From an uncultured Anaerolineales bacterium (GTDB lineage: Bacteria > Chloroflexota > Anaerolineae > B4-G1 > SLSP01): 64,000 bases of DNA. The notes beneath the pieces were generated by a model, which worked only from the letters and a program-made list of their open reading frames with translations, did no database searches and was not told the DNA's origin. A program made the translations under genes and the position numbers. Each line of letters starts with the position of its first letter. Within the stretch, counting starts at the first letter, position 1. Location of the stretch: contig CAZDSF010000001.1 of the NCBI GenBank assembly GCA_964508025.1, positions 22,320 through 86,319 on the forward strand, in the 5' to 3' direction. Positions 1 through 64,000 of the stretch are shown here, in pieces.

Positions 1-197
1 CCACGATTGTGCCGCAGCTCAGCGCGGGTGCGGAAGTGACCGTGCCTTCGCAAGACGTGGACACGGTCGTGACCGAGTTCGGCGTCGCCGAGCTGCGCGG
101 ACGCTGCCTGCGCGACCGCGTCGCCGCGCTTATCGGCATCGCCCATCCCGATTTCCGCCCGCAGCTGTGGGAAGACGTGCGGCGATTGGGGATTTAG
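1..197 (+). CDS. C-terminal fragment of acetyl-CoA hydrolase/transferase family protein (5' end outside window)
   Basis: Open frame runs from window edge to TAG at 195-197; tail ...TEFGVAELRGR...IAHPDFRPQL resembles C-terminal domain of CoA-transferase/acetyl-CoA hydrolase family. Confidence 0.5.
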   Translation, partial: TIVPQLSAGAEVTVPSQDVDTVVTEFGVAELRGRCLRDRVAALIGIAHPDFRPQLWEDVRRLGI

Positions 198-271
198 CCG
201 ATTTTGGATTTTTGATTTTAGATTTTGGAGAGGAAGCTCTACTCCTTTACTCCCTTACTCCCTACTTCCGG
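189..271. repeat. (GATTTTR)n microsatellite followed by GTAGG-type palindromic repeat (copy 1 of family)
   Basis: gatttagccgattttggatttttgattttagattttgg then ctactcctttactcccttactccctacttcc; same TACTCCCTACTTCC units recur at 1728-1757 and 2154-2187. Confidence 0.6.
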
Positions 272-289
272 TATTTGTATGGAGGAACT

Positions 290-604
290 ATGACTGACCT
301 TCTCGGCAAATGGGAACAACCTGCTGGACAGCCGTTCGCGGGGCTGTGGTTCGAGTTTAAGGCGGATGGGACATTCCAGGCGGAACTGGCCTCGATGGGC
401 ATCACCTCCAGTGGGACGTACACCGCCGCTGACGGCAAGCTCGATATGGAGCAGACCGAGCACACGCTGGGATTATTGGGGCGTTTTGAGGGGCTATACG
501 CCATCGAGGGCGACACGCTCACCATGGCGCTCAACAACCCCGGCGAAGCGCGCCCGGTGGACTTCAAGCATCCGAACACGCGGATTTACAAGCGCATTGG
601 TTGA
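290..604 (+). CDS. hypothetical small protein (possibly lipocalin-like beta-barrel)
   Basis: ATG at 290 with GGAGGA RBS 3 nt upstream; 104 aa, no recognisable catalytic motif; upstream part of track ORF 167..604 is repeat DNA. Confidence 0.4.
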   Translation: MTDLLGKWEQPAGQPFAGLWFEFKADGTFQAELASMGITSSGTYTAADGKLDMEQTEHTLGLLGRFEGLYAIEGDTLTMALNNPGEARPVDFKHPNTRIYKRIG

Positions 605-663
605 AAGTTCAAAGTTGCAAGTTGAAGGTTGCATTGTCAACTTTCAACTTGCAACCTTCAACT
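601..663. repeat. extended imperfect palindrome (hairpin) between genes
   Basis: agttgaaggttgca (620-633) pairs with tgcaaccttcaact (650-663); additional nested gttgaaagtt/aactttcaac arms; overlaps stop of upstream gene and precedes RBS of hydrolase gene. Confidence 0.6.
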
Positions 664-685
664 ATTCAAAGAAAGGAGAGCCGAT

Positions 686-1735
686 ATGGACAAACCACAA
701 CCTTTAGCGGGCATCACCACCTGCATGATCGAGACGCCGCGCCTGAGGCAGCATGTGTATTTCTTCGGGCCGGAGGATGGCGTGCCGGTTATCTTCCTCC
801 ACGGCAATTTCTCCGCCGCACTGTACTGGGAGGAGACGATGCTCGCGCTGCCGGCAGGCTTCCGTGGCATCGCGCCCGATCTGCGCGGCTACGGCTGGAC
901 GGAGGACAAGCTGATTGACGCCACACGCGGGATGCGCGACTGGACCGACGACCTGCTCGCGCTGCTGGAGGCGCTGGGCATCGAGCGCGCGCATTTCGTG
1001 GGCTGGTCCATGGGCGCGGGCATCCTCTACCGCTTCATCGCCGACCACGCTGCGCGCGTGCTCTCGGCTACGCTTATCTGCCCCGTCTCGCCCTACGGCT
1101 TCGGCGGCACGAAGGATGTGGCGGGCAATCCCTGCTACGCCGATTTCGCTGGGTCGGGCGGCGGCGTGGTGAATCCCACGTTCGTCCAGCTCATCAAGGA
1201 TGGCGACCGGGGTGTGAGCGACCCGAACTCGCCGCGCAACGTCATCAACGCCTTCTACTATAAGCCGCCGTTCCAGGCCGCCCGCGAGGAGGATTTCCTC
1301 ACCGCGTCGCTCATGGAGAAGACTGGCAGCGACCGCTATCCCGGCGATTTTGTCCCCTCGCCCAACTGGCCCAACGTCGCGCCGGGCGTGCTAGGGCCGG
1401 TAAACGCCTGGTCGCTCAAGTACATTGCGCAGGATGCGCCGGATTTCATCGCGGCGAACCCCAAGCCGCCGATCCTCTGGGTGCGCGGCGACAGCGATAT
1501 GATTGTGGCGGATATGTCTATGTTTGACTTTGGCGCGCTGGGCAAGCTCGGTTTCGTCCCTGGCTGGCCCGGCGACGAGATTTACCCGCCGCAGCCGATG
1601 ATTGCCCAAACCCGCGCGGTTTTGGAGCAGTATGGCGACTTCGAGGAGCACGTCATCGAAGGCGCGGCGCACAGTCCGCACATCGAGAAGCCGGGCGTGT
1701 TCAATGGGTTGTTTCATGCGTTCTTGCGGAAGTAG
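686..1735 (+). CDS. alpha/beta-hydrolase fold protein
   Basis: ATG 686 preceded by AAAGGAGAG; HGNFS...GWSMGAG nucleophile elbow (G-x-S-x-G) and C-terminal His region typical of alpha/beta hydrolases. Confidence 0.7.
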   Translation: MDKPQPLAGITTCMIETPRLRQHVYFFGPEDGVPVIFLHGNFSAALYWEETMLALPAGFRGIAPDLRGYGWTEDKLIDATRGMRDWTDDLLALLEALGIERAHFVGWSMGAGILYRFIADHAARVLSATLICPVSPYGFGGTKDVAGNPCYADFAGSGGGVVNPTFVQLIKDGDRGVSDPNSPRNVINAFYYKPPFQAAREEDFLTASLMEKTGSDRYPGDFVPSPNWPNVAPGVLGPVNAWSLKYIAQDAPDFIAANPKPPILWVRGDSDMIVADMSMFDFGALGKLGFVPGWPGDEIYPPQPMIAQTRAVLEQYGDFEEHVIEGAAHSPHIEKPGVFNGLFHAFLRK

Positions 1736-1757
1736 GAAGTAGGGGAGTAGGGAGTAG
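1728..1757. repeat. GGAAGTAGG-unit repeat, left inverted repeat flanking four-helix-bundle gene
   Basis: ggaagtaggaagtaggggagtagggagtag; reverse complement matches 2154-2187 and 227-271. Confidence 0.6.
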
Positions 1758-1768
1758 AATGAATACTA

Positions 1769-2149
1769 ATGAGGGGTAGTGCGCCGAAGCATTTTCAACA
1801 GTTGGAGGCGTGGCAGGAAGCGCATAAATTGGTGTTGGATGTGTATACCAGCACCAAAACCTTTCCGCGTGAGGAGCTGTTTGGACTGGTCTCGCAAATG
1901 CGCCGGGCGGCAGTTTCTATCCCCGCTAACATTGCAGAGGGTTTCAAACGTCTTGGAATTCAGGAAAAAATCCGTTTCTACAACATTTCTGAAGGCTCAT
2001 TGGAAGAAGTGAAGTATTACATCATCCTGGCGCACGACTTGGGCTACCTCTCGTCCCGTGAGCCATTGATGGCGCAAGCCGAATCCGTCGGGCGGCTGCT
2101 CAATGGCCTCATCAACAGCACCCAACAGCGCAAGACACCCGACGTGTGA
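1769..2149 (+). CDS. four-helix-bundle protein of the '23S rRNA intervening sequence protein' family
   Basis: 126 aa, ...QQLEAWQEAHKLVLDVY...FPREELFGLVSQMRRAAVSIPANIAEG... matches conserved core of this family (TIGR02436-like; distant relative of DGR Avd). Confidence 0.8.
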   Translation: MRGSAPKHFQQLEAWQEAHKLVLDVYTSTKTFPREELFGLVSQMRRAAVSIPANIAEGFKRLGIQEKIRFYNISEGSLEEVKYYIILAHDLGYLSSREPLMAQAESVGRLLNGLINSTQQRKTPDV

Positions 2150-2153
2150 GGTT

Positions 2154-2187
2154 CTATTACTCCCTTACTTCCTACTCCCTACTTCCC
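2154..2187. repeat. GTAGG-unit repeat, right inverted repeat flanking four-helix-bundle gene
   Basis: ctattactcccttacttcctactccctacttccc, inverted relative to 1728-1757. Confidence 0.6.
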
Positions 2188-2199
2188 GGAGAAAGATAG

Positions 2200-3015
2200 A
2201 TGGCTTGCATTAGTATCAACGGCGCAAATTTATACTATGAGCTGCACGGCCCCGCCGACGCTCCCGTCGTCGCGCTGGTCAATGGTGTGCTGATGAACAC
2301 GGCGGGCTGGGCTTATCAGACGCCTGTGTTGGCGCGGCGCTATCGCGTACTGCTACATGATTGCCGCGGACAGGGGCAATCGGAGCATCCCGCCGGCCCG
2401 TACTCGATGCGGCAGCACGCGGATGATCTCGCCGCGCTGCTCGACGCGCTGAACATCAAGGCGGCGCACATTGCGGGCATCTCCTATGGCGGCGAGATCG
2501 CGCAACTGATGGGCATTCACTACCCGGAGAAAGTCCGCTCGCTGTTCCTCTCCTCCACCGTGAGCGAGGTGTGTCCGCTGCTCCGCGCCAAAATCGAGGC
2601 GTGGATAGCGGCCGCCGAGCGGCGCGACGGAGCCATGCTCTACCGCGCCTCGGTCGCTGATAACTTCAGCGAACTTTGGCTCGCGGCGCATCCCACCTGG
2701 GCGGAGGCGTCCATTCCCCGCTACGAGCAGCTCAATTTCGACGCGGTGCTGGCGCTCTGCCGCGCCTTCCTGGACATTGATTGGACCGCCGAGCTACATC
2801 GCATCGCCGCGCCGACGATGGTGGTGGTGGGCGAGCTCGACGCGCTCAAACCGCTCGCGCCGTATAGTCGCCTGCTCGTGGAACACATCCCCGGCGCGCA
2901 ACTGCTGATTTTAGGCAACGCCGGCCACGCCTGCTGCATCGAAACGCCGGGGGCGTGGAATGCAGCGGTGCTGGGGTGGCTATCCTTGCAAGTCGGCAAT
3001 GCATCGCAGTCATAA
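2200..3015 (+). CDS. alpha/beta hydrolase (3-oxoadipate enol-lactonase-like)
   Basis: HGPADAPVVALVNG...GISYGGEIAQ (G-x-S-x-G), 271 aa, typical PcaD/alpha-beta hydrolase layout. Confidence 0.75.
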   Translation: MACISINGANLYYELHGPADAPVVALVNGVLMNTAGWAYQTPVLARRYRVLLHDCRGQGQSEHPAGPYSMRQHADDLAALLDALNIKAAHIAGISYGGEIAQLMGIHYPEKVRSLFLSSTVSEVCPLLRAKIEAWIAAAERRDGAMLYRASVADNFSELWLAAHPTWAEASIPRYEQLNFDAVLALCRAFLDIDWTAELHRIAAPTMVVVGELDALKPLAPYSRLLVEHIPGAQLLILGNAGHACCIETPGAWNAAVLGWLSLQVGNASQS

Positions 3016-3075
3016 TGCGTACTGCGTAACCGGAAAATTCTTACGCATTACGAAGTACGCAGTACGTTATGTACG
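3008..3075. repeat. TACGCA/TGCGTA palindromic intergenic repeat (copy 1 of 3)
   Basis: taatgcgtactgcgtaa...ttacgcattacgaagtacgcagtacgtta; related copies at 7546-7615 and 8421-8490. Confidence 0.65.
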
Positions 3076-3120
3076 AAGAAATCATCTAAACAAGCAAACG
3101 CTTTAGGAGGAGGAAATTTT

Positions 3121-4383
3121 ATGCACCAACGCAAACTTGGCCGTGGCGTCGCGGTAGTCGGCGCGGGGATGAGCAAGTTCGGCGCGTTTCCCGGCCTGGC
3201 GACCCGCGATCTGTTCGTGGAGGCGTTCCGCGAGATGTTGGCCTCGGTGGATAAGGGCTTTGACGCCCGCGACATCGAAGCGCTGTACATCGGCAACTTC
3301 AGCAGCGACCTGTTCGAGGGGCAGGCGCATGTTGCGCCGATTATGGCCGACTGGGTTGGGCTGACCCCGCGCCCGGCCACCCGCATCGAAGATGCCTGCG
3401 CCAGCAGCGGCGTCGCGCTCCGCGAGGGCATCATCGCCATTGCCTCCGGCCTGTACGACATCGTGCTGGTCGGCGGCGTCGAGAAGATGACCGATCTGCC
3501 CACCGCTCGCGTCACCGATACGCTGGCGACCGCCGCCGATGTGACCTACGAGGTCGCGGCGGGCTTCACCTTCCCCGGCCTCTACGCCTCGATGGCGACG
3601 GCGTACATGGCGGCTTACGGCGCCACCCCCGAAGCCTTCCTCAAAGTGGGCCTCAAGAACCACGAAAACGGCGCGCTCAATCCCAAAGCGCAGTTCGGCC
3701 AGCGGATTGCGGACATCATGGAGGCGCGCAAAGCCAGCGCAGCGAAGAAAGGTAAGCCCATCCCCACCTGGGCGGATGAGCTGGCCTTTCTCACCGACGA
3801 GCGCGCCAATCCCACCATCGCCTGGCCGATGCGGCTCTACGACTGCTCGCCCATCTCCGACGGCGCGGCGGCGCTGCTGCTGGTGAGCGAGGAGCTGGCG
3901 ACGCGCTTCAGCAACGCGCCGCTCTATGTGGTGGGCGCGGGTCAAGCCAGCGACGGCGCGACGCATGACCGCCCCATCCTCACGGGCATCCCGGCGGCGC
4001 AGCGGGCCGCCCAGATGGCCTACGCGATGGCGGGCATTACCCCGGCGGACATCGCCCTGGCTGAAGTTCACGACTGCTTCACCATTGCTGAGATCATGGC
4101 GACCGAAGACCTGGGCTTTTTCGCGCCGGGCGAGGGCTGGCGGGCCGCCATTGAGGGGCGCACGGCGCGCACGGGCGACCGTCCCATCAACTGCTCCGGT
4201 GGCCTCAAATCAAAGGGGCATCCGGTGGGCGCATCGGGCGCGGGCCAGGTGTTGGAAATCTGGAAGCAACTGCGCGGCGAAGCGGGCGCGCGGCAGTTAC
4301 CGGGCGAGCTCCGCTTCGGGCTGACCCACAACGTCGGCGGCACGGGCCAGACCTGCGCCGTCCACATCTTCGAGCGGAGGTAG
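3121..4383 (+). CDS. thiolase-like protein (SCP-x / DUF35-partner type acetyl-CoA C-acyltransferase)
   Basis: AGGAGGAGG RBS; VAVVGAGMSKFG start, catalytic Cys region EDACASSG, C-terminal GHPVGASGAGQ; stop overlaps next gene start. Confidence 0.8.
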   Translation: MHQRKLGRGVAVVGAGMSKFGAFPGLATRDLFVEAFREMLASVDKGFDARDIEALYIGNFSSDLFEGQAHVAPIMADWVGLTPRPATRIEDACASSGVALREGIIAIASGLYDIVLVGGVEKMTDLPTARVTDTLATAADVTYEVAAGFTFPGLYASMATAYMAAYGATPEAFLKVGLKNHENGALNPKAQFGQRIADIMEARKASAAKKGKPIPTWADELAFLTDERANPTIAWPMRLYDCSPISDGAAALLLVSEELATRFSNAPLYVVGAGQASDGATHDRPILTGIPAAQRAAQMAYAMAGITPADIALAEVHDCFTIAEIMATEDLGFFAPGEGWRAAIEGRTARTGDRPINCSGGLKSKGHPVGASGAGQVLEIWKQLRGEAGARQLPGELRFGLTHNVGGTGQTCAVHIFERR

Positions 4384-4386
4384 ACC

Positions 4387-4806
4387 ATGAGCGAGCAAGC
4401 ATTTACCGGTACAGCATTCTATGAATTCCTGAAAGAGCACAAGCTTATGGGTGTGCGCTGCCCGCAGTGCGGCGCGATCTACGCCCCGCCGCGCCCGCTC
4501 TGCCCGGCCTGCCCCGAAGCTAATCTGGAATGGGTGGAGCTCTCCGGCGCGGGCAAACTGGCGAGCTACAGCGTCATCGCCATCGCGCCGACGGCCATGC
4601 TCGAAGCGGGCTACGGGCGCGAGAACCCCTACTGCTCCGGCGTGGTGGAGCTGGCCGAAGGGCCGCGCATCAGCGCGCAGATTCTCGGCGTGGATGTGGC
4701 GCACCCGGAGGCCATCGAAATTGGCGTTCCCGTCAAAGTCGCCTTCATCGAGCGCGGCAAGGGCGAGGCGCAGAAGACGTTTTTGGCGTTTGAGGTTGTC
4801 GCGTAG
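4387..4806 (+). CDS. DUF35 family Zn-ribbon/OB-fold protein (thiolase partner)
   Basis: CPQCGAIYAPPRPLCPACP Zn ribbon followed by OB-fold region; classic thiolase-DUF35 gene pair. Confidence 0.8.
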   Translation: MSEQAFTGTAFYEFLKEHKLMGVRCPQCGAIYAPPRPLCPACPEANLEWVELSGAGKLASYSVIAIAPTAMLEAGYGRENPYCSGVVELAEGPRISAQILGVDVAHPEAIEIGVPVKVAFIERGKGEAQKTFLAFEVVA

Positions 4807-4867
4807 TTTGTAGAGAGCAGTTTGCAGTGAATGTTTTGTGGAGCGCCGTTTGTAGCGTAAAATACCA

Positions 4868-4895
4868 CTCACTGCTCACTGCTCACTAATTTCAG
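4868..4895. repeat. CACTGCTCA tandem/palindromic repeat (family also at 40130-40185 and 55838-55900)
   Basis: accactcactgctcactgctcactaa. Confidence 0.5.
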
Positions 4896-4924
4896 TTTAC
4901 CATTTTATCAGGAGGAGGAATTCC

Positions 4925-7483
4925 ATGAAACGGCTTTCGAATGTATTGATGTTGGTGGTGCTGTTGGGTGGTTTGCTCAGCGCGTGTGTACAGAAGGTGG
5001 AGCCAACCGTCACCCCTGCGCCGACGACTGCCGCTCCCACGACTGCGGCTCCGACGCAAGCGACGCTCGGCTCGGTGCTGAAGATCGGGCAGATCTCAAT
5101 GTTATCCGGGGCGATGGCGCTATATGGACAACAGCAGGTGCGCGGCTTCGAGCTGGGGTTGGAATACGCTTCCGGCGGCAAGCAGGATGCGCAAGGGCGC
5201 TGGATCATCGCCAACCGCCCGGTGGAAGTGATCACGCGCGATGACGAGGGCAACCCGGAGAAGGGTGTGGCGGCGGCGCGCGAGTTGATTGAGAAGGATG
5301 GCGTGGAGATTCTGCAAGGGCCGGTAAGTTCGGCGGTGGCAGTGGCGCTCACGACTATTGCGCAGGAGAACAAGATCATCCTGATGATTGACCCGGCGGC
5401 ATCGGCGTTCCCGACGGGGCCGAACTTCAATCCCTACGTGTTCCGCACGAGCCGCACGAACTACGATGATGTGCTGGTGATCGCCAGGTATCTGGTGGAG
5501 AACGTAGGCGAGAAGTTCGCGCACATCGGCATTGATAACGCTTTCGGGCAGGGCAGCGGCATTGCGCTCAAGTTTGCGGTGGAGAAATATGGTGGGCGTG
5601 TGGTGGATGACATCTACGCGCCGTTTGATACGACGGACTTCACGCCGTACATTCAGCGGGCGATGGATTCGGGCGCGGACTGCCTGTTCCTGACCTGGTC
5701 GGGCACGGGTTACGTGACTTTGTTCCAGCAGTTGAGCGACCTGGGCGCGCTGGATGAGATGACCGTGGCGACCGGCTACGGCGACAATGCCTCCTTCGCG
5801 GCGGTCTACGGTTCGGCGTTGGGGCAAATCGGGCTGAATGTGTACCACTACACCGTGCCCGACAATCCCATCAACGATTGGCTGGTGAAGCGCCACCTGG
5901 AGGAGTTCAAGGAGCCGCCGGATCTGTTCACGGCGGGCGGCATGGCTTCCGCGTTGGCGCTGGCGGCGGCGTTGGAGAAGACGGGCGGCGATGCTACGGG
6001 TGATGTGATGATCAAGGCACTGGAGGGGCTGAAATTCGAAGGGCCTAAGGGCACGTACTTCATCCGCCCAGAGGATCACGTTTGCGAGCAGCCGATGAAC
6101 ATCCTGCGGCTCGTGAATCTGAACCCCGACCTCGATGGCGACGGCATTCCAGAGTACAAGTTCTTCGAGACGGTGTACGTCTCCAAGTATGATGAGTTGG
6201 GTGTGCCCTGCACGCTGACCGGCGACTACGCCGCGCGCTGTGAAGGGGTGGTCGCGCGGCAGGCAGCGCGCGCTGAGGAGAAACCGCTCGGCGAGGTGTT
6301 GAAGATCGGGCAGATCTCGATGCTTTCCGGCGTGATGGCGCTGTATGGACAGCAGCAGGTACGCGGCTTCGAGCTGGGGTTGGAATACGCCTCTGGCGGC
6401 AAGCAGGATGCGCAAGGGCGCTGGATCATCGCCAACCGCCCGGTGGAAGTGATCACGCGCGATGACGAGGGCAACCCGGAGAAGGGTGTGGCGGCGGCGC
6501 GCGAGTTGATTGAGAAGGATGGCGTGGAGATTCTGCAAGGGCCGGTGAGTTCGGCAGTGGCGGTGGCGCTCACGACCATTGCGCAGGAGAACAAGATCAT
6601 CCTGATGATTGACCCGGCGGCGTCGGCGTTCCCGACGGGGCCAAACTTCAATCCCTATGTGTTCCGCACGAGCCGCACGAATTACGATGATGTGCTGGTG
6701 ATCGCCAAGTATTTGGTGGAGAACGTGGGCGACAAGTTCGCGCACATCGGCATTGATAACGCTTTCGGACAGGGCAGCGGCATCGCGCTGGCTTACGCGG
6801 TGGGGCAGTACGGCGGCGAAGTGATCGCCGACATCTACGCGCCGTTTGACACGACGGACTTCACGCCGTACATTCAGCGGGCGATGGATTCGGGCGCAGA
6901 CTGCCTGTTCCTGACCTGGTCGGGCACGGGCTACGTGACCTTGTTCCAGCAGTTGAGCGATCTGGGCGCGCTGGATGAGATGACCGTGGCGACCGGTTAC
7001 GGCGACAATGCCTCCTTCGCGGCGGTCTACGGTTCGGCGTTGGGGCAGATCGGGCTGAATGTGTACCATTACACCGTGCCCGATAACGCCATCAACGACT
7101 GGCTGGTGAAGCGGCACCTGGAGGAGTTCAAGGAGCCGCCGGATCTGTTCACGGCGGGCGGCATGGCATCGGCGTTGGCGCTGGCCGCCGCGTTGGAGAA
7201 GACGGGCGGCGATGCTACGGGCGATGTGATGATCAAGGCGCTGGAGGGGTTGAAGTTCCAGGGGCCCAAAGGCACGTACTACATTCGCCCAGAGGATCAC
7301 GTTTGCGAGCAGCCGATGAACATTCTGCGGCTCGTGAATCTGAACCCCGACCTCGATGGCGACGGCATTCCGGAGTACAAGTTCTTCGAGACGGTGTACG
7401 TCTCCAAGTATGATGAGTTGGGTGTGCCCTGCACGCTGACCGGCGACTACGCCGCGCGCTGCGGTAATCTGCGCACGCCGTAA
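4925..7483 (+). CDS. fused tandem-duplicated branched-chain amino acid ABC transporter substrate-binding lipoprotein (two LivJ-like modules)
   Basis: AGGAGGAGG RBS; signal peptide with LLSAC lipobox; module 1 (~5083-6242) and module 2 (~6293-7452) ~95% identical in DNA and protein; type-I periplasmic binding fold. Confidence 0.8.
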   Translation: MKRLSNVLMLVVLLGGLLSACVQKVEPTVTPAPTTAAPTTAAPTQATLGSVLKIGQISMLSGAMALYGQQQVRGFELGLEYASGGKQDAQGRWIIANRPVEVITRDDEGNPEKGVAAARELIEKDGVEILQGPVSSAVAVALTTIAQENKIILMIDPAASAFPTGPNFNPYVFRTSRTNYDDVLVIARYLVENVGEKFAHIGIDNAFGQGSGIALKFAVEKYGGRVVDDIYAPFDTTDFTPYIQRAMDSGADCLFLTWSGTGYVTLFQQLSDLGALDEMTVATGYGDNASFAAVYGSALGQIGLNVYHYTVPDNPINDWLVKRHLEEFKEPPDLFTAGGMASALALAAALEKTGGDATGDVMIKALEGLKFEGPKGTYFIRPEDHVCEQPMNILRLVNLNPDLDGDGIPEYKFFETVYVSKYDELGVPCTLTGDYAARCEGVVARQAARAEEKPLGEVLKIGQISMLSGVMALYGQQQVRGFELGLEYASGGKQDAQGRWIIANRPVEVITRDDEGNPEKGVAAARELIEKDGVEILQGPVSSAVAVALTTIAQENKIILMIDPAASAFPTGPNFNPYVFRTSRTNYDDVLVIAKYLVENVGDKFAHIGIDNAFGQGSGIALAYAVGQYGGEVIADIYAPFDTTDFTPYIQRAMDSGADCLFLTWSGTGYVTLFQQLSDLGALDEMTVATGYGDNASFAAVYGSALGQIGLNVYHYTVPDNAINDWLVKRHLEEFKEPPDLFTAGGMASALALAAALEKTGGDATGDVMIKALEGLKFQGPKGTYYIRPEDHVCEQPMNILRLVNLNPDLDGDGIPEYKFFETVYVSKYDELGVPCTLTGDYAARCGNLRTP

Positions 7484-7500
7484 CGGCTGTGGATTAACGG

Positions 7501-7530
7501 GGAGACGGGCATCAGCGGGTGTCCGTCTCC
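7501..7530 (+). terminator. stem-loop after SBP gene
   Basis: ggagacggg catcagcgggtgt cccgtctcc, perfect 8-9 bp stem 18 nt after stop. Confidence 0.5.
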
Positions 7531-7545
7531 CTGAATCCGTAATTC

Positions 7546-7615
7546 GTAATCCGTAATGCGTAATCTGTAAGCGCGCTCTTACGCATTACGTAGTACGTAT
7601 TACGGATCACGTTAT
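7546..7615. repeat. TACGCA/TGCGTA palindromic intergenic repeat (copy 2)
   Basis: ccgtaattcgtaatccgtaatgcgtaat...ttacgcattacgtagtacgtattacgg. Confidence 0.65.
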
Positions 7616-7634
7616 CTTGATGGAGCTCAGATAG

Positions 7635-8429
7635 ATGACCAATTCGATGTCTGAACGCGAAGTGATTCTTGAGGTGCGCAACTTGCGCAAGGAGTTTGGC
7701 GGCCTGGTGGCGGTGGATGATGTGAGCGGCAAGGTGTACGCGCGCACCTTACACTCCATCATCGGCCCGAATGGCGCGGGTAAAACCACGTTGTTCAATT
7801 TGATGAGCGGCACGATGCCGCCGACACGTGGGCAGATCTTCTTCAAGGGTAAGGACATCACCCATCAACCCCCCTATCACATGGTGCATCAGGGGTTGGG
7901 CCGCTCGTTCCAGATCACCAACATCTTCCCGAATCTCACGGTGTTGGAGAACATTCGCCTTGCGGCGCAAGCGATAGGCCATGACAATTTCAAGCTCTTT
8001 CAGCATGTGAACCGTTTCACCCGGTATGAGGAGCAGGCCCGCGAGGTTATCGTCATGGTGGGTTTGCAGGGGCTTGAGTTAATGCCGGCGCGAAACCTGG
8101 CGCATGGGCAAAAGCGCAAGTTGGAGTTGGGGATCATGCTCGCCAGCAAGCCGGAAATCCTGCTGCTTGATGAGCCGACGGCGGGCATGTCCTCGGAGCA
8201 GGTGCCGGAATTGCTCGAGGTGTTGCGCCGGATCATGGAGCAAGGCGACAAGACCATTGTGCTGGTGGAGCATCGGATGGATGTGGTAATGAGCATTTCT
8301 GATACGATCACGGTGATGCACTTGGGGAATATCCTGGCAGAGGGCACGCCCCAGGAAATTGCCGCGAACGCTTTGGTACAGAAGGCGTATCTCGGCGCGC
8401 TGTATGGGGATTTGGGATCTACTGCGTAA
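7635..8429 (+). CDS. livG: branched-chain amino acid ABC transporter ATP-binding protein (LivG-like)
   Basis: Walker A GPNGAGKTT, ABC signature and Walker B LLLDEP; 264 aa. Confidence 0.8.
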   Translation: MTNSMSEREVILEVRNLRKEFGGLVAVDDVSGKVYARTLHSIIGPNGAGKTTLFNLMSGTMPPTRGQIFFKGKDITHQPPYHMVHQGLGRSFQITNIFPNLTVLENIRLAAQAIGHDNFKLFQHVNRFTRYEEQAREVIVMVGLQGLELMPARNLAHGQKRKLELGIMLASKPEILLLDEPTAGMSSEQVPELLEVLRRIMEQGDKTIVLVEHRMDVVMSISDTITVMHLGNILAEGTPQEIAANALVQKAYLGALYGDLGSTA

Positions 8430-8490
8430 TGCGTCCTGCGTCCTGCGTACTACGTAAGTTCTCTTTACGCATGACGCAGTACGCATTATA
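8421..8490. repeat. TACGCA/TGCGTA palindromic intergenic repeat (copy 3)
   Basis: ctgcgtaatgcgtcctgcgtcctgcgtac...ttacgcatgacgcagtacgcatta. Confidence 0.65.
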
Positions 8491-8503
8491 GTGAGGAGCA
8501 GAT

Positions 8504-9256
8504 ATGACACAGCAACAAGATTATATTCTCGAAGTAGACGCCATTCACACCTTCATCGGTCAGTTCCACATTCTGGAGGGAATTTCGTTGCAGGTGCGGC
8601 GGAATAGTATTACGGTATTGCTTGGACGCAACGGCGCCGGCAAGACAACAACGCTCAAGTCCATCCTGGGATTGACGCCGCCGCGCGAGGGCAAAGTGAT
8701 TTTCAATGGGCGCGAGTTGCAGGGCAAACGCGCGTATGACATCGCCGCAATGGGCATCGGCTACGTGCCGGAACACCGCGCCATCTTCCGCAATCTCAGC
8801 GTAGCCGAAAATCTCCGCATCGCCGAACGCAAAAAGGGTGATCTGGAGCGCCGGGCTGATTTCATCTTTGGCTTGTTCCCGGATCTGCAACGGCTCTACA
8901 AATTGCCGGGCAACCACCTTTCTGGCGGTCAGCAGCAGATGTTGGCGGTGGCCCGCGCGCTGGTGGCCGATAACACGCTGCTGCTCATTGATGAGCCGAG
9001 CGAGGGTTTGGCGCCTATTCTCATCGAGCAGATGATGGAGGCCATCCGCGAGCTCAGCGCCACGACGACGGTGTTGCTGGTAGAGCAGAACTTCCTCATG
9101 GCGAGCCGCCTGGCGCAGTATTACTACATCATTGATGACGGCAAGACGGCCCATGCAGGCGCCATGAGCGATTTGGTGCAGGATGAGGCGTTGATTCATC
9201 AGTATCTCGGCGCGGCGGTGCGGGCAAAAACCGGCGGTGACGGAGGTGGTAAATGA
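8504..9256 (+). CDS. livF: branched-chain amino acid ABC transporter ATP-binding protein (LivF-like)
   Basis: Walker A GRNGAGKTT, LSGGQQQM signature, LLLIDEP; stop overlaps next start. Confidence 0.8.
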   Translation: MTQQQDYILEVDAIHTFIGQFHILEGISLQVRRNSITVLLGRNGAGKTTTLKSILGLTPPREGKVIFNGRELQGKRAYDIAAMGIGYVPEHRAIFRNLSVAENLRIAERKKGDLERRADFIFGLFPDLQRLYKLPGNHLSGGQQQMLAVARALVADNTLLLIDEPSEGLAPILIEQMMEAIRELSATTTVLLVEQNFLMASRLAQYYYIIDDGKTAHAGAMSDLVQDEALIHQYLGAAVRAKTGGDGGGK

Positions 9257-10746
9257 AGCTCAGCAAATTCTGGCGTGAAAGCGGCACGCTCGTGACGGTA
9301 CTTCTTGTTCTGGCGGCGTTGAGCGTGATCGGTTGGGCCTCCATGGGCGCCCAACCCTTTGTCCGCACAACGCTTTCGGGTCTCACCCTGAGTGCGCTCT
9401 ACTTCATGGTGGCTGCCGGTCTCACCCTGGTTTTCGGCCTCATGGACGTGCTCAACTTCTCGCAGGGTTCGATGCTGATGGTTGGGGCTTACGCTGGTTG
9501 GCAATTCTACACCAACCCCACTTTCCTGTTCGGTCTCGCGCCGTTGGTCTTCGCCCTGATGGCCGGGCTGGCGATGATGGCGGTGTTGCATCCTCTCGTT
9601 GCACACTGGCCCATTCCTGAACACTGGCTATCGCGGTTTCGGGTGCTCATCATCGTGGCAGCGGTATTGATCGGCTTGCTGGCAGTGTGGGGCTTTGATT
9701 TCCGCGATCTGGCCTCGACGGCGATGGTGGCGACGATGGTTGCTGCCAATCCGCTGGCAGAAGCCACACCGCAAGAAGCCCTGGCGCGTTTTTGGATTCG
9801 GCCTGTGCTGTTGTTCCTCTCCGGCGTGTTGATCGCGTTGGCGCAGGCGCGCCCCGGCGATCCGACGGTCGTCGTTCACAAGGATCAGACCCGCCGCAGC
9901 GGGATGATCGTGGGCGGCTTGCTGGCGCTGACCCTCATTGCCACGCTGGGACGGGAAGCCGGCCCCATCGCAGTGCTCACTATGCACGGCAATCTACGTT
10001 TTGTGCTGGCGCTGATCGTCGGCGCGCTGATCGGCGCGGGGCTGGGCGCCGTCATCGAGATGACGCTCATTAGCCCGCTTTACGTCCGTCCTTTGTATCA
10101 GATCATCATCACGATGGGCCTGGCGTTTGTGATTGCGGAGCTCATTCAAGTGCTCTGGGATCCGCTGCCCTACGCGATGAGCCGTCCGCCGGCGTTTTCA
10201 CAGCCGGGCAAGGCGGAGAATATCTGGGCCTTCTTCCGGGGCGGCAATACCACGGTGGATATTTTGGGCGTGACTTTCCCTAGTTACCGCCTGTTCATCA
10301 TCGTATTGGGCGTGTTGATGTTTGTGGCGCTCACGCTCATTCTCAAGTATACCCGCCTGGGCATGATCATCCGCGCGGGCGTGCAGGATCGGGAGATGGT
10401 GGAGGCGTTGGGCATCAACGTGAAGCGGGTCTTTACGATGGTTTTCGCCTTGGGCACCGGGCTGGCGGCGTTGGGCGGCATCGGCGCGGCGCCCTTTATC
10501 CCTGTGGAGCCGATCATGGGCGACCGATTCTCGATGCAGGGTTTCATCACCGTGGTGATTGGCGGGATGGGCAGCACCACGGGCGCGGCGGTAGGGGCGT
10601 TGCTGCTGGGACTGGCGCGTGCTTTTGGCGATTACCTGGCGCTGCGATTTGGTCTGACCCCGGCCATATCGGAGGCTTCCACGGTGATCATTATGGCGAT
10701 TGTGCTGCTGGCGCGTCCGGCGGGATTGCTGGGCAGGAGGGAATAA
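9253..10746 (+). CDS. livH: branched-chain amino acid ABC transporter permease (LivH-like) with ~200-aa internal insertion
   Basis: N-terminal LivH signature NFSQGSMLMVGAY; C-terminal half is canonical; residues ~100-330 are extra hydrophobic segments. Confidence 0.75.
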   Translation: MKLSKFWRESGTLVTVLLVLAALSVIGWASMGAQPFVRTTLSGLTLSALYFMVAAGLTLVFGLMDVLNFSQGSMLMVGAYAGWQFYTNPTFLFGLAPLVFALMAGLAMMAVLHPLVAHWPIPEHWLSRFRVLIIVAAVLIGLLAVWGFDFRDLASTAMVATMVAANPLAEATPQEALARFWIRPVLLFLSGVLIALAQARPGDPTVVVHKDQTRRSGMIVGGLLALTLIATLGREAGPIAVLTMHGNLRFVLALIVGALIGAGLGAVIEMTLISPLYVRPLYQIIITMGLAFVIAELIQVLWDPLPYAMSRPPAFSQPGKAENIWAFFRGGNTTVDILGVTFPSYRLFIIVLGVLMFVALTLILKYTRLGMIIRAGVQDREMVEALGINVKRVFTMVFALGTGLAALGGIGAAPFIPVEPIMGDRFSMQGFITVVIGGMGSTTGAAVGALLLGLARAFGDYLALRFGLTPAISEASTVIIMAIVLLARPAGLLGRRE

Positions 10747-10750
10747 GCAA

Positions 10751-11890
10751 ATGGCGAATAGCAAATCTGCAAAGCTGCAAAGCGTCAGGGGCGAGAATCC
10801 AGGCGCGAAACTTTTGGGCTTTGTCCGGCAGCAATGGGGGGGCTTGGTGGTGCTGGCAGGGCTGATCCTGTTTCCGTACATCTACAGCTTGCTGAGCGGC
10901 TTGCCCGTGGATCGCGGTGCGCCGAAGTTCTGGCAGGGTCAGCTGATCGTGATCTTCATCATGGCGGTCTACGCGATGAGCTATGACCTGCTGCTGGGTT
11001 ACACCGGGATTCTGTCTTTCGGGCACGCAGCGTTTTTTGGCGGTGGGGCTTACGCGATGGCGCTCTTCCTCACCCACGTTGCGCCTAAAGTCACGGGCAG
11101 CTATCGCATCATGATTGGCGCTGTGAATATCACGGATTTTCTGATGTTGCTGGCGGGCTTCCTGCTCGCCTTGATGGTGGCGGTGCTGTTGGGCTTGTTG
11201 TTCAGCGCAGTTTCATCGCGTGTTCGCGGCGCCTATTTCGCCATGATCACGCTGGCGATGGCGCAAGCCATCCACATCCTCTCAAAAGCGACCGATTTTG
11301 TGAAGTGGACCGGCGCAGATGAGGGGCTGCACGGCGTGCCGGTGCCGGCGTGGATCAATCCGACGCAGTTCCGCCTGCGTTTCTACTTCATCGCCCTGGG
11401 CTTTGCCGTCATCATGTACCTGGTGACGCGCCGGATTGTCAACTCGCCCACGGGCCGCATTTTCGTGGCGATCCGCGAGAACGAGAGCCGCGTGCGGATG
11501 ATTGGCTACAATCCCGCTGTCTATCGCACGATTGCCTTCACCACGGCGGCGGTGATCGCCGGGCTGGCCGGCGGGCTGTACGCACTCTGGACGATGAGCG
11601 CGACGCCCACGATGACGGGCGCGGGCCTCACCATCAACGCGCTGATCATGGGCATCCTTGGCGGCATTGGTACGCTCAGTGGGCCGATGTTGGGGGCGGC
11701 GCTGATGGAATTCCTGGGGCATTTCTTCTACCAGTGGTTCGGCGCGCGTTGGCCCCTGGTCTTTGGCGTGCTCTTTATCCTGCTGGTGCTCTTCCTGCCT
11801 TATGGCATCGTGGGCACATGGCAGTTGCGGCGGTTGGAGCTGCAACGGGGTTGGAAACGCTTGTTGCGGCTGCTCAAGCCGGAAGAATAG
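10751..11890 (+). CDS. livM: branched-chain amino acid ABC transporter permease (LivM-like)
   Basis: ATG 10751 after GGAGGG; multi-TM, ...SFGHAAFFGGGAYA... LivM-type motif. Confidence 0.75.
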   Translation: MANSKSAKLQSVRGENPGAKLLGFVRQQWGGLVVLAGLILFPYIYSLLSGLPVDRGAPKFWQGQLIVIFIMAVYAMSYDLLLGYTGILSFGHAAFFGGGAYAMALFLTHVAPKVTGSYRIMIGAVNITDFLMLLAGFLLALMVAVLLGLLFSAVSSRVRGAYFAMITLAMAQAIHILSKATDFVKWTGADEGLHGVPVPAWINPTQFRLRFYFIALGFAVIMYLVTRRIVNSPTGRIFVAIRENESRVRMIGYNPAVYRTIAFTTAAVIAGLAGGLYALWTMSATPTMTGAGLTINALIMGILGGIGTLSGPMLGAALMEFLGHFFYQWFGARWPLVFGVLFILLVLFLPYGIVGTWQLRRLELQRGWKRLLRLLKPEE

Positions 11891-11923
11891 GCGCGCAATT
11901 GCGCTAATTCTGTTTTATGTAGA

Positions 11924-11957
11924 GAACACGGCGCCCTGGCGCCGTGTTCGTTGTTTT
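11924..11957 (+). terminator. Rho-independent-type terminator between convergent livM and tail-cluster genes
   Basis: gaacacggcgcc ctg gcgccgtgttc perfect 12-bp stem followed by gttgtttt. Confidence 0.65.
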
Positions 11958-11971
11958 GGAGTAGCGCTTTC

Positions 11972-14900
11972 TTACGCGATCAGATCTCCCAGCCGCAATT
12001 GCCGGAAGGTCTCATTTTTCAGCAGCAGCCGCAAGGCCCGCAATTCGCGCAGCAGATGGGTGATTTCGCTCAGCGGCAGGCTCACTCGCGCTGCGAGCGC
12101 TTCTGGCGCTGCGAAGAGCAACGCCTCCAGCGGCGTATCGGCAAATACCGCGTAGGTTTTTGCATCCAGCTGCAACGATTCCACAAGTTCCGCCGTGGCC
12201 TTTACCTCCAGCAGCCGTTCGGCGGTGCGGCTATCCAATTCGGGCAGGCGTTCGATGTGCGCCAGCTCGGCGATGGTCTTGACGCCGGCTTCGGCAAACA
12301 AGGCGCCCATCGCAGGGCCAACGCCAGCAATGCTTTCAATGGCCTGCTCGCCCAACTTTGTAACGGGCCTCAAAGTTGTGGGCTGGGGCGCCGGCTTCAT
12401 GATCACGGGAGCGCTGATTTGGCGCGCGCGGTATGGCGCTGCCAGCAGTTCCAGTTCCGGCGTTACGATGGGGTTCGGCAACGGCGGCGGCTCGTAGGTG
12501 ACGTGGAAGCCAGACACGGTGAGCGTTCCGGGTGCTTCGGAGAGGAAATTGAGCGGGACGACGGCGACATCGTCTTGCGTGAGCGAGATCCAGCGTAGGG
12601 CGATGTTCTCCGCGTCCTGCGGTTTGATCCACCGGATCTCGACATGGGTAGCCTGGGGCGGCGCTTCGCTGCGCCACGCGCGGGTGGGGAAATCAGGCCC
12701 ATCGAGGGGGAAGAGGGCCGGCGCGTCCAACGCGCTTTCTCCGCGCAGCCAGTGCAGCTCCACCCGCGCGTGCTGCGCTTCTGGCAGCGCGCTCGTATCG
12801 CCCGGAGGGCCTGTTCTCACGGTCTGGAACCGCAGGGTGTAGCCGGCGCCCCCCTTGATCGCGGCGCGCTGGATGAAGCGCACCTGCTCTGGGGTGCGCT
12901 GTTCCGTCCACCCTACAGGCGCCTGTAACATTTCGGGAGGGAACACGCCGTTGATCAGCCGTTCGCAAGTGGGGGTAAAGGTCGCCGTCCGCACTTCCAG
13001 CGCGCCCGGCGCGGGCTGTTCCAACCGCACCTCAGCTTGTACCGCTTGGGGCGGCGCTGTTATCAGGGTGGTGAGCGCCATGCTGCGATCCTTTTCATTC
13101 TGTGGACGCAGCACGCCTTGCGCCGCTTCGAGCTGTACTTCGCCAGCATCGAACCAGATCACGCGCCAGAGCGCCGCGGTCAATGTCTCCGCCAGGCGAT
13201 GGGGTATCGCCTCCAGGCGCAGCGCGTAGGTGCAACCGCCGCTCACTGCGATGCGCTGCGCCAGGAAGGGCGTCTCGCTGGCGGGCGCGGCGGGTTTTTC
13301 TGCGGTTGCGGCGAAACAGGCCGAAAGCCATTCGGCTGCTTGCGCTGCGCCTTTCGAGCGCTCGGCGACAATTGCGGCGGGCGCTGTTGGCTCAGGGGAC
13401 GGTGCAACCACTACTCTGGAAAAGCCGCTGGGCGGCGGGGTGCTGGTGGGGGCAGGCGCCCTCGCGGCGGCGCTTGCCGCGCGGGTGGCATTTTTCCCTT
13501 CCGGTGGCGCGACTGTCGAAGGCGCGATCAACAGCGTTTGCAACTGCCCGCTTACGGGATTGCGCAGGCGGAGGACGCGATTCGGGTTGCCGTTCCAGTG
13601 TTGCGGCAGCTGGTATCTGCACCAGGTATGGAGATGCGCCGCGCTCGATGGCCCATCCGTCGGCGAGCGGATGATGAGCCGCTTGACGCCGGTCTGCCCT
13701 TCGACTTCCCCATAGCTGGCGACGGATGCCTTCATGGCGTGATTGATCGCAGCGATGACCTCATCGCGGTGGGTGCGCGCCGGTTCCAGGCCCGCGCAGT
13801 GGATGCAGATCGGCTCTCCGTCGTCAATGGCGAGGGTGATGGCGCGCTCGCGGCTCAGATCCAGCACTGCTTCCAGCGCCACTTCGCCCTCCAATTGCGC
13901 CGAGTAGGCTGTGGCATAAGGCGTGATGCTGCGCGCGCCAAAGCCGAAGAGCCGCCACGAGGCGTCATCGTGCCCCGGCAGCGCGAAATCCGCATTGGCG
14001 AGCAGGTTGCCCGCGCCGCAGGGCGAGACCATCGCAGGTGAACTGAGCACTGTATCAAGGGCGGCGCCGAAATCCACGGCAAATTCGATGCGTCCCAGCG
14101 GCGCGAAGGCGTCGAAGCGGACGGCCTGCGCTTCTGCCCCGGCGCCCACTTGCAGCTGCACCGGCACGCTGAAGCGCTGGGGGGTGTGCCGCAGGCGGAA
14201 GCTGGCCGCGCCGCCGCCGTTGACCGCGCGCCACGAGAAACCGCCATCCGTGGAGCGGTGCAGGCCCGGCGCGGCGCCAGCGTCGCTGTGGAGCGCCCAA
14301 TCTGCCTCGCCTTCGAGGCTTTGCAGAACCAGCCAGTAGCGGCGTCCCGGCAGAAAGTGATAGGTGGTGGGGAGCCTGACGTTGCGCCAGCCAGCGTCGC
14401 CGGGCGGCGCGCTTTCCAGGCGCAGCTCGGCGCGGAGCAATACCTCGCCGGAGGGTTTGCTATCGGCGTCGCTCTGGAGCGCCAGCTGCAAGGTTGCCGC
14501 AGCAGCGCAGGTCAGCGGCAGATCTATGCTGCTCGCGGGCGTTTCGTTCGCTGTCTCGAAAGGTTGCGCCAGGCTTTGAGAGGCGGTCACGGGCAGCGCG
14601 CCCACGTCCTGGCGGGCGCCGATTGCGCCCAGGACGATTCGGCTGCTCTCGAAGCTGCCGCGCACGTGACCCTCGGCGCTGACGATGCGCGCGCCGCGCG
14701 GCGCGCGGGCCTGGAGCAGCGCGGCCTGTTCGCCAGCGGCCTGCGTGCTGAGATCGTAGGTCAGCGACGCTTCGGGCAGGTGCGCCGGCAACACGGCCAT
14801 TTTGAGCGTGTACTCCAGAGTCACGGTAATGGCCAGCGCGGCGATGGTATCCGAATGAAAGGTGAACGGCAGCGCGTAGAAGCCGTTTTCGGCGGCGGCG

Positions 14901-15532
14901 GTTTGGAGGAAGGCGTTGAGCACGGCGGCGAAATCTGGCGAGACGGCAGGCCCGGTCAACGCGCCGAGGTGCGTCCAGACCGGCGACAGCGTTCCCACCC
15001 GCGCGCTGATGTTCGTGGGGACGCTGCGCAGCGTGACGCCGCCCAGGCTGATCTTTCCATTTGGGTCCACGAGGCCATTTTCGGTCACGGCGGTGAGTTT
15101 GAGCTTCTCGGCGTTGAGGGGCGGCAGGGTGATCTCGCTTATAGCCGCGTTCAGCGGCAGCAGTAGTGGCAGCTTATCCGGCGCGAACGGGGTCCCATCG
15201 GCGGCGAGGCCCATCCATACGCCGCCTACATCCATCTGGATGCTGGCAAACCCACCGGGATTGCGCGCCGCGCGCAGCGCGTTGAAGCTGCACCGCGCGT
15301 GGAAATCCGCTACCGCCCAGTGCTGGAGGCCGATAGTGGGTGGCTCGCGCGTGAGGCCCCAGTCGCCCGATCCGGCGTCATCGAATGTGACCGGATACAC
15401 GCCGCTGCCGACCGGCGCCAGCGTCGTCGTCGCCTGGGTGATGTGCGCGCCTTCGGGCAGGCTGCGCAGCCACAGGACGAGGTCGCCCTCGAAAGGGGCG
15501 TTCTGCCCCGCAAAGGATTCCTGGAGTCGCAT
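11972..15532 (-). CDS. large distal protein at tail-fibre position (1186 aa) with C-terminal helix-hairpin-helix region
   Basis: Last gene of cluster after baseplate J/I-like genes (P2 H position); internal ~45-aa ...EVIAAINHA...SPTDGP... module shared with upstream baseplate gene; C-terminus ...IESIAGVGPAMGALFAEAGVKTIAELA... fits HhH pattern. Confidence 0.5.
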   Translation of the reverse strand: MRLQESFAGQNAPFEGDLVLWLRSLPEGAHITQATTTLAPVGSGVYPVTFDDAGSGDWGLTREPPTIGLQHWAVADFHARCSFNALRAARNPGGFASIQMDVGGVWMGLAADGTPFAPDKLPLLLPLNAAISEITLPPLNAEKLKLTAVTENGLVDPNGKISLGGVTLRSVPTNISARVGTLSPVWTHLGALTGPAVSPDFAAVLNAFLQTAAAENGFYALPFTFHSDTIAALAITVTLEYTLKMAVLPAHLPEASLTYDLSTQAAGEQAALLQARAPRGARIVSAEGHVRGSFESSRIVLGAIGARQDVGALPVTASQSLAQPFETANETPASSIDLPLTCAAAATLQLALQSDADSKPSGEVLLRAELRLESAPPGDAGWRNVRLPTTYHFLPGRRYWLVLQSLEGEADWALHSDAGAAPGLHRSTDGGFSWRAVNGGGAASFRLRHTPQRFSVPVQLQVGAGAEAQAVRFDAFAPLGRIEFAVDFGAALDTVLSSPAMVSPCGAGNLLANADFALPGHDDASWRLFGFGARSITPYATAYSAQLEGEVALEAVLDLSRERAITLAIDDGEPICIHCAGLEPARTHRDEVIAAINHAMKASVASYGEVEGQTGVKRLIIRSPTDGPSSAAHLHTWCRYQLPQHWNGNPNRVLRLRNPVSGQLQTLLIAPSTVAPPEGKNATRAASAAARAPAPTSTPPPSGFSRVVVAPSPEPTAPAAIVAERSKGAAQAAEWLSACFAATAEKPAAPASETPFLAQRIAVSGGCTYALRLEAIPHRLAETLTAALWRVIWFDAGEVQLEAAQGVLRPQNEKDRSMALTTLITAPPQAVQAEVRLEQPAPGALEVRTATFTPTCERLINGVFPPEMLQAPVGWTEQRTPEQVRFIQRAAIKGGAGYTLRFQTVRTGPPGDTSALPEAQHARVELHWLRGESALDAPALFPLDGPDFPTRAWRSEAPPQATHVEIRWIKPQDAENIALRWISLTQDDVAVVPLNFLSEAPGTLTVSGFHVTYEPPPLPNPIVTPELELLAAPYRARQISAPVIMKPAPQPTTLRPVTKLGEQAIESIAGVGPAMGALFAEAGVKTIAELAHIERLPELDSRTAERLLEVKATAELVESLQLDAKTYAVFADTPLEALLFAAPEALAARVSLPLSEITHLLRELRALRLLLKNETFRQLRLGDLIA

Positions 15533-15590
15533 GGCGGCCTCCTCATAAAGGATGAAGGTGCAAGGCGGAAGGATGAAGTCGTGCTACACC
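15533..15590 (-). promoter_or_regulatory. conserved ~50-nt leader motif upstream of distal-protein gene (copy 1)
   Basis: coding-strand TTCATCCTTCCGCCTTGCACCTTCATCCTTTATGAGGAGGCCGCCATG; ~80% identical to 21161-21212. Confidence 0.5.
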
Positions 15591-15613
15591 TTCGCGTTTC
15601 AACGCTTCAACTG

Positions 15614-15656
15614 GGGGATTGACGCCGCCGCGTCTGGCGTAGCAACGTCAATCCCC
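15614..15656. repeat. perfect 11-bp inverted repeat with 21-nt loop
   Basis: gggggattgacg ... cgtcaatcccc between the orphan gene and the distal-protein gene. Confidence 0.6.
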
Positions 15657-15676
15657 TTTCCATCGGCTAGATGCGG

Positions 15677-16624
15677 CTAGATGCGTAGGAGAACCATCAA
15701 ATCCACATTTACCACCCGTGGAATGTTCTGTCGCCCGGTGAGGAGTCTTAGCGCGATGGCATCGTAGCTCAATTGCGCCACATCCAACCACCAGGGCACA
15801 TTTCCAGGAACCTCATCATCGCCCGGCAGCCGCCCATACAGCAGGCTGACGGGGCGCATGACCCAGCGGATGTCATCCCACTCATCGTTGACTTTGAGTT
15901 CGGCGACCTTCATCCGCCGCCGCTCATTGATCCAGGGAGAGACGGCGTATTCCATCGGATCCACCCACGGCGGTTTGAAGAAGGCTTGCAGGAAGTCGTT
16001 GTAGACGTCGCCCAGGGTGTCATCGTCCTCCCATTCGACGTGATACTCGTCCAGCATCGCTTCGAAGGGGATGCCCCACGGCGCGCGCACCATGCCGCGA
16101 TCTTCAGTGAAGAGCCGGTCCCGCTCACGTTCCTCGTGGTGGTAGTAGAGATAGAACTTCGTCGGCGGCGCTCCGCCTCCCGTCGCCACCAGCTCCTTGC
16201 GGATTTGTTCCATCTTCTCGCGCTCCTCTTTTTCCAGGAGGTTGAGCGGCGTCCACGGCTGGGTGTTCAGCACCTCCAGCAGTTCGTAGACATCCACCAA
16301 CGGAAAGCGCCCCAACTGGTGATTGAGGACGACGGTTTGCCCCGGACGGATGCGCTTGAAATAGCGCCGGTAGACGGCGCGCCCTTCGTGATTATGGGCC
16401 CTGGGCGCGTAGCGCTCATCGAGCCGCTCGACCCACTCCTTGGGCGTGCGCTTGTCGAATTGATCGGCGTTGTCGGCGCGCGAGACGCCCTCCTGAGTGA
16501 TGCGCGTGCGCAGCGCCTCGCCTTGGGTTTCCATATCCTCCTGGATGCGCTCTTGCATCGTGTTCCAATCCTCAGCGGTGATCAGGTCCCCCGGCTCACG
16601 GCGAATATACGGTTGCCTGGACAT
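15677..16624 (-). CDS. hypothetical acidic, Trp-rich protein inserted between baseplate-I-like and fibre-position genes
   Basis: 315 aa, GGAGAAATAAG RBS; no recognisable domain; ...DLITAEDWNTMQERIQ... N-terminus. Confidence 0.45.
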   Translation of the reverse strand: MSRQPYIRREPGDLITAEDWNTMQERIQEDMETQGEALRTRITQEGVSRADNADQFDKRTPKEWVERLDERYAPRAHNHEGRAVYRRYFKRIRPGQTVVLNHQLGRFPLVDVYELLEVLNTQPWTPLNLLEKEEREKMEQIRKELVATGGGAPPTKFYLYYHHEERERDRLFTEDRGMVRAPWGIPFEAMLDEYHVEWEDDDTLGDVYNDFLQAFFKPPWVDPMEYAVSPWINERRRMKVAELKVNDEWDDIRWVMRPVSLLYGRLPGDDEVPGNVPWWLDVAQLSYDAIALRLLTGRQNIPRVVNVDLMVLLRI

Positions 16625-16740
16625 CTTATTTCTCCTTTCGTTAGTGAAATGCGTAACAAACTCTGGTGCTGGGTGAAGCGTCAGGGGTAACGAGGCAGGA
16701 AAGGGCCGGGTCGCAAATATCGCCCAATCACTTCATTGCC

Positions 16741-16800
16741 CAATCCCCCTCTCTCCCCATCTCCCCGTCTCCCCGTCTCCCTATCATCCCATCTCCCCAT
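16741..16800. repeat. CTCCCCATCTCCCC tract (G-runs on coding/minus strand), copy 1
   Basis: ctctccccatctccccgtctccccgtctccctatcatcccatctcccc in 160-nt intergenic gap. Confidence 0.6.
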
Positions 16801-19105
16801 CGTCTTCCGCTGGCGCGCGCACCGTTTCACGGGTAACGGCGACGCGGACACCGGCAGCTTTGGCTTGCAGCACGCCGACCGGTCCCGGCTTGAGCAATGC
16901 CGCAGCTTGCAACGGCAGCGTCTCGGCGCCGCCAAGGACGACGCGCCGCGCGTTCTCGAAGCGCCCGCCCATGAAAGCGATGGTCAGCTCGAAGCGGGCC
17001 GGCCCGGCATAGCGCGCGGCGACGGTGATGGCGTTGCCCCACGCGCCGGGCCTCACCGCGCGCAGTTCCACGTAGCCCTCGACGCCTTCCTCGGCGAGAT
17101 AGAGCCGCGCCGCCGAGGTCTCGCTGCCCAGCGTGAGCGCGCGCGGCTTGCGGAAGGGCATGACGACCGGCGCCCACCCCAGCGGCGCGCTCGCTACTTT
17201 CTCCGCGACAACGAGCGCCGAGCGGGCGTTGATCCGCGTCGCCAGATAATCGGCGTCGCTCTCCGGCTCGGCGACGACATCCGGGTAGATTTCGGGCGCA
17301 TCTGCCGGTTTGCTGAAGCGTGCGCTATCGAAGCGCCCGCCAAAACGCGGCGGCAGGTCGGCGGGCAGATGGACGACGAAGGCGCCCCGTTCGTGGGATG
17401 CCCAGCGCACGGTAACGTTGACCAACGCGCCCACCGCTTCACGCGCGGCGAAGACGGTCTGCCCGGCGAAGGCGGGGTCGTCTTCAAGGCGGCTGATATC
17501 GAAAAGCCCCGCCATGCGGCAGACGCCGCCGGTGAAGGCGGTTGCCGGCGCATCGAAGCGCGCCTGATCGAAGCGGCTGCCGCCGCAATCGGCGTAGCGC
17601 CAGCGAGAAACGCCGCGCGGCAGGAACAGTGCGGCGTTGCCGGTCTCGATCTCAGCAGCGAGCGGGAGCGCGTGCAGGTTTTCGGTTGCTACCGGACGCG
17701 CTGCGCCATCGGCGGCGTGAATTTCGGCGCGCAATCCCCCTTCTGCAGCGCGCCACAGGCGCACGCGCTCGCCCGGCTCGAGCACTTCGTTCACGCGCAC
17801 GGCCCAGCCGGTGGCAAAGTTGGCGATCAAGGGGCCGTAAACCCCGCGCGGCGCGGCGATGTCCACTTCTGCAAAAACGCCCGCCGCGCCCTGATTGGCG
17901 AGGCGCAGGCTATCGCCATGGCGCAGGCTGTGCGGCCCGAAGCGCGCCGGTCTGGCGGGATATTCGATGAGCTCGAGATACCGCAGGGGCAGCACCGCGA
18001 TGCGGCTTTCTGGCCCGGCGGTGGGCGATTGCAGCCGCAGCCGGTGATCGGGGGTTTCGGAGGCGACGCCCGGCAGCGCGGCGTTGATGGCCGCGATGAC
18101 TTCATCCAGAAAGGGGCGGTCGGGCGCGGCGCCTGCGACCGTGAGGTCCACGGGCGGCGCGCCGTCAATGGCAAGCCGCAGCAACGCCCGCTGTGAGAGA
18201 TCCACCGGCCCGCGCAGCGATACCGCGCCTTCCAGCGTAGCCCGGCCTGGCAGCGCGCCTTTGGTGATGGTGGGGACCTGTCCCAGCAGGCGTGTGCGGG
18301 CGTCCGCGCCGCTGATGGGCAACCCGATGGCGATGCGCGCGTTCTCCCCCGCCGTGGGCGACGTGAGCGCCAGGAAGCGCCTCTCGTGGATGCTGGCGAT
18401 TTCGGCGCCCGCCTGCGCGTTGATCGCCGCCGTGATCTCGGCGAGCGTTGTGGCGCGCGGACGGGCGCCCGCGCAATCTATTTCCACGGCGGGGCCGGCG
18501 TCTATGGTGAGGCGCAGATAGCGCGCTGTGCTCAGATCCACACTGCGGCTCAGGTCTACGGCGCCGATCACTTGCGCGGGCATTGCCGGCTCGCCGCGCG
18601 CTTCGCGGCAGATGAAGCCGCAGAGCGCCAGCGCCGCCTCATCGGTGATCGCCGCGCGGGTGACGAAACGCCGGGCGTTCTCCTCCGCCGATGCGGTGAG
18701 GGGATCGCTTTTCCGTGTCCACCACGTGTCCATATCGGCGTAGGCGTCGGCAATGTGCAGGTTCAGGGCCTCTGCCGTGACCCGGAGAATGCCTTGGACG
18801 GCGACGGTCCCTTGCAGGAAAGTGCGCACGTACCGCTTGAGATGCTCGCGGAACTCCTCGACGCTTTCATCGGGGCGGGGCGCCAGGCCGTAGAGCGCGG
18901 CGAGCAGCGCCAGGTCGTGGATCTCTTCCTCCTGCCAATCCGCGAGATCCACCCAATGCGCCTGCATCACTGCGGCAAGGCTGTTTTCGGCAGCCTGCAG
19001 CTCGCGCCCAAAAGCAGCGGCGACGGCGTGAAGTGCGGAGGCGACCGGCGCCTGGCGGAAGGTTCCGGGCAGCAGGCTCAGAATGCGCTCGGTTTTGGTG
19101 GGCAT
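16784..19105 (-). CDS. baseplate protein, phage P2 gpI-like N-terminus with repeat-domain C-terminal extension
   Basis: Start at internal Met (MPTKTERILSLLPGTFRQ...) overlapping upstream stop; LLPG..R motif characteristic of tail protein I family; two ~45-aa IAAINA...SPTAG modules. Confidence 0.6.
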   Translation of the reverse strand: MPTKTERILSLLPGTFRQAPVASALHAVAAAFGRELQAAENSLAAVMQAHWVDLADWQEEEIHDLALLAALYGLAPRPDESVEEFREHLKRYVRTFLQGTVAVQGILRVTAEALNLHIADAYADMDTWWTRKSDPLTASAEENARRFVTRAAITDEAALALCGFICREARGEPAMPAQVIGAVDLSRSVDLSTARYLRLTIDAGPAVEIDCAGARPRATTLAEITAAINAQAGAEIASIHERRFLALTSPTAGENARIAIGLPISGADARTRLLGQVPTITKGALPGRATLEGAVSLRGPVDLSQRALLRLAIDGAPPVDLTVAGAAPDRPFLDEVIAAINAALPGVASETPDHRLRLQSPTAGPESRIAVLPLRYLELIEYPARPARFGPHSLRHGDSLRLANQGAAGVFAEVDIAAPRGVYGPLIANFATGWAVRVNEVLEPGERVRLWRAAEGGLRAEIHAADGAARPVATENLHALPLAAEIETGNAALFLPRGVSRWRYADCGGSRFDQARFDAPATAFTGGVCRMAGLFDISRLEDDPAFAGQTVFAAREAVGALVNVTVRWASHERGAFVVHLPADLPPRFGGRFDSARFSKPADAPEIYPDVVAEPESDADYLATRINARSALVVAEKVASAPLGWAPVVMPFRKPRALTLGSETSAARLYLAEEGVEGYVELRAVRPGAWGNAITVAARYAGPARFELTIAFMGGRFENARRVVLGGAETLPLQAAALLKPGPVGVLQAKAAGVRVAVTRETVRAPAEDDGEMG

Positions 19106-19106
19106 T

Positions 19107-20693
19107 TCAGCTCGCCTCCTCTTCCAGGGCGATGTCGGCGGCATCCATGTCGAGGACGATCCACCACGGTTGCCCCTGGATCGCGGCGATGACGGTGAAG
19201 TCGCCGCTTTCGATGTCTGCATCGGCAGCGCGCTGCCCGGATGCGCCGACCACCAGACCCCGATCGGGGATGCGGCTGCCGGTCGGGGCCGGCGCCATCG
19301 CGGTCTCCGTCAGCCGTTGGGCGAGGGCGGCGCGCAGGGCTGCTTCATCGCCGGAGGGGGCGGCGCGCACGGCTGCGAGCACGGCATCTACCAGGGCCGT
19401 CGGCCCCGGCGCATCGAGGTCGGAGCGCCAGGTCATCACGTCGGCGAAGCGCACCGCTTTCACATCGGGCGTTTTCTTCAGTTCAGCGAGCAGCGCCTGC
19501 CCTTTGACCTCCTCACCGCTGCTCAGGTTGTCTATATAATCCTGTATGGCGGCGATGATGGCCTGTTGCACTTTGGACTTGCCGGCAGGGGGCAGCGCGC
19601 TCTTGAGTTGCACGCTCAGCCGGGGCTTGAAGAAGATGTAACGGGCGACGAGGGTGGTCTGTACGCCAGCAGCGCGCGTCTGCTCGATGGCGGCGCGCAG
19701 GCTGGGGAAACGCTCTGGTTCGCAGCCGACCAGCAGCGTGAGGCTGCCTGGCGGCGTCTGTTGCGCGGGGACGCTGTTGGGATCCCACACTTCGACCAGC
19801 TCGCAGCGCGCTTCGGCGATGACGCGGGCCAGGGCGGCAAGCGTGCCCTTGCCCAGGGCGCGCAGTGCGGCTTTGGCGCGCAGCCGCAGCTCGGCGTCGC
19901 TTTCATCCTCGGCGCCTAGGAACGTCGCCTCCAGGTTGGCGACGCGGCTGATACCGGCGATGGGTTGCACCAGTTGGTTGATGGCGCCGGCATCCACTTT
20001 GCCGGCAGCGCCTTTGAAAGCTTCAGCGGCGCGAATCGGCGCCTCTACGCGAACCTGGCCCCGTTGCAGCGTGCGCGGTTGGGTGGTCTGAAAGCGCACG
20101 TCTTTGGCGGTACGCACGGCGGTACCCTCGGCGATGATGAGGTTGCCTTCGACGGCGGGGTCCCGGAAGAAAGTGACCTGCCCGATGGCGTAGTCTTTCG
20201 TCTGCCGCGTCAGCCCCAGAATGGCGACGACCAAATCAAGGGATTTGCCCGCGGCCGTCTCCACAAAGCCCGCCAGGTAGGCCTGGTTGATCTGCTCGTA
20301 AACCACGGCGATCTCCCGCGCGATAGCCTCGCCGAGCGTGCGGGTGACGCTGCCGATGTTGATGTCGCTGAGCGGCGAGCGGCTGTCGCGCTGGAAATAA
20401 TCCACATAGAAAAGCGTCTCATCGTCGGGCCAGTTCCCGCCCACCTGCCACACCACGGCGTTGTCACCCTCGCTGAACAGGAAATCGCTGCCCTTCTGGA
20501 AGGTGTGCGGCGCTTTCTTGTGCACGCCGGTGATGCCGCGCACGTCGCGCGCCTGTTGGGCGAGCGGATAGAGATCCTGTTTGAGATCGAAGCGCAGGGG
20601 TTCGTTGACCACACCGCCGACGATGGCGGTGAGAATGTCATCCACGATGTCTTGATAGGGGCGATGGATCAGCGTTACAGTTTCCTCATTCAT
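19107..20693 (-). CDS. baseplate J-like protein (T4 gp6 / P2 gpJ homolog)
   Basis: 528 aa, N-terminus MNEETVTLIHRPYQDIVDDILTAIVGG typical of Baseplate_J family; start overlaps upstream stop (ATGA). Confidence 0.7.
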   Translation of the reverse strand: MNEETVTLIHRPYQDIVDDILTAIVGGVVNEPLRFDLKQDLYPLAQQARDVRGITGVHKKAPHTFQKGSDFLFSEGDNAVVWQVGGNWPDDETLFYVDYFQRDSRSPLSDINIGSVTRTLGEAIAREIAVVYEQINQAYLAGFVETAAGKSLDLVVAILGLTRQTKDYAIGQVTFFRDPAVEGNLIIAEGTAVRTAKDVRFQTTQPRTLQRGQVRVEAPIRAAEAFKGAAGKVDAGAINQLVQPIAGISRVANLEATFLGAEDESDAELRLRAKAALRALGKGTLAALARVIAEARCELVEVWDPNSVPAQQTPPGSLTLLVGCEPERFPSLRAAIEQTRAAGVQTTLVARYIFFKPRLSVQLKSALPPAGKSKVQQAIIAAIQDYIDNLSSGEEVKGQALLAELKKTPDVKAVRFADVMTWRSDLDAPGPTALVDAVLAAVRAAPSGDEAALRAALAQRLTETAMAPAPTGSRIPDRGLVVGASGQRAADADIESGDFTVIAAIQGQPWWIVLDMDAADIALEEEAS

Positions 20694-21160
20694 GGCGTTG
20701 CGCCTCCTTCCAGAAAGAAGGGAAAGACAAGGTTCAGCGGCTCGTCGCTGTCAATGGGCGTCAGGTGGATGTCAATATCTATGCAGGTGGGGTCGGTGCG
20801 ATTGGGGGTCACATTGACGGCGAGGACCTTTTTGACGCGGGGTTCCTGCGCCAGGGCTTGCAGGACGAAGAGTTTGGCGCGGTTGCGGTTGCGTTGGGTG
20901 TTGCGTTCGCCGATCAGTTCTGTGAGGCGGCAGCCGTAGGTGGGATGTCCCAGCGCGGCGAGTTCGCCCACGGGGGTGAGAAAGCGCAGCAGCAGGGCTT
21001 GCTTCAAGTTATCCGCGCCGCTGACGGTATCCAAATCCACCAGTCCAGCGCCAGAAGACGTGCGCGTGGCGAGATCGGCGCCCCGGTCGCGGCTCTTTTG
21101 CCGCGTCAGATCGCCCAGCAGGCGTAAATCGGTACCCCAACGTGCTTGTGTGTCGGCCAT
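20690..21160 (-). CDS. gp25/GPW-like baseplate wedge protein
   Basis: 156 aa; C-terminal ...VNVTPNRTDPTCIDIDIHLTPIDSDEPLNLVF matches gp25-like lysozyme-fold family; position after PAAR and before J. Confidence 0.65.
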   Translation of the reverse strand: MADTQARWGTDLRLLGDLTRQKSRDRGADLATRTSSGAGLVDLDTVSGADNLKQALLLRFLTPVGELAALGHPTYGCRLTELIGERNTQRNRNRAKLFVLQALAQEPRVKKVLAVNVTPNRTDPTCIDIDIHLTPIDSDEPLNLVFPFFLEGGATP

Positions 21161-21212
21161 GGCGGCTCCTGTAAAAATTATGAAGGATCAAGGCGGAAGG
21201 ATGAAAAAGACC
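21161..21212 (-). promoter_or_regulatory. conserved ~50-nt leader motif upstream of gp25-like gene (copy 2)
   Basis: coding-strand TTCATCCTTCCGCCTTGATCCTTCATAATTTTTACAGGAGCCGCCATG. Confidence 0.5.
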
Positions 21213-21300
21213 TTGCATCCCAGCGTTTGTGCGCTTCTACGCTTATAATTTTCATTATCTGGACTGTGCCAAATACCCCTTTGAAATTGGGAAATAGTGG

Positions 21301-21350
21301 ATGAGGTCTTTTCTCCCCATCTCCCCATCTCCCCCATCTCGCCATCCCTC
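21301..21350. repeat. CTCCCCATCTCCCC tract, copy 2 (G-runs on coding strand)
   Basis: tctccccatctccccatctcccccatctcgccatccctccc in 197-nt gap between PAAR and gp25-like genes. Confidence 0.6.
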
Positions 21351-21357
21351 CCGCTGC

Positions 21358-21690
21358 TCACGGCGGCCACTGGTCGGTGATGAAGGGCGCCGCCGGCGGG
21401 CCGAGGATCACGAGGATTCCTGGCGGGCTGGGAATGCGATCGCCCATCCGCACCAGGCCCTTCCCGGAGACGGTGACGCCCGCGCTTCCCAATGGGCCGA
21501 TCACCAGCAGGTAAGGAACGCCTGATACGGAATTGATCATCTGGCACAGGGAGCCGGTGGTCGCCAGCGGCATTCCGTTGGTCGTGATGAAGGGCGGAAA
21601 GATGGCGACCAGGATGCCCATATCCGGCGGCCCCGCTGCGCCGGGCGTCACCATCACTGTTGCTCCAATCGTGACCGGCATTCCTGGCAT
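21358..21690 (-). CDS. PAAR-domain spike-tip protein
   Basis: 110 aa Gly/Pro-rich with PAAR-type motifs (...GPPAAPF..., ...PSPPG...), immediately downstream of gpV-like spike. Confidence 0.7.
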   Translation of the reverse strand: MPGMPVTIGATVMVTPGAAGPPDMGILVAIFPPFITTNGMPLATTGSLCQMINSVSGVPYLLVIGPLGSAGVTVSGKGLVRMGDRIPSPPGILVILGPPAAPFITDQWPP

Positions 21691-21714
21691 GGCGCTCCTT
21701 TCATCCCGCTCCTT

Positions 21715-22521
21715 TTATCCCGGCGCGAACGAGGTCAGCCCCTTGATGCTGACATTGACGCCCTGGACGGCGACCGAAAGTCCGCCTTCGACTTTGGCGC
21801 CCAGGCTGCCTTTGACCGTGGTTTCCATGCCGCCTTCCAGCGTAGCGTTCATCTGCGCTTTGATGTTGATGTTCATGCCCTCTAGCGTGAGATCGCGGGT
21901 CGCCTTGAGCGTCATCGCGCCCGAAGCTTCGATCGTCACATCGCCGTCCTGGTTCATCGTGATTTTGGTGCTGCCGGCGACAACGGCCACGCGCCCGCCG
22001 CTGCCATCTGGTTGATCCAGCAACATCTCCGTTTGCCCGGCGGTAGCGCGGACTGCGCCATCGGTGATGCGCACGGTGATTTTAGGCGCCATCTCGATGA
22101 GGATTTCGCGGGGCGGGAAGGCGTCAGGGTGGTTGCGAATGGCGGCCTGGATGCTCTTGTCATCCGCTGCGGCGAGGGGCAGCCGGAAGATGACCTCATC
22201 GGGCCGGTTGAGCGGCGGACGATCCGCGTCGTTGTAGAGCCGCCCGATGATGAGCGGCTGGTTGACATCGCCGTGCTGGAAAGCCAGCAATACCAGGTCG
22301 CCGATGTTGGGGATGGCGGCTGTGCCGATGTGCCCCGTAGCGACCGGCGCGCGCTTGAGCAGCAGGTCGCTGGCCGGTAGACGCACATCGCAGGCGTAAT
22401 TGTCGTCATCGCTGGCGTCGCTGTGCGGGTAGAGGGCCTCGACGATGCCGAGTTCCGCGATCCGCAGGTTGCGCAGCTCGTGACGCACGATCTCTTGAAT
22501 AGCGCTGATAATGGTGGACAT
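21715..22521 (-). CDS. baseplate spike protein (phage gpV / gp5-like)
   Basis: 268 aa; N-terminal OB-like region then beta-helical repeats (..VKGSLGAKVEGGLSVAVQGVNVSIKG..). Confidence 0.7.
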   Translation of the reverse strand: MSTIISAIQEIVRHELRNLRIAELGIVEALYPHSDASDDDNYACDVRLPASDLLLKRAPVATGHIGTAAIPNIGDLVLLAFQHGDVNQPLIIGRLYNDADRPPLNRPDEVIFRLPLAAADDKSIQAAIRNHPDAFPPREILIEMAPKITVRITDGAVRATAGQTEMLLDQPDGSGGRVAVVAGSTKITMNQDGDVTIEASGAMTLKATRDLTLEGMNINIKAQMNATLEGGMETTVKGSLGAKVEGGLSVAVQGVNVSIKGLTSFAPG

Positions 22522-22570
22522 GGCTGGTTGCTCGTTACTCGTTACCCTTTGCTAATTGCGTTCACTCACC

Positions 22571-22612
22571 TATGACTCATGACTTTTTGACTTATGACTC
22601 CTGACTCATCGC
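22571..22612. repeat. TGACTCATGAC-unit repeat (family also at 56640-56700)
   Basis: tatgactcatgactttttgacttatgactcctgactcatc. Confidence 0.5.
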
Positions 22613-23593
22613 TTTCTCAAATCCAATCTCCGTGATGAAGCCGCCTGCTTTGGTGAGCCGGTGGGTGACGCTGCGCACCTGGTAGGCGGCGTTATGGGCG
22701 GCGGTAGGCAGGGCTTCGAGGCGGATGGCATCGCCCAATTGCACCTGCGGCGCGCCGGGAACGCGCATTTGCCCGCGCAGCGCGCGTCGCTGGAGCCGGC
22801 GCTGGAGGGCCTCGGCGGCGGTCTGTGCGGCTTCGACGGTGCGCAGGGCCGGGCGTTCCAACAAATGGCGAGGCGTTCCAGAACCGGCGCTGCCTTTCAA
22901 AGCGCCGAAGTCCTTGGCGAGCCAGGCCCAGGCGTCGCCGCTGCGTCCTGGCCCCTGACCCCAGGCTTCGACGCTGGCGGCAGCCGGCGGGCCTTCCCAG
23001 ATCCGCAGGGCGAGGATCTGCTCGCTGTAGGTGAAGGTGTGGACGGCGCGCCCATTTGCAAACTGTTTGAATACCAGCTCGCCTGCCGGGTTGGTGTAGA
23101 GATCGCAGCCGCAGAGCGCCGCCAGCTCGCGCAGATGGCTGTAGAAATTGCGTCGCCCGTCAATCACGTAGGCGGGAAACGCGATGCCCTCCTCGGCTTC
23201 GGCGACGGCGACGCCGGCCCGATCGGCCAGCGCGCGCACAATTTCGCCCGCGCGTTGGTTCTCGAAGGTCTCATTCGCGAAATGGCGCAGCAGCCGATAC
23301 GCCGGGCTGAGTCCCATGGCCCGCAAGGTGAGCAATCCCGGCTCCACCGCGACGAGCGCGCCGCTGAACACCTGCGTCAGCGCGTCGGCGCCGGCGTAGC
23401 CCAGGGCCACGGTGAGAGCATCCTCCAGCGCCGGGCGAAAGCGGCCCACCTGCCCCAGCTCCAGGGTGACGCTGTCGGCGGGGGTGTCCATAGCGCGCTG
23501 AACGACCAGCTCCACCACCGTGCTGGCTTGCGGTTCGGAAGCGGCGTCAATGACCCGTTGCTCGAATGTGATTCTGTAGGTGGGCGTCAGCAT
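22592..23593 (-). CDS. phage late control gene D-like baseplate hub protein (gpD/gp27-like)
   Basis: Start at internal Met (MLTPTYRITFEQ...) overlapping upstream stop; ~333 aa; typical gpD N-terminus and size. Confidence 0.7.
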   Translation of the reverse strand: MLTPTYRITFEQRVIDAASEPQASTVVELVVQRAMDTPADSVTLELGQVGRFRPALEDALTVALGYAGADALTQVFSGALVAVEPGLLTLRAMGLSPAYRLLRHFANETFENQRAGEIVRALADRAGVAVAEAEEGIAFPAYVIDGRRNFYSHLRELAALCGCDLYTNPAGELVFKQFANGRAVHTFTYSEQILALRIWEGPPAAASVEAWGQGPGRSGDAWAWLAKDFGALKGSAGSGTPRHLLERPALRTVEAAQTAAEALQRRLQRRALRGQMRVPGAPQVQLGDAIRLEALPTAAHNAAYQVRSVTHRLTKAGGFITEIGFEKAMSQES

Positions 23594-23598
23594 AGCCT

Positions 23599-25440
23599 TT
23601 ACGTGGACAACGCCTCCACGATGAGGTTGAACTCCGATTGCACCTCGGAAAGGCAACGGCAGACGCACGGCCCTTTGGCAGCGGTCGCTGGCTCGTCGGC
23701 AGCGCGGGCTACATAAGGGCCGAGGATCTCCAGCGTCCACACGCCTGCGCCCTTGGGTTTGTGCGTGTAGTCGAAGCGGCCCTCCGCATCCGTCTGACCG
23801 GGGATGGGGCGACCGCGCCCACTGCCGCTGGGGCGTTCGCCGTCCATCATTTCGCCATCGGGCGCGGTGAGGACGATGGCGGCGTTTCTGAGCGGCGTCC
23901 CATCCTCAAAGGTGATGCGCCCCTGCACGGCAACCGACCCCGGTTCGGCGGGCTGAATCAGCCAGCGCTCGCGGCTCGCAGCCTCGCGTGCGATGAAGCA
24001 GCAGCGCGCGCTCGTTTGTCCCGGCCCCAGGCACCATCCGCTGCCCGGCGGATCGCCGACCGGCAGATGGAAGGTGTCGGGTTGGGGAACGCGGCACGGC
24101 GGGGTATCGGCGCGCACGAACAGGAATTCCGTGCGCCGGTTGGCCCTCCAGGCATCTTGGGTGTTTCTAACCGGATCCTTTTCGCCGCAGCCCAGCCATT
24201 TGAGCGGCTCGCCGCCGCAGTTGGCAAAGAACTGGCTCTCTGGAATGGCGAGCGGTTCCTGATCGAGGTAGGCTTCGATGAGCGCGGCCCAGGTGAGGGG
24301 GCCGACGATGCCATCAGCGCTCAGCCCGTGATCCCCCTGAAAGGCGCGCACGGCGCGGTCGGTAGCGGCGTCGTGCGTTTCGTTGATCGGCCCCTGATAA
24401 TAGCCGAGATCCTGGAGGATGTGCTGATACTGGCGCACGCTCCAGGAATCCTTGATGCTGGGCGTCTCGCCGGCGGGACGGGTCTCGCGCAGGCGCAGCC
24501 ATTCGTTCAGCGCAGCGGCGCGGTCTCGCCCGTAGGTGAGACCGGCGTAGGCGCTGCGCCCGCGTCGCTCCGAGAGGGATTGGTTGTAGGCGTCAGACCC
24601 GACCAGATCGGTGTGCCCGACAATCAGCAGTTTTTCATTGGGGTGGGCGGCGGCGTAGTCGGCGACGAGCCGCAGCACGCGCCTCATGCACGGTTCGATG
24701 AAGGCTTTGTCGAACCAGAAGTGGACGACGAAGCTGTGGGCGATGCCCTCGGCGGGGCGCAGGATGATGGTGACTTCGGTGGTCTGGCCCCGGCGGACGA
24801 CGGCGGCTGCGGACCCCGTCATGGCTTCGGGCGATTCGACGGCGGCCTGCGCGGTGTAGCGGCCTGGCGGGAACTCCTCCTCAGTCCACGTGTTTTCGGT
24901 CCGCGCGGCGAGGGTGCGTTCGAGATCGGCGCCGTCTTCCTGCGTCCCATTGACGGTGACGAGCACCGTGCTGTAATCGAAGTCGGGACGGCCCTCGACG
25001 ATGACGTGGACGATGAGGCGCCCGGTCTCTGTTTCGATTCTCGGCGGGCGTTCTCGCGGCGGCTGTCTCTGACCCGGCGGTTCTAGCGGGGTGTATTCTC
25101 GCAGGGTGATGGCGTACTCAAAGCGTTCGGGTTTTCCCGCCAGCTCTCGCACGGCGAATTCCTCGATGAGGACCTGCCCCACGCGCGTGGTGGTGGTGAT
25201 GTCGGCGACGAAACTCACCGGCTCGGCGGCGCGGAATTTCTCGCGCAGCGTTTGCAGCGCGGCGCCGGCTTCCGGTCCGGTGAGCACGCCGGTGAGCGCG
25301 ATGCGGCTGGCGCGCCGTCCCAGGCCCTGGAGGAAATCGCCTTCCAGGGCCGGGATGGCGTGTTGCGTCCACACCTGATCGCCCTCCACTTCGAGCTGCT
25401 GCACTTGTTGCAGCTCGAAGTCATCCAGCATGGGTCTCAT
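23599..25440 (-). CDS. multidomain tail protein: N-terminal domain paralogous to 25908-26450, OmpA-like, peptidoglycan-binding and carboxypeptidase-regulatory-like domains
   Basis: 613 aa; N-term MRPMLDDFELQQVQ... (paralog of gene at 25908-26450); OmpA/MotB motif ...LLIVGHTDLVGSDAYNQSLSERRG...; PG_binding_1-like ...LGYYQGPINETHDAATDRAVRAFQGDHGLSADGIVGPLTWAALI...; CarbopepD_reg-like ...GRITFEDGTPLRNAAIVLTAPDGEM...TDAEGRFDY. Confidence 0.6.
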   Translation of the reverse strand: MRPMLDDFELQQVQQLEVEGDQVWTQHAIPALEGDFLQGLGRRASRIALTGVLTGPEAGAALQTLREKFRAAEPVSFVADITTTTRVGQVLIEEFAVRELAGKPERFEYAITLREYTPLEPPGQRQPPRERPPRIETETGRLIVHVIVEGRPDFDYSTVLVTVNGTQEDGADLERTLAARTENTWTEEEFPPGRYTAQAAVESPEAMTGSAAAVVRRGQTTEVTIILRPAEGIAHSFVVHFWFDKAFIEPCMRRVLRLVADYAAAHPNEKLLIVGHTDLVGSDAYNQSLSERRGRSAYAGLTYGRDRAAALNEWLRLRETRPAGETPSIKDSWSVRQYQHILQDLGYYQGPINETHDAATDRAVRAFQGDHGLSADGIVGPLTWAALIEAYLDQEPLAIPESQFFANCGGEPLKWLGCGEKDPVRNTQDAWRANRRTEFLFVRADTPPCRVPQPDTFHLPVGDPPGSGWCLGPGQTSARCCFIAREAASRERWLIQPAEPGSVAVQGRITFEDGTPLRNAAIVLTAPDGEMMDGERPSGSGRGRPIPGQTDAEGRFDYTHKPKGAGVWTLEILGPYVARAADEPATAAKGPCVCRCLSEVQSEFNLIVEALST

Positions 25441-25446
25441 GGTCGG

Positions 25447-25863
25447 TTATGACTTGAGCGTGTTCAGTTGGCCCACGATGTCGTCAATCAGGCTCAGAAT
25501 GTCGGCTTTGACGGTATCCAGCGACGGCAGCCCGGTGACGACATCCGCTGCGCCGAGCACTTCGTCAATCGTGGCGGCCTCGTCGGGGAGCAGGGCTTTG
25601 GCCGCTTCGAGGAAGGCTTTCACCTTTTGCGTGAACTGCGTCACCTCGGTTAGTCCGGGTACCGCGCCGACGTTGATGTTCTGAATTTCCGTCTTGAGTT
25701 TGTTCAGCAGGTCAATCAGTTTGTCAATCAGGGTGATGATCTGCGGCACCATCGCCGACAGCGCCTGTACTGCGGGCTTGATCGTGGGCACATTGGCGGT
25801 CAGGAAATCCTTGAATTCCTGAAGGACATCTTTCAATTGTTGGTAGACATTCGTTCCTGCCAT
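25447..25863 (-). CDS. small alpha-helical protein, lower GC than neighbours
   Basis: 138 aa from ATG 25863 (GAGGTGA RBS); K/I/L-rich, predicted coiled/helical; no match to known tail component. Confidence 0.4.
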   Translation of the reverse strand: MAGTNVYQQLKDVLQEFKDFLTANVPTIKPAVQALSAMVPQIITLIDKLIDLLNKLKTEIQNINVGAVPGLTEVTQFTQKVKAFLEAAKALLPDEAATIDEVLGAADVVTGLPSLDTVKADILSLIDDIVGQLNTLKS

Positions 25864-25907
25864 GGTTTCACCTCGGTTATAAGTCAAAAGCAAGTCTCCC
25901 CATCTCC

Positions 25908-26450
25908 CTACTGCCCCAATCCTTGACGGATGGCCTGGAGTTGCGGCAGAATGGCGCTGAGCGCGGCGACGAAGCGTTCCAGCCCCGTCGCAAAGGTGGT
26001 GAGCGCCTCCAGCCCGTTGACGAGATTGTCCATGAGCGCCGCGGCGTCGCCGAGGATGTCCGCGTCGAGCAGGGAGGGATCCTCCGGCTCGACCGGCTCG
26101 ATGTATTCGCGCAGGGTGCAGACGTAGGCATACCGCTCCGGTTTGCCGGCGAGCTCCTGCCAGCGCAGGTCATCAATGACCAGTTGCTCCAGTCCGGCAT
26201 CGGCGACGATGTCGGCGATGAAGCTGACCGGTTTTCCGGCGCGAAACTTTTGCTCCAATGCTTCGACGAACGCGAGCGCCTCAGTCCCGGCAGCGACGCC
26301 CCACAGGCTGAGGCGCGCGGGGCGGCGTCCCAGGTTTTGAAGTACGCTGCCATCTTTACCCGGCGGTTTGTGCTCGGCGAGCACCCGCCGTTCGAGCAGG
26401 CTGATTTCCTGTACCTGCGGCAGTTCGAGATCGTCTAACATGGGCCGCAT
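25908..26450 (-). CDS. tail protein paralogous to N-terminal domain of the 613-aa OmpA/PGB protein (tube-initiator-like candidate)
   Basis: MRPMLDDLELPQVQEI...GKPERYAYVCTLREY aligns over ~130 aa with MRPMLDDFELQQVQQL...GKPERFEYAITLREY. Confidence 0.5.
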   Translation of the reverse strand: MRPMLDDLELPQVQEISLLERRVLAEHKPPGKDGSVLQNLGRRPARLSLWGVAAGTEALAFVEALEQKFRAGKPVSFIADIVADAGLEQLVIDDLRWQELAGKPERYAYVCTLREYIEPVEPEDPSLLDADILGDAAALMDNLVNGLEALTTFATGLERFVAALSAILPQLQAIRQGLGQ

Positions 26451-26460
26451 GGGTAAATCC

Positions 26461-27729
26461 TCACACGTCTATGCCGTGGCGGCGGGCTTCCTCTTCGAGG
26501 ATGCGCCGAATTTTTTCAGCCAGCGCTCCCAGGTCTTCCGGCTCGGTGAGCGCGTTTTCTTGCCGGGCGCCTTGCAGCATGGTGATCGCGCCAGCGGGAA
26601 AGGCGAGCGCTTCCCGCTGTTGTGCGGGTGCGAGCGGCGGCAACGAAGGCGGCGCGGGCGCGAGCGGCTGCAGCGCAGTCGGCGTCGGCATGGTTTTGGG
26701 GATGGCGACCGTTTCGAGCCAGCGCGATGACGGCGCGGAGCCTGCACCCATTTGCGGCGGCGCGCTTGCCGGCGCCTTTGCGGCGGTGATTTCCGCTTCG
26801 ATAGGAATCTCGCTTCCCCGGCCAGCGGGCGGCGATGCCATGACGCCGCTGTCTGACGAAGGGGCGATCTCGCGTTCTGCCAGCTGCCAGAGCAGCGCTT
26901 CGGAAATGCCGTCGTCCAGGAAGGGCAGCGCCCACGGCGCGAGATGCCTTTCCGGCGGCGTGAGATTTGCTATGGGGGGCGGGGCGGCTGCGCCGCTTGG
27001 AATGGCTCCCTGGGCGTGCAGGGCGCGCTTCAGACGTTGTTCGAGCGCGGCAAGCCAGGCGCGCTGCGCTGTGTTGGGCGGGGGCGGCGGCGGCATGATG
27101 ACGTCGCCAGGGCGCGGCGACGCGCGCGAAGGCAGTTCTGGCAGGGAGTGTGCAGCCGCTCCGGCGAGCCGTTGCAGCAGCGGCGTCAGCGTCTCGGCGG
27201 GGATGTGGGTGGGCGGCAGCGATGGCAGCCGGGGAGCGGCTGCTGCTCCGCGTTCCGTCCCCGGCGAAGGGCGAGTATCTTTGACATCAGCGGGACGGAA
27301 GGTGGGCGGCGCGCTTCTCTGCCGCGCCCACGCAGCCGCCCACGCTCGCCGCATTGCTGAGGGAGGCGGCTGCTGCCTTTCTGGCGCGCGCGCGGCTGGT
27401 TGCGGTTGCAACGCTGGCAGCAGGTCGCCGGGTTGTTGGCGCGGCGTTTTCGGCGCGAGATCGAGGCGGCGCGGGGACGGCGCCGCGGGCGAGGCTTCCG
27501 TCTGGCGCGCCGCCATCGCGGTGAGCGGGCCGATCTGCGCGCCTTCGAGCGGCCCTTTCCGCAAGGCGAAGGGCGGCGTTAGAAGCGCGGCGAAACTGCT
27601 TTCGGCATTTCGCAGCGGCGCCCAGCGCGACACGCGCCGGGTAAGTTGACGCTGCCAGTGTCTCGGCGCGCGCCCACCGGCCAGCGCGCCGCGGCCTGCA
27701 CTACGCCAGTTGCGCCATCGTGCTCTCAT
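26461..27729 (-). CDS. proline/alanine-rich low-complexity protein in tape-measure position
   Basis: 422 aa, >25% Pro+Ala, predicted disordered except C-terminal ~40 aa helix; located between chaperone-like gene and tube-initiator-like genes; start overlaps upstream stop. Confidence 0.35.
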   Translation of the reverse strand: MRARWRNWRSAGRGALAGGRAPRHWQRQLTRRVSRWAPLRNAESSFAALLTPPFALRKGPLEGAQIGPLTAMAARQTEASPAAPSPRRLDLAPKTPRQQPGDLLPALQPQPAARAPERQQPPPSAMRRAWAAAWARQRSAPPTFRPADVKDTRPSPGTERGAAAAPRLPSLPPTHIPAETLTPLLQRLAGAAAHSLPELPSRASPRPGDVIMPPPPPPNTAQRAWLAALEQRLKRALHAQGAIPSGAAAPPPIANLTPPERHLAPWALPFLDDGISEALLWQLAEREIAPSSDSGVMASPPAGRGSEIPIEAEITAAKAPASAPPQMGAGSAPSSRWLETVAIPKTMPTPTALQPLAPAPPSLPPLAPAQQREALAFPAGAITMLQGARQENALTEPEDLGALAEKIRRILEEEARRHGIDV

Positions 27730-28196
27730 GCGCCATCCTCGTTGCGGCGGCTCATCTCCAGATACAGCAGGATTTGCCCGATGGTCATGCCGCTGACTTG
27801 TTCGGGCGTCCAGCCGAATTCGCGCGCCAGCACGAAGCAGGCCCGCGCGAGCGGCGTTTGCACCAGTTCTTCCAACTCGTCGCGGGGGGTGCTGATGCCG
27901 CTGATCGCATTGATGCGTTCGACGAGGAATTGCGCCACGCCCGCCGGCAACTGCGCGACCTGTTCGGCCTGCAATTTCGGCTCGACGAGGGCTTGCTGGA
28001 TCATCAATGCGGCGGAGAGGTTGTCATCGTCGCGCGCAGCTTTGCCGATGCGCTGAATATCGCGCACGGTGAGCGGGCGCAGCACCACCCGCCGATCTTC
28101 CATCTCGCGGCCAGCGGCGCGCAGCAACGCGGCAGGGATCTCCACCTCATGGGTGAGCGCCCCACCTGCCAGTAATTCTTCGGCGGTGAGTGTCAT
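27726..28196 (-). CDS. tail assembly chaperone-like protein
   Basis: 156 aa, AGGAGG RBS; position immediately after tube gene and before ruler candidate as in P2 (E) / Mu; helical. Confidence 0.4.
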   Translation of the reverse strand: MTLTAEELLAGGALTHEVEIPAALLRAAGREMEDRRVVLRPLTVRDIQRIGKAARDDDNLSAALMIQQALVEPKLQAEQVAQLPAGVAQFLVERINAISGISTPRDELEELVQTPLARACFVLAREFGWTPEQVSGMTIGQILLYLEMSRRNEDGA

Positions 28197-28212
28197 GGGG
28201 GGGCCTCCTGGT

Positions 28213-28770
28213 TCAGGCGTTAGCGGATTCGCTGAATTCGGGCGCCTTAGCGGTTGGCTCGCCGCCGTTGGCTGCGCTCCGATCTAGCACGCGGATGGTC
28301 AACGCCTTGAAGGTGAGGTTCTCCATGACGAAATCGTCTTCGGGCAGCGAGAAACCCCAATCCTGGAATTTGACGCCCTTGAGCTCCAACGCCACGGTGT
28401 TGCCGGGCGCGGCGGGATCGTTGAGGCTCACGCTCATGTTGAAGGTGGGCTGCACGTAGGGTTCGGCGATGTTGCTGGGCGATGATCCGCGCCCCTGGAG
28501 CAGGAACAGCAGCGCGCCGTTGATATAGGCCCGTCCCACCTTGCCGCTGATGTGAATGTTGCCTGGATGCAGCGAGGTGGCGTGGCGGCGTCCGATCTCG
28601 TGAAATTCTTCCAGATCGGTATGCACGTAGAGTTCGACGTTGGTGACACGCCCCACCGTGAGCAGGTCGTAGGTATCGAGCACGGCTTTGGCGTCGTTCC
28701 CTTCCGGGGTGTCCTCAATCGCCAGGGTCAACGTGCCATTGGCACCGGTATAGATATTGGTCAACGCCAT
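28213..28770 (-). CDS. contractile tail tube protein (T4 gp19 / Hcp-like fold)
   Basis: 185 aa from ATG 28770 (GAGGAGGGG RBS); directly follows sheath with 12-nt gap; size and beta-rich composition typical of tube proteins. Confidence 0.7.
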   Translation of the reverse strand: MALTNIYTGANGTLTLAIEDTPEGNDAKAVLDTYDLLTVGRVTNVELYVHTDLEEFHEIGRRHATSLHPGNIHISGKVGRAYINGALLFLLQGRGSSPSNIAEPYVQPTFNMSVSLNDPAAPGNTVALELKGVKFQDWGFSLPEDDFVMENLTFKALTIRVLDRSAANGGEPTAKAPEFSESANA

Positions 28771-28781
28771 GGTTCCCCTCC

Positions 28782-30446
28782 TCACTCCAGGAACATTGTC
28801 ACTTTGATGTAGTCAATGCTGAACACGGGCCGCAGGACGAGCGTGACGCGCGCGATGCCCTTGATCTCTTCTTCGCGGGTGGCGCTCACGTTGAGTTCGT
28901 AGCCCACCAGCATCTCGTCTTCCACCATCTCGGCCAGGAAGCTGTTGATGGTGGCGCGCATCGCGCTGCGCACCCGCTCGTTGTTGAGCAGGCCGATGTA
29001 CGGATTGGCGGCGGAACGCACGCCGTAGCGGGCGTAATCCACGATGCGCCGTGTGGTGATCTGTTGCCAGGCGGTGTTGGTCGCGGTGGTGATGCCCTTG
29101 ACGACGCGGAATCCCTGCCGCATTTCGAGCGCCAGGACACGCGCCTGCACCAGCTGGCTCAGCTCGGCGGCGGAGAAGCGCCGTTCCAGCCCTCCGACGC
29201 GCACGGGCTTGTTGGTGAGGCTGATGTGCGGGGCCAGCCCGCCCAGCAAACCGGCGACGGCGGCTGCGGCGTAAGCGCCCGGCAAGGTCAATTCTTTGCC
29301 GCTGGCGCTATCGGTGGCGAGGATGCCCGGCGCGACGAAGATCAGCCGATCGCTGGCGAGGGTGTGTCCGCGCAGATCGTCGCTGCTAGCGCCGAGCTTG
29401 CTGCCCACAACCGCGATGCGCTCGTGGCGGATGGCGTCGGTGGAGGCGTTCTGGCAATGGGCGTCCAGCTTCGCGCCGAAGCGGTCATCCTGCCCGGCGG
29501 CCACGAGGATGTGCGCATCCTCGTAGAGCAGCGCTTCCAATCCCGCCTCGTATTCGGCAGCAGAGGCGGCTTCGCCGTTGGCCCCGCCTTTGAAGGCTGC
29601 GAAAGCATCCGCTGCCAGGCTTCTGAGGGGCAGCTCGGCGGCGTGGGCGGCGGCGGTCGCCGTGACCCAGGCCGATTGCGCGGCGATGTCGGCGATCAGG
29701 TCGGCGCCGCTGACGACGATGTAGCTCTCCTTTGCCTCGCCCAGTTTGAGGGTGACTTTGCGAGCGCTGGCCTTATCCACCACGTAACTCGCGGTGATTT
29801 TGTCGGCGGCAGCGATGGCGTCGCCGAAGGTGAGGGCGCCGGTAGCGCGGTTGATTTTCACCTCGCCGGTTGCGGGCGGGGCGGCATCGTCATCGTAGAG
29901 CAGCTTGAGCGAGCGGGTGAGGCCATCGGCGTCGGTGGCGAGGTGAATGCGGTTGCGGGCGCTTTTGACCACGGGGGTGTATTTGAGGGTGATCGGCGGC
30001 GCTGCATTGCCGAGATGCGCTTCATTTTCGATGAAGGCGTTGTCGTCGGCGTCCCAAACATTGACGAGCAGGGCGTTGCCCCAGTTGCCCTCCGTCTTCG
30101 CTTGAAGGGTGACGCAATCGCCGGTGGTGGATTTGAGCGTGGTCGTGGCTTTGGCGGCGCTGGCAGCCGCCACGCGCACCGCGAAGACGGTGGTGGCGCC
30201 GTGTCCGTAAGCCAGTTCCAGGGCGCGGACGAGGGTGAGCTCGTTGCTGAAGCCGTTGATCCAGGCGTCGGTCTCGCCGAAGATGGCGCGCGCTTCGGAG
30301 AGGCTGCCCAGCGTGACGGGCTTGTTGAGCGGCCCTTTGCTCGCCGTGCCTATGACGCCGAGGTTGCCTACTGTGACCCGCCCCGGCACGATCAGTCCCT
30401 CGGCGCGTACTTCGATATAGACTCCAGGTAAAATCATCTCAGCCAT
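28782..30446 (-). CDS. contractile tail sheath protein
   Basis: ATG 30446 after AAAGGAGG; N-term MAEMILPGVYIEV and C-term ...VTLVLRPVFSIDYIKVTMFLE are hallmark sheath-family termini; 554 aa. Confidence 0.85.
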   Translation of the reverse strand: MAEMILPGVYIEVRAEGLIVPGRVTVGNLGVIGTASKGPLNKPVTLGSLSEARAIFGETDAWINGFSNELTLVRALELAYGHGATTVFAVRVAAASAAKATTTLKSTTGDCVTLQAKTEGNWGNALLVNVWDADDNAFIENEAHLGNAAPPITLKYTPVVKSARNRIHLATDADGLTRSLKLLYDDDAAPPATGEVKINRATGALTFGDAIAAADKITASYVVDKASARKVTLKLGEAKESYIVVSGADLIADIAAQSAWVTATAAAHAAELPLRSLAADAFAAFKGGANGEAASAAEYEAGLEALLYEDAHILVAAGQDDRFGAKLDAHCQNASTDAIRHERIAVVGSKLGASSDDLRGHTLASDRLIFVAPGILATDSASGKELTLPGAYAAAAVAGLLGGLAPHISLTNKPVRVGGLERRFSAAELSQLVQARVLALEMRQGFRVVKGITTATNTAWQQITTRRIVDYARYGVRSAANPYIGLLNNERVRSAMRATINSFLAEMVEDEMLVGYELNVSATREEEIKGIARVTLVLRPVFSIDYIKVTMFLE

Positions 30447-30474
30447 TAGTGGTCCTCCTTTCATGGCTTGAATT

Positions 30475-30526
30475 GGCGAAAAAAGCGAATGGCGAATGGC
30501 GAAAAGTGAATGGCGAATTGTGAATG
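30475..30526. repeat. heptanucleotide tandem repeat (GCGAATG-like x7) upstream of sheath gene
   Basis: gcgaaaaaa gcgaatg gcgaatg gcgaaaa gtgaatg gcgaatt gtgaatg; ends 20 nt before sheath RBS. Confidence 0.7.
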
Positions 30527-30536
30527 TTGTCCTTCC

Positions 30537-31589
30537 TCAACGGCGGGATGCCTGGATGTAGACGACGGCTATTGCATCGAGCCGGTCGCCCTGGATGGCG
30601 AGTTCCAGGCGCTCGGTTGGGCCATCCAGCTGAATTGGGGCCGCGAAATGCCGGGTATAGGGGGTGTAGGGATCGGGGATGGCGTTTTCATCCCAATCTC
30701 CCAGGGTGAGGGCGGCAGGCCCGGCGGTGAAAAGCGCGAGAAAATCGGTGAAGGTGGGCAGGGTCGCTTGGGCGTGGCGCGTTGTCGGTTCGGGGCCGGA
30801 GATGGCGGCGAGAAAGGCGTCGAAGGTGGGGAAGTTCAGCGGCGCGCCTGCGGCGCCATCGAAGGTGCGGGTGAGAACAACGGCGGAGGTGGGCGTTGCG
30901 GCGGGAATGAAGGCGAGCGCCCACAGTCCGTGGATCGTGCGCTGTCCGCGCAGGGTGAGCGGGGGCGCGGTCTCGTTGTCCCAGCGGACCAGGTCGGCGG
31001 TGACGAGCAGCCGTTCGTTGTGGGCGCTGTTCACCGCCACGGGGATCTGCGTGATGAGGCTGCGCGCGTCGTCGGCGTCCGCGTACTGGAATTCGTAGAG
31101 CAGGCGGTAGTCGGCGGTCTTGCGCCAGGCGTTCACCGGCGGCAGATGTTCCGGCAGCGAGCTTTCCGTCAGCGCGAAGCGCAACACGCCAGCGGCCCAC
31201 AGCGCGTCGCGGTCTGCTAGCAGGCGCGCGTGAAGCGCATCGGCGGCTGCATCTACGGCGGCGACATCGGCGCCCCACAGTTGGAAACGCGCGCGCACGT
31301 CGAGGCGACCGCCCTTGAGGCTTGCAGGCGCGGGGGTGTCGCGCAGGGCATCGCCCCGGAAATTACCGATTCCCACGGGGCGTTCTTCGATGGCTGCGAG
31401 GGAGACGCCTGGCGGCGGCAACCCGGCGGTCGGTGGGGACAGGTAGCTGCGCAGCAGGGCCAGCAACGCGGCGCTGGCTTGATCGGGGCTGGCGGCGTCG
31501 CCGGCGGCGAAAGCCTGAATCAGACTCGCTGCTTCCAATACCGGTTCTGCTTCAGGTGTGCGGCGGCGGAAAAATGAAAAGAGCGACAC
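30537..31589 (-). CDS. hypothetical first gene of tail cluster (possible tail terminator/cap)
   Basis: 350 aa, GTG start at 31589 per ORF track; no confidently recognisable domain; position upstream of sheath. Confidence 0.35.
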   Translation of the reverse strand: MSLFSFFRRRTPEAEPVLEAASLIQAFAAGDAASPDQASAALLALLRSYLSPPTAGLPPPGVSLAAIEERPVGIGNFRGDALRDTPAPASLKGGRLDVRARFQLWGADVAAVDAAADALHARLLADRDALWAAGVLRFALTESSLPEHLPPVNAWRKTADYRLLYEFQYADADDARSLITQIPVAVNSAHNERLLVTADLVRWDNETAPPLTLRGQRTIHGLWALAFIPAATPTSAVVLTRTFDGAAGAPLNFPTFDAFLAAISGPEPTTRHAQATLPTFTDFLALFTAGPAALTLGDWDENAIPDPYTPYTRHFAAPIQLDGPTERLELAIQGDRLDAIAVVYIQASRR

Positions 31590-31888
31590 GTTCGTTGTTC
31601 CTTGTGTGAATGCGTCCTGCGGCTAGAGGAGAACGCGGCTGGAGTCTGGATACAGGAACAAGCGATTGTAGCCAACAGGGTGACAGCGCAATCGAAACTA
31701 TAATTTCAGTCTAACATAAATTGGTAAAGATAGAGTCAAGAATGGGTTAAAACGATCCTGAAACATGACACAATTCTTAATGCTCCGGGGTTGTGTCACA
31801 GGTTGCGTGGTTTTCGGTGGTAATAGCAGATTGCTCAGGTTTTTTTATGATTAGGATGCTGGAATTTTTCCGAAAATCACAATTACTG

Positions 31889-31896
31889 CTATAATA
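31889..31896 (+). promoter_or_regulatory. extended -10 (TGcTATAAT) candidate promoter for hybrid HK operon
   Basis: ttactgctataat ~40 nt upstream of ATG 31936 within 346-bp AT-rich divergent intergenic region. Confidence 0.4.
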
Positions 31897-31935
31897 GGGC
31901 TGTATTGTTATGTTTGTGATGGTTTATGGAGGTTT

Positions 31936-33096
31936 ATGTCTGGCGCGGCGCATGTGCTTTTTGCTAATATTTTGATTGCCTCTACCGAGATCGAGTTTGC
32001 GCGCCAATTGCGCATTGTGTTGCAAAATGCAGGGTACGTGGTGCGTGTCGTGAGGAGCAGCGAGGCATTGCTGAATACCTTGACGCTTGCTCCGCCGGAT
32101 TTGCTGTTGCTCGATGCTGCGTTGGTTGATACAGATAGGGCGGCGCTGGTGCGGCGCATCAAGGCGCATGTTGGGCAAACCTTCATGCCGGTTATCATGC
32201 TGGCTGAGCCTACGAATGAGGTGGATTTTGCAGCCGCTATCAATGCTGGGGCTGATGAGCTGCTTGATAAGCCGTTCTCTAACGCAGAGCTCCTGGTCAG
32301 AGTGCGGTCCATGTTGCGCCTTAAGGTCAGCACCGATGAGCTCCGCACGCTAAACGCCACGCTCGAGCAGAAGGTTATCGAGCGCACGCAAGCCCTGGAA
32401 GCTGCTCATGCTGCCCTCCGCCACACTGAGAAGCTTTCCGCACTGGGGCGGTTGGCGGCTTCGGTAGCGCATGAAATCAACAACCCGCTTTCGGGTATTT
32501 TGACGTACATTTATCTGATCAAGAAATATGAGACGCTGCCAGAGCTCCAAATAAGCGAGGATCTTGCGCTTATCGAACGGCACGTCAATGCTATTGCTGG
32601 GCTGGTCAAGCAGCTGCAAAACTTTTCTAAACCGCCGCAGCAGGTGCGGAAGCCGGTATCGCTAGCTGTAATTTGGAATGATGTGTTGGCGCTGGTGCGC
32701 AAAGACCTGGAACGCCGCAAGATTCAGGTCATATTCAATCCGCCTGCCGATTTGCCCCTGGTTATGGCGTCTGCCGATCAGCTGAGTGAGGTTTTTATGA
32801 ACCTGACGCTCAACGCGCGGGATGCCATGCCTGAAGGTGGACAGCTCACGATCCAGATTACAGCGGAGGGTGAAAGCCTGATGGTTGGGGTGGGCGATAC
32901 CGGCATCGGTATTCCACCGGATGTGCAGGAACATCTCTTTGAGCCGTTCTTCACTACCAAAGGCGAGCAGGGAACGGGATTGGGATTGGCAATCTGTTAT
33001 CGCATCATCGAAGAGCACGCGGGTGAAATTTGTGTGGATAGCGCGCCCGGTGCAGGGACGACGTTTACTATCCGCCTGCCGCTGGCGGTTGTGTAA
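31936..33096 (+). CDS. hybrid sensor histidine kinase (N-terminal REC, HisKA, HATPase)
   Basis: REC-like N-terminus (LLLDAAL..D...), H-box SVAHEINNPL, G-box GTGLGLAI. Confidence 0.8.
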   Translation: MSGAAHVLFANILIASTEIEFARQLRIVLQNAGYVVRVVRSSEALLNTLTLAPPDLLLLDAALVDTDRAALVRRIKAHVGQTFMPVIMLAEPTNEVDFAAAINAGADELLDKPFSNAELLVRVRSMLRLKVSTDELRTLNATLEQKVIERTQALEAAHAALRHTEKLSALGRLAASVAHEINNPLSGILTYIYLIKKYETLPELQISEDLALIERHVNAIAGLVKQLQNFSKPPQQVRKPVSLAVIWNDVLALVRKDLERRKIQVIFNPPADLPLVMASADQLSEVFMNLTLNARDAMPEGGQLTIQITAEGESLMVGVGDTGIGIPPDVQEHLFEPFFTTKGEQGTGLGLAICYRIIEEHAGEICVDSAPGAGTTFTIRLPLAVV

Positions 33097-33152
33097 ATGA
33101 TTGGCAGCTTCTAAGGGCAAAAGCCTGGTGTTCGACTTGGTCCTGATCTGGA

Positions 33153-33779
33153 GTGCAATCCATGTTCATCAATTGGAAAACTCGTGAACTCAATCTCAAC
33201 CTCGTCTACTATGGGCCGGCGTTGAGCGGGAAGACCACCAACCTGGAGCAAATCCACGCGCGGCTCAAGCCGACTTCCCGCAGCGACCTCTTCACACTCA
33301 ATACGCACGAAGATCGCACCATCTTCTTCGATTTTCTGCAGCTGGAGATTGGAGAAATCGCGGGCCTCAAGCCCAAGTTTGGGCTGTACACGGTGCCGGG
33401 ACAGGTCTATTACGCCGCCACCCGTGAGGCGGTGTTGCGGCGCGCAGACGCGGTGGTGTTCGTGGTGGATTCGCAGGCGGAACGGCTGGAAGACAATCGG
33501 GCCGCCTGGCGCGACATGGAAGGGCAGCTAGAGCGGATGCATCGCTCCCTGGCAACCACGCCTGTGGTTGTGCAGCTCAACAAGCGCGATCTGCCCTCGG
33601 CCCTGCCCGTCGCGGAGCTGCGCGCGGCGCTGGATATCGGTGCGCGGCCCTGCCTCGAGGCGATTGCCGCGCAAAACCAGGGCGTTCCAGAGACGCTGCA
33701 TGCGGCTATGCGCATGTTGTTCATAGATGTCCAGCGCAAACTTGCAGCTGCCCAAACTACACCAGGAGGCTCCGCATGA
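33153..33779 (+). CDS. MglA-like Ras-superfamily small GTPase
   Basis: INWKTRELNLNLVYYGPALSGKTTNLEQI (P-loop), ...VVQLNKRDL (NKxD); stop overlaps next start. Confidence 0.7.
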   Translation: MQSMFINWKTRELNLNLVYYGPALSGKTTNLEQIHARLKPTSRSDLFTLNTHEDRTIFFDFLQLEIGEIAGLKPKFGLYTVPGQVYYAATREAVLRRADAVVFVVDSQAERLEDNRAAWRDMEGQLERMHRSLATTPVVVQLNKRDLPSALPVAELRAALDIGARPCLEAIAAQNQGVPETLHAAMRMLFIDVQRKLAAAQTTPGGSA

Positions 33780-34138
33780 AAGAAGTGCAACGGCTCATCC
33801 GCGAGCTGGGGCAATCTGAGGGATTCAGCACCGTCGTCTTGACCGATGCTTCTGGTTTGCCGATGGCGACTTCAGAGGATTTCGAGGCGGCGCAAGCCTT
33901 GGCTGCCATCGTCGCCGAGGTGTTGCGTGTGGCGCAACGCGCCGGCGAGCGGCTAAGCATGACCGACCTGACGGAGATCATGTTGCTCTCGCAGGACGCA
34001 CAACGAGGGGTGCTTTACCGGCAGTTTGAGGCTGGCGGACGGCGATTGGTGTTGGCGATGGTCATCCAACCTAACCACGCTTATTGGCCCACCACTACCC
34101 GTGTCATCCGTGAGATACAGCAGTTAATGCAAAAGTAA
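33776..34138 (+). CDS. Roadblock/LC7 domain protein (MglB-like)
   Basis: 120 aa, ...GFSTVVLTDASGLPMA... pattern typical of Roadblock/LC7; translationally coupled to GTPase. Confidence 0.65.
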   Translation: MKEVQRLIRELGQSEGFSTVVLTDASGLPMATSEDFEAAQALAAIVAEVLRVAQRAGERLSMTDLTEIMLLSQDAQRGVLYRQFEAGGRRLVLAMVIQPNHAYWPTTTRVIREIQQLMQK

Positions 34139-34153
34139 GAAAGTGAGGGAGCT

Positions 34154-34879
34154 ATGGCGCTTCAAGGTACATTGGGCGATTTGAGCATCCCGGATTTGAT
34201 CCAGCTGCACTGTCAGTCTGGCAGCGTGGCGCGGTTGCTGGTGCGTGGGTTGCAAGGGGAACAAAGCGACCTGTATTTCGCGGGCGGCGAGATCGTCCAC
34301 GCTGCCTGCGGTGATCTGCAAGGCGCTGAGGCGGTTTACGAATTGCTCACCTGGGAAGAGGGCAGCTTCGAGGTGGAGCAAAATGCAGCCGCACCTGCGC
34401 GCACGGTGCAAATTCCCTGGTCAGCCCTGTTAATGGAGGGTCTGCGTCGTGCGGATGAGCGACGGCAGGCCAAAGTTATCTCAGCAGAAAAGGAGCATAA
34501 GATGTCAGGAGAGACCCGTCGTGAACGTTTGGCTAATATCCTCAGCCAGCTGGTAGAAACCTCTGGTGATGTCCGAGGCGCGGCCATTGTGGGCCGCGAC
34601 GGTTTGATTATCGCCGCGCATCTCCCGGCCAAGATGGAGCAGACCCGCGTGGGTGCGGTGGCGGCTGCGCTGCTCAGCCTTTCGGGGCGCTCGGTGGGGC
34701 AGCTGGAGCGCGGCGACTTCCAGCAGACGCTCATCCAGGGTACGGATGGTAACATCGTTATCACCGATGCCGGCAAGAACGCTGTCTTTGTCGCCCTCAC
34801 CGGCAAGGATGTGAATCTGGGCATGGTCTTCCTGGAAGTGCGCGAATCAGCCGCTGCCATTGCCGAAATCCTGGGTTGA
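34154..34879 (+). CDS. DUF4388-like N-terminal domain fused to Roadblock/LC7 domain
   Basis: GDLSIPDLIQLHCQSGSVARLLV...GEIVHA...AVYELLTWEEGSFE (DUF4388-type) then ...AAIVGRDGLIIAAHLP... Roadblock-like. Confidence 0.55.
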   Translation: MALQGTLGDLSIPDLIQLHCQSGSVARLLVRGLQGEQSDLYFAGGEIVHAACGDLQGAEAVYELLTWEEGSFEVEQNAAAPARTVQIPWSALLMEGLRRADERRQAKVISAEKEHKMSGETRRERLANILSQLVETSGDVRGAAIVGRDGLIIAAHLPAKMEQTRVGAVAAALLSLSGRSVGQLERGDFQQTLIQGTDGNIVITDAGKNAVFVALTGKDVNLGMVFLEVRESAAAIAEILG

Positions 34880-34892
34880 AAGGGGACGCCTC

Positions 34893-35435
34893 ATGGCAAA
34901 GGTTATGGATGAAATCAAACGGGTAAGTGAGCTCAGCGACGCAGACCGCGCGCTTCTGGCTGAGATGCGCACCGTGGTCGAAAACCAATCGCCAAAAATT
35001 GTGGCGCTGTTTTATGAGCATTTGCAGCGTTTCGACCACCTCAGCGTATTGCTCAACGCCGAACCGGGCCGGGTCGAACGGCTCAAGGGGCATTTGCAGC
35101 AGTGGCTCATCACATTGACCGAGGGCGATTATGGTGATGTCTACTACGAGCGCCGCTATCGGATCGGCAAACGGCACGTTGAGGTGGGGTTGGAACCGCG
35201 CTATGTGATGGCGGCGATGGCCTTCTGTCGCGCCCATGCTGCCCGGCTCATCGTCGAGGAAGCGTATGCCGCCGACCCACACAAAGACGCCCGCGCGCGC
35301 GCTCTCAACCGGGTGATGGATATTGATCTCAACATCATGCTGCAATCCTACGACGACCACCGCATCGCCCAATTCCTGGAAGTCACCGGCTTCAGCCGCG
35401 AGTTGTTCGATAATTTGATGTCAGGACTAGGGTAG
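34893..35435 (+). CDS. sensor globin (protoglobin / globin-coupled-sensor type globin domain, stand-alone)
   Basis: ...RIGKRHVEVGLEPRYVMAAMAF... matches proximal-His region of GCS globins; 180 aa. Confidence 0.55.
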   Translation: MAKVMDEIKRVSELSDADRALLAEMRTVVENQSPKIVALFYEHLQRFDHLSVLLNAEPGRVERLKGHLQQWLITLTEGDYGDVYYERRYRIGKRHVEVGLEPRYVMAAMAFCRAHAARLIVEEAYAADPHKDARARALNRVMDIDLNIMLQSYDDHRIAQFLEVTGFSRELFDNLMSGLG

Positions 35436-35521
35436 TGTTGCTGGCTGCTGGATTGCAATCATTGCAATTTTCTGCATGGGTTTTGCGGTGAGATTTGCTG
35501 ATTTGCAGTTTTTACGGGAGT

Positions 35522-36283
35522 ATGAATATGCCAACACAAGTTTTGTTCGAGAATGCCGAACACAAAAATATCCTATTGGAAGATTTCACGTCCGGGCAGA
35601 TGGTGCAGGCGAATCAGCACATCATCATCCACAAGGGCAAGGGGATGTTGCTCGATCCGGGCGGGCACAAGGTCTACTCCGAAGCGCTGGACGAGCTCTC
35701 CACCGTGTTGCCGTTGGGCGCGCTACAATATATTCTCTTCTCGCACCAAGACCCGGACATCATCGCGGCAGCCAATGGCTGGTTGATGGTGACGAATGCG
35801 ATGGGGTTCTTGCCGCAACTGTGGATCCGCTTCATCACCCATTTTGGGGTGGATGAGCTGGTAATGGACAACATTACGCCCATCCCTGACGCTGGGCTGG
35901 TCATCAACCTGGAAGGTGCGAAGTTGCCCCTGCTGCCCGCGCACTTCATGCACTCGGCGGGCAACTTTCAGCTCTACGATCCCATCGCCAAAATCCTCTA
36001 CACCGGCGACCTGGGCGCTTCGCTGGGGCAGACTTATATCACCGTGACCAATTTCGATGACCACATTCAGTACATGGAAGGCTTCCATCGCCGCTACATT
36101 GCCTCCAACCGGGTGCTCAAACTCTGGGCGCAGATGGTGGCCCCGCTGGATATCGAAATCATTGCCCCGCAACACGGCGCGATGATTGTGGGCAAAGAGA
36201 ACGTCCAGCGCTTCATCCAGTGGGTGCAAGGGTTGGAGTGCGGCATGGATTTGCTGCAAAGTGCTTACAAACTGCCCAAGTAA
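35522..36283 (+). CDS. MBL-fold protein related to flavodiiron N-domain / oxygen-binding di-iron protein (ODP-like)
   Basis: ...ILFSHQDPDII... metal-binding motif, additional His (HFMHSAG); ~55% GC vs ~64% flanks. Confidence 0.5.
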   Translation: MNMPTQVLFENAEHKNILLEDFTSGQMVQANQHIIIHKGKGMLLDPGGHKVYSEALDELSTVLPLGALQYILFSHQDPDIIAAANGWLMVTNAMGFLPQLWIRFITHFGVDELVMDNITPIPDAGLVINLEGAKLPLLPAHFMHSAGNFQLYDPIAKILYTGDLGASLGQTYITVTNFDDHIQYMEGFHRRYIASNRVLKLWAQMVAPLDIEIIAPQHGAMIVGKENVQRFIQWVQGLECGMDLLQSAYKLPK

Positions 36284-36296
36284 ATATCGTCGTGAG

Positions 36297-36333
36297 ACCT
36301 GACAGGTTTTCTGAAACCTGTCAGGTCTGAGAT
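36297..36333 (+). terminator. perfect hairpin after ODP-like gene
   Basis: agacctgacaggtttt ctg aaacctgtcaggtct. Confidence 0.5.
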
Positions 36334-36346
36334 AAAGTAGGAGACT

Positions 36347-37345
36347 ATGACAGAGCAGGCGCGTATTCTGGTGGTAGATGATGATGACCTCGCGCGGATG
36401 GGGGTGCAACGTGTTCTGAGCCGCGAGGGGTATGCTGTGATGGAAGCTGCAAGCGCCGAGCAAGCATTGGAGTGCTTGCGCCAGCAGCGCTTCGAGCTGG
36501 TGATCACGGATTTGCAGATGCCGGGCATGGATGGCTTCGAGCTGTTGCAGGCGCTCAAGCAGCGCGGTTCGCAGCTGCCGGTGCTGATGTTGACCGGGCA
36601 CGGCTCGATGGAGACAGTCCTGCAAGCGTTGCGGCACGGCGTCAATGATTTCCTTACCAAACCGTATCAGCCGGAGGAGTTGCTCACAATTGTGGCGCGC
36701 GAGGTGGCGCGTTACCGGCAGAGTCTTCCCCCTGGTGTGGAGACGACGTTGGGCTTGCATCTACCCGCCGCCGATCTGGAGCGCCTCGATCAGCTGTTGG
36801 CTGAGCTGCGCGCCGAGATCAGCGCCCGGTGCGTGCTGCTGGTTGAGGGCAATGGCTCGGTCATCGCCAGCAAGGGCGCGCTGCAAGAGATCAACGTGGG
36901 CGCGCTGGCGGCGCTGGTCGCCGGTGATTTTGCCGCCACCGCCGGGATCGCCTCCCTCATCGGCGAGAGCGATGCTTTCAAGCTGAACTATCACGAAGGC
37001 GAGACTTACAGCGTCTACTCCGCTCAGATCATCCCCAGCGTGTTTATGCTCATCATCTTCAGTCAGGATATCAAACTGGGGGCGGTGATGTACTATGCCC
37101 GGCACGTCTTGGAGAATGCGCAAGCCATCCTCAAGCGCGTTGCCATAGCCATGCCTGCGCGCCCCGCAAACGTTGCGCCAGCCTCCGCGCCGCCGGAGGA
37201 AGCTCCCGCCGCCGCATCGTCCGCGCCGGAGTCGGAGGATTCAGAGCTGTTTTCGCTGGATCAAATGCTCTCCAGCGGGCTGCTCGATCCCGATCTGCTC
37301 GACAACCTGGATGCGCAATTCAAGAAACTGTGGGGGAATGGCTAA
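36347..37345 (+). CDS. response regulator receiver fused to Roadblock/LC7-like domain
   Basis: ILVVDDDDLARMG...ITDLQMPGMDG...LTKPY (REC, phospho-Asp region) then ...VLLVEGNGSVIASKG... Roadblock-like; Pro/Ala-rich tail. Confidence 0.65.
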   Translation: MTEQARILVVDDDDLARMGVQRVLSREGYAVMEAASAEQALECLRQQRFELVITDLQMPGMDGFELLQALKQRGSQLPVLMLTGHGSMETVLQALRHGVNDFLTKPYQPEELLTIVAREVARYRQSLPPGVETTLGLHLPAADLERLDQLLAELRAEISARCVLLVEGNGSVIASKGALQEINVGALAALVAGDFAATAGIASLIGESDAFKLNYHEGETYSVYSAQIIPSVFMLIIFSQDIKLGAVMYYARHVLENAQAILKRVAIAMPARPANVAPASAPPEEAPAAASSAPESEDSELFSLDQMLSSGLLDPDLLDNLDAQFKKLWGNG

Positions 37346-37515
37346 CAGCGCTGGTTTGGCAGCATCAAGCGCGCGCACTTTCTCACAAGTGCGCGCGTTG
37401 TGTTTTGTCCACCGTTTCCTTGTACTCAAGTACAAGCCATAATTCGTTCATCCGCCTGATGACACAAATCGAAACCTCGATTACAATCAAGGTATTCCAG
37501 AACAGGGAGCGCATC

Positions 37516-39150
37516 ATGCCGAATTTGAACCGTCCTATCAGAATGCGGGTGCAATACAAGCTGACGCTGACTTATGTGTTGTTGGGGTTGGCAACGTTGC
37601 TGATTGCGCTGTGGCGCCCCTGGGTCGCGGTGGTCGGTCTGCTGGCGTTAAGCGCGCTACTTGGCTGGATGGGTGCGCGGCGCTTGCGGCGGGTGCTGGA
37701 GATCACCCAGGCCTGGTTGCGGGGCCATCTGGCGCTGCGCATTGCCGATCCCGTGACCGATGATTTTGGGATGCTGACGGCGCAGTTGGATGTGCTGGCA
37801 GCGCATCTCAAAGAGGATGAAGAGGATCTGGAAGCGTTGCGCGAGCACAATGCCCGGCTCACGGATCAGGTGCGCGCGCTGGCGGTGGTCGAGGAGCGTA
37901 ATCGCCTGGCGCGGGAGCTGCACGATAGCGTGAAGCAGCATCTCTTCAGCCTGACGATGACGGCAAGCGCTATTCGGGCGCGGTGCTCGGCGCAGGTGTT
38001 GCCAGAGGATGTCCGGGAGATGCTGGAAGAAGTTGAACGGGCAGCCCAGGCGGCGCAGCGCGAGACGACGCGCTTGATCGAGGATCTGCGTCCCGGTTCG
38101 TTGAAGGAAATGGGCTTGATTCGCGCGGTGAATGACTACAGCTTGCTGTTGGGCGCGCAGGAGCATCTACTGATCTATGTGGATGTGGGTGGTTCGGATC
38201 AGCACATCCCGCTGCCGGTGACGGAGGCGCTCTATCGTGTGGTGCAGGAGGCGTTGCACAATGTCGTGCGGCACGCGCACGCTACGCGGGTGGATATTAT
38301 GCTGCACTGTCTGCCTGCTTCGGTGACGTTGCGCATCAGCGATAATGGCGTGGGCTTCGATACGAGCGCACCGCATAGCGGGTTGGGTTTCACGAATATG
38401 ACCGAGCGCCTGATGGGGGTGGGGGGCAAACTGACGGTTGAAAGCCGGCTGGGTCGCGGCACAACTGTAAATGCCGAGGTCAATTTGCCGGGGCGGCGGA
38501 GTGTGCTCCTGGCCGGCGCGGACGCGCAGCCCTATCGGCCTGATGTGAGCGTGGAGAACTGGGCCTGGTTGGGGCAGCGGTTGGTCATTCCGGTGGGGCA
38601 GACCTGGCCCTGGTTGCCGACTGAGCAGCGCAATCTGCGGCGTCCGTTGGCTGATCCCATTGATGGGCCTTTCATCATTCGCAAAAGCCGCAGTGTGTTG
38701 GGTTTACGGATGGCTTGTCAGTTGCGGGCAGCCGGATCTGGCGTGGCGTTGGTGGAGATTCACACCACGGCTAACGGCTATAGTTGGGACATTGAGGGGG
38801 CATCCTGGGAATTGCGGCGAGTGCGCGGGCAGCGGGGACGCATGTTGCTGCTGCGCAAGCGCCAACCGTTGGCGGCATTGCAGTATCAGGGCCGTCAAAT
38901 CCGCAGCTGGACCGAGATTAATTTCGACGATCATGGCTATAGCCTGGCGCCGGGACGCGAAGGCGCCGGGACGTGGACTGTGCTTGATGAAAGCGGCGCG
39001 GCGCTGATGATGTTATCCTGGTCAGGCGATACGTTGTCCATTGCGTTGCAACATGCGGCGCCGCTGCCGTTGCTGACGCTGATTGCAGCGCGGGTGTTGG
39101 ATGAGCAATTGTTGTTCGTGGCTTTGGAATCTGCCGGCAAGGACGGTTGA
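37516..39150 (+). CDS. NarX/LiaS-type sensor histidine kinase (HisKA_3 + HATPase) with ~220-aa uncharacterised C-terminal extension
   Basis: two N-terminal TM segments, H-box RNRLARELHDSVKQHL, ...SDNGVGFD..GLGFTNMTERL; extra domain after HATPase. Confidence 0.7.
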   Translation: MPNLNRPIRMRVQYKLTLTYVLLGLATLLIALWRPWVAVVGLLALSALLGWMGARRLRRVLEITQAWLRGHLALRIADPVTDDFGMLTAQLDVLAAHLKEDEEDLEALREHNARLTDQVRALAVVEERNRLARELHDSVKQHLFSLTMTASAIRARCSAQVLPEDVREMLEEVERAAQAAQRETTRLIEDLRPGSLKEMGLIRAVNDYSLLLGAQEHLLIYVDVGGSDQHIPLPVTEALYRVVQEALHNVVRHAHATRVDIMLHCLPASVTLRISDNGVGFDTSAPHSGLGFTNMTERLMGVGGKLTVESRLGRGTTVNAEVNLPGRRSVLLAGADAQPYRPDVSVENWAWLGQRLVIPVGQTWPWLPTEQRNLRRPLADPIDGPFIIRKSRSVLGLRMACQLRAAGSGVALVEIHTTANGYSWDIEGASWELRRVRGQRGRMLLLRKRQPLAALQYQGRQIRSWTEINFDDHGYSLAPGREGAGTWTVLDESGAALMMLSWSGDTLSIALQHAAPLPLLTLIAARVLDEQLLFVALESAGKDG

Positions 39151-39201
39151 TCGGTTGCTGTTCATTGTTTGCATGTAGAAAGCATCAGAAAGGAGTGCGC
39201 T

Positions 39202-40062
39202 ATGAGACACATTATCGGGTTTTTGTACACGCTGAAGCCTTATGAGCGAGGTATTCAGGAGACCTTCGGCAAGTACGCGCGTTTTGTCTTGCCGGGATTG
39301 GGCTTTCAGATTCCCATGCTCCAGGTCATTCGGGTGCGGGATATTCGGGAGCACACGATGGATATTCCGCCCCAGCCAGTGATTACCAAGGACAATGTCG
39401 AAATTCGGGTGGATGGCGTGATGTGGGTGCGGCCCAAGGCAGATGAGGAGTCCATCAAGCGCACTTTCTACAACATTGACAATTGGAAGCGCGCGGTTGT
39501 GCAGCTGGCAATGACGAATTTGCGTCAGGAATTTGGCGATTTGACGCTCGATGAGAGCCTGGTCGCGCGGGAGAAGATTGCCAATAATCTGCAAGCAGTG
39601 CTCAACAAGTTCGCCGATGATTGGGGCCTGATCGTCAGCAAGGTTGAGATTATGCTGATTGACCCGCCTGAAGACATCAAGCGCGCCATGCATAAGCAGA
39701 AGACCGCAGAACAGGAGCGGCGTGCGATGCGCCTGTTAGCGACGGGCGAGTTCGAGGCGGCAGAGCAGCAGAAGCTGGCGACCATCCAGCGCGCGGAAGG
39801 CGAGCGCGAGGCGGCGATTCGCAAGGCCGAAGGTGAGCGTGAAGCGTCCATCAAGGTGGCGGAGGGGCGCGCCGAGGCGATTCGGCTGGTGAACGAGGCC
39901 GCGGAGAAGTATTTCCAGGGTAACGCGCAATTGCTGCGCCAGCTGGAAATGACGGAGACTGCGCTACGCGACAACGCGAAAGTGGTCGTCACGCAAGATG
40001 GCATCAGCCCCACACTGTTGTTGGGCGAGCTGCCGCTCAGCATGAAGCGACGGGAGTCGTAG
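39202..40062 (+). CDS. SPFH/band-7 (stomatin/prohibitin-like) protein
   Basis: ...QETFGKYARFVLPGLGFQIPMLQ...ITKDNVEIRVDGV...EAAIRKAEGEREA... typical of SPFH family. Confidence 0.8.
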   Translation: MRHIIGFLYTLKPYERGIQETFGKYARFVLPGLGFQIPMLQVIRVRDIREHTMDIPPQPVITKDNVEIRVDGVMWVRPKADEESIKRTFYNIDNWKRAVVQLAMTNLRQEFGDLTLDESLVAREKIANNLQAVLNKFADDWGLIVSKVEIMLIDPPEDIKRAMHKQKTAEQERRAMRLLATGEFEAAEQQKLATIQRAEGEREAAIRKAEGEREASIKVAEGRAEAIRLVNEAAEKYFQGNAQLLRQLEMTETALRDNAKVVVTQDGISPTLLLGELPLSMKRRES

Positions 40063-40129
40063 TCGAACCGGTCAGCGGGCGGCGTGATAGCGCAGCATTA
40101 TGCTGGTGGGTGCCTTTATGGGCGGGGGT

Positions 40130-40185
40130 GAGTAGTTCGTAGTGAGCAGTGGCTTTTGATAACGGCTCTCTACTCACTACGAACT
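40130..40185. repeat. GTGAGCAG-family inverted repeat
   Basis: gagtagttcgtagtgagcag...ctctctactcactacgaact. Confidence 0.5.
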
Positions 40186-40213
40186 GATTTGTGTTTTTTA
40201 TATGGAGCTAGCC

Positions 40214-40561
40214 ATGACAGATATGGAGCGTCCGTCTTACTATTATGACGAGGAAGAACAGCCGCGCCGGAGATCGGGCGGGGGCGCCGGGGGCTTTTTC
40301 TTGGGGCTGGTGCTGGGCCTGGGACTCGGTTTTTGGGGCGGGCGCAGCCTGCCAACCGATTTCTTTGGTCCAGGCTTCGAGTGGGCTTTGGCCGCCATTG
40401 TGCCGTTGGTGATGTTGATCGCGATTATGGGACGTTTCCGCCAGCGCGTCGAGTTTCGATCGTTGCCGGAAGAGCGGGCGCGGGGGTTGCTGCTCGTCAT
40501 GTTGGGGTTGATCCTGGCGACCGGGATCGCCGTGGCGATGTTGGCGACGCTGAGCCGGTGA
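40214..40561 (+). CDS. small membrane protein, Gly-rich
   Basis: 115 aa, GGAG RBS, three predicted TM helices. Confidence 0.4.
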   Translation: MTDMERPSYYYDEEEQPRRRSGGGAGGFFLGLVLGLGLGFWGGRSLPTDFFGPGFEWALAAIVPLVMLIAIMGRFRQRVEFRSLPEERARGLLLVMLGLILATGIAVAMLATLSR

Positions 40562-40568
40562 GGTGGAG

Positions 40569-41264
40569 ATGACGGAAAGAGCCGCCGATGTTGACAGCAT
40601 CACCGTCTTCATTGTGGATGATCACGATGTGGTGCGCAAGGGATTGCGCTTCTATCTGAGCGCCCAACCGGATGTGGTCATTGTGGGTGAGGCGGGCGAT
40701 GTGCTGAATGCGGTCAATGGCGCGGCGCAACAGATTCCTGATGTGGTGCTCATGGATCTGGTGTTGCCGTTACAACCGGGGCGCGAGCCTTCGGATCAAG
40801 GCGGCGTCCAGGCGACGCGCCGCATCCGTGAGATCAGCCCGCACACGCAAGTGGTGGTGCTCACCAGCTACGTGCAAGATGAGTTGATCTTCTCGGCGAT
40901 CAAGGCGGGGGCGCTTTCGTATTTGCTCAAGGATGCCGATGCCGAAACGGTGCTGCGCGCCATCCGCGCGGCAGCGCAGGGCGAAGCCACGCTCCATCCG
41001 CGCATTGCTCGCCGCTTGATGGCTGAGGTCTCCGCGCCAGCGCAGGCGCGCAATCCTGCTGCCGGACTCACCCCCCGCGAGCTGGAAGTGTTGCAGCTCA
41101 TCGCGCAGGGGCAGTCTAATCTCGAAATTGCCGAGACATTGGTGGTGACGGAGCGCACCGTCAAGGCGCACGTCAGCAATTTGCTGAACAAGTTGCACCT
41201 TTCGGATCGCACGCAGGCAGCGATCTATGCCTGGCGCGAGGGGTTGATCGAAGAAAAACCGTGA
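40569..41264 (+). CDS. NarL/LuxR-family response regulator
   Basis: REC (VFIVDDHDVVRKG...MDLVLP) + LuxR HTH (LTPRELEVLQLIAQGQSNLEIAETLVVTERTVKAHVSNLL). Confidence 0.85.
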   Translation: MTERAADVDSITVFIVDDHDVVRKGLRFYLSAQPDVVIVGEAGDVLNAVNGAAQQIPDVVLMDLVLPLQPGREPSDQGGVQATRRIREISPHTQVVVLTSYVQDELIFSAIKAGALSYLLKDADAETVLRAIRAAAQGEATLHPRIARRLMAEVSAPAQARNPAAGLTPRELEVLQLIAQGQSNLEIAETLVVTERTVKAHVSNLLNKLHLSDRTQAAIYAWREGLIEEKP

Positions 41265-41317
41265 CGGCGTAGCTTTCTAGCCCCCGCCGGGATTGGTTTT
41301 GGGATAGCTGCGAAGTC

Positions 41318-44300
41318 TTAAGGTTGTTGCAGCGTATGCAGCAGCGGTAGGAAAAGGGTAAACGTTGAGCCTTCCTTGACTGTGCTTTCGATTTCTATCC
41401 ATCCGCCGTGCATTTCCACAATCTCTTTGACGATAGCCAGCCCCAAGCCGGTCCCCGATTTCTGCATCAGTTGCGGTACCTTGCCACGGAAAAAGCGTTC
41501 GAAGATGTGCGGTAGTTCGTCTTCGGGGATGCCGATGCCGTTGTCCTGGATGGTCACAGCGGCCCAGCGGCGTTGCGCTACTTCGACCTGGTTGATGGCA
41601 ACGGCGACTTCTCCATCTGTTAGCGTGTACAGAAGTCCATTTTCCACCAGATTGTTGAGCACTACCACCAATTGTTTGGGGTCGGCCAGGATTTGCATGT
41701 CTTGGGCCGGGGGCGAATATCGCAGCTGCACCCCAATTGCACGTCCGATGGCTTGATGATTACCAATTACCAGCTCTACCAGTTCATCCAGGCGTGTAGG
41801 CTCAAGGCGCAATTCCACTCGTCCGGCGTCAATATGCGCGAGTTGGAGAATCTTCTCTACCAGTTGCGCCAAATGCTCCACGGCCTGCATCAGCATCTCG
41901 GCATAGCGGGGCGCTTTATCAGGCTGCTTGAGCATCAGTTCGGTGTAGAGTTTCATTGTGGTAACGGGTGTGCGCAGCTCTTGAGAGACGTTGGCGACAA
42001 AGCCGGATTTCATACGCTCCAGGGCTTTGATCTGGCTGATATCGTGGATTGTCACCACGGTTGAGGGTTGCTGCGCTTTGGCCCCCGAAATGGGCGCCGC
42101 GTTGAGTTGGAGATCTATTCCGGCAAGGCTCAACACGATATGCGGGGCGGCCTCTGTGGAGGTGACAAGCCGCTGGATGGCGGTATGCAAGTGGGCCGCA
42201 TCTTCGGGCGATAGCGTGCGCGTGAGCAGGTCTTGCGCTACGGGATTGGCCTGGAGAATCTGTCCGTGCGCGTCGGCGACGATGATGCCATCGGAAGCGC
42301 CATTCAGAATGGCATCAAGGCGGGCGAGCTGCGCCTGAATCTGCGCCGTGCGTTTCTGCACCCGGCGTTCCAGCTCGCTCGCGTAGTCTTGCAATTCGCG
42401 GTACAGCCGGGCGTTTTCGATGGCGCTGGCGGCGTAAGGCGCGAAAAGCGCCAGCCGGCGCGCATCATCCGCGCTGAAGCGGTTGGGGGTTATGGCATCT
42501 ACATTGAGAAAACCTAGCATTCTTTCTCCCATCCGCACAGGCGCGCCTACGTAGGAACGCAGCCACACGGTATTAGGGTCTTCTGGAGGAATCCAGTTGG
42601 CTTCTATCAGCGTGTCGGCGATGATGACAGGTGCACCGGTCTCAACCATTCGCCGCAGGGTGAAAGTCCGCTCGATGGACATTGGGCTTTGTTTTGGGGC
42701 GCGGGAGGCTGGAATCTGCTCGTAGCCCCGGTGGCGCACGGGACGCGCATAGTCCCTTTCGATCAGCATGATGTTACATGCATCCCCATTCATAATACGC
42801 TGAATCTGTTCCAGGATCCGATCCAGGACTTCGTTGTGATCCAACGTGCCTGTGACCGCCGCCGCAGCCTGCGCCAGAGCTTCCGCTAACTCTCGCTGTT
42901 CGCGCTCGGCCTCGAAGAGCTGGCTGTTGGCGACAGCGATAGCGGCCTGGGCGGCGAAGGCTTCTGCCAGGCGCGCATGTTCCTGGGTGTAGAACCCAGT
43001 TTCGTGCTTATCGAGTGCGATCATCCCGATAGGTTCATTCCCGATGAGCAGCGGCGCGCCTAGCCAGGAGTGGATGTTGGCGGGAGCATGAGGCTCTTCC
43101 TGGAAATTGTCGTACACCGTCGGCGCATCCTCGACAATGAAAGTAGCTCGCGTGCGCATCACCTCGCAGTTGGGATTATCGTTGGCGTTCAGGTCGAAGG
43201 TCAGCCCCAGCAGTTCCTCCAGATTGGGAAAGCCATGCCCGCCGATGATCTCCAGGTGATGCCCTTTCAGCAGTTGCACCGATGCGCTATCGTAGGGTAC
43301 CACTTTGCGAAGTTCCGTGAGGATTTGTTTGATGACCTGGTCGCGATCTACGGTGGTGATCATCGAAAGGGCCGCGGTGCGCAGCGTTTCTGCTTCCTGG
43401 CGGCGTTGTTGTTCTGCTTCCAGTAGCCGTGCATTTTCCACTGTGACGCCGATCTGATCGGCGAGCACTTCCAGGATGAACAGGTCGTCCTCATTGAAGG
43501 CATTCAATTCGGCGCTTTGCACATCCAATACCCCGATGATCTGCCCCTTGATTTTGATGGGGACCGCGAGCTCGGAGCGGGTGGCAGTCAATTCCTCCAG
43601 TTGCCAGTAACGCGCTTCCTGGGTCACATCATTCACCAGCAGGGGTTGCCCATGCGCCGCGACCCAACCGCAAATCCCCTGGGTTCCTACTTGCAACTCG
43701 ATGGTGCGCGTGGATTCCACTGCAAAACCGGATTTGGCTCTGAGGCTGAGTTTTGTCTGAGTGGCATCCATGAGCAGGATCACTACATAGGCGTATTTGA
43801 ACGTCATGCGAATCAGATCAGCAATCCGTTCCAGCAATGGTTCTGGTTCGAGCAAGGAGCTGACCTGTTGGCTTACTTGCCACACCAGCAGCAGTTGTTT
43901 GGCGCGTCGTTCCAACGCCTCCTGTACGCGGCGGCGTTCGACGAGCTCCATTTGCGCTTTTTGGTAAAGCCGGGCGTTCTGGATGGCGATGGCGGCTTGA
44001 TCGGCCAAGGCTTTGAGGTGTTCGAGATCGGCATTCTGGAAAGCTCCCACTTCAGGGCTTTGCAAATCCAGATTCCCCAGCACGTGGGATTCATGGATGA
44101 TGGGCAAAACCAGCTCGGCCCGCGTATTGGGCACAAATTCCCAGTATCGCGGATCCTCGCGCACATCATCCACGACGACGATGCATTGGTGTTCATAGGC
44201 GTAGCCGTTGAGTCCCTTGCCGAGGACGACGTTGTTGTTTAACGCGAAAGCGGTTTCTTCCGGACTGAATCCCAGGAGCGTGTTGATCTGCAGACAGTTT

Positions 44301-44764
44301 TCGGCTTTGTTGACCAGGAGTAACGCAGCATGGGTGGCGTCGGTCACGAGCATGGCTTCTTTTGCCAGCAGTTCAAAGATGGTGTCAATCTCGAAAGTGG
44401 CATTGATGGAGCGTCCCAGGCGGTACAGAGAGCCAAGACGGATGTGTTGCACTTCGAGCGTCTTTTGTACTTGTTGGAAAGCTGCACTCGAGGGTGATTG
44501 GGGCAGAGCGGCATGGTATCCCCTGAGCAGCTCGCCCAACAACGCAGACAACGCTGGCGCGCTATCGCGCAGCAGGCAGTCAGGGGATTCTGCCAGCAGC
44601 GCTGCCATCGCAGCGGTGTGCAGCGCGGCGATGTTTTCTGGTGGATCGCCGGCGGCGGCAATGCGCTGGCCCAGCTCGGCGGCTGTTTGGGGTGCATCGT
44701 TCCCTCCCGCACTGCTATAAGGCTGTGCGATGCTGCGTAGCAAGTGTTGTAGCATTTGCGTCAT
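41318..44764 (-). CDS. large multi-sensor histidine kinase (multiple GAF/PAS, HisKA, HATPase)
   Basis: ~1148 aa from Met at MTQMLQ; repeated GAF-like blocks, H-box SQELRTPVTT, HATPase ...GTGLGLAIVKEIVEMHGG... Confidence 0.75.
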   Translation of the reverse strand: MTQMLQHLLRSIAQPYSSAGGNDAPQTAAELGQRIAAAGDPPENIAALHTAAMAALLAESPDCLLRDSAPALSALLGELLRGYHAALPQSPSSAAFQQVQKTLEVQHIRLGSLYRLGRSINATFEIDTIFELLAKEAMLVTDATHAALLLVNKAENCLQINTLLGFSPEETAFALNNNVVLGKGLNGYAYEHQCIVVVDDVREDPRYWEFVPNTRAELVLPIIHESHVLGNLDLQSPEVGAFQNADLEHLKALADQAAIAIQNARLYQKAQMELVERRRVQEALERRAKQLLLVWQVSQQVSSLLEPEPLLERIADLIRMTFKYAYVVILLMDATQTKLSLRAKSGFAVESTRTIELQVGTQGICGWVAAHGQPLLVNDVTQEARYWQLEELTATRSELAVPIKIKGQIIGVLDVQSAELNAFNEDDLFILEVLADQIGVTVENARLLEAEQQRRQEAETLRTAALSMITTVDRDQVIKQILTELRKVVPYDSASVQLLKGHHLEIIGGHGFPNLEELLGLTFDLNANDNPNCEVMRTRATFIVEDAPTVYDNFQEEPHAPANIHSWLGAPLLIGNEPIGMIALDKHETGFYTQEHARLAEAFAAQAAIAVANSQLFEAEREQRELAEALAQAAAAVTGTLDHNEVLDRILEQIQRIMNGDACNIMLIERDYARPVRHRGYEQIPASRAPKQSPMSIERTFTLRRMVETGAPVIIADTLIEANWIPPEDPNTVWLRSYVGAPVRMGERMLGFLNVDAITPNRFSADDARRLALFAPYAASAIENARLYRELQDYASELERRVQKRTAQIQAQLARLDAILNGASDGIIVADAHGQILQANPVAQDLLTRTLSPEDAAHLHTAIQRLVTSTEAAPHIVLSLAGIDLQLNAAPISGAKAQQPSTVVTIHDISQIKALERMKSGFVANVSQELRTPVTTMKLYTELMLKQPDKAPRYAEMLMQAVEHLAQLVEKILQLAHIDAGRVELRLEPTRLDELVELVIGNHQAIGRAIGVQLRYSPPAQDMQILADPKQLVVVLNNLVENGLLYTLTDGEVAVAINQVEVAQRRWAAVTIQDNGIGIPEDELPHIFERFFRGKVPQLMQKSGTGLGLAIVKEIVEMHGGWIEIESTVKEGSTFTLFLPLLHTLQQP

Positions 44765-44873
44765 GTCCGTTCCCCTGAAATTGTGAAGGATGAAAGCAGA
44801 AGGAGGAAGCATTTCTGCGCTGCGATTTTCCTCTCCTGTAGCTGCACCGCAGATTCAGTAAACACGTGAGATA

Positions 44874-44934
44874 ATTATAGCGGAACTGTGATAAATCAAA
44901 AGCCAGGTTTTCTGCCGCAGCAGTCCACCTGGCT
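44874..44934 (-). terminator. terminator hairpin downstream of htrA followed by candidate -10 (TATAAT) of multi-GAF HK promoter
   Basis: agccaggt...acctggct stem (44901-44934) followed on minus strand by TTTTGATTTAT; TATAAT at ~44874-44879 (minus). Confidence 0.5.
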
Positions 44935-45128
44935 TCTGGCTTATGTGGGGTCTGGAAATGGCGTGCGCCTAGGGTTTTCGTAGCAGGTCGCTGACCGAAA
45001 TCGCGCCACGCCTTGCACAAGACCTCTAAAGCGCGAGCAAGGCATTCGCCCGGGGTTGCCGAAGCAAGCGCTTTGCACCACGAGCCTTATAGGGGGCGCA
45101 GAAGCCCGCCGAATTACTACGAATGCCC

Positions 45129-46340
45129 CTATTGCGCGGGACGCTCGCCGAGGGTGAGTGGGATTTCGGTTCTGTTGCCGTCGCGCAAAACGGTGAGCCG
45201 TACCCGCTGCCCTGGACGAGTTTGTCGGCTCAGCGTCGCCACGAGATCGTCGAAGCTGCGGATGGGCGTGTCATCGAGTGCAATGATCACGTCCCCGCCT
45301 ATGGCTGCCGTCTGCCCATCAAGGGTGATCCGGCGATTGCTGCCCCTGAGGCCGGCTCTCTCTGCCGGCCCGCCCGCGATGACCTCGATGATCAATGCAC
45401 CGCGCTGGTCGGCGGGCAGCTGCATGGCTTCCGCCAGGTCGGGAGAGAGCGACGTGCCGCTGACGCCAATCCACGGGTGGGTGTAGGCGCCCTCTTCGAT
45501 GAGCACCGGCACAACGCGCTGCACGATGGCCGTGGGGATGGCGAAGCCAATGCCGACCGAGGCTTGCACCGGCGAGATGATCGCGGTGGTCACACCGATG
45601 ACCTGGCCCTGTTCATTGACCAGCACCCCGCCGGAGTTGCCCGGATTGATGGGCGCATCGGTTTGGATGATATCGGGGATGCTGTAGCGGCTGCCCAGCG
45701 TTGCGCCTACCGGCAGCGAGCGTCCCAGGGCGCTGATGAAGCCTACGGTCATGGTGTTTTGTAAGCCGAAGGGATTCCCAATTGCCACGGAAAGCTGCCC
45801 CACGCGCACCTCTTGCTGCGCCAGTTGTACCGGCTGCAACTGGCTGGCGGGCAGCTCCACGCGCAGAACGGCGAGGTCGCTGTACGGATCTGTGCCCACC
45901 ACCGTCGCCGCAGCGATTGTACCATCGGCGAAGCCCACGTTTATTTTGGTTGCCCCTTCAATGACGTGATAGTTGGTGACGATATGTCCCTCGGTGTCCC
46001 ATACAAACCCCGATCCAGAGCCGCGCGCGAAGGGTTGCAGCGGGTCCTCTGGGAAAGGCGTGGATGAACTGCCCCGTTGTTGGATGACCTGAATGCTCAC
46101 TACAGAGGGGTTGACTGCGGTATAGAGGTCTGCCAGGGCGCTCTGTAGCGCGCTGAGAACGTTATCCTGATCCAATACCGAAGGCGCAACAGCCGTGGGA
46201 GGCGCCAGCGGCGCACTCTCCGTTCCCCATGGCGCAGTTTCGGGCCGCTGCGCTGTCATCAACGATATGAAGCTACAACCCGTGAGCGTAAACATCGCTA
46301 TCATAGCAATGACAATCATCCAGATGCGTTTTTGAAACAT
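45129..46340 (-). CDS. htrA: HtrA/DegP-family trypsin-like serine protease with PDZ domain
   Basis: GGAGGTGA RBS; signal/TM anchor; catalytic GNSGGVLV; C-terminal PDZ. Confidence 0.85.
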   Translation of the reverse strand: MFQKRIWMIVIAMIAMFTLTGCSFISLMTAQRPETAPWGTESAPLAPPTAVAPSVLDQDNVLSALQSALADLYTAVNPSVVSIQVIQQRGSSSTPFPEDPLQPFARGSGSGFVWDTEGHIVTNYHVIEGATKINVGFADGTIAAATVVGTDPYSDLAVLRVELPASQLQPVQLAQQEVRVGQLSVAIGNPFGLQNTMTVGFISALGRSLPVGATLGSRYSIPDIIQTDAPINPGNSGGVLVNEQGQVIGVTTAIISPVQASVGIGFAIPTAIVQRVVPVLIEEGAYTHPWIGVSGTSLSPDLAEAMQLPADQRGALIIEVIAGGPAERAGLRGSNRRITLDGQTAAIGGDVIIALDDTPIRSFDDLVATLSRQTRPGQRVRLTVLRDGNRTEIPLTLGERPAQ

Positions 46341-46472
46341 GTTCTCACCTCCTGGCGGCGCGCTTTGCGCCGGCAACATGCAATTACCGCCTCCTGGTCG
46401 GCGCACCTTTGAGCATAGCGCAAATTCCCGACGGGGTCTTTAAGGGGACTTACGGATTGACTTAAGAGAAGT

Positions 46473-47891
46473 TTAAGAAGCAGGCTCCTGCAGGGGCAAG
46501 TGGATGGTGAAGCAACTGCCGCTGCCGGGGGCGCTGACGACCTCGATATGCCCGCCGTGCGCCGTGACCAGGTCGCGGGCGATTGTCAATCCCAGACCCA
46601 TGCCTTGCGGAAAGCGGCGACTTGTCGGCCCGCGATAGAAGGCTTCGAAGATCCGGCTCTGTTCTTCTGGCGGGATGCCCGGCCCGGAATCGCAGACAGA
46701 TAGCCGCAAGGCATCGGCAACGACCTCGGCGGCGGTGGCGATTTCGCCGCCTGGGGGGGTGTACTTGATGGCGTTGCTCAAAATGTTGCCGAGCGCCTGC
46801 GCCATACGATCGGCATCTATCGTCAGCGTTGGCAGCGTAGGCGCGAGCGCCGTCTGCCAGCGTAAATCTTTGCCCAGCGCCGCCTCGCGCCAGGGAATGA
46901 GCGTCTGCCGCAACCACGGGCCGATCTCTGTGGGGCTGCGATCCAGCTCCAGCGGGCCGAGCGTCTGTCCGTAGAGCTGTGTGAGATCATCCAGCAGGCG
47001 CCGCATACGGGTAACCTCGGCATCCATGCCGCTGAGCAGCTCCTCGCGCAACGCCGCATCCTCGCTGGCGCCCGCAGCGAGCGCCTGAATCGCGGAACGC
47101 AGCGCACCCAGGGGCCGCCCGATCTCGTGAACGAGGTTGGCGAGGAGCCGCTGTCGGGCTTTCTCCAGGCTTTGCAGCTGAATGGTGAGCGCGTTGAAGG
47201 CGCGGACGAGCAGCCGGTATTCGCGGGGGCCTTGTTCGGGCAACTGTTCCAGCTGATGCCCCTGCGCCATTCGGAGGATCGCTTCGGTGCTGCGGGTCAG
47301 GGGGCGTTCCAGATCAAAGGCAAGAAACAGGCCCACGCCCAACCCTCCCAGCAAACCTACTGCCAGCACCGAGAAGATGAAGGTGCGGGCGCGGGGAAAG
47401 CGCGCGTAGACGTTGGAGAGCGGATCGGTGAGGCGGATCACGCCCAGCACCCGGTTGCGGGCGATGATGGGTACCAGCACATCGGCGGCGCCGGCGCCGC
47501 GTTGCTGTCCGTAATCAATGCGCAGGATGGCGCCGGTGCGGAGCACTTCGGCGAAACCGGGAACCGTCGCCTGGCGTCCAATGCGGCTTTGTTCTTCTGG
47601 ATCGGTGGAAGCCAGGATTATGCCGTCGGCGGTGATCAGCGTCATCTGCGCCGAGACGTAAGGATCCACACGCGCGGTAAAGATCTGCGCCTGGAACGGA
47701 TCAAACCAGATCTGGGGGTAGTTATCGGCCAGTTCCGCGACCAGGAGCGCCTGCCGTTCCAATTCGTTGGAGAGGCCCGCCAGCAGCACTTGTGTCTCTA
47801 GCAGGTACGTCAACACCACGCCAATGATGGGCAACACCACCAGCAGCGGCAGAATATGGCTGAGAATCAACCGGGTTCGTAATTTGCGCAT
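46473..47891 (-). CDS. two-component sensor histidine kinase (HAMP-HisKA-HATPase)
   Basis: two TM segments, H-box LVHEIGRPL, ...GMGLGLTIARDLVTAHGG... Confidence 0.8.
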   Translation of the reverse strand: MRKLRTRLILSHILPLLVVLPIIGVVLTYLLETQVLLAGLSNELERQALLVAELADNYPQIWFDPFQAQIFTARVDPYVSAQMTLITADGIILASTDPEEQSRIGRQATVPGFAEVLRTGAILRIDYGQQRGAGAADVLVPIIARNRVLGVIRLTDPLSNVYARFPRARTFIFSVLAVGLLGGLGVGLFLAFDLERPLTRSTEAILRMAQGHQLEQLPEQGPREYRLLVRAFNALTIQLQSLEKARQRLLANLVHEIGRPLGALRSAIQALAAGASEDAALREELLSGMDAEVTRMRRLLDDLTQLYGQTLGPLELDRSPTEIGPWLRQTLIPWREAALGKDLRWQTALAPTLPTLTIDADRMAQALGNILSNAIKYTPPGGEIATAAEVVADALRLSVCDSGPGIPPEEQSRIFEAFYRGPTSRRFPQGMGLGLTIARDLVTAHGGHIEVVSAPGSGSCFTIHLPLQEPAS

Positions 47892-47924
47892 TAGTCAAAA
47901 GTCAGGCATCATCAGTCAGGGTGA

Positions 47925-48085
47925 GGGGTAATGGGAATGGGTAACGGGTGATGGGTAACGGGTAACGGGTGATGGGTCGCAAGCCACAAGCCGCGCGCCG
48001 CACCTTCCAATTTCCCCACCTCCCCACCTCCCTATCTCCCCAGCTCCTCTGCCCCTCTGCTCCGCCGCTCCGCCGCTCCCCAGCA
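47925..48085. repeat. tandem GGGTAACGGGTGATG repeats plus CCCCACCTCCCC tract inside the RR-HK intergenic spacer
   Basis: ggtaatgggaatgggtaacgggtgatgggtaacgggtaacgggtgatgggtcgc then ccccacctccccacctccctatctcccc...ccgctccgccgctcccc. Confidence 0.65.
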
Positions 48086-48090
48086 GCCTC

Positions 48091-48777
48091 TCACGCTACC
48101 AGCTTATACCCCACGCCGCGCACGGTGATGATGCGTTGGGGATGCTGAGGGTCCTCTTCCAGTTTCTCGCGCAGCCAGCGGATGTGGACGTAGACGACTT
48201 GCGGCTCGCCCACGTATTCCGCGCCCCACACGCGCGCCAGCAGCTCATCCACGGAGAGGACGCGCCCGGCTTCTTGCGCCAACGCCGCAAGCAAATCGAA
48301 TTCGCGCGGGGCCAGCTCCACAGGCTGCCCGCGCAGCGTCACGCTATGGGCGGCGGTATCAATGACCAGCTCGCCAACGACGAGAGGGGGCGGCGGCGTT
48401 GTGGGCGCGGGCGAGACGCTGCGCCGCAAGACCACTTTGATGCGCGCCAGGAGCACGTCAATGTCGAAGGGCTTGGTGATGTAGTCATCCGCGCCTAGTT
48501 CCAGGCCGAGCACCTCATCGAGCTGGCGGCGGCGCGCGGTGAGGAAGATCACGGGGACATCGGCCTGCGCCCGCAAATTGCGGAGCGCGTCTAGCCCATC
48601 CATGCCCGGCAAGCCGATGTCGAGGAGCACCAGGTCCGGCGGCTCCAACCGCGCCACAGCGAGCGCATCCTCGGCGGCGGCGGCGGTAGAGACCGTGTAC
48701 CCTGCGCGTTCCAGGTTGAAGGCCAGACTGCGTCGCAACAGCGCGTCATCATCTACGATCAGGATGCGTTTGGACAT
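48091..48777 (-). CDS. OmpR-family response regulator
   Basis: REC (ILIVDDDALLRR...LLDIGLPGMDG) + winged-helix C-terminal domain (...YVHIRWLREKL...). Confidence 0.85.
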   Translation of the reverse strand: MSKRILIVDDDALLRRSLAFNLERAGYTVSTAAAAEDALAVARLEPPDLVLLDIGLPGMDGLDALRNLRAQADVPVIFLTARRRQLDEVLGLELGADDYITKPFDIDVLLARIKVVLRRSVSPAPTTPPPPLVVGELVIDTAAHSVTLRGQPVELAPREFDLLAALAQEAGRVLSVDELLARVWGAEYVGEPQVVYVHIRWLREKLEEDPQHPQRIITVRGVGYKLVA

Positions 48778-48854
48778 GGCAACAAGGTTCTGGTAAGTTT
48801 CTTCGCAGAGGGCGCGGCGTCAGCCTGCCACTGCGCCCTCTGCGGGAGAGGATT

Positions 48855-49730
48855 CTAGCGCAATCTGGCGAGCAGGCTCTCGACCTGCGCCGCGTCGAGC
48901 TTTTCCAGCGGGCGTTTCACCAGCGGTGCGCCCTCTTTGAGCACTGGATCCAACATCTCGAAGGTGGGACCGGGTGTAGCGCGATAGAAGATGCCGATGG
49001 GAATGCGGTCGCCCCATTCCTGCGCGCGCTCCCACGCGACGGTGCGATTGCTGGGATCGTAGCCGGCTTCGTCTTCCAGCTTGTAGACGCGATCCCCATA
49101 GTAATCGTAGGTGCGTGGTTTGTTGAACGAAACGCATGGTTGGAGAATATCCACCAGCGCGTAGCCGGGATGCTCCAGCGCTTCGCCGATGAGCCAGATG
49201 AGGTGCTTGAGGTCGCCTGGATAACCGCGTCCCACGAAGGTCGCGCCGTGGGTGATTGCCAGCGCCAACGGCTGCGCCGGATCCTCGGCAGAGCCTTGCG
49301 GCGAGGTCGAGGTCTTCCAACCCTTCTCGCTGGTGGGAGAAAACTGCCCTTTGGTCAAGCCGTAGATCTTGTTATTCTGCACAATCTCGGTGATGCCGGG
49401 ATTGCGGCGGATGGCGTGGACGAAGTGCCCCAACCCCTCGCCGTAGCCGTCGCCGTCGCCATGGACGACGACGACGCGCATGCCGTGATTGGCGAGCTTC
49501 GCGCCCTGCGCGACGGGCATAGGTCGCCCGTGGAGGGTGTGCATGCCATTGACGCGCATGTACTGGGGCAGCTTGCTGCCGCAACCGATGCCCGTTACGA
49601 TCATCAGCTCGTGCGGCGCGATGGCGTGCTCCACCAGCGCGCGGGTGAGGGCGTTGAGGATGCCGTAGTCTCCGCAGCCGGGGCACCAGGTGGGTTTTTC
49701 ATCAATCTTGTAGTCGTCGCGCGTGACCAT
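48855..49730 (-). CDS. korB: 2-oxoacid:ferredoxin oxidoreductase beta subunit (TPP-binding)
   Basis: MVTRDDYKIDEKPTWCPGCGDYG... ; upstream 160 aa of track ORF 48855..50216 is out-of-frame overlap with korA. Confidence 0.8.
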   Translation of the reverse strand: MVTRDDYKIDEKPTWCPGCGDYGILNALTRALVEHAIAPHELMIVTGIGCGSKLPQYMRVNGMHTLHGRPMPVAQGAKLANHGMRVVVVHGDGDGYGEGLGHFVHAIRRNPGITEIVQNNKIYGLTKGQFSPTSEKGWKTSTSPQGSAEDPAQPLALAITHGATFVGRGYPGDLKHLIWLIGEALEHPGYALVDILQPCVSFNKPRTYDYYGDRVYKLEDEAGYDPSNRTVAWERAQEWGDRIPIGIFYRATPGPTFEMLDPVLKEGAPLVKRPLEKLDAAQVESLLARLR

Positions 49731-49731
49731 G

Positions 49732-51471
49732 TTACGCCTCCTGCAATCTCGCGAGGATGAATTCGGGCCGGAAGGGACGCCCGTCGAAACGGTGAATGTG
49801 TCCATCCACCGATAGCCCGGTCCGAGCGCGGATGAGGATCTCCAGCTGCCCGGTGTAGTTGCCTTCCACCACGATTGTCTGGCGAGCCTTGCGCAGTTCG
49901 GCTTCCGCCGTGGGCGGGAAGGGTTCCAATCCGCTGAAGTGCAGCATGTTTGCCGCGCCGGCTTCCTGCGCGTTGAGGCGATCCACAGCCTCGCGCACCG
50001 GCCCATAGGTGGAGCCCCAGCAGACCAGCGTGAGCGCCGCATCCTCCGGCCCGTACCAGGTGGGGGCGGGAACGTCCTCCGCCATCGGCATCGCCTTGCG
50101 CATCCGCTTGCTCTGCTGCGCGATGCGGTTCTGCGCGTCCTCCTCGATGCGGGGATATTCGTCGTGCTCGTTGCTCTCTGTGACCCAGATGGCGTTGGGA
50201 TGGCCCGGCAGCGCACGCGGGGAGATGCCGCTTGCGGTGATTTGGTAGCGCTTGTAGCGTTCGGTTAGCGCATCGAGATCGGCGTCGCTGAGCAGCGCGC
50301 CGCGATCAATCTCGACCGCGTCGAAGTCGAGCGCCTTGGCCTCCAGCGAGCGGAAGGCATCCGCCAGGAATTGGTCGCTCAGCACCATCACCGGCGTCTG
50401 GTATTTCTCGGCGACGTTGAAGGCGACCCATCCCAGATGGAAGGCTTCTTCCAGTGTGCCGGGCGCCAGCACCATGCGCGGGAACTCATCCTGCGAAGCG
50501 TGGAGCATGAAGAGCAGGTCGGCTTGCTCCGTGCGGGTAGGCAGACCCGTGGCGGGGCCGGGACGCTGCGCGTTGTAGATGACAAGCGGCGTCTCGCTGA
50601 TGCCGGCGAAGCCCGTCGCCTCTACCATCAGCGCGTAGCCGCCGCCGGACGTGGGCACCAGGGCGCGCGCGCCCATGATCGCCGCGCCAATCGCCATATT
50701 GATGGCGGAGATCTCATCCTCGACGTGCTTGGCGACGGCGCCGTACTTCGCGCCGTTCTGCGCAAACCAGACCAGCACCGGCGAGCCGGGCGTCATCGGA
50801 TAGCCGGAGACGAAGCGGCAGCCGCCCGCCAATGCGCCCATCGAGAACGCCTGCGTGCCGTTGAGCAGGATGCGCTGCGGCGCATCGGGGATGGCGTGCA
50901 GGCGGAAGGGGAAATCGGCTTTGTAATCCGCCGCGATCTCGGCGCCTTTGCGAATGACGTTGAGATTGCTCGTCACCACATCCTCGCCCTTCTTGGCGAA
51001 GTTGTCGCGCACGATGCTTTCGACGTAGGCGAGGTCGAATTCCAGCAGTCCGGCGGCGATGCCGAGCGCCAGCGTGTTGCGCATCAGCTCCAGCCCGCCG
51101 ATCTCGCGGGCGAGCTGCGTGAGCGCCGTGGGGATGAAGCACACATCCTCGCGCTTGAGCGCGTCGGGCAGCGGGTCCTTGCTATCGTAGACCACTGCGC
51201 CGCCGGGAACGACATCGGCGATGTGGCGACGCACCGTCTCTATGTCCAACGCTAAGAGAATATGGACGGGGTCTGCAATCGAGAAGAGCGGATCGCGGGC
51301 GGCGCGCAACGTGAAGAAGTTGTGTCCGCCGCGAATGCGCGAGTAGAAATCCGGTACGCCGAAGACGTGCAATCCCCCGCGCACCAGCGCCCTGGCAAAG
51401 CCTGCACCGCTGGATTCCAGGCCCATGCCGGCTTCTCCACCGATACGAATCGTAATATCATTTTCGACCAT
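49732..51471 (-). CDS. korA: 2-oxoacid:ferredoxin oxidoreductase alpha subunit
   Basis: MVENDITIRIGGEAGMGLESSG... typical KorA/PorA N-terminus; GGAG RBS. Confidence 0.8.
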   Translation of the reverse strand: MVENDITIRIGGEAGMGLESSGAGFARALVRGGLHVFGVPDFYSRIRGGHNFFTLRAARDPLFSIADPVHILLALDIETVRRHIADVVPGGAVVYDSKDPLPDALKREDVCFIPTALTQLAREIGGLELMRNTLALGIAAGLLEFDLAYVESIVRDNFAKKGEDVVTSNLNVIRKGAEIAADYKADFPFRLHAIPDAPQRILLNGTQAFSMGALAGGCRFVSGYPMTPGSPVLVWFAQNGAKYGAVAKHVEDEISAINMAIGAAIMGARALVPTSGGGYALMVEATGFAGISETPLVIYNAQRPGPATGLPTRTEQADLLFMLHASQDEFPRMVLAPGTLEEAFHLGWVAFNVAEKYQTPVMVLSDQFLADAFRSLEAKALDFDAVEIDRGALLSDADLDALTERYKRYQITASGISPRALPGHPNAIWVTESNEHDEYPRIEEDAQNRIAQQSKRMRKAMPMAEDVPAPTWYGPEDAALTLVCWGSTYGPVREAVDRLNAQEAGAANMLHFSGLEPFPPTAEAELRKARQTIVVEGNYTGQLEILIRARTGLSVDGHIHRFDGRPFRPEFILARLQEA

Positions 51472-51522
51472 AGGGAGCTCCTTTCGATAGGCTAAAACAG
51501 GTAAGCGAGAAAACAAGGCGGC

Positions 51523-52869
51523 TTATGTAAGGGCATTCCAGGCTTGAGCGCCACCCAAGACGACGTGTAGGTTGTTCCATCCCTGGCGCTGTAGCCAGCT
51601 GGCGGCAATCATCGCGCGCGCGCCGGTACCGCAGAAGATGTAAACGGGGAGATTGCGCGGGACTTCGGCCTCGCGCCCCGCGAGCTGGCGCAAGGGCAAC
51701 GGCTGCGCGCCGGCAAGCGGGCTGGAGGCGACCTCCTCGGCGCTGCGCACATCGAGGAGCTGGGCCGGTTCTCCGGCAGCGATGCGCTGGCGCAGGACGC
51801 TGGCATCAACCAGCGGGAGCGCTTCGCTGCCGCGTCCCGATATCGCCCAGCTGGACATGCCGCCTGCCAGCACGCCGCAGACGTTATCGTAGCCCAGGCG
51901 CACGAACTGCTGCATGACTTCTAAGGGCGTATCCTCCTCGGCGACGAGCAACAGCGGCTGATCGGTGGGGAGAAACCAGCCGCCGAAAACGGCCAGCCGT
52001 TGGGCGGTGAGAAACTGCGCGCCGGGCACGTGACCCGCGCTGAAGGCGTATTCGGAGCGCACATCCACCACCAGCGCAGAAGTCGCCTGCGCGGCAAGCG
52101 CTGCCGCCGAAAGGAGCGGCGGCATGGGAACGCCGCCCAGCAATGGCGGCCCTTCGAGATTGAGGCGCTCGATGTGCGTGAAATACGGCGGTTTGGGCAA
52201 CTTACGAACCACGGCCTCGATAAAGGCGGCGCGGTCTGTGTGTTGCAGGCGGGGATTGCGCGCGCGTTCCAGCCCCAGCGAACTCCAGGCGCGATCAGCG
52301 ATGGCGGAGCCGCAGGGCGAACCCGCGCCATGTCCCGGCCCGATGAGCACGCCATCGCCCAGCGGCAGCAGCTTGCCGAAGATACTGTCGTACAGGCGCC
52401 CCGCCATTTCGGGCGCGCGTTCCATGCCCAGGAAGTCTACGCGGCCCACTTCACCCGCGAAGAGCACATCGCCCGTGAAGACGATCCACGGCGCGCCATC
52501 GGCATCGCGCAGCAGATAACTCAGGCTGCCTTCGGTGTGGCCCGGCGTGAGCAGCGCTTCGAGGGATAGGCGCCCCATTTGCCAGCGCTGCCCCTCCACG
52601 GCGGGCTGGCCGTACTGATAGGGCAATTGTGCATCGGCGTGCCAGATGTCCGCGCCGGTGCGCGCAGCCAGCTCCACCGAGCCGACGGCGAAATCCTCGT
52701 GGCGGTGGGTCTCCAGAATGGCGATGATGCGCATCCCGGCGGTGTGCGCCCGTTCGAGGTAGATTTCGATATCCCGGCGGGGATCAATCACGATGGCAGC
52801 CGCCCCGTCGCCAATGATATAGGAATATTGGGCCAGGCCAGCAGATTCGACACGCTCTAAAAGCATCAC
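51523..52869 (-). CDS. MBL-fold hydrolase fused to two rhodanese domains (persulfide dioxygenase-sulfurtransferase-like)
   Basis: ...AILETHRHEDF... (HxHxDH-like) then rhodanese Cys loops (...IFCGTGAR...). Confidence 0.65.
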   Translation of the reverse strand: MMLLERVESAGLAQYSYIIGDGAAAIVIDPRRDIEIYLERAHTAGMRIIAILETHRHEDFAVGSVELAARTGADIWHADAQLPYQYGQPAVEGQRWQMGRLSLEALLTPGHTEGSLSYLLRDADGAPWIVFTGDVLFAGEVGRVDFLGMERAPEMAGRLYDSIFGKLLPLGDGVLIGPGHGAGSPCGSAIADRAWSSLGLERARNPRLQHTDRAAFIEAVVRKLPKPPYFTHIERLNLEGPPLLGGVPMPPLLSAAALAAQATSALVVDVRSEYAFSAGHVPGAQFLTAQRLAVFGGWFLPTDQPLLLVAEEDTPLEVMQQFVRLGYDNVCGVLAGGMSSWAISGRGSEALPLVDASVLRQRIAAGEPAQLLDVRSAEEVASSPLAGAQPLPLRQLAGREAEVPRNLPVYIFCGTGARAMIAASWLQRQGWNNLHVVLGGAQAWNALT

Positions 52870-53847
52870 TCACCCCTCGTAACCGTGAGGGTGGGTCTTG
52901 TGCCAGTCCCAGGCGGTCTCGACGATTCGCCGAATGTCGGGGTATTGCGGCTCCCAGCTCAGCTCCGCGCGGATGGTATCGCTCGCGGCGATGAGCGTCG
53001 CCGGATCGCCGGCGCGTCGCCCCACGATCTCGGCGGGAATGGGATGTCCTGTCACCTCGCGGCAGGCTTCGATCACCTCCATCACCGAAAAACCCAGGCC
53101 GTTGCCCAGGTTGTAGCGGCGGCTGCCTTTATCCAGCGCGCGCAGCGCCAGGATGTGCGCCTGCGCCAGGTCAATCACGTGGATGTAGTCGCGGATACAG
53201 GTGCCGTCGGGGGTGGGGTAGTCATCGCCGAAGACTTTGATGCTCTCGCGCTGCCCCAGAGCCACTTGCAGCACCAGCGGGATGAGATGGGTTTCGGGGC
53301 TGTGATCTTCGCCGCGCTCCGGGGTGGCGCCGGCGGCGTTGAAATAGCGCAGCGCGGCGTAGCGTAGGTCGTAGATGCGATCCATCCAGTGCAGGTAGCG
53401 CTCCAGGATGTGCTTCGACTCGCCGTAGGGGCTGCCCGGCACGATGCGCTCTGTTTCGGCGATGGGGATACGCGTGGGGGCGTCGAAGAGGTTGGCGGTC
53501 GAAGAGAGGATGAAGCGCCGGACGCCGTAAGTGACGGCATTTTGCAGCAGGTTGAGCGCGTTGGTGACGTTGTCACCCAGATACTTGAAGGGCAGGGCCA
53601 TGGATTCGCCGACCAGGGTATTGGAAGCGAAGTGCATGATGGCATCGGGGTGGTGGGTTTGGAACACGGCCTCGACAGCGGCGAAGTCCGCCAGATCGCC
53701 CTGGATGAAAATGGCTTGTGGCGGGACGGCGGCGCGATGCCCCTGAGAGAGATTGTCGAAAACGATAACATCCTCACCTGCTGCAATTAACTGCTCTGCG
53801 ACGACACTGCCGATATAGCCGGCGCCGCCTGTGACGAGAATTTTCAT
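52870..53847 (-). CDS. galE: UDP-glucose 4-epimerase
   Basis: [14 protein letters not shown] (NAD-binding), ...YGESKHILE... YxxxK; 325 aa. Confidence 0.85.
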
Positions 53848-53888
53848 GTGTGTTCACCTCTCTGGAAAATGTGGGCTGCTTGCGCATT

Positions 53889-53952
53889 ATGATACACGGA
53901 GTGCGGCAAAGCGTCAAATGGCCCCGGCGCGAAATTGCTTCAAGCCGGGGCC
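53889..53952 (-). promoter_or_regulatory. terminator hairpin then sigma70-like promoter (TTGACG-17-TATCAT) for galE
   Basis: ggccccggc...gccggggcc stem (53920-53952); minus-strand TTGACG (53917-53912) 17 nt TATCAT (53894-53889). Confidence 0.5.
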
Positions 53953-54010
53953 AGGGGGCATTGGGCTTCTGCCCGTGTGCCGATTTCAGGGTTGCGGATC
54001 TGGATGTAAA

Positions 54011-54232
54011 CTAATACTCCATCTGGTTATTTGCCGGGATTCTGTGTGGTTCATCGGCGGTTTGCTGCCTGAGATAAGCCAGGAGCGCTTCGATGTCGGC
54101 GAAACCGTGGCGCTCTCCGGTGCCGGGGCATTCCAGTGAGGCGCGCCAGATAGCGTGTTCTCCGTCGGAAGTTTCCCAGAGCCGCAGCAGATAAGACACG
54201 TAGCGTGTTTTTGGTTTTTCCTGGCGCATCAT
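54011..54232 (-). CDS. small conserved hypothetical protein
   Basis: 73 aa, ...YLLRLWETSDGEHAIWRASLECPGTGERHGFADIEALLAYL... Confidence 0.4.
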   Translation of the reverse strand: MMRQEKPKTRYVSYLLRLWETSDGEHAIWRASLECPGTGERHGFADIEALLAYLRQQTADEPHRIPANNQMEY

Positions 54233-54251
54233 ACTTCATCCATAGGTTTGA

Positions 54252-55805
54252 TTACTGCCCGGCTTCCAAGGTGAGTGCAAAGATGGTGAACCAATCGCCA
54301 AGATCGGCGACAAAGAGCCGTGTGCCATCGGGCGGCACAGCCAGCGCGCCGGGCCAGCTCAGCGTCTCGTCCGTGAGGCGCGGGTCGCGGACGCCGAGAT
54401 CCGGCCCGAAGCGCCCCGTAGCGAAGCCATCGGGGTCGAGCCGCAGAATGTGCGGCTCTGGCGAGACGCAGGCGACGTAGAAGTTGCCCGCTGCATCGAG
54501 TGCCAGGCGTTGGGGCCAGGCATCCCACAGCTCCTCCTCGCCGATGGCGTAGCCTACTTGCTTGCCTTCGCGGTCGTAAGCCTCGATGTATCCGCCGACC
54601 GCACCCAGCACGTAGAGGTTGCCATCCGGCCCGAAGCTCAGGTCTCTGGCGTCGAAATCATCGCCGGGCAGGGCAAAACTGCGCTGGAACACGCCCTCGC
54701 CGCTGAAGACCAATATCCGCGCGCCGTTGTTGTGATCCAGCACGTAGAGATTGCCATCCGGGCCGGCGGCCAAAATGTACGGGCTGGAGGTCCCGAATTC
54801 GCCGCGCCCCGTTCCCTGACGCCCGAAGCGGCCCAGCGGTGCGCCGTTGGCGGCGAACCTGAAGATGGCATGGGCGCTGGGATCGGCCACGTAGAGCGTC
54901 CCATCCGGCGCGAGCGTCACATCGGCGGCCCAGAGCAGCGCGTCGTCGCTGATGCGGGCGATGCCGCCGCCGGTCTCCGCATCGAAGACGTAGACGCCGC
55001 GGTCTCCATCGGCGACGTAGAGCAGGCCATTCGCTCCCAACGCGATGCCGCCCAGGGAGATGAACGCATCGTCATCGAAATCTTCGGGGGTGCGAATGCG
55101 CCAGAGCCGCCGGTTGACAATATCAACATCGCCCACGGAGGGCGGAAAATCGCCGGCGATGCCCACCAATTCCACGGCATCTATCTCGTTCCAGTTGCCG
55201 CCCGCGCGCTGATCCACGATGATGAGGACGCGATCCACCGGACTCTCGATGCCGCTGGCTTTGACGTTGAGCACCTGCGGGCAGCGGACATCGGGCGTAT
55301 GCACGCCGCCCTCGACAATGACGAATTCTTCGCCGGTTGTGCCCTTGAGCACGACCTTGAAGATGAAGCCGGGCGAATGGGTCTCGTGAATGTTAATCTC
55401 GATGGGGATGACGGGTTGGGCGTAGTGCAGCTCCAGCCAGTCGTAGCCGTCGGGTTCGGCGGAGGCCCAGGCGGTGGGGAAATCGCCGCATTCGGGCGTA
55501 TCCGGCGCGCCAGTGGCTTGCATCGCCGACCAGGCGGGATTCCCGTACTCGGAGCTGGCGGCGGCGTAGACGGCCCACTGGCGAATGACCGCGCCGGGTT
55601 CTGCTGTTGGTTCGGTTGTAGGGGGGCTGGTTGGGGCAGAACGCGTTGGCGTGGGCGATCTCGGCGTTGCCGTTGGACTGCGCGCTTCTTCGGTGGGAAC
55701 TGCGCCTTCGATGCGCGCGGCATTCTCGCCGCGCCCCTGGAACAGGCTGCATCCCAGGCTCAGCGCCAGCAGTAATGCCAGGAGCGGGTAGATGCGTTTT
55801 TGCAT
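54252..55805 (-). CDS. NHL-repeat beta-propeller lipoprotein
   Basis: lipobox LSLGC; Pro/Thr-rich linker; repeated ...DGTLYVAD / DGNLYVLD / AGNFYVA NHL-like blades. Confidence 0.6.
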   Translation of the reverse strand: MQKRIYPLLALLLALSLGCSLFQGRGENAARIEGAVPTEEARSPTATPRSPTPTRSAPTSPPTTEPTAEPGAVIRQWAVYAAASSEYGNPAWSAMQATGAPDTPECGDFPTAWASAEPDGYDWLELHYAQPVIPIEINIHETHSPGFIFKVVLKGTTGEEFVIVEGGVHTPDVRCPQVLNVKASGIESPVDRVLIIVDQRAGGNWNEIDAVELVGIAGDFPPSVGDVDIVNRRLWRIRTPEDFDDDAFISLGGIALGANGLLYVADGDRGVYVFDAETGGGIARISDDALLWAADVTLAPDGTLYVADPSAHAIFRFAANGAPLGRFGRQGTGRGEFGTSSPYILAAGPDGNLYVLDHNNGARILVFSGEGVFQRSFALPGDDFDARDLSFGPDGNLYVLGAVGGYIEAYDREGKQVGYAIGEEELWDAWPQRLALDAAGNFYVACVSPEPHILRLDPDGFATGRFGPDLGVRDPRLTDETLSWPGALAVPPDGTRLFVADLGDWFTIFALTLEAGQ

Positions 55806-55837
55806 TGTGGGCCCTCCTGTGAAACGGTTATGGGTAA

Positions 55838-55900
55838 GCAGTGAGCAGAGAGCAGTGAGCAGTTTGGATACGGCATCCTGCTCACTGCTCTCTACGAACT
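55838..55900. repeat. GTGAGCAG-family inverted repeat
   Basis: gcagtgagcagagagcagtgagcag...ctgctcactgctctctacg. Confidence 0.5.
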
Positions 55901-55907
55901 ATTTTCA

Positions 55908-56627
55908 TCATACCTGCCATGCTGAGACCAGCCGAACGCCCAGTTCGACGAGCCGTTCCAGCCTCGGCGCATCGAGGAGCTGCGCGCCTTGCGCCTCGAG
56001 GTGCAGGCCGCGCGGGTTGAGCTTCACCACCAGCGGGATCTTCGCGGGCCAGTCGGTGAGCGCGCGCTCCACATCGAAGCTGAGGAACCGTCGCGCGGCG
56101 CGCTCGTCTTGCGCCCAGATCATGTAACGCTCGCGTAACGCTCCGCTGCCCAGCGGCACTTCTTGCAGGCCCGCCAGGCGCTCCGCATCCTCGCCGAGCA
56201 TCCATTCCAACGCCTTGCGCACCACCATGCCCGCCAGCCCGCCGAGGGCGGAGGGATCTACAGTGGGGATGGTTCCGCCGGCGCCGCTCCGGGGGCCGAT
56301 GAGCACCAGTCCATCGGCGAGCGCGGCGCTCGCGCTATGCCAGCGCGTGCGCTGTGAGGGGGTGGAAGGCGTGGCCGTGCCTGAGCGTCCCGCCGCCGAG
56401 GTAACGCTGCTTTCCAGCGACCAGGCGACGCCGCGCGTGGTTCCGCGCAGGCGATAGCCGGAGACGCGCCCCTCTTTGAAAGGGACGCACTCCCAACCGC
56501 GCGCGGCGGCTTCGGCGAGCAGCCGCGCCGTGCGGCGCTTCTCGTGTTGCCGCGCCAGCAGGAAGATCCCCGCAAAAAACGCGAGCGAGCCAACGGATGC
56601 AATGGCTACCAGGAGAAGATCATCCAT
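55908..56627 (-). CDS. hypothetical membrane-anchored protein
   Basis: N-terminal TM helix, no recognisable domain. Confidence 0.35.
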   Translation of the reverse strand: MDDLLLVAIASVGSLAFFAGIFLLARQHEKRRTARLLAEAAARGWECVPFKEGRVSGYRLRGTTRGVAWSLESSVTSAAGRSGTATPSTPSQRTRWHSASAALADGLVLIGPRSGAGGTIPTVDPSALGGLAGMVVRKALEWMLGEDAERLAGLQEVPLGSGALRERYMIWAQDERAARRFLSFDVERALTDWPAKIPLVVKLNPRGLHLEAQGAQLLDAPRLERLVELGVRLVSAWQV

Positions 56628-56639
56628 GTGTACCTCCGG

Positions 56640-56700
56640 TAAGTTATCAGTCAGGAGTCATTATTCTTTGAATCGTGACTCCTGACTCGTGACTCTATGG
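56640..56700. repeat. TGACTCCTGACTC inverted repeat
   Basis: cagtcaggagtcat...gtgactcctgactcgtgactc. Confidence 0.5.
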
Positions 56701-59130
56701 TACGATATGCAGCAGCCCGCCGCCGGAGAAGTTGGAGCCGCCGCCGACCCACACCGCGCCGAACTGATCCACGTGTAGTGCGGTGATGAAGTTGCTGAGC
56801 AACCCATCCTCGGTGGTCAGCTGATCCCACGTCCCGTCGCTTTTATCGAAGTAGAAGACCCCGTTCTGGGTGCCGGCCCAGATGGTTCCATCGGGCGCGA
56901 CCGCCAGCATATTGAGCCAGTTCAGGAAGCCTTCTTTCTGGAAATTGAAGATGACCTCAAGTTGCGCGCCATCGTAGCGCACGATGCTCAGGGTCGCGCC
57001 AATGAGCAGCGCGCCATCGGCGTCAAGCGCCAGGTCGCGCACGTAGCTGTGAGGCAGGGTCTCCTTCTCGATCACCATCTCCACTTGCCCGTTGCGGTAA
57101 CGGGCGATGCCGTTGTTGGTACCGATCCACACTGCGTCGCCATCGGTCAGCAACGCCAGCACGCTATTCGAGGGCAGCCCGTTGTCTTCGGTGAGTTCCA
57201 GGGTCTTGGAGCCATCCGCGTTGAGGACCACAATCCCCTTGCCATCATCGCCGAACCAGGCGCGCCCCTGCGCATCCACCGCGACGCTGTCGTAGGAGCG
57301 CAGCCCCTCGAAGGCAGTCCACTTGCCGTCGCGGTAACGACTGGCGTCGCCGTTGGTGATGGCCGCCCAGACCGTCCCATCGGGAGCCACGGTCAGGGCG
57401 GTGGCCCAGCTGCTAGAGCCGCCGACGCCGTCCGCGCGGGTGAAGGTGTCCCAGGGTTGGTCGGGATCAGCCGGATCAAGGCGTTGGATCCCGCCATCGG
57501 TGCCTATCCAGAGCATTCCATCCGGCGCGGAGGCAAAAGCATCCACGAAGTTTGTCGCCGGCAGGTTGCCCTCCACGCGGAAGGTGGATTTCTCCCCCGC
57601 GATCAGGGCGTGCAGGCCCGTGTTGTTGACGAAGAGCGGTGTGCCGTCGTGATACAGCGCCATCCCAAACACGCCCTCGGTATCGCGGAAGAGCTCCGCG
57701 CAGGCGCCGGCGGCGGGATCGAAGCGGCACAGGTTGCCCCCGCCAATGGACGATGTGCCGATCCAGAGCGCGCCATCGTCGGCGAAGGCCATCTTGCGGA
57801 TGTCGGCCAGGCCGGAGACCTCGCGGCTGGCGTAGAATTTCCACTGGTTGTTCCTGAACTGCGCCAGTCCGCCAGAAGTGCCCACCCAGAGGCTGCCATC
57901 GGCGCCCACAGCAAGCGCGTTGGCCCGCTGATTCGGCAGGCCGTTGGCTTCATTATACACCGTCACCTGGGTCCCGCTGATTTTGGAGATGCCGTTGTAG
58001 CCGGAGGCGACCCAGATGTCTTTCCCGATGACGGCAATATCGCTGATGCCGTTCCAGGAGAGGCCCTCCTTGTCGGTATAGCGCGTCCACGCGCCGGTTT
58101 GCAGATCGAGCACGCCCAGCCCGGAGTAGCCGATGAGCAGGCGGTTGTTTGCCGCGTCACAGTAGAGGCGATCTATCTTGCTCACTCCCAGGCGCACTTC
58201 TTCCGGCGTGATGGGCGTCGTGTCCCAGTTGCCGGTCATGGGATCGTAGAAGCTGAGGCCCAGCTGCGTGCCCACGACGATGCGCGTCTCCCGTCCACCG
58301 CCGGGGACCGGCACGTCGCAGACCGTCAGCGCGTGGGCGCTCACGTGGCTCACGCCATCGAGCGGGGTGTACACTTCGGGGAATCCCTCCTCCAGGGTGG
58401 GGGAGACTTCCCAGAGCACGACGCCGCCCAATGTGGCTGCGTAGACCACGCTATCATAGACCACTACATCCCGCGCGGCGTTGGGATTGGTGTAGGGATA
58501 CCAGCCAGGATCGAGCCACGAGACCGGCTCCGGAGGTAGCGGGGCAAAGAATTCCACCGAAGCGAGCACCGCCTCGAAAAGCGGCTCGATCTCCGCCCAG
58601 CGCTCGGCGGGTGCGCGGCCCAACATCAGGAAGCCCTGTGTGGGGGAGGGCATCAGCACCGCGATGCGCCCCTGCGTCCCTGCGCCGCTCTGTTCGGCGC
58701 GCACGCCGGAGACGTTGCCCACGTTCAGTTTCGTCGTGGCGCCGGTCTCGATGTCATCTTCATCCGCGAACATCTCCAGGAGCTCTTCGGCAGTGATGCC
58801 CTCCCAGAACTCGCCACCCAACAGCACGATGCCTGGCCCGCGCACATCGGCGTCGGGCGCGAGCATCACCGACATGTCTTCATCGTGTTCCAGATCGTAG
58901 CCGGGTAGGGCGCGGAAGCTGAAGCCGCCGTATTCGTTGCGTTCGATGGCGCCGAGTTCTATCTTTGGCGCCGGCGCGGTTGTGGGAGCTGCTTGCGTTG
59001 GGGCCTCTGTCGGCGCGACGGCGGGCGTCTCTGGCGCGGCCGTTTCTTTGGCGCCTCCGCCTAGACTACAAGCCAGTGTTGTCAGCAACAACAACCCGAT
59101 AACAAGTACGCATAGTTTTTTGGATCGCAT
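56695..59130 (-). CDS. secreted lipoprotein with two-component-regulator-propeller (Reg_prop) beta-propeller repeats
   Basis: lipobox LTTLAC; recurring ...LW(V/I)GT..G(L/I)..(F/Y)... blades (LWVGTSGGLAQF, MLWIGTDGGIQRLD, AVWIGTNNGIARY, IWAGTQNGVFYFD). Confidence 0.6.
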   Translation of the reverse strand: MRSKKLCVLVIGLLLLTTLACSLGGGAKETAAPETPAVAPTEAPTQAAPTTAPAPKIELGAIERNEYGGFSFRALPGYDLEHDEDMSVMLAPDADVRGPGIVLLGGEFWEGITAEELLEMFADEDDIETGATTKLNVGNVSGVRAEQSGAGTQGRIAVLMPSPTQGFLMLGRAPAERWAEIEPLFEAVLASVEFFAPLPPEPVSWLDPGWYPYTNPNAARDVVVYDSVVYAATLGGVVLWEVSPTLEEGFPEVYTPLDGVSHVSAHALTVCDVPVPGGGRETRIVVGTQLGLSFYDPMTGNWDTTPITPEEVRLGVSKIDRLYCDAANNRLLIGYSGLGVLDLQTGAWTRYTDKEGLSWNGISDIAVIGKDIWVASGYNGISKISGTQVTVYNEANGLPNQRANALAVGADGSLWVGTSGGLAQFRNNQWKFYASREVSGLADIRKMAFADDGALWIGTSSIGGGNLCRFDPAAGACAELFRDTEGVFGMALYHDGTPLFVNNTGLHALIAGEKSTFRVEGNLPATNFVDAFASAPDGMLWIGTDGGIQRLDPADPDQPWDTFTRADGVGGSSSWATALTVAPDGTVWAAITNGDASRYRDGKWTAFEGLRSYDSVAVDAQGRAWFGDDGKGIVVLNADGSKTLELTEDNGLPSNSVLALLTDGDAVWIGTNNGIARYRNGQVEMVIEKETLPHSYVRDLALDADGALLIGATLSIVRYDGAQLEVIFNFQKEGFLNWLNMLAVAPDGTIWAGTQNGVFYFDKSDGTWDQLTTEDGLLSNFITALHVDQFGAVWVGGGSNFSGGGLLHIVP

Positions 59131-59290
59131 GGTTTCCTCCTTCAGTGAAAGTGCTATTCAAGGCATGCAAGGCTAACTGTGAACAGCGAACCGGCAATGA
59201 TTGGCTTGGGATTGGCGTTTTGTGCGGTTCCTGATCTCCGCTCTCCTCAAAAGTATAACCGCGCTGCGTCAAAAAAACGTCAAAACCGGT

Positions 59291-59298
59291 GTATAATC
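59291..59298 (+). promoter_or_regulatory. extended -10 (TGTATAAT) candidate promoter for SARP-family regulator
   Basis: ggtgtataatctg ~36 nt upstream of ATG 59334. Confidence 0.4.
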
Positions 59299-59333
59299 TG
59301 GCTGAAGGCTACCCGCTCTATGCCCGTGAGTTG

Positions 59334-62300
59334 ATGACAATCATGCCGCGACTTTCGATTACGTTACTCGGTTCGTTCCAGGTTGTGCTGGATGGCAAGC
59401 CCCTCACCGCCTTTGCCACCGATAAGGCGCGCGCATTATTGGCTTATCTGGCAGTGGAAGCCTCCCAACCGCATCGCCGTGAAGCGCTAGCTGCTTTGCT
59501 CTGGCCCGACCAACCCGAACAACGCGCCCGCCACAATCTGCGGCAGGCGCTTTCGTACTTGCGGCAGACGCTTGGCGATGCGGATGCATCGGCGCTCCCG
59601 TTCCTGTTGGTGGAGCGCGATACGGTGCAATTCAATCCCGAAGCGGATGTCTTTCTGGATGTGGCCGAATTTGCGGCGTTGACTGAGACAACGCGCCAGC
59701 ATCGCCATCTGCGCCCGGAACGCTGCTGGCCTTGTTTGCAGCGGCAGCAACGGCTGGCGGCGCTCTATCGGGGGGATTTTCTGGGGCAATTCTTCGTGCC
59801 TGATAGTGCGCTGTATGAGGAATGGGCGTTGCTCAAGCGGGAATGGTTGCGTCATCTGGCGATGGAGGCTTTTGCTGTTTTGAGCGACTATCATGAGCGG
59901 CGCGGGGAATTCCGGCTGGCTCATGCTTATGCGCAACGCCAGGTTGAATTGGAACCCTGGCGCGAGGAGGCGCATTGCCAGCTGATGCGGCTGCTCGCGC
60001 GTGAGGGGCAGCGCAGCGCGGCGCTAGCGCAGTATGAGACGTGTCGGCGCGTGTTACAGGCTGAGTTCGCTGCCGCGCCCGCGACGGAAACAACGCGCCT
60101 TTTCGAGCAGATCAGGGCCGAAGCGCAAGGGTGCAGTAAAGAGCATTTTCTCTCGGTTTCCCCGCCGTTACCTGTTCCCGCGCTCTTCGTGGGCCGCGAA
60201 ACGGAGCTTGCTGAGCTTGCTGAGTTGCTCGCGGATCCGGCGTGTCGGCTCATCACCTTGACTGGCCCCGGCGGGATTGGCAAGAGCTGTCTGGCGCAAC
60301 GCCTCGCGGATCTGCATCGCGGCTTGTTTGCGGATGGCGTCTTCTTCGTCAGTTTGAGCGCCGCCGCCGATATGGATGCGGTTGCCGTGGCGCTGGCTGA
60401 CGCCCTCGCGCTGCCTTCGCCGCTTCACGGGGCCTCGCGGTGGCTGTTTCAGCAGCTGCGCCACAAGGAGTTGCTGCTGGTGCTGGATAATTTCGAGCAT
60501 CTGGTGGATTGTTGCGAGCTGCTGAGCGCGTTGCTGCGCGCGGCGCCCCATCTCATGTTGGTGGTCACTTCACGTGAAAAGCTGCATTTGCAGGAAGAAT
60601 GGGTCTATGCTTTGGAGGGGTTGCGCTACCCGGCGGCCCTACCAGCGCGCCTCGAGGAAGCGCAGACCTTTAGCGCGTTGGCGCTCTTTCGGCGGCGCGC
60701 CATGCAGATACACCGTCACTTCGAGCTCACAGAAGAGACGCTGCCCGATGTCATCCGTATCTGCCAGCTTGTGGAGGGCTTGCCTCTGGGTGTGGCGTTG
60801 GCTGCTGCGGCGACCGCCGAGCAATCTTGCGCGGAAATTGCCGCAGCACTCGCGCGCACACTGGACGCTTTGCACACCACGCTGCGCAACATGCCCGCGC
60901 GGCATCACAGTCTACGCGCCGCTTTCGAACACTCGTGGGCATTGTTGACGCCTGCCGAACAGGCATCTTTCACGGCTTTGGCGGTGTTTGTCACGGGTTT
61001 CGATGCTGAAGCGGCGCGCGAAGTTGCCGGCGCGCCTGATACGGTGTTAGCGGCGTTGACGGCTAAGTCGTTGTTGAGTTTCGATGGCGGGCGCTACCTC
61101 TGGCACGAGGCCACGCACCAATACGCAGCCGAGCATCTGGCAGCAGACCCGGCTCGCGCGCAGCAGTTGGGGGATCGCCACTGCGCTGCCTTCGCTGCTC
61201 GCGCCCAACGCGCCGGCGCGCAGGGTGATGGGGCGGCGGATGATCTGGCGGCCCTGGAACGCGACCGGGGCAACTTCAAGGCGGCCTGGAATTGGGCCCT
61301 CGCGTATGGCAAACTGGACTGTCTTGAAGCGATGAGTCGGGGTATGGGATTGTTCTATCAGCAACGCGGCCCGGCGCAGGAGGGGGCGGCGCTATTCGCG
61401 GCGGCCCTGGAGCACCTCGCGTCAGAGATCGAGAGCGCGCCATCGCTGGCGGCGCATCTATGTGTGGAGCAGGCGCGGTTGTTGGCCCTTCAGGCGCGTT
61501 ATGCGCAGGCGGTGGAGAGTGCGGCGCGGCTCGCGGCGCTGGGACGCCGGTTGGGCTCTGCTGTGTTTGAGGCAACCGGGTATTTTCTTCAGGGGCAGAC
61601 TTTCCAACAACAAGGCAAAAACGAGGAGGCGCAGCAGGCGCTTGAAGCGGCGTTGGCGCATTCCGTCGCCGCGCCGCAAGCCGTTTGCCTGAAAGCGGAT
61701 GTGTTGCGCGAGCTCGGCAATGTTGCCGCGCGGCGCGGAGAACGGGGCGCGGCGCGGCGATACTACGAAGACGCGCTGAATCTCTACCGGGAGCTGGGAA
61801 ATCAGCGCGGAGAAAGCGCCGTGCTCAACAACCTCGGTTCGCTTGCCTGTGACTGTGGGGATTACGCCGGCGCGCAAGCATACCTCACATCCGCGTTGGC
61901 GCTGTATCGCGCATGGGGCAATTTGCCGGGCGAAGCCAAGGCGCTGAACAATCTCGCCAACGTGGCTGCCGATCAGCGGGATTATAGCACGGCGCTGCAA
62001 CACTACCGGGCTGCCCTTCGGATCCATCAGGTTATGGAGAATTCCCCAGCGCAGGGCGCGGCGTTGAACAACCTGGGCGCGCTATACTGGGAATTGGGCC
62101 TGTACACCGAAGCGCGGGCTGCTTATCGGCAGGCGCTTGCCATTTACCGAGAAAGCGACAATCTCCAGGCAGAAGGCGAGAGCCTGGCGAACCTCAGTCT
62201 GGTCGAACTGCGCACCGGCGACCTGCGCGCGGCTTCACAGCTGGCGCAGCAGGCTGCTGCGGCTGCGCTCCGCAGCGATGATGCGCTCAATCTTGCCAAT

Positions 62301-62750
62301 GCCTACACCTATCTGGGCAAGATTCACACGGCTTTGGCGCAATGGGATGAGGCCGAACGCTGGTATCGCCAGGCGCTCGCTATCCGTGAAACCATTCCGC
62401 ATCCCGGACGGCTGCTGGAGCTCCAGACGGAGCTGGCTTATCTGACCTGGCAACGCGGCGATCCTATCCAGGCGTTGGCGGATATTGCGCCGGTCCTGGC
62501 GGCATTGCAGGATGAAAGCGCTTTGGAAGGTGCAGAAGAACCGTATCAGGTGTATTGGATCTGCTGCGAAATTCTGCGAGCCAACGCGGATGCCAGAGCC
62601 GCGCCGTTGCTGGCATTGGCTCAGCAGCAATTGCTCGCGCAGGCTGCGCGCATCTCTGATCTGGAGCTGCGTCGCGCATTTTTGCGGAACGTCCCCGCGC
62701 ATCGCCGAATCAGCGAGTCTTGTGGCAGTTCTCCGACTCCCGGCGCTTGA
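59334..62750 (+). CDS. SARP/AfsR-like regulator: BTAD + NB-ARC (STAND ATPase) + C-terminal TPR array
   Basis: N-term LSITLLGSFQVVLDGKPL...RALLAYLA (wHTH/BTAD), Walker A GPGGIGKS, long TPR region (...ALNNLG...). Confidence 0.75.
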   Translation: MTIMPRLSITLLGSFQVVLDGKPLTAFATDKARALLAYLAVEASQPHRREALAALLWPDQPEQRARHNLRQALSYLRQTLGDADASALPFLLVERDTVQFNPEADVFLDVAEFAALTETTRQHRHLRPERCWPCLQRQQRLAALYRGDFLGQFFVPDSALYEEWALLKREWLRHLAMEAFAVLSDYHERRGEFRLAHAYAQRQVELEPWREEAHCQLMRLLAREGQRSAALAQYETCRRVLQAEFAAAPATETTRLFEQIRAEAQGCSKEHFLSVSPPLPVPALFVGRETELAELAELLADPACRLITLTGPGGIGKSCLAQRLADLHRGLFADGVFFVSLSAAADMDAVAVALADALALPSPLHGASRWLFQQLRHKELLLVLDNFEHLVDCCELLSALLRAAPHLMLVVTSREKLHLQEEWVYALEGLRYPAALPARLEEAQTFSALALFRRRAMQIHRHFELTEETLPDVIRICQLVEGLPLGVALAAAATAEQSCAEIAAALARTLDALHTTLRNMPARHHSLRAAFEHSWALLTPAEQASFTALAVFVTGFDAEAAREVAGAPDTVLAALTAKSLLSFDGGRYLWHEATHQYAAEHLAADPARAQQLGDRHCAAFAARAQRAGAQGDGAADDLAALERDRGNFKAAWNWALAYGKLDCLEAMSRGMGLFYQQRGPAQEGAALFAAALEHLASEIESAPSLAAHLCVEQARLLALQARYAQAVESAARLAALGRRLGSAVFEATGYFLQGQTFQQQGKNEEAQQALEAALAHSVAAPQAVCLKADVLRELGNVAARRGERGAARRYYEDALNLYRELGNQRGESAVLNNLGSLACDCGDYAGAQAYLTSALALYRAWGNLPGEAKALNNLANVAADQRDYSTALQHYRAALRIHQVMENSPAQGAALNNLGALYWELGLYTEARAAYRQALAIYRESDNLQAEGESLANLSLVELRTGDLRAASQLAQQAAAAALRSDDALNLANAYTYLGKIHTALAQWDEAERWYRQALAIRETIPHPGRLLELQTELAYLTWQRGDPIQALADIAPVLAALQDESALEGAEEPYQVYWICCEILRANADARAAPLLALAQQQLLAQAARISDLELRRAFLRNVPAHRRISESCGSSPTPGA

Positions 62751-62760
62751 CTATCCCCGC

Positions 62761-63831
62761 CTACCCTTGCACCGCCGCAATGAACGTTTCGGCCTCTTCC
62801 AGCGTGAGTTCCTCGGAGATGCAGAACAGGAAGCCCTTGCCGCCCAGTTCGCGGATGATTTTCAGCGCGCCTTCGCGGGTGACGAAGAGCTGGCAGAGCT
62901 TGCCCCCATCGCGGATGCGCTTGAGCAGGGGCAGCCATTCCTCCGGCGGCGGCGCGCCATCGCCCGGAATCCACTGAATGCCCCGTAACCGCTGGAGCGA
63001 AAGCAGCATATCCAGGTGGCGAATCTGCCCCTTGCCGTCGAGGTGGTAGAAGCAGTATTCCAGGTGCGCGCAGCAGGCTTCCAGATCGGGCAGCACAAAG
63101 CGCTCGAACATCTTTGGCGAGATCATGTAGGCGAAATCGCTTTGCAGCATGTAGCATGGTTCTGGCGCCCAGATCGGCGCCCAGCAGCCATAGCCCCGCT
63201 TGTTCTCCGGCAGCAGCGCCGCGAGCGCATCATAGTAGCGCAGCCACAAGGTCGTGATTTCCCCCGCCAGGCGCGCGACCTCATCCGGCGCGTCGTAGAG
63301 GTCGGTGAGCAGCAATTGCGTATCGCGCAGGCTTGCCAGGATATCGAGGTTGCCGCCCAGATCGGTGTGCCCGATGATGTAGCCATCCAGGCGGCGGGCG
63401 GCGGCGCGGAAGAATTCCTGGGTGCGCAGCCACCAGACGTTATGGGGATCATAGGCCGGATGGAGCTCCGCCAACGAGGCGGCGCCTATCGGCCCGAACC
63501 AGGTCGTATCGGTGCGATACTCCACGGTCGAGCCGAGAAAACCGGCGACAATCCCCGCGCCGAGATTGGGCCAAACTTTGGGTACCGCATCGCCCAGATA
63601 GCGGACTTGGGTGATCGCGGGCAACAACTCGTCGAGGATCGCATCGGCGGGTACGTCCAACGGGTAGCGTGTGAGGAACGGCGACAGCACGCGGTAGTCC
63701 ACGTCTGGAAGTTGCGGGAAGACTTCGAGCCACAACAAGGGGCGTTCCAGTTCGCCCTCCCACCAGGCCAGCCAGTCGGGGGTGACGCGGGCCCAATCCT
63801 CTGCGGTGAAATGCGGGTTTGATTCCATCAT
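62761..63831 (-). CDS. uroporphyrinogen decarboxylase (URO-D) family / methyltransferase-activating-type protein
   Basis: Start at MMESNPHF (AGGAG RBS); 356 aa with URO-D/MtaA-like TIM-barrel family features. Confidence 0.55.
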   Translation of the reverse strand: MMESNPHFTAEDWARVTPDWLAWWEGELERPLLWLEVFPQLPDVDYRVLSPFLTRYPLDVPADAILDELLPAITQVRYLGDAVPKVWPNLGAGIVAGFLGSTVEYRTDTTWFGPIGAASLAELHPAYDPHNVWWLRTQEFFRAAARRLDGYIIGHTDLGGNLDILASLRDTQLLLTDLYDAPDEVARLAGEITTLWLRYYDALAALLPENKRGYGCWAPIWAPEPCYMLQSDFAYMISPKMFERFVLPDLEACCAHLEYCFYHLDGKGQIRHLDMLLSLQRLRGIQWIPGDGAPPPEEWLPLLKRIRDGGKLCQLFVTREGALKIIRELGGKGFLFCISEELTLEEAETFIAAVQG

Positions 63832-64000
63832 TGGCTCCTGATGCTGATTTCTGTGATTTTCGCTGTTGAGTGTAGGCGCGAACGGCAAAATTGCAAGTAT
63901 TCGAGCGCGCGCTGCCTCGCTGCTCGAAAACCTATTTCTGTGGCTTTGGTTTGCAATTTTATAAACAAACACTTGAAGCGATTACAATTTCGTTGTATAA

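Follow-up and report, generated by a model that had tools for sequence, protein, structure and literature searches.

Binding domains arranged in tandem are a textbook curiosity, familiar chiefly from importers of the GlnPQ type. In bacteria, the tuf genes and the rRNA operons exemplify concerted evolution by gene conversion. In GlnPQ, found in Lactococcus lactis and other Gram-positive bacteria, the tandem domains are joined by a 14-aa linker; each folds and binds ligand on its own, and they compete with one another for docking (PMC8025302). The GlnPQ domains belong to type II (cluster F), form one chain with the transmembrane domain and have distinct specificities and affinities. Searching a limited literature collection for tandem or fused binding proteins in Chloroflexi/Anaerolineae we found GlnPQ and OpuA only and no type-I tandem lipoproteins, and the two-module type-I lipoprotein arrangement discussed here is apparently undescribed.

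Here we analyze a 64,000-nt stretch of DNA (the window) from an uncultured Anaerolineales bacterium, in which the ORF at 4925–7483 (+ strand) encodes an 852-aa lipoprotein. We consider it probable that this gene arose by an old in-frame duplication whose two modules have since been homogenized by gene conversion, and that its product is a two-site lipoprotein receptor. The features of the locus are as follows (coordinates in the window, strand, description and basis).

3121–4806, +: conserved upstream pair, a thiolase-like protein (3121–4383) and a DUF35/ChsH2-type OB-fold partner (4387–4806); profile and locus comparison
4910–4919, +: Shine-Dalgarno-like AGGAGGAGGA, 5 nt before the ATG; read from the sequence
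4925–4987, +: signal peptide with lipobox L-S-A-C, aa 1–21, with Cys21 as the presumed lipidated anchor; translation and AF2 helix 2–20
4988–5074, +: flexible tether rich in Pro/Thr/Ala, aa 22–50; composition and pLDDT <50 at residues 20–45
5064–6241, no strand assigned: DNA repeat copy 1; self-offset comparison
5075–6241, +: module 1, aa 51–439, a complete type-I periplasmic-binding-protein fold; PF13458 at residues 52–397, AF2 and Foldseek
5569–5608, +: copy-specific divergent tract of module 1, aa 216–228, KFAVEKYGGRVVDD, differing from copy 2 at 20 of 40 nt
6242–6295, +: inter-module linker, aa 440–457, EGVVARQAARAEEKPLGE; sequence and relatives' linkers
6285–7462, no strand assigned: DNA repeat copy 2, offset +1221; self-offset comparison
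6296–7462, +: module 2, aa 458–846, a second complete type-I fold; second Pfam stretch, AF2 and 96.7% aa identity to module 1
6790–6829, +: partner tract in module 2, AYAVGQYGGEVIAD, resembling most single-module relatives
7463–7483, +: C-terminal tail GNLRTP and stop codon; sequence
7484–7634, +: intergenic region separating the binding-protein gene from the first ATPase gene and containing two strong hairpins; MFE -69 kcal/mol, z = -7
7635–8429, +: LivG-like ABC ATPase with BCA_ABC_TP_C tail; Pfam
8504–9256, +: LivF-like ABC ATPase; Pfam
9253–10746, +: LivH/UrtB-like permease of 497 aa (BPD_transp_2) with a long N-terminal extension; Pfam and NCBIfam
10700–11890, +: second permease (BPD_transp_2); Pfam and gene calls in relatives

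Compared with itself, the ORF matches best at an offset of 1221 nt, or 407 codons, and the duplication is therefore in frame. The two DNA copies differ at 76 of 1178 nt without a single indel (93.5% nt identity, rising to 95% once one 50-nt hotspot is excluded), and the modules, of 389 aa each, are 96.7% identical in amino acid sequence. Since no other self-offset of the ORF exceeds 34% identity and this pair is the sole long direct repeat within the 64-kb window, the 1221-nt repeat lies far beyond chance. The initial annotation had read the gene as an in-frame tandem duplication of two complete type-I binding modules in 852 aa joined by a short linker; the offset, two full-length Pfam matches and the linker, present as described, agree with that reading. 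The repeat that it had delimited is real, its second interval (6293–7452) being 11 nt out of register (1210 for an offset of 1221), and its "~95%-identical" holds as near-identity but not as a nucleotide figure. A 726-aa ORF on the minus strand (5120–7300) and other overlapping ORFs were taken to be shadow ORFs within a GC-rich gene.

The N-terminus, MKRLSNVLMLVVLLGGLLSAC, has the lipobox LSAC at residues 18–21 in agreement with the lipoprotein pattern [LVI][ASTVI][GAS]C, and Cys21 is conserved in at least 90% of an alignment of 51 double-module relatives, so that the mature protein would be lipid-anchored. PF13458 (Peripla_BP_6) matches with 462.6 bits against a cut-off of 31.7 in two full-length stretches, the better of which covers profile positions 2–339 of 343. 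Module 1 ends with a conserved pair, Cys429 and Cys439, and the first 43 nt of the linker that follows (6242–6284) are unique junction sequence outside the repeat. The AF2 model has a mean pLDDT of 85.9 (mostly 80–96 in module 1) and a pTM of 0.51, and its low confidence is confined to the tether and the linker, the latter modeled as a short helix (442–449) with low pLDDT at 447–452; this combination of high pLDDT and low pTM indicates that the two modules are well folded but not fixed in orientation relative to each other. The best PDB match in Foldseek is 3n0x (TMt 0.92, rmsd 2.2), 4zpj matches as well (TMt 0.89), and each PDB match spans one module only (TMq at most 0.41), the predicted two-lobed α/β fold being superimposable on solved members of the family.

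The LivG/LivF-type ATPases and the two BPD_transp_2 permeases (7635–11890) make this a HAAT-type operon, and the same gene arrangement is found at the orthologous loci of relatives. The true start of the second permease is probably near 10751, by analogy with a 379-aa gene call in L001. An Rfam scan of the window gave no match. Throughout the family the thiolase-like/DUF35 pair keeps its synteny with the binding-protein gene, a linkage that hints at a different substrate class. For the ligand class, every NCBIfam model scores far under its cut-off: the LivJ-type model PRK15404 gives 96.9 bits (cut-off 477), short of equivalog assignment, UrtA gives 126 bits (cut-off 493), and the LivJ, UrtA and archaeal urea models together range over ~97–126 bits against cut-offs of 477–495. 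The nearest solved relative is RPA4397 of Rhodopseudomonas palustris (PDB 3n0x/3nnd; E = 8e-57, 33% identity), followed by the aromatic-acid binders 4ey3, 4f06 and 4evs rather than by LivJ, and the E. coli LivJ structures match at E = 4e-10 only. The label "LivJ / amino acid" is thus valid at the family level only, and the annotation "branched-chain amino acid binding protein" is unjustified for such genes.

The closest analogue of this protein is the tandem arrangement of GlnPQ. In both, a single polypeptide carries two successive binding domains on the external side of the membrane, separated by a short flexible linker (14 aa in GlnPQ, 18 aa here) and serving one ABC translocator; the two confident modules without fixed orientation in the AF2 model are also reminiscent of the independent domains of GlnPQ. 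Unlike in GlnPQ, however, the modules of the window are of type I (Peripla_BP_6) rather than type II, are 96.7% identical and gene-converted, and belong to a separate, presumably lipid-anchored protein with no transmembrane fusion: the 852-aa chain terminates behind module 2, and the permeases have genes of their own. In fold (TMt 0.92 to 3n0x), Pfam family and operon type the protein resembles the single-module HAAT proteins (LivJ/LivK-like, Peripla_BP_6), which differ from it in having one module per polypeptide.

As a receptor, the protein would consist of a signal peptide with its Cys21 anchor, a tether of ~30 aa and two independently folding "Venus-flytrap" modules joined by the 18-aa linker, and it would deliver ligand to the adjoining LivFGHM-type ABC importer. 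By analogy with GlnPQ, each lipid anchor would present two sites to the translocator, so that receptor may be locally more concentrated and capture increased. The benefit of having a pair of near-identical sites, and with it any selective advantage, is argued here by this analogy, with a system whose domains differ in fold class and specificity and are permease-fused.

The age of the duplication was judged by comparing the window with seven assemblies (L001, L002, L004, L006, L087, L090 and L091) that together with it span at least four lineages. All eight assemblies carry homologous 18-aa linkers, each directly after the same Cys: EGVVARQAARAEEKPLGE in the window and L001, AGVVQRQAEQAEEKPLGP in L002, L087 and L091, EGIAARQSQQAEEEPLGE in L004 and L006, and AGVEERQAAAEAPVELGE in L090. 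Orthologues in the window's clade are separated by a dS of 0.70–1.04, and the flanks are 77–86.5% (L002) and 76–80% (L004) identical to those of the window. A single junction common to lineages this far apart means that the duplication is old and that the similarity of its halves has been maintained, and the "very recent duplication" of the initial annotation is not tenable. The modules derive from one tandem duplication of the whole mature module, which preceded the split of at least four Anaerolineae lineages. The 43-nt junction has only chance matches of 7–10 nt in the sequence preceding copy 1 or following copy 2, and given the age of the duplication its origin is by now untraceable.

Orthologues of both kinds exist, with double modules in the seven relatives and single modules in the close relatives L008 (90% aa identity) and L011 (88%), which makes the second module dispensable or readily lost. 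The exact 852-aa protein is absent from the gene-position index, and a scan of metagenome contigs for the exact 54-nt linker returned no match and no second assembly of the same strain. A protein-based scan recovered further doubles, none above 92% identity, and in the representative library (50% clustering) a single-module protein stands for the window's clade, which makes that library a poor guide to the frequency of doubles. The double-module arrangement is common among the relatives of the window and has several separate origins within this Chloroflexota subfamily: other junctions read GDLPTP plus TSPGAPAEEELGE (P0003/L003), GNLPRP plus GVAAVPKPLGE (L088/L089) or, in a distant clade, a full C-tail plus an acidic spacer.

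Modules of the same gene are far more alike than modules of orthologous genes. Within-gene nt identity is 93.7% in the window, 99.6% in L001, 95.5% in L002, 86.6% in L004 and 99.2% in L087, against 81–86% between orthologues; correspondingly, dS between the modules of one gene is 0.24 in the window and 0.011, 0.12 and 0.56 in other genes, against 0.70–1.04 between orthologues. Quartet sites were counted as concerted where the copies agree within each genome and as positional where copy 1 agrees with copy 1 across genomes. For the window and L002 they are concerted in 117 cases, positional in 14 and crossed in 1, and for the window and L004 in 87, 14 and 9 cases, respectively. Identity along the modules is mosaic, as in L004, where a sliding window gives 91–95% at the 5' end and 75–82% at the 3' end. 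With a duplication older than speciation, paralogues within a genome closer than positional orthologues, and mosaic tracts, the pattern in these sequences is that of concerted evolution by intragenic gene conversion, a process that the initial annotation had suspected and that the identity and dS values, quartet counts and mosaics support. We propose that the 1.18-kb direct repeats have exchanged sequence repeatedly, with the result that the copies in one genome are far more alike than orthologues across genomes. Unequal exchange can likewise reduce the gene to a single module, of which L008 appears to be an example. The tuf genes and rRNA operons share the excess of within-genome over between-genome similarity and the mosaic tracts; the difference is that here the exchanging repeats are the two halves of one ORF, and homogenization therefore acts on domains of a single protein.

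One tract has escaped homogenization. Ten of the 14 positional sites in the window–L002 quartet lie within 45 nt (permutation p < 5e-5), and in the 45 nt enclosing the tract pS is 0.77 and pN 0.31. The copy-1-specific tract is common to the window, L002 and L004, the signature E[KQ]YGGRVVDD recurring in the latter two and EKYGGR in L090, whereas in L001 and L087 the tract has been overwritten to the copy-1 type. The 40-nt tract is thus copy-specific in some lineages and overwritten in others. In the AF2 model it forms the C-terminal end of helix 206–221 and the start of strand 225–232.

Both modules bear the mark of constraint. Third codon positions hold 56 of the 76 differences (74%), differing codons are synonymous in 51 cases and non-synonymous in 14, and dN/dS between the modules is 0.084, or 0.04 outside the tract; this is the codon pattern of purifying selection on both modules. 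All 14 amino-acid differences lie outside the invariant and near-invariant columns of the 51-protein alignment. Because selection is this strong and the few differences lie at positions variable in the family, both modules most likely bind the same ligand.

The modules might instead have undergone sub- or neo-functionalization, one differing in ligand or affinity or serving as a spacer or in docking, with selection keeping the tract divergent. The tract does change charge (K216A, E220G, K221Q, R225E, D228A) and is copy-specific in three to four lineages, the first conserved loop, SG[AV]MALYG, contains one of the differences (A63V), the GlnPQ tandem domains differ in specificity, and in other species the orthologous locus has a different binding-protein family in the N-terminal position. 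Nevertheless, the overwriting of the tract in L001 and L087 with the reading frame kept means that copy-specificity is not essential, the usual topology of α/β lobes suggests that this end of the modeled helix faces away from the ligand cleft, and the remaining differences are conservative and on variable columns. The tract could also persist passively, since 50% mismatches block heteroduplex formation. We therefore regard divergent function of the modules as unlikely.

An assembly collapse or expansion artefact, raised by the initial annotation, would require a single module to have been expanded, or strain variants of one or two near-identical modules to have been strung together, in which case the 6.5% divergence would lie between strains. 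The window looks metagenome-type, all its relatives being MAGs; in its closest relative, L001, the modules are 99.6% identical, and the copies of the window are 94.3% and 93.7% identical to L001, compared with 93.7% to each other. The contigs of L006, L091 and L089 break inside module 2, which indicates that assemblers struggle with the repeat. All contig names of the window-clade doubles are of short-read-assembler style (NODE_, k87_), although doubles of the wider family also occur on contigs of 1.1–3.8 Mb, those above 1 Mb only in a more distant double-module clade. Against this, the unique 43-nt junction is preserved across eight assemblies that stem from several studies, the L004 copies, at only 86.6% identity, are unambiguous for any assembler, and the window has the tract of each type in the corresponding copy, just like L002 and L004. 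The differences are concentrated at third positions and synonymous sites (74% and dN/dS 0.08, as above), as in real evolved sequence, and a strain chimera could at most reshuffle variants between the copies, not create the tandem architecture. An artefact is accordingly very unlikely. Also very unlikely are independent recent duplications in each lineage without gene conversion: duplication does recur in the subfamily, with at least three other junction types and several other-junction doubles whose modules are 99–100% identical, but the window-clade junction is homologous in position, length and sequence at dS up to 1.0 and the near-saturated copy-1 tract (pS 0.77) is common to three lineages, and independent events would not recreate the same linker and the same copy-specific tract.

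An old duplication under continuing gene conversion makes this gene an unusually clean natural case of concerted evolution between two domains of a single protein, offering a datable junction, a conversion-escaping tract, parallel homogenization and an apparent collapse to one module. It also means that the type-I fold, on a free-standing lipoprotein, has arrived at the tandem-domain solution on repeated occasions in a major phylum that is poorly cultured. Heterologous binding-protein fusions likewise occur at the orthologous locus, with RbsB-like, MalE-like or Bmp-like modules from other transporter families. We tentatively raise the possibility, which we think rather less than even, that the locus follows a general "poly-binding-protein" design in Anaerolineae and related Chloroflexota, with one anchor, a chain of modules and a membrane-proximal slot that is refilled repeatedly, chaining itself being selected. 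The slot would then hold either a duplicate of the module itself, for which there are at least four independent junctions, or an RbsB-, MalE- or Bmp-like module; gains might include a shared anchor, reach through a thick envelope or sheath, and coupled capture of several nutrients, while gene conversion would keep homotypic chains functionally uniform. In metagenome assemblies, double-module genes are especially prone to contig breaks and to errors in copy number.

The 852-aa lipoprotein encoded by the ORF at 4925-7483 begins with a signal peptide carrying an LSAC lipobox, directly followed by a Pro/Thr/Ala-rich tether of ~30 aa, and contains two full-length Peripla_BP_6 stretches (Pfam). Comparison of the ORF with itself gives a single outstanding offset of 1221 nt, or 407 codons, with no other offset exceeding 34% identity. 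The two copies align without gaps, with 76 mismatches over 1178 nt (93.5% identity), and a 43-nt junction sequence found nowhere in the repeat itself links copy 1 to copy 2; the 64-kb window holds no other long direct repeat.

Features of the tandem gene
4925-7483, plus strand, lipoprotein gene
5064-6241, repeat copy 1
6285-7462, repeat copy 2
aa 440-457, inter-module linker of 18 aa, EGVVARQAARAEEKPLGE
5569-5608 and 6790-6829, plus strand, divergent tract in copies 1 and 2 (aa 216-228), copy 1 reading KFAVEKYGGRVVDD and copy 2 AYAVGQYGGEVIAD

The offset and the two Pfam stretches bear out the in-frame tandem duplication of two complete modules proposed in the initial annotation, and the linker between them is as described there; the second interval it gave (6293-7452) lies 11 nt out of register, and its identity of ~95% is slightly too high.

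Public homologues settle that the duplication is real. A homologous 18-aa linker, starting right after the same cysteine, is present in seven public relatives: P0001 at locus L001 (97% identical, ENA sample), P0002 at L002 (91% identical, JGI sample), L004 and L006 (two MAGs from different species clusters), L087 (from activated sludge) and the remaining two, L091 and L090. These loci have a gene order in common, consisting of a thiolase, a DUF35/ChsH2-type OB protein, the binding protein, two ATPases and two permeases. On whether orthologues carry one module or two, a check proposed at the outset, both states occur: the seven syntenic loci hold doubles with a homologous linker, and L008 (6001-7335, JAKJAC010000016.1; 90% amino-acid identity to the window protein) holds a single module. 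The centre of the L008 module is most like copy 1 of L004, and its 3′ end like copy 2 of L004, exactly the pattern that unequal exchange would leave on collapsing a double; it is also consistent with a collapse that arose in assembly, at 2.5x coverage, rather than in the cell. P0004 (535 aa, NCBI) has a truncated first module, in which the initial ~20 residues are fused directly to the last ~50, followed by a linker and a complete second module; it seems to derive from a double by internal deletion, or else to be mis-assembled. That the repeat is a hazard for assemblers is shown by contigs L006, L091 and L089, which stop within module 2 and nevertheless read through the junction. It is very improbable that the window is a strain chimera with some variants assigned to the wrong copy, and such a chimera would leave intact the architecture and the evolutionary conclusion, both of which rest on the seven other assemblies. 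The suspected assembly collapse or expansion is contradicted by the homologous junction in seven further assemblies and is implausible in L004, whose modules are just 86.6% identical in DNA.

The pattern of substitutions separating the two copies resembles that of evolved coding sequence: 56 of the 76 lie at third codon positions, 53 are transitions and 23 transversions, and the differing codons comprise 51 synonymous and 14 non-synonymous changes (dS 0.237, dN 0.020, dN/dS 0.084; dN/dS 0.04 outside the one divergent tract). All 14 amino-acid differences fall on variable alignment columns, and the cysteine pairs C429/C439 (module 1) and C836/C846 (module 2), probably forming a disulfide within each module, are invariant in the alignment.

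The window's flanking genes share 90-97% identity with those of L001, 77-86.5% with L002 and 76-80% with L004. Modules compared between these orthologues are 81-86% identical, with dS of 0.70-1.04; within genes, module identity is 93.7% in the window, 99.6% in L001, 95.5% in L002, 99.2% in L087 and 86.6% in L004, with dS of 0.24 (window), 0.011, 0.12 and 0.56. Because the junction is common to these lineages, the duplication is older than their splits, and the high within-gene similarity must therefore be maintained. The very recent duplication initially suggested is thus not supported, whereas the accompanying suggestion of gene conversion is. When sites were sorted by quartet into concerted patterns (both copies of one genome jointly differing from both of the other), positional patterns (copy 1 with copy 1) and crossed patterns, the window and L002 gave 117, 14 and 1, and the window and L004 gave 87, 14 and 9, respectively. 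Ten of the 14 positional sites in the quartet with L002 lie inside 45 nt (permutation p < 5e-5), and identity along the modules is mosaic, in L004 at 91-95% in the 5′ half and 75-82% at the 3′ end. In combination, these patterns are what gene conversion between tandem repeats classically leaves behind, the repeats in this case being the two halves of one reading frame.

Divergence in the tract at 5569-5608/6790-6829 is near saturation (pS 0.77, pN 0.31). L002 and L004 have the copy-1 signature in their own copy 1, and L090 has it as EKYGGR, whereas the copy-2 type is that of most single-module relatives. L001 and L087 have each independently had the tract overwritten, leaving the copy-1 type in both copies. 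In the AlphaFold2 model the tract covers the C-terminal part of helix 206-221 and the first residues of strand 225-232, an end of the alpha/beta lobe that would point away from the ligand cleft.

Double-module proteins make up 56 of the best 120 database relatives, among which the named doubles are all Chloroflexota (Anaerolineae/Anaerolineales, Ardenticatenaceae, Caldilineales and Promineifilaceae). A clade ~40-45% identical to the window protein has its own junction, in which the C-terminal tail GDLPxGxLxx is complete and is followed by an acidic spacer with a C.EP motif, and includes doubles on contigs of 1.1-3.8 Mb, one record being titled chromosome (L060, L066, L068, L073). Many of its members show positional pairing (copy 1 with copy 1, copy 2 with copy 2) and internal identities of 75-89%; in others internal identity is 95-100%. 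Other junctions are GDLPTP plus TSPGAPAEEELGE (P0003 at L003) and GNLPRP plus GVAAVPKPLGE (L088 and L089). From these distinct types, doubling arose at least four times. Only two double-module representatives occur among the best 150 at 50% clustering, so the architecture is restricted to a subfamily and is not general in Peripla_BP_6. At the orthologous locus of other, related Anaerolineae (L084 8001-10385, L085 5069-7453, L086 43-2547 and the L047 ORF from 1451) we find heterologous fusions, with the LivJ-like module C-terminal and a module of another family N-terminal.

N-terminal modules of the heterologous fusions
P0044, RbsB-like Peripla_BP_4 module (two separate samples)
P0007, MalE-like module
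P0023, one Bmp-like module
P0029 at L047, two Bmp-like modules

The AlphaFold2 model, built with 51 double-module sequences (mean pLDDT 85.9, pTM 0.51, low confidence restricted to the tether at residues 20-45 and the linker at 447-452), indicates two well-defined modules predicted to lack a fixed mutual orientation. Each Foldseek match in the PDB spans a single module (TMq at most 0.41). RPA4397 of R. palustris ranks first (3n0x), with TMt 0.92 and 33% identity; binders of aromatic acids, urea, amides and amino acids come next. The modules test as type-I HAAT-family receptors. Sequence search gives E = 8e-57 for 3n0x and just 4e-10 for E. coli LivJ, and the NCBIfam LivJ and urea models score far under their cut-offs, so that the modules fail the LivJ equivalog test; judged from these comparisons, "amino-acid binding" names the family and is not itself a result. 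The conserved linkage to a PRK06064-type thiolase (437 bits, cut-off 420) and its DUF35 partner, often with an alpha/beta hydrolase too, may point to a substrate other than amino acids.

We propose that the two modules would share one ligand and take turns docking on the adjacent permease, doubling the binding sites per lipid anchor. The protein would then work in a similar way to the tandem domains of GlnPQ, which bind independently and compete for docking (PMC8025302), but it does not belong to that family: it is not fused to a permease, its modules belong to another fold class (type-I), and they are near-identical whereas those of GlnPQ are specialised. Our literature search found no description of tandem type-I binding lipoproteins or of their concerted evolution; double-module proteins are plentiful in databases under generic names.

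The first permease of the operon (9253-10746, 497 aa) matches BPD_transp_2/UrtB-like models only from about residue 217-246, and the length of its long N-terminal extension is conserved in L001-L003 and L084. The spacer that separates the binding-protein gene from the first ATPase gene (7484-7634), 97% conserved in L001, is predicted to fold into two hairpins of very high stability (MFE -69 kcal/mol, z = -7), the second composed of inverted arrays of a CGTAATN heptamer that also forms a smaller palindrome upstream of the thiolase gene (3018-3075); the motif CGTAATNCGTAAT is present 9 times, where 0.11 would be expected. The spacer may act as a REP-like element, or may stabilise or attenuate the mRNA and so raise binding-protein expression relative to the remaining operon. 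On the minus strand, ~11972-31000 resembles a contractile-injection-system or phage-tail-like cluster, in which several large ORFs have no Pfam match, including 11972-15532 (1186 aa) and 16784-19222 (812 aa).

Recognisable genes of the cluster
19107-20693, minus strand, baseplate J
21715-22521, minus strand, gp5/VgrG-type OB spike
22592-23740, minus strand, gp44-like hub
23599-25440, minus strand, OmpA/peptidoglycan-binding protein
28782-30464, minus strand, tail sheath

The stretches 31936-47891 and 59289-62750 are rich in signalling genes, encoding a hybrid histidine kinase/receiver, a HisKA_3 kinase, a 1164-aa kinase with four GAF domains, a HAMP kinase adjoining an HtrA-like protease, and a 1153-aa BTAD-NACHT/NB-ARC-TPR protein.

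What the first reader, a model, noticed from the sequence alone, without database searches (positions are those of the whole stretch)
11972..31589. Stand-alone 20-kb phage-tail-like contractile injection cluster lacking head, lysis, integrase, AAA+ ATPase and T6SS membrane genes
Sixteen co-directional, tightly coupled genes (many ATGA/4-nt overlaps) encode a complete contractile apparatus. In order: sheath, tube, chaperone-like, Pro-rich ruler candidate, paralogous tube-initiator-like pair, gpD hub, gpV spike, PAAR tip, gp25, baseplate J, baseplate I, orphan protein, giant distal protein. The gene order is Mu/P2-like (split D+V spike, ruler next to the tube) rather than the Afp/PVC eCIS order. 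Yet it carries a PAAR tip and tube-initiator-like paralogs as injection systems do, and has no capsid, terminase, portal, integrase, holin/endolysin, Afp15-type ATPase, TssB/C pair, ClpV or TssJLM. It is bounded by a liv operon terminator on one side and a 346-bp AT-rich divergent promoter on the other. This is not a degraded prophage. It looks like a dedicated tailocin/CIS lineage, and the component set does not match the described eCIS, T6SS, R-pyocin or Streptomyces-CIS architectures.
Basis: partly seen in the sequence, partly recalled or inferred. Interest (0 to 1): 0.85.

Follow-up and report, generated by a model that had tools for sequence, protein, structure and literature searches.

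The report
Widespread stand-alone phage-tail injection cassette
This is an intact copy of a 16-gene, phage-tail-derived contractile injection machine that occurs, in the same gene order and with no virus head genes, in bacteria of at least nine phyla. The surveys of such machines that I read are built in a way that would skip it, and this particular copy has lost the toxin-carrying module that almost all its relatives have.

Summary
Window 11972-31589 (minus strand) carries 16 co-directional, tightly packed genes encoding a contractile tail. There are no head, terminase, integrase, lysis, membrane-complex or AAA+ genes anywhere in the 64 kb.

It is not a decayed prophage. The same 16 genes in the same order occur in 156 of 160 non-redundant loci fetched from genomes and metagenomes. 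Hosts span Chloroflexota, Acidobacteriota, Actinomycetota, Cyanobacteria, Desulfuromonadota, Alpha- and Gammaproteobacteria, Vulcanimicrobiota and NC10. Sheath and baseplate J are 45-73% identical across these phyla.

No relative turned up in the phage or IMG/VR collections. Neighbours are cellular regulators: sigma-54 activators, SARP/BTAD proteins, and a hybrid kinase here.

Gene order follows Mu and P2, but the sequences are very remote from both.

In nearly all relatives the Mu-gp43-like protein (g08) carries one or two ~280-aa modules plus a variable enzyme (arginine deiminase, tyrosinase, subtilase or metalloprotease). A small HEAT-repeat gene usually follows. This points to effector delivery. 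The window copy lacks that module, and its wedge protein g14 has 2 repeats instead of 8. It is still under purifying selection (dN/dS 0.05-0.29).

One sister clade does carry Afp15-like ATPase and DUF4255 cap genes.

Verdict: a new, apparently undescribed lineage of contractile injection system, and a reduced variant of it.

The parts
30537..31589 (-). g01, 350 aa. Conserved first gene of the cassette; function unknown (possible cap or assembly factor).
   Evidence: Lies directly upstream of the sheath gene in every locus that has upstream DNA, at 31-46% identity. No Pfam, NCBIfam, PHROG or PDB-profile hit. The single-sequence AF2 model failed, pLDDT 33. dN/dS 0.18.
28782..30446 (-). g02, tail sheath, 554 aa.
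   Evidence: Phage_sheath_1C 1.9e-13. Identical to P0001, and 50-73% identical across phyla. AF2 model pLDDT 72, with Foldseek top hits to phage sheaths.
28213..28770 (-). g03, probable tube protein, 185 aa.
   Evidence: Positioned after the sheath gene. Weak Phage_tube_2 and DUF2001 hits in family members. A family profile has no PDB hit. dN/dS 0.05.
27726..28196 (-). g04, tail assembly chaperone (P2 gpE / Mu gp41 type), 156 aa.
   Evidence: Phage_TAC_7 4e-4 in the window protein; 4 scanned family members match, best 3.4e-6.
26461..27729 (-). g05, Pro/Ala-rich 422 aa protein; tape-measure candidate by position.
   Evidence: 16% Pro and 19% Ala. Only the C-terminal ~60-80 aa are conserved. Family length 355-555 aa. 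dN/dS 0.57. No family hit.
25908..26450 (-). g06, tube-initiator-like protein (gpU / DNA_circ_N fold), 180 aa.
   Evidence: 50% identical to the g08 N-terminus, E 3e-35. DUF6046 at 1.8e-3.
25447..25863 (-). g07, 138-aa probably helical protein of unknown role (helix inferred from coiled-coil-type chance matches; no secondary-structure prediction was run).
   Evidence: About 138 aa in most loci (125-150 aa across the family), median 57% identity. Only coiled-coil-type chance hits.
23599..25440 (-). g08, Mu-gp43-like protein, 613 aa: gpU/DNA_circ_N domain, OmpA-like domain with PG_binding_1 inserted in it, and beta-sandwich domains. The effector extension is missing here.
   Evidence: Pfam hits. 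DNA_circ_N reaches 3.1e-6 in relatives. Relatives carry a further 430-1050 aa, or a separate 930-1150 aa ORF, made of R modules plus an enzyme domain.
22592..23593 (-). g09, baseplate hub (Mu gp44 / P2 gpD type), 333 aa.
   Evidence: Gp44-like_2nd; VgrG_rel 1.9e-10; PHROG baseplate hub families; hhalign 82% to Mu gp44.
21715..22521 (-). g10, central spike (gpV type), 268 aa.
   Evidence: Phage_base_V 1.4e-6; VgrG C-terminal models around 1e-9.
21358..21690 (-). g11, 110-aa probable PAAR-like spike tip.
   Evidence: 80% mean column identity across phyla, with an invariant Cys49. PAAR_motif hit in 4 members, best 5.9e-4. No PDB hit.
20690..21160 (-). g12, gp25-like sheath initiator, 156 aa.
   Evidence: GPW_gp25 1.8e-6 and Sheath_initiator. 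hhalign 76% to P2 gpW.
19107..20693 (-). g13, baseplate J (gp6-like wedge), 528 aa.
   Evidence: Baseplate_J 1e-17. 45-67% identical across phyla.
16784..19105 (-). g14, wedge-arm protein in the gpI/gp7 position, 773 aa, with only 2 of the usual 8 tandem ~80-aa repeats.
   Evidence: Most other loci have 1413-1865 aa with 8-10 repeats on a ~110-aa period (four are 550-898 aa); the window has 2. The sister species has the same short form. dN/dS 0.20.
15677..16624 (-). g15, 315-aa conserved protein of unknown function (fibre or adaptor candidate).
   Evidence: Present in all loci at 24-43% identity. No Pfam or PDB hit.
11972..15532 (-). g16, 1186-aa distal protein: conserved N-terminal ~500 aa, one g14-type repeat, a variable middle, and a C-terminal (HhH)2-like domain.
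   Evidence: HHH_5 in 14 of the 31 g16- and g14-type proteins scanned (19 of them g16; the tool does not say which members hit), best 6e-14; beta-propeller inserts in some members. Repeat at residues 554-639.
11924..11949 (.). GC-rich hairpin terminator shared by the convergent liv operon and the cassette.
   Evidence: 11-pair stem followed by a T-run.
31590..31935 (.). AT-rich 346-bp divergent intergenic region; presumed cassette promoter or regulatory region.
   Evidence: Sequence read directly. The divergent gene is a response-regulator/histidine-kinase hybrid. No promoter was demonstrated.

Best explanation
The region encodes a chromosomal, phage-tail-derived contractile injection system. 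It belongs to a distinct, horizontally spread 16-gene lineage that runs under host regulatory control.

Inferred assembly, by homology with Mu, P2 and pyocin tails:
- The hub (g09), spike (g10) and PAAR-like tip (g11) form the centre of the baseplate.
- The gp25-like g12, J-like g13 and repeat-armed g14 form the wedges.
- g15 and g16 form the periphery or target-binding apparatus.
- The two gpU-like proteins (g06 and the g08 N-domain) start the tube (g03), which grows along g05 with the help of chaperone g04.
- The sheath (g02) polymerises around the tube.

On contraction, the tube, the spike and the Mu-gp43-like protein g08 are driven into a target envelope.

In most family members g08 carries a C-terminal enzyme (arginine deiminase, tyrosinase, subtilase or metalloprotease) behind one or two ~280-aa adaptor modules. 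It also carries OmpA-like and PG_binding_1 domains that would hold it on peptidoglycan. These members are therefore effector injectors.

The window copy is a reduced form that is still maintained. It has no effector extension and a short g14 arm. It most likely acts as a bare puncturing or peptidoglycan-binding device, or uses cargo encoded elsewhere in the genome.

What is shown: gene content, family-wide conservation, stand-alone context, effector-domain variability and purifying selection.
What is inferred: the assembly order, ejection of g08, release from the cell, and the nature of the target.
For: - Structural gene identities.
- Same 16 genes in the same order in 156 of 160 non-redundant loci. 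Median identities: sheath 59%, J 54%, spike 64%, g11 72%.
- Hosts in at least 9 phyla.
- No phage-collection match above 32% identity, and none in IMG/VR.
- Flanks are cellular in the window, G. halelectricus, Aulosira, L169/L170 and L173.
- Recurrent upstream neighbours are sigma-54 enhancer-binding proteins (10 loci) and BTAD/SARP activators (8 loci).
- The single hypervariable slot lies after g08 residue ~610. It holds R modules plus PAD (7e-98), Tyrosinase (4e-45), Peptidase_S8 (9e-48) or M43/M78 domains, then small HEAT-repeat ORFs. L028 has two such pairs in tandem.
- None of the 16 proteins has a membrane-spanning segment.
- The sister species has the same reduced cassette at the same chromosomal site, with dN/dS 0.05-0.29 for 12 of the 13 genes compared.
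- Cassette GC is 62-70%, against 57-61% in the flanks.
Against: - No particle, firing event or target has been observed.
- The tube and PAAR assignments rest on weak HMM hits in relatives.
- No tail terminator or cap is identified in the window.
- g01, g07, g15, the g16 N-terminal ~500 aa (its C-terminal HhH-like domain and the propeller inserts of some members do match) and the R module match nothing known.
- The window copy has no effector, so 'injection of cargo' is not supported for this copy itself.
- No lysis or export genes explain how particles would leave the cell.
- The enzymes found as cargo could also be read as cell-wall or matrix-acting accessory domains rather than toxins.
- The HEAT-repeat ORFs are not shown to be immunity proteins.
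Confidence: 0.7

Rival explanations
1. It is an R-type tailocin. Particles are released by lysis of a subpopulation and kill related bacteria by depolarising the membrane, with no effector. The window copy, which has no cargo, would be the clearest case.
For: - P2/Mu-like gene order with chaperone, tape-measure candidate, split hub and spike, and no ATPase.
- No effector module in the window or its sister species.
- Fibre-like distal genes are present.
Against: - No holin, endolysin or spanin, and no phage-type or SOS regulator, in the window or in any annotated relative.
- Almost every relative carries enzyme cargo.
- The distal proteins are conserved across phyla, whereas tailocin fibres usually track narrow strain specificity.
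- The cassette occurs in both monoderm and diderm hosts.
Confidence: 0.15
2. It is a cytoplasmic contractile system used on the producer itself, for regulated cell death or developmental remodelling as described for Streptomyces CIS. It would not be an extracellular weapon.
For: - Many hosts are filamentous or multicellular: Chloroflexota, heterocystous and filamentous cyanobacteria, actinomycetes.
- No lysis or export genes.
- Control by cellular signal-transduction regulators.
- Comparison system: PMC10066040, listed.
Against: - The cassette is also present in unicellular Kangiella, Paraglaciecola, roseobacters and Geoalkalibacter.
- The peptidoglycan-binding domains and secreted-type enzymes on g08 fit action in an envelope reached from outside (inference).
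- No membrane-adaptor gene of the CisA kind is conserved next to the cassette.
Confidence: 0.1
3. It is a defective prophage remnant, or a tail module awaiting a head (a helper or satellite arrangement), with no function of its own for the cell.
For: All recognisable genes are of phage-tail ancestry. GC is higher than in the flanks.
Against: - Identical boundaries and order in about 160 loci across phyla.
- No head, terminase or integrase gene was seen in the six flanks that carry family annotation, and none recurred among the flanks compared only by clustering.
- No relative among 50,697 phage records or in IMG/VR.
- dN/dS well below 1 for every structural gene.
- No neck or head-joining proteins are recognisable.
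Confidence: 0.05

Closest known systems
Tail modules of phage Mu and phage P2, and R-type pyocins derived from P2-like tails
   Same: - Collinear order: sheath, tube, gpE/gp41-type chaperone, tape-measure position, gpU/gp43-type protein, gpD/gp44 hub, gpV/gp45 spike, gpW/gp46 (gp25-like), J/gp47, I/gp48 position, distal fibre region.
- Hub and spike are separate genes.
- No AAA+ ATPase in most loci.
- Mu gp43, the DNA_circ_N protein, is known from the literature to be injected with Mu DNA (my own knowledge). That makes g08 a natural ejected carrier.
   Different: - No head, neck, lysis or lysogeny genes.
- Sequence similarity is almost nil: hhalign detects only the hub and gp25.
- Extra conserved genes: g01, g06, g07, g11.
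- J is 528 aa, against 302-360 aa in P2 and Mu.
- g14 is about 1400-1860 aa in most loci (773 aa in the window, 550-898 aa in four others), against ~180 aa for gpI/gp48.
- g08 bears OmpA/PG-binding domains and enzyme cargo.
- The cassette is found across at least 9 phyla and is controlled by cellular activators.
Afp/PVC-type extracellular contractile injection systems (eCIS; dbeCIS lineages I and II, including AlgoCIS, the thylakoid-anchored CIS of Anabaena and the Streptomyces CIS)
   Same: - A stand-alone chromosomal phage-tail cassette with a PAAR-like tip, gp25, J-type wedge and large gp7-position protein.
- Variable effectors encoded inside the cluster.
- Broad distribution by horizontal transfer.
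- One clade of this family (L090, L092, L174) even has an Afp15-like AAA+ ATPase and a DUF4255 (Afp16-like) gene.
   Different: - Afp15 and Afp16 homologues are reported as conserved in all eCIS lineages (PMC6899500). They are absent from the window and from about 33 of 36 loci with upstream DNA.
- The window tube protein has no Pfam family match at E<=0.01 and so none to the Phage_T4_gp19 model; at E<=1 it gives only DUF2001 at 0.12.
- Hub and spike are split instead of a fused VgrG-like Afp8.
- A gpE-type chaperone and a gp43-like protein are present.
- Effectors are fused to a structural protein rather than loaded as free cargo.
- The sheath model ranks Streptomyces CIS and Anabaena CIS sheaths only 38th-41st.
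Type VI secretion system
   Same: Contractile sheath and tube, a gp25-like initiator, a spike with a PAAR-like tip, and effectors covalently fused to a core component (as in evolved VgrG or PAAR proteins).
   Different: - None of the 16 proteins has a membrane-spanning segment, so there is no membrane complex.
- No TssB/C pair and no ClpV.
- A chaperone and a tape-measure candidate are present.
- The cassette occurs in monoderm Actinomycetota.

Membership tests
Afp/PVC-type eCIS (as defined in dbeCIS, PMC6899500) | AAA+ ATPase of the Afp15 type encoded in the locus | tested here: not met
   No AAA gene in the cassette. The only AAA-class domain elsewhere in the 64 kb is in a SARP-NB-ARC regulator 28 kb away. 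tblastn with the L090 ATPase finds nothing in the window. The feature is met only in clade L090/L092/L174.
Afp/PVC-type eCIS | Afp16-like terminator with a DUF4255 (Pvc16_N) domain | tested here: not met
   No Pvc16_N hit for any window protein. tblastn with the L090 DUF4255 protein is negative in the window. hhalign of g01 against DUF4255 gives probability 0.3%.
Afp/PVC-type eCIS | gp19-family tube proteins (Afp1/5) and a fused VgrG-like Afp8 | tested here: not met
   The tube candidate shows only weak Phage_tube_2 and DUF2001 hits, and only in relatives. Hub and spike are separate genes.
Afp/PVC-type eCIS | Sheath, gp25, baseplate J and PAAR-like tip in one stand-alone cluster | tested here: met
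   The PAAR assignment is only weak.
R-type tailocin (pyocin R2 / P2-like) | P2/Mu-type tail gene set and order without head genes | tested here: met
   Collinearity with Mu and P2. No head genes in the window or in the relatives whose flanks were annotated.
R-type tailocin (pyocin R2 / P2-like) | Dedicated lysis cassette (holin, endolysin, spanin) for release, with phage-type or SOS regulation | tested here: not met
   No lysis gene found among the window ORFs scanned or in annotated flanks of relatives. The neighbours are sigma-54 activators, SARP activators or two-component regulators.
R-type tailocin (pyocin R2 / P2-like) | Kills by puncture alone, with no enzymatic cargo | tested here: inconclusive
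   The window copy has no cargo, but nearly all relatives carry enzyme domains on g08. Killing activity cannot be tested here.
Type VI secretion system | Membrane complex TssJLM, TssB/C sheath pair and ClpV recycling ATPase | tested here: not met
   No such families in the window. None of the cassette proteins has a hydrophobic span.
Functional prophage or prophage remnant | Linked capsid, portal, terminase, integrase or repressor genes, or close identity to a known phage | tested here: not met
   None among the window ORFs scanned (38 of the 48 picked ORFs of about 105 aa or more). The best phage match is 32% identity over 43% of the sheath. Nothing found in IMG/VR.
PAAR proteins | Match to the PAAR_motif model, and position capping the spike | tested here: inconclusive
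   The window g11 has no hit at E<=0.01. Four scanned family members hit PAAR_motif, best 5.9e-4, below the curated level. The gene directly follows the spike gene. No structure could be modelled.

The most novel reading that the evidence does not exclude
This family is a separate class of contractile injection system. It is ATPase-independent in most lineages and built on a Mu/P2-type plan. Its payload is a Mu-gp43-like ejection protein that anchors to peptidoglycan and carries interchangeable protein-modifying enzymes (arginine deiminase, tyrosinase, subtilase). It spreads between monoderm and diderm phyla. The window shows a naturally cargo-less, short-armed derivative kept by selection for a different job, for example pure puncturing or a self-directed or developmental role in a filamentous host.
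Probability: 0.35. Interest if true: 0.85.

Novelty: new variant of a known kind. Interest (0 to 1): 0.72.

Why it matters
The surveys of contractile injection systems that I read either seed on Afp-type genes and discard clusters that lack the ATPase, treating them as phage or pyocin (PMC12210884), or report the ATPase and Afp16 terminator as conserved in every lineage (PMC6899500). A family like this one would fall through that net.

It would add a widely distributed lineage: 92 species-level genomes matched two short peptide patterns, and more than 400 metagenomic loci matched.

Its parts list is mixed:
- Mu/P2-type gene order.
- A T4/812-like sheath.
- A PAAR-like tip.
- An optional Afp15/Afp16 pair in one clade.

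That mixture bears on how eCIS, tailocins and phage tails are related.

The effector arrangement is a structural ejection protein with peptidoglycan-binding domains, repeat adaptors and swappable C-terminal enzymes. It is a ready-made, genetically simple cargo-fusion site that could interest people who engineer protein-delivery particles.

The cargo-less, short-armed variant in this window, kept under purifying selection in two species, gives a natural comparison for asking what the particle does without a payload.

Tried and rejected
1. **Profile searches against all PDB sequences.** Family profiles for g11, g01, the tube candidate and the R module returned nothing, and g15 only chance-level matches (E 0.6 and above). 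For g16 only the variable propeller and the C-terminal HhH domain matched.
2. **hhalign of all family profiles against every Mu and P2 tail protein.** Only the hub and gp25 gave signals. Single-sequence templates are weak, so the negatives are not strong evidence.
3. **Last homologue search.** I spent it on a concatenated g01+g15+g16 query to collect three families at once. It returned a single protein and was wasted. No alignment acceptable to the structure predictor could then be made for g01, g11, g15, g16 or the tube.
4. **AF2 of g01 from a single sequence.** It failed, pLDDT 33, and was not used.
5. **g01 as a divergent DUF4255 cap.** hhalign probability was 0.3%. A motif resemblance is noted but not accepted.
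6. **Orphan effector search.** No R-module cargo is encoded elsewhere in the window.
7. **Promoters upstream of g01.** I looked for a sigma-54 or sigma-70 promoter. The sigma-70 scan, which stopped at 31890, gave no site above threshold, and the sigma-54 motif was checked only by eye.
8. **Literature.** Seven full-text searches found no description of this family. The Geobacter GSU0972-0992 cluster that surfaced has an AAA ATPase and gp19-type tube genes, as Afp-type eCIS do, and its gene set differs from this cassette; no sequence comparison was made.
9. **Source organism.** Not identified. The closest cassette proteins suggest Chloroflexota, but this is inference only.

Full report
**What is in the window.** Sixteen genes on the minus strand fill 11972-31589. 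I number them g01 to g16 in the direction of transcription. HMM searches identify:
- g02 as a tail sheath (Phage_sheath_1C 1.9e-13)
- g04 as a gpE/gp41-type assembly chaperone
- g08 as a protein with a gpU/DNA_circ_N N-domain followed by OmpA-like and PG_binding_1 domains
- g09 as a gp44/gpD-type hub
- g10 as a gpV-type spike
- g12 as gp25
- g13 as baseplate J

g06 is a paralogue of the g08 N-domain, 50% identical over 122 aa with E 3e-35.

The tube (g03) and PAAR-like tip (g11) have no hit in the window proteins themselves. Weak Phage_tube_2, DUF2001 and PAAR_motif hits appear when many family members are scanned. g01, g05, g07, g14 and g15 have no family match, and g16 has only a C-terminal helix-hairpin-helix domain.

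An AF2 model of the sheath (pLDDT 72) matches phage sheaths: phage 812, phiCD508, a Halogeometricum sheath, T4, and prophage sheaths DSY3957 and Lin1278. E values reach 1e-18 and identity stays at or below 18%. The Mu, Streptomyces-CIS and Anabaena-CIS sheaths rank 30th to 41st.

**Boundaries and context.** A strong hairpin terminator at 11924-11949 separates the cassette from a convergent liv ABC transporter operon. At the other end a 346-bp AT-rich gap precedes a divergent response-regulator/histidine-kinase hybrid.

The 38 picked ORFs of about 105 aa or more that were scanned against Pfam carry cellular genes, and none of the families found is a capsid, portal, terminase, integrase, holin or endolysin. 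Ten picked ORFs, mostly 105-140 aa, and ORFs below about 100 aa were not scanned. The only AAA-class domain lies in a SARP-NB-ARC regulator 28 kb away. None of the 16 proteins has a membrane-spanning segment.

Only two gene junctions are 4-nt overlaps. The remainder are short gaps, the largest being 197 nt before g12.

**It is a family, not a relic.** Sheath and J homologues at 58-73% identity are recorded from these lineages:
- Geoalkalibacter
- Anaerolineae
- Calditrichia
- Acidobacteriota
- Chromatiales
- cyanobacteria
- NC10

A scan of one genome per species found 92 relatives. They include these cultured organisms:
- Amycolatopsis minnesotensis
- Kribbella
- Nocardioides soli
- Frankia
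- a Streptomyces
- Paraglaciecola
- Yoonia
- Shimia
- Roseobacter insulae
- Oscillatoria

A metagenome scan found 414 more.

Mapping the 16 window proteins onto all fetched loci shows the same genes in the same order in 156 of 160 non-redundant loci. The four exceptions share a version split into two divergent operons. Gene lengths are strikingly constant: g07 about 138 aa, g10 267-268 aa, g11 about 110 aa.

No phage record matches better than 32% over part of the sheath, and IMG/VR yields nothing. Annotated flanks are cellular in G. halelectricus, Aulosira, a 541-kb metagenomic contig and the sister species of the window organism.

The only recurrent neighbours are transcription activators on the same strand: sigma-54 enhancer-binding proteins in 10 loci and BTAD/SARP proteins in 8.

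**The variable slot.** The cassette has one hypervariable position, after residue ~610 of g08 and before the hub. In every other locus that spans g08 and the hub, 1.7-7 kb lie there. This is either a C-terminal extension of g08 or a separate 930-1150-aa ORF.

The extension consists of one or two copies of a conserved ~280-aa module, which itself has no PDB match. A variable C-terminal domain follows:
- protein-arginine deiminase (7e-98)
- tyrosinase (4e-45)
- subtilase (9e-48)
- M43 or M78 metallopeptidase

A small ORF usually comes next, often made of HEAT repeats. One locus has two such pairs in tandem. Desulfuromonadales additionally insert a subtilase gene between the spike and g11.

This is the layout of polymorphic effectors fused to a delivery domain. 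Mu gp43, the founding DNA_circ_N protein, is known to be injected with Mu DNA (my own knowledge, not tested here). That makes g08 a plausible ejected carrier. Its OmpA-like motif (GHTD..G....N..LS.RR) looks intact, so peptidoglycan binding is likely. Because g08 has no signal peptide (judged by eye from its N-terminus; no predictor was run), the peptidoglycan it meets is more likely that of a target cell. This last step is inference.

**The window copy is a reduced variant.**
- Its g08 stops at 613 aa, and the hub gene starts 5 nt later.
- No R module is encoded anywhere in the 64 kb.
- Its g14 has 2 of the ~80-aa repeats, where other loci have 8-10. That gives 773 aa here against 1413-1865 aa in most other loci (four are 550-898 aa).

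A sister species (86-92% amino-acid identity) has the same short forms at the same chromosomal site, next to the same liv permeases. Between the two, dN/dS is 0.05-0.29 for 12 of the 13 genes compared and 0.57 for the Pro-rich g05. The reduced cassette is therefore maintained by selection and is not decaying.

**Relation to known systems.** Gene order from sheath to the gpI position is collinear with Mu and with the P2 F and V operons. Profile comparison with Mu and P2 proteins, however, detects only the hub and gp25.

Against Afp-type eCIS, the window fails the two features reported as universal, the Afp15 ATPase and the Afp16/DUF4255 terminator (PMC6899500). It also has a split hub and spike and a tube that is not of the gp19 type.

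One clade of the family does carry a 675-aa Cdc48-like AAA+ ATPase and a 206-aa DUF4255 protein directly upstream of g01. This clade comprises L090, L092 and L174, with sheaths 74-84% identical to each other. The DUF4255 protein matches the Streptomyces CIS Pvc16_N chain 9gts at 2.3e-5. The pair is therefore optional within the family. g01 is present alongside DUF4255 in those loci, so g01 cannot simply be its replacement.

A T6SS is excluded by the lack of membrane-complex, TssB/C and ClpV genes. An R-type tailocin is not excluded for the cargo-less window copy, but it fits poorly with the absence of lysis genes and with the effector-bearing relatives.

A published metagenome survey seeds on eight Afp-type systems and explicitly discards clusters that have fibre and tape-measure genes but no ATPase (PMC12210884). 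That filter would remove this family. Seven literature searches found no description of it.

**What remains open.**
- Whether particles are made, and whether they are released or act inside the cell.
- What caps the tube in the window.
- What g01, g07, g15 and g16 do.
- Why the distal protein g16 ends in an (HhH)2-like, DNA-binding-type domain.
- What a cargo-less version does.

Structure prediction for the unknown proteins could not be done properly. The predictor accepts only homologues from a capped search tool, and I wasted the last search on a concatenated query.

**Verdict.** The object is an intact, selected, reduced member of a widespread and apparently undescribed lineage of contractile injection systems.

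Noticed in passing
L090:6058-8821; also L092 and L174:5860-8885: One clade of the family carries an Afp15-like AAA+ ATPase and a DUF4255 (Afp16-like) gene directly upstream of g01. Both look frameshifted in L174. This links the lineage to eCIS and shows that the pair is optional.
   Followed up: partly
L017:846-5678 (Heteroscytonema crispum UTEX LB 1556): The g08 homologue ends in a complete PAD_M+PAD protein-arginine deiminase (E 4.5e-96). A cyanobacterial deiminase is thus mounted on an injection-system protein.
   Followed up: no
window 11972-12400 (C-terminus of g16); also many g16 homologues: The giant distal protein ends in an (HhH)2-like domain resembling the RadA/Rad51 N-domain, L32e and Topo V repeats. 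A DNA-binding-type fold at the periphery of a tail-like particle is unexplained. Some homologues also carry a YVTN beta-propeller like the Methanosarcina S-layer protein 1l0q.
   Followed up: partly
L028:338-7306: Two cargo ORFs (1059 and 927 aa), each followed by a small ORF (160 and 167 aa), lie in tandem between g08 and the hub. This looks like an array of effector/partner pairs.
   Followed up: no
L060, L061, L128, L136: In these loci (L060 and L061 are titled Vulcanimicrobiota; L128 and L136 are unnamed metagenome contigs) the cassette is split into two divergent operons, g01-g08 and g12-g16. The position of g09-g11 was not seen.
   Followed up: no
L067 (5.5-kb contig binned as a Methanotrichaceae archaeon): A family member sits in an archaeal MAG. 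This could be mis-binning or a transfer into Archaea.
   Followed up: no
window 33153-37345: A block encoding an MglA-like small GTPase, three Roadblock/LC7 proteins, DUF4388, a protoglobin, an ODP metallo-beta-lactamase-fold protein and a response regulator lies next to the cassette. It is absent from the syntenic contig of the sister species (L170).
   Followed up: partly
window 59289-62750: A 1153-aa SARP/BTAD-NB-ARC-TPR regulator. The same class of regulator sits directly upstream of the cassette in L096. It is a possible distant regulator here.
   Followed up: no
window 4925-7483: The liv-type solute-binding protein is 852 aa with two Peripla_BP_6 stretches, an apparent tandem fusion of two binding proteins.
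   Followed up: no
window 12000-31000 compared with the flanks: Cassette GC is 62-70%, against 57-61% on both sides. This is consistent with horizontal acquisition.
   Followed up: no

What the first reader, a model, noticed from the sequence alone, without database searches (positions are those of the whole stretch)
11972..15532. Fibre-position 1186-aa protein ends in helix-hairpin-helix (nucleic-acid-binding type) motifs
By synteny (after J and I) this should be the receptor-binding fibre. Its last ~120 residues instead match the HhH pattern (IESIAGVGPAMGALFAEAGVKTIAELA, plus a second weaker repeat) seen in ComEA, RuvA and polymerase domains. Either the distal tip binds extracellular DNA or polyanionic matrix, or this protein is a cargo/effector with DNA-targeting activity rather than a fibre.
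Basis: partly seen in the sequence, partly recalled or inferred. Interest (0 to 1): 0.6.

Follow-up and report, generated by a model that had tools for sequence, protein, structure and literature searches.

The report
Tail-like injector fibre with HhH tip
The last gene of a head-less, phage-tail-like injection machine encodes a large sugar-binding-type outer protein that ends, on a flexible tether, in a genuine helix-hairpin-helix domain of the kind that usually grips DNA, and the same tip recurs in hundreds of such machines across many phyla without having been discussed in any paper I could search.

Summary

The context is not a phage. The gene closes a roughly 19.6-kb, 16-gene Mu-like contractile-tail cluster with no head, packaging, lysis or integration genes. 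Host genes flank it, and its synteny is conserved in at least 18 genomes from at least six phyla.

The body of the protein is a chain of beta-sandwich, CBM-like domains. I found no nuclease motif and no relative in phage genome collections.

Of 100 family members with a C-terminal tail, 82 carry an HhH domain. Other members carry, at the same position, Arg-rich or transmembrane helices (cyanobacteria), a GH25 lysozyme or TPR repeats. The same extended HhH domain is also inserted in Afp11-type baseplate proteins of canonical eCIS.

My best reading (confidence about 0.45) is a flexibly tethered DNA- or polyanion-binding adhesion or anchoring module on the peripheral baseplate or receptor-binding protein. 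The main rival is protein-protein docking or array formation. The effector or nuclease reading is not supported. The ligand remains untested.

The parts
11972..15532 (-). 1186-aa ORF (p1186). It is the last gene of the contractile tail-like cluster and a peripheral baseplate or receptor-binding ('fibre-position') protein.
   Evidence: ORF list and translation. At least 183 homologues. Conserved last position in 18 loci.
11975..12346 (-). C-terminal extended HhH domain, aa 1063-1186: a first (HhH)2-like unit followed by a degenerate, glycine-less second unit.
12260..12340 (-).
   Evidence: Located. Aligned to the Pol IV thumb HhH and to the family's canonical HhH.
12347..12490 (-). Pro/Ala-rich flexible linker, aa 1015-1062, that tethers the HhH domain.
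   Evidence: pLDDT below 50 for aa 1028-1054 in the full-length model. Variable length and composition in homologues.
12491..13285 (-). Two jelly-roll, CBM-like beta-sandwich domains, aa 750-1014, ending in the family-wide motif ...LTVS.F.V.Y.
   Evidence: AF2 secondary structure. Foldseek matches to CBM22, CBM4, the Vip3 and Cry C-terminal domains and phi812 baseplate chains. Conserved block used as the anchor for the tail census.
13298..13498 (-). Ala/Pro-rich region of low or intermediate model confidence, aa 679-745, including a predicted helix.
   Evidence: pLDDT below 50 for aa 679-718 and 742-745; helix predicted at aa 719-739. Sequence shown.
13634..13990 (-). Alpha/beta repeat module of about 110 aa, aa 515-633. 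The upstream 812-aa protein family also carries it, with up to 8 tandem copies in homologues.
   Evidence: phmmer domain hits.
13943..15532 (-). Conserved N-terminal beta-sandwich region, aa 1-530, presumed to attach to the baseplate. It includes a choice-of-anchor-R-like domain at aa 315-456 (nt 14165-14590).
   Evidence: The most conserved part of alignment A1. NCBIfam NF041539 E 1.2e-9. AF2 pLDDT mostly above 90.
15677..16624 (-). 315-aa conserved protein of unknown function, located between the 812-aa protein and p1186.
   Evidence: Syntenic homologues in all 18 loci; duplicated in the Anaerolineae and Chloroflexia loci. No family hit.
16784..19222 (-). 812-aa wedge-extension protein in the position of gpI/Mu gp48. 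Homologues are 1000-1700 aa long.
   Evidence: phrog_1160 baseplate protein E 0.0017. Synteny and repeat structure.
19107..20693 (-). Baseplate J-like wedge protein.
   Evidence: Pfam PF04865 E 1e-17; phrog_6 E 1.6e-39.
20690..21160 (-). gp25/W-like sheath initiator.
   Evidence: Pfam PF04965 E 1.8e-6.
21358..21690 (-). 110-aa protein, weakly PAAR-like.
   Evidence: Pfam PAAR_motif E 0.046, sub-threshold. Conserved in the loci.
21715..22521 (-). Central spike, gpV/VgrG-type OB domain.
   Evidence: Pfam PF04717 E 1.4e-6.
22592..23740 (-). Mu gp44-like baseplate hub protein.
   Evidence: Pfam Gp44-like_2nd E 9e-4. PDB 1wru Mu gp44 E 2e-4.
23599..25440 (-). 613-aa hub protein with a gpU/Mu gp43-like N-terminus plus OmpA-like and PG_binding_1 domains.
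   Evidence: Pfam. The Geoalkalibacter orthologue is 1652 aa and has the same two domains.
25447..27729 (-). Three genes of 138-148, 180 and 422 aa, in the tape-measure or assembly region.
   Evidence: Weak tape-measure PHROG hits for the 148-aa ORF. Independent gene calls of 422, 180 and 138 aa.
27726..28785 (-). Tail assembly chaperone-like protein (156 aa) and putative tube protein (185-190 aa).
   Evidence: Phage_TAC_7 E 4e-4. Position directly after the sheath; weak DUF2001 tube hit, E 0.11.
28782..30464 (-). Contractile sheath protein.
   Evidence: Pfam Phage_sheath_1C E 1.9e-13. Nearest solved relative is the phi812 sheath, E 1.6e-9. 60-73% identical homologues in several phyla.
30537..31589 (-). 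350-aa conserved first gene of the cluster, function unknown.
   Evidence: Homologues next to the cluster in L004, L014, L020, L025 and L026. No family hit.

Best explanation
What it is. The ORF encodes the outermost baseplate or receptor-binding protein of a head-less, Mu-like contractile tail-like particle (a CIS- or tailocin-type element), not of a phage.

How it is built. The conserved N-terminal 530 residues (beta-sandwiches) are presumed to attach it to the wedge, next to the J-like, 812-aa and 315-aa proteins. A chain of CBM-like jelly-rolls provides glycan-type recognition. A Pro/Ala-rich flexible linker of about 48 residues then carries a 124-residue extended (HhH)2 domain.

Proposed mechanism. 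The tethered domain works as a generic, low-affinity, multivalent 'grappling' module for a ubiquitous phosphodiester polyanion, most probably double-stranded DNA. Several copies per particle would together hold the baseplate on DNA-coated surfaces or the eDNA matrix. Alternatively they would hold it on the producer's own nucleoid before release. The CBM-like domains would supply specificity.

Shown: the gene context, the domain architecture, the HhH fold, family-wide conservation of the HhH tip, its interchange with other anchoring modules, and its recurrence in other CIS baseplate proteins.

Inferred: the copy number, attachment through the N-terminus, the ligand (DNA or polyanion), and whether binding happens outside or inside the producer cell.
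For: System identity:
- Minus-strand cluster 11972-31589 running sheath, tube, chaperone, tape-measure region, Mu gp43/gp44-like hubs, spike, PAAR-like, gp25, J, 812 aa, 315 aa, p1186.
- The flanks are host genes: a Liv-type ABC transporter on one side and two-component and Roadblock genes on the other.
- No tRNA in the window.
- The same order occurs in 18 genomes of Chloroflexota, Cyanobacteria, Proteobacteria, Acidobacteriota, Vulcanimicrobiota and Methanotrichaceae. In cultured Geoalkalibacter halelectricus the start of the cluster is bounded by Mla and ppk genes.
- No p1186 relative in phage genomes or in the IMG/VR scan.

Architecture. The full-length AF2 model has pLDDT 85.8, is all-beta to aa 1014, has a disordered linker, and ends in a helical domain. 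Matches are to CBM, Cry, Vip3 and phi812-baseplate domains.

HhH fold.

The HhH tip is the family norm. Among 115 members, 46 carry the long form and 36 the canonical RadA-NTD-like form, which is 82 of the 100 that have a tail.

Pointers to a nucleic-acid or polyanion ligand:
- Canonical tails match RadA/Rad51 NTD (E 3e-8), topoisomerase V HhH repeats, Pol X and UvrC.
- A Cys4 zinc-ribbon-like motif lies directly upstream in 24 members.
- Cyanobacterial members replace the HhH with Arg/Lys-rich helices of net +11 to +16.
- Seven conserved basic positions, four of them on the last long helix.
- The tip is conserved across phyla with very different envelopes, which favours a universal ligand.

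CIS-specific role. The same 120-130-aa domain occurs as one or two insertions in Afp11-type Baseplate_J proteins, one of them in a canonical eCIS locus, and at the C-terminus of a roughly 315-aa family with a weak tail-fibre-network Pfam hit. HHH_5 is also listed at the C-termini of DUF6519-type eCIS fibres in the supplement of PMC12923769.
Against: - No binding data exist.
- The domain is acidic: net -5 and pI 5.05 here, with a family median of net -2 and pI 5.4. This is unlike basic DNA-clamping HhH domains such as ComEA (from my own knowledge, not tested here).
- The window's own copy lacks the Arg that follows the first hairpin in most relatives (GVGPAM versus GVGxRF). It also lacks the Gly of the second hairpin.
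- A GH25 lysozyme, TPR repeats or a transmembrane helix at the same position in some relatives show that the slot is not DNA-specific.
- One Methanotrichaceae clade has no tail at all.
- A monomer model cannot show the oligomeric state or where the domain sits on the particle.
Confidence: 0.45

Rival explanations
1. Protein-protein module. The HhH/SAM-like domain docks onto another protein rather than onto DNA. It could link neighbouring fibres or baseplates (a tail-fibre network, fibre stowing, or arrays of particles). It could also bind a cellular partner protein that controls firing.
For: - The net charge is acidic.
- The same domain is inserted inside Afp11-type baseplate proteins and fused to a small protein with a weak 'tail fiber network component' hit. 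All of these are baseplate-periphery proteins.
- The most conserved residues are hydrophobic, plus a few charged pairs.
- The window's copy has degenerate hairpins.
Against: - No partner has been identified.
- The long flexible tether and the interchange with Arg-rich tails, a transmembrane helix and a GH25 lysozyme fit binding to bulk cellular material better than a fixed structural contact.
- The canonical tails are closest in sequence to DNA-binding HhH domains and are often preceded by a zinc-ribbon-like motif.
Confidence: 0.3
2. Intracellular anchoring. As in the thylakoid-anchored CIS of Anabaena, the C-terminal module of this protein family fixes assembled particles inside the producer. 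HhH versions would bind the nucleoid, or a membrane protein. Cyanobacterial versions would bind membranes through amphipathic or transmembrane helices. This overlaps with the best explanation if the ligand is DNA.
For: - Precedent: tCIS Cis13 has a C-terminal transmembrane helix and Cis12 an amphipathic helix, and these anchor the particle (PMC8894136).
- Cyanobacterial homologues end in a transmembrane helix (P0055, KD 2.58) or in strongly basic amphipathic helices.
- Cys-rich zinc-ribbon-like motifs suit a reducing cytoplasm.
- No lysis genes in the cluster.
Against: - The body consists of CBM-like and choice-of-anchor-R-type domains, and beta-propellers in relatives. These are typical of extracellular ligand binding.
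- GH25 lysozyme variants and the OmpA/PG-binding hub point to action on cell walls.
- No transmembrane helix in any protein of this window's cluster.
- Nothing is known about localisation.
Confidence: 0.15
3. DNA-targeting cargo or effector. The protein would be a toxin delivered by the machine, and the HhH domain would guide a nuclease or other DNA-modifying activity in the target.
For: Only the HhH domain itself and one source's automatic label for some relatives, 'predicted flap endonuclease-1-like 5' DNA nuclease'. That label reflects the HhH module.
Against: - No nuclease or enzyme family hit in the whole protein, nor in four body fragments at E<=1.
- The body is beta-sandwich and CBM-like.
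- 1186 aa is far too large for the tube lumen (inference).
- The strictly conserved terminal position after the wedge genes, and the conserved N-terminal 530 aa, are those of a structural baseplate or fibre protein.
- Relatives swap the middle region for beta-propellers and the tip for lysozyme or TPR, which is the behaviour of a receptor-binding protein.
Confidence: 0.03
4. Chance resemblance or degenerate relic. The HhH-like stretch would have no function of its own.
For: - The window's own Pfam score is below the gathering score.
- Its hairpins are degenerate compared with relatives.
Against: - High-confidence fold.
- 82 of 100 family tails carry an HhH domain.
- 347 representative clusters carry the long form, 143 of them at E<=1e-10.
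- Conserved across phyla and across different carrier proteins.
Confidence: 0.04

Closest known systems
eCIS tail fibres (Afp13/Pvc13 and the eBAP1-5 fibre groups of Nachmias et al. 2026, PMC12923769)
   Same: - Last structural gene after the baseplate wedge genes of a head-less contractile particle.
- Conserved N-terminal attachment region, followed by swappable binding domains.
- The paper's supplementary Pfam table lists HHH_5 at the C-terminus of some DUF6519-type fibres.
   Different: - This cluster lacks the eCIS hallmark genes: PF06841 tube, Pvc16_N cap and AAA+ ATPase (compare locus L021).
- The protein has no DUF6519 or other known fibre N-terminal domain.
- The model shows a globular beta-sandwich chain rather than a fibrous shaft.
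- The HhH tip is not mentioned in that paper's main text.
Thylakoid-anchored CIS of Anabaena: Cis13 fibre and Cis12 extension (Weiss et al. 2022, PMC8894136)
   Same: - A peripheral baseplate or fibre protein carries a C-terminal anchoring element on an extension.
- Cyanobacterial members of the present family likewise end in a transmembrane helix or in basic amphipathic helices.
   Different: - tCIS belongs to the Afp/PVC lineage.
- I detected no sequence relationship to solved CIS proteins.
- The element here is an HhH domain, not a membrane helix.
- Localisation is unknown.
RadA/Rad51 N-terminal (HhH)2 domain, and other HHH_5-type domains (topoisomerase V repeats, NusA AR2, Pol X, UvrC, ComEA)
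   Same: - The family's canonical tails match the RadA NTD over the full 57 residues at E 3e-8.
   Different: - It is attached to a structural protein of a tail-like particle.
- It is extended by a second, glycine-less unit to about 124 aa.
- It is acidic.
- Its ligand has not been tested.
Phage Mu / P2-type myovirus tail and baseplate, and R-type tailocins
   Same: - Gene order: sheath, tube, chaperone, tape measure, gp43/gp44-like hubs, spike, gp25, J, then a fibre-position gene.
- Head-less like tailocins.
   Different: - No lysis cassette or regulator was recognised.
- Spread across at least six phyla, with 60-73% identical sheaths.
- The sheath is nearest to phi812-type sheaths.
- The fibre-position protein is unrelated to Mu S or P2 H fibres.

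Membership tests
Helix-hairpin-helix domain, HHH_5 / (HhH)2 fold | Sequence match to Pfam PF14520 at or above the gathering score (27 bits). | tested here: not met
   17.7 bits on the whole protein and 22.4 bits on the C-terminal fragment. Many family relatives do carry a precomputed PF14520 hit.
Helix-hairpin-helix domain, HHH_5 / (HhH)2 fold | Two anti-parallel helices joined by a G-h-G-type hairpin, paired into a compact five-helix (HhH)2 unit. | tested here: met
   - AF2 pLDDT 90, with helices at fragment residues 34-42, 48-53 and 62-80.
- The first hairpin, GVG, is present. The second hairpin lacks Gly in this protein but has it in most relatives.
- hhalign to canonical tails 94.9%.
Helix-hairpin-helix domain, HHH_5 / (HhH)2 fold | Non-sequence-specific binding of the DNA backbone. 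| not testable with these tools
   Only indirect indications: for it; against it.
Phage or CIS tail fibre / receptor-binding protein | Encoded directly after the baseplate wedge genes of a contractile tail module. | tested here: met
   Order is gp25, J, 812 aa, 315 aa, p1186. It is the last gene of the module here and in 18 loci.
Phage or CIS tail fibre / receptor-binding protein | Conserved N-terminal attachment region plus variable distal binding domains. | tested here: met
   - The N-terminal 44-56% is conserved.
- Middle regions vary (jelly-rolls, YVTN beta-propellers, TPR).
- The tips vary.
Phage or CIS tail fibre / receptor-binding protein | Trimeric fibrous shaft, or homology to a characterised fibre. 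| tested here: not met
   - The monomer model is a chain of globular beta-sandwiches.
- No homologue in phage genomes.
- PDB and BFVD matches are at domain level only, with TM 0.06-0.13.
- The oligomeric state itself could not be tested.
Afp/PVC-type extracellular contractile injection system (eCIS) | Core genes: gp19-type tube (PF06841), Afp15-type AAA+ ATPase, Afp16/Pvc16 cap. | tested here: not met
   None found in the cluster or elsewhere in the window. All three are present in the comparison locus L021. No solved eCIS protein matches the sheath, J or hub by phmmer.
Prophage (Mu-like myovirus) | Head, portal, terminase, lysis and integration or transposition genes next to the tail module. 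| tested here: not met
   - Host genes start within 100-350 bp of both ends of the cluster.
- No tRNA in the window.
- In Geoalkalibacter, host genes likewise bound the start of the cluster.
- No relative found in the IMG/VR scan.
R-type tailocin | Head-less contractile tail cluster with its own lysis cassette, confined to related strains. | tested here: inconclusive
   - Head-less: met.
- No lysis genes were recognised.
- The distribution spans at least six phyla.
- Release and killing have not been tested.
Nuclease or DNA-targeting effector | A recognisable catalytic domain or motif. | tested here: not met
   No hit in Pfam, NCBIfam or PHROGs apart from choice_anch_R and HHH_5. The four body fragments give nothing at E<=1.

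The most novel reading that the evidence does not exclude
The extended, roughly 125-aa HhH domain would be a dedicated module of contractile injection systems that tethers the particle to DNA. The DNA could be the eDNA matrix or DNA-coated cells outside the producer, or the producer's nucleoid inside it. At least two unrelated CIS lineages would share the module: this Mu-like, ATPase-less lineage, and canonical Afp/PVC-type eCIS, where the domain sits in Afp11-type baseplate proteins and on fibre tips. DNA would then be a previously unrecognised anchoring or targeting ligand for phage-tail-like machines. The window's cluster would represent an undescribed CIS lineage that is widely exchanged between phyla.
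Probability: 0.3. Interest if true: 0.8.

Novelty: new variant of a known kind. Interest (0 to 1): 0.6.

Why it matters
**Why the outermost proteins matter.** Contractile injection systems are being engineered as programmable protein-delivery devices. Their outermost proteins decide where they bind or where they are anchored.

**What a DNA ligand would mean.** A conserved, flexibly tethered HhH domain sits on 82% of the tails in this family. It also occurs in baseplate proteins of canonical eCIS. This points to a common ligand that the field has not discussed.

If the ligand is DNA, these particles would be retained on eDNA-rich biofilms, granules and mats, which are the habitats of the Anaerolineae, filamentous cyanobacteria and Methanothrix that carry the cluster. 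Alternatively they would be parked on the nucleoid. Either would be a new principle of targeting or anchoring.

**What a protein ligand would mean.** If the domain is instead a protein-protein connector, it would be a new element of the tail-fibre network that triggers firing.

**A second point.** The finding also brings to light a head-less, Mu-like tail cluster without the eCIS hallmark genes. Its sheaths are 60-73% identical across several phyla, and it is present in cultured Geoalkalibacter, which makes experiments feasible.

Tried and rejected
**Searches that found nothing**
- phmmer of the C-terminal 168 aa against PDB sequences gave only a marginal hit to the haloarchaeal eL32 HhH extension (E 3.6). 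Profiles were needed.
- tblastn of p1186 against 50,697 phage genomes: no match.
- Family pattern scan of IMG/VR: no relative.
- phmmer of the 812-aa protein against PDB: nothing meaningful.
- Pfam at E<=1 on four body fragments of p1186, and on the 315-aa, 350-aa and 422-aa proteins: nothing.
- Literature. No paper holds both 'contractile injection system' and 'helix-hairpin-helix'. None links Geoalkalibacter with a tail sheath. None links tail fibres with HhH or eDNA binding.

**Tool failures**
- The search for related loci with the full-length alignment A1 failed because no stretch was conserved enough. It worked with the 103-aa block A3.
- Foldseek against afdb50 was unavailable.

**Hypotheses tested and dropped**
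- That the 315-aa neighbour is related to the roughly 315-aa HhH-bearing family: no similarity.
- That the flanks of the short contigs L022-L024 resemble the window or L021 genes: no hits. I recognised a tail-fibre-like C-terminus in L022 and a DUF4157-like N-terminus in L023 only by eye.
- That the loss of the tail tracks archaeal hosts: rejected. P0042 (Methanothrix) is 76-78% identical to P0044 and P0056, which carry the long-form HhH tail (truncated in P0056). Only one Methanotrichaceae clade is truly tail-less.
- That the Roseiflexus/Streptomyces-type cytoplasmic CIS (lineage IId, PMC12998442) is the same system: not supported, because the eCIS core genes are absent here.

Full report
**1. 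The observation**

The coordinates 11972..15532 hold one ATG-to-stop ORF of 1186 aa. It lies on the minus strand; the plus-strand frame is full of stops. The quoted peptide IESIAGVGPAMGALFAEAGVKTIAELA is at aa 1065-1091, nt 12260-12340.

Taken alone, the match to Pfam HHH_5 is sub-threshold. It scores 17.7 bits (E 0.005) in the whole protein and 22.4 bits (E 1.8e-4) in the isolated C-terminus, against a 27-bit cut-off. A single-sequence search of PDB found nothing significant. The sequence signal alone would therefore not be convincing.

**2. The HhH domain is real**

I aligned the C-terminal about 147 aa with 31 homologous tails (A2). AlphaFold2 on that alignment gave a confident model: mean pLDDT 90, with 114 of 147 residues at 90 or above.

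- RAD51C, RAD51D and XRCC3 N-terminal domains
- the HhH thumbs of Rev1, Pol eta, Pol kappa and Dpo4
- NusA AR domains, the RNA polymerase alpha CTD, DisA and Pol X
- below these, the structurally related SAM domains

The family profile hits the HhH thumb of mycobacterial Pol IV at E 0.0016.

Many relatives end in a shorter, canonical domain instead. An alignment of 27 such tails (A4) matches the RadA/Rad51 N-terminal (HhH)2 domain over its full length at E 3e-8. It also matches topoisomerase V repeats, NusA AR2, haloarchaeal L32e, Pol X and UvrC. The long form aligns to the canonical form over the first HhH with hhalign probability 94.9% and E 4.6e-8.

It is conserved across the long-form members.

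**3. What surrounds it**

The ORF is the last gene of a minus-strand module spanning 11972-31589. In order, the genes are:
- a conserved 350-aa unknown
- sheath
- putative tube
- assembly-chaperone-like protein
- three genes in the tape-measure region
- a gpU/Mu gp43-like hub that also carries OmpA-like and PG_binding_1 domains
- a Mu gp44-like hub
- a gpV-type spike
- a weakly PAAR-like 110-aa protein
- gp25
- Baseplate_J
- an 812-aa protein
- a 315-aa protein
- the ORF itself

These assignments rest. Independent gene calls on other contigs agree.

The plus-strand genes to the left (1-11890) are hydrolases, a thiolase and a Liv-type ABC transporter. They converge on the ORF across a hairpin terminator. 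To the right lie two-component, Roadblock and small-GTPase genes, and beyond them ordinary metabolic and regulatory genes.

There is no capsid, portal, terminase, integrase or recognisable lysis gene, and no tRNA in the window. The cluster has a higher G+C content (0.615-0.69, mostly 0.64 or above) than the DNA on either side (0.57-0.63).

The 'J then I then fibre' reasoning holds for J and for the position. The 812-aa protein could not be shown to be gpI-like: it has only a PHROG 'baseplate protein' hit at E 0.0017 and nothing in PDB. A further gene also separates it from the ORF.

**4. It is not a phage, and not a canonical eCIS**

- The protein has no relative in 50,697 phage genomes. A pattern-based scan of IMG/VR found none either.
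- The sheath finds phage sheaths only at 32% identity or less, over no more than 43% of its length. Its nearest solved relative is the phi812 sheath (E 1.6e-9), and the hub's is Mu gp44. No solved Afp, PVC, AlgoCIS, tCIS or T6SS protein is matched by phmmer.
- The eCIS hallmark genes are absent: gp19-type tube PF06841, Pvc16_N cap and AAA+ ATPase. All three are present in a genuine eCIS locus that I fetched for comparison (L021).

The cluster is nevertheless widespread. The segment gp44, V, 110 aa, gp25, J, large wedge protein, 315 aa, p1186 is syntenic in 18 genomes. These come from Chloroflexota, Cyanobacteria, Proteobacteria, Acidobacteriota, Vulcanimicrobiota and Methanotrichaceae.

Sheath homologues that are 60-73% identical occur in Anaerolineae, Chromatiales, Calditrichia, Acidobacteriota and cultured Geoalkalibacter species. 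In the complete G. halelectricus genome, the cluster starts right after Mla and polyphosphate-kinase genes.

I conclude that this is a domesticated, horizontally mobile, head-less contractile tail-like system. The searchable literature did not yield a description of it. The Roseiflexus/Streptomyces lineage IId CIS is of the Afp type and so appears to be a different system.

**5. Anatomy of the protein**

With a 79-sequence alignment, the full-length model reached mean pLDDT 85.8 and pTM 0.70. It divides as follows:
- aa 1-1014 are almost entirely beta.
- aa 679-718 (also 742-745) and aa 1028-1054 are low-confidence linkers.
- aa 1063-1186 form the helical domain.

Foldseek against PDB matched domain arrays: Cry protoxin C-terminal regions, phi812 baseplate chains, tandem CBM22, Vip3 C-terminal CBM-like domains and CBM4. 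TM-scores were about 0.1, meaning domain-level rather than global similarity. BFVD gave the same picture, with phage tail and minor structural proteins carrying CBM-cenC, FN3 and BIG2 domains.

NCBIfam recognises a choice-of-anchor-R domain at aa 315-456. Residues 515-633 are a module of about 110 aa that recurs in up to eight tandem copies in homologues of the upstream 812-aa protein. No other family, and no enzyme, is detected in the whole protein or in four fragments at E<=1.

This architecture is that of a modular receptor-binding or peripheral baseplate protein. It is not that of a trimeric fibre, and not that of a nuclease effector.

**6. The tip across the family**

At least 183 homologues were found. 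Their N-terminal 44-56% is conserved. The middle varies between jelly-rolls, YVTN beta-propellers and TPR repeats.

I anchored on the last conserved beta-sandwich and classified what follows in 115 members:

| C-terminal module | Members |
|---|---|
| Long HhH domain | 46 |
| Canonical HHH_5 (two of these with two copies) | 36 |
| Something else | 18 |
| Fewer than 25 residues (several are contig-end truncations) | 15 |

So 82 of the 100 tails contain an HhH domain. Twenty-four tails carry a Cys4 zinc-ribbon-like motif, which sits just upstream of the HhH in the 19 that also have one.

The 'something else' group is informative. Cyanobacterial members have long Pro/Ser/Thr-rich linkers. These end in a transmembrane helix (P0055, Kyte-Doolittle 2.58) or in Arg/Lys-rich amphipathic helices with net +11 to +16 in the last 45 residues. 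Two members end in a GH25 muramidase, and two in TPR repeats. A Promineifilum homologue adds what looks like a glycosyltransferase after its HhH (by eye). One Methanotrichaceae clade has no tail.

The C-terminal slot is therefore a swappable module held on a flexible tether, and HhH is its default occupant across phyla with very different cell envelopes.

**7. The same domain elsewhere**

A profile of the long form, searched against 1.84 billion representative proteins, found 347 clusters at E<=1e-3 and 143 at E<=1e-10. Apart from p1186-type proteins, these include the following.

(a) Afp11/TIGR02243-type Baseplate_J proteins of about 1050-1190 aa, in which the domain is inserted once or twice. 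The pairwise E-values to the window's tail are 2e-6 and 1e-5. One of them lies in a canonical eCIS locus with a gp19-type tube, Pvc16_N, an AAA+ ATPase, a spike and gp25.

(b) A family of about 310-345 aa that carries the domain at its C-terminus. One member's N-terminus weakly matches the Pfam 'baseplate wedge 3 tail fiber network component' (E 0.0015). The neighbouring genes look, by eye, like a tail fibre and a DUF4157-type protein.

(c) A 720-aa protein with three tandem copies that also match DUF4332.

Independently, the supplementary Pfam table of the published eCIS fibre catalogue lists HHH_5 24 times in the stored (truncated) copy. The two entries I examined are C-terminal hits on DUF6519-type fibres. 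The paper's main text never mentions the domain. No paper in the library holds both 'contractile injection system' and 'helix-hairpin-helix'.

The HhH tip is thus a recurrent feature of CIS baseplate peripheries in at least two lineages, and I found no discussion of it.

**8. How it most likely works**

I commit to the following, with confidence about 0.45. The protein is the outermost baseplate or receptor-binding component. Its CBM-like domains give specificity. The tethered HhH domain is a generic, low-affinity, multivalent binder of a phosphodiester polyanion, most probably DNA. It would hold particles on eDNA-rich matrix or DNA-coated cells, or on the nucleoid before release.

In favour:
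- kinship of the canonical tails with DNA-binding HhH domains
- the adjacent zinc-ribbon-like motif
- replacement by strongly basic tails in cyanobacteria
- seven conserved basic positions, four of them (R1162, R1165, R1168, K1172) on one helix
- conservation across phyla, which argues for a universal ligand

Against:
- The domain is acidic: net -5 and pI 5.05 here, family median -2 and 5.4.
- The window's copy has lost the Arg after the first hairpin and the Gly of the second hairpin.
- The fold also serves protein-protein recognition, as in NusA AR2, the alpha CTD and SAM domains.

The main rival (about 0.3) is a protein-protein connector within the tail-fibre network or between particles. 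The domain's insertion into J-type baseplate proteins fits this well.

Intracellular anchoring, by analogy with tCIS Cis12 and Cis13, is a variant of either reading (about 0.15). I cannot exclude it, and no protein of this cluster has a transmembrane helix.

The effector or nuclease idea (about 0.03) and the chance or relic idea (about 0.04) are disfavoured.

**9. Comparison with what is known, and novelty**

Functionally, the closest things are modular eCIS tail fibres and the anchoring extensions of tCIS. In fold, the closest is the RadA/Rad51-type (HhH)2 domain. In gene order, it is Mu/P2-type tails and R-type tailocins.

The protein meets the positional and modular criteria of a receptor-binding protein. 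It does not meet the criterion of homology to a characterised fibre. The system fails the eCIS core-gene test and the prophage test. The tailocin test is inconclusive.

I rate it a new variant of a known kind: a CIS peripheral protein with an undiscussed, conserved HhH tip, in a cluster type for which I could find no description.

**10. Limits**

- The source organism was not identified. The closest named relatives are Chloroflexi and Anaerolineae MAGs.
- All structure is predicted and monomeric.
- Copy number, position on the particle, ligand and cellular localisation are all inferred.
- afdb50 was unavailable.
- The tail census covers the 120 best homologues only.
- I did not check the last cluster gene of Geoalkalibacter.

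Noticed in passing
window 23599-25440 (-): The central hub protein combines a gpU/Mu gp43-like N-terminus with OmpA-like and PG_binding_1 peptidoglycan-binding domains. The Geoalkalibacter orthologue (L020 15113-20071) is 1652 aa and has the same two domains. A peptidoglycan-binding hub in a contractile particle is unusual. It bears on whether the machine acts on, or is anchored to, a cell wall.
   Followed up: partly
window 13634-13990 (-) and 16784-19222 (-); loci L001-L019, roughly positions 2600-8600: A module of about 110 aa (aa 515-633 of the ORF, motif RIDCAG..PARxxxEIVxAIN) is shared with the upstream 812-aa protein family. Homologues of that protein carry up to eight tandem copies and reach 1000-1700 aa. 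The window's copy is the shortest seen.
   Followed up: partly
L021 10001-13465 (protein P0263); also P0265 and P0354: Afp11/TIGR02243-type Baseplate_J proteins carry one or two internal copies of the same extended HhH domain. P0263 lies in a canonical eCIS locus with a gp19-type tube, Pvc16_N and an AAA+ ATPase.
   Followed up: partly
homologues P0045 (Myxacorys; L002 9497-13120), P0043, P0051, P0055, P0065: Instead of an HhH, cyanobacterial or cyanobacterial-like family members have long Pro/Ser/Thr-rich linkers. These end in Arg/Lys-rich amphipathic helices (net +11 to +16) or in a transmembrane helix. This recalls the thylakoid-anchoring fibre of Anabaena tCIS. Only P0045 has a confirmed cyanobacterial source.
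   Followed up: partly
L018 1569-6572 (Promineifilum sp.): This homologue continues past its HhH domain into a region of about 230 aa that looks like a family-2 glycosyltransferase (…IIIDDGEDS…). I judged this by eye only.
   Followed up: no
homologues P0083 and P0074: Two family members end in a GH25 muramidase (PF01183) in place of the HhH domain, that is, a tethered lysozyme on the same protein.
   Followed up: no
window 30537-31589 (-): The 350-aa ORF on the minus strand, not the overlapping 236-aa plus-strand ORF, is the real first gene of the cluster. It is conserved next to the sheath in L020, L025 and L026, and near the module in L004 and L014. It has no family hit.
   Followed up: partly
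window 12000-30000 versus the flanks: The cluster is more G+C-rich (0.615-0.69, mostly 0.64 or above) than the DNA on either side (0.57-0.63). This is consistent with acquisition by horizontal transfer, and sheaths are 60-73% identical across phyla.
   Followed up: partly
window 1769-2149 (+): A 126-aa four-helix-bundle protein of the '23S rRNA intervening sequence protein' family (E 7.5e-36), with a weaker bAvd-like match. It lies between two alpha/beta hydrolase genes, and no reverse transcriptase was seen nearby.
   Followed up: no
window 31936-39150 (+): A signalling cluster next to the tail module: a hybrid histidine kinase, a small Ras/Arf-like GTPase, a DUF4388-Roadblock/LC7 protein, a response regulator fused to Roadblock, and a HisKA_3 kinase (an MglA/MglB-like arrangement). 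Whether it regulates the tail cluster is unknown.
   Followed up: no
window 59289-62750 (+): A 1153-aa STAND-type protein with Trans_reg_C and BTAD domains, a NACHT/NB-ARC NTPase and TPR repeats.
   Followed up: no
window 19107-19222 (-): The listed ORFs for the J-like protein and the 812-aa protein overlap by 116 nt. The 812-aa gene probably starts at a downstream start codon.
   Followed up: no
window 11924-11949: An 11-bp G+C-rich hairpin followed by a T-run lies in the 81-bp gap between the convergent ABC-permease gene and the ORF. It probably acts as a terminator.
   Followed up: partly
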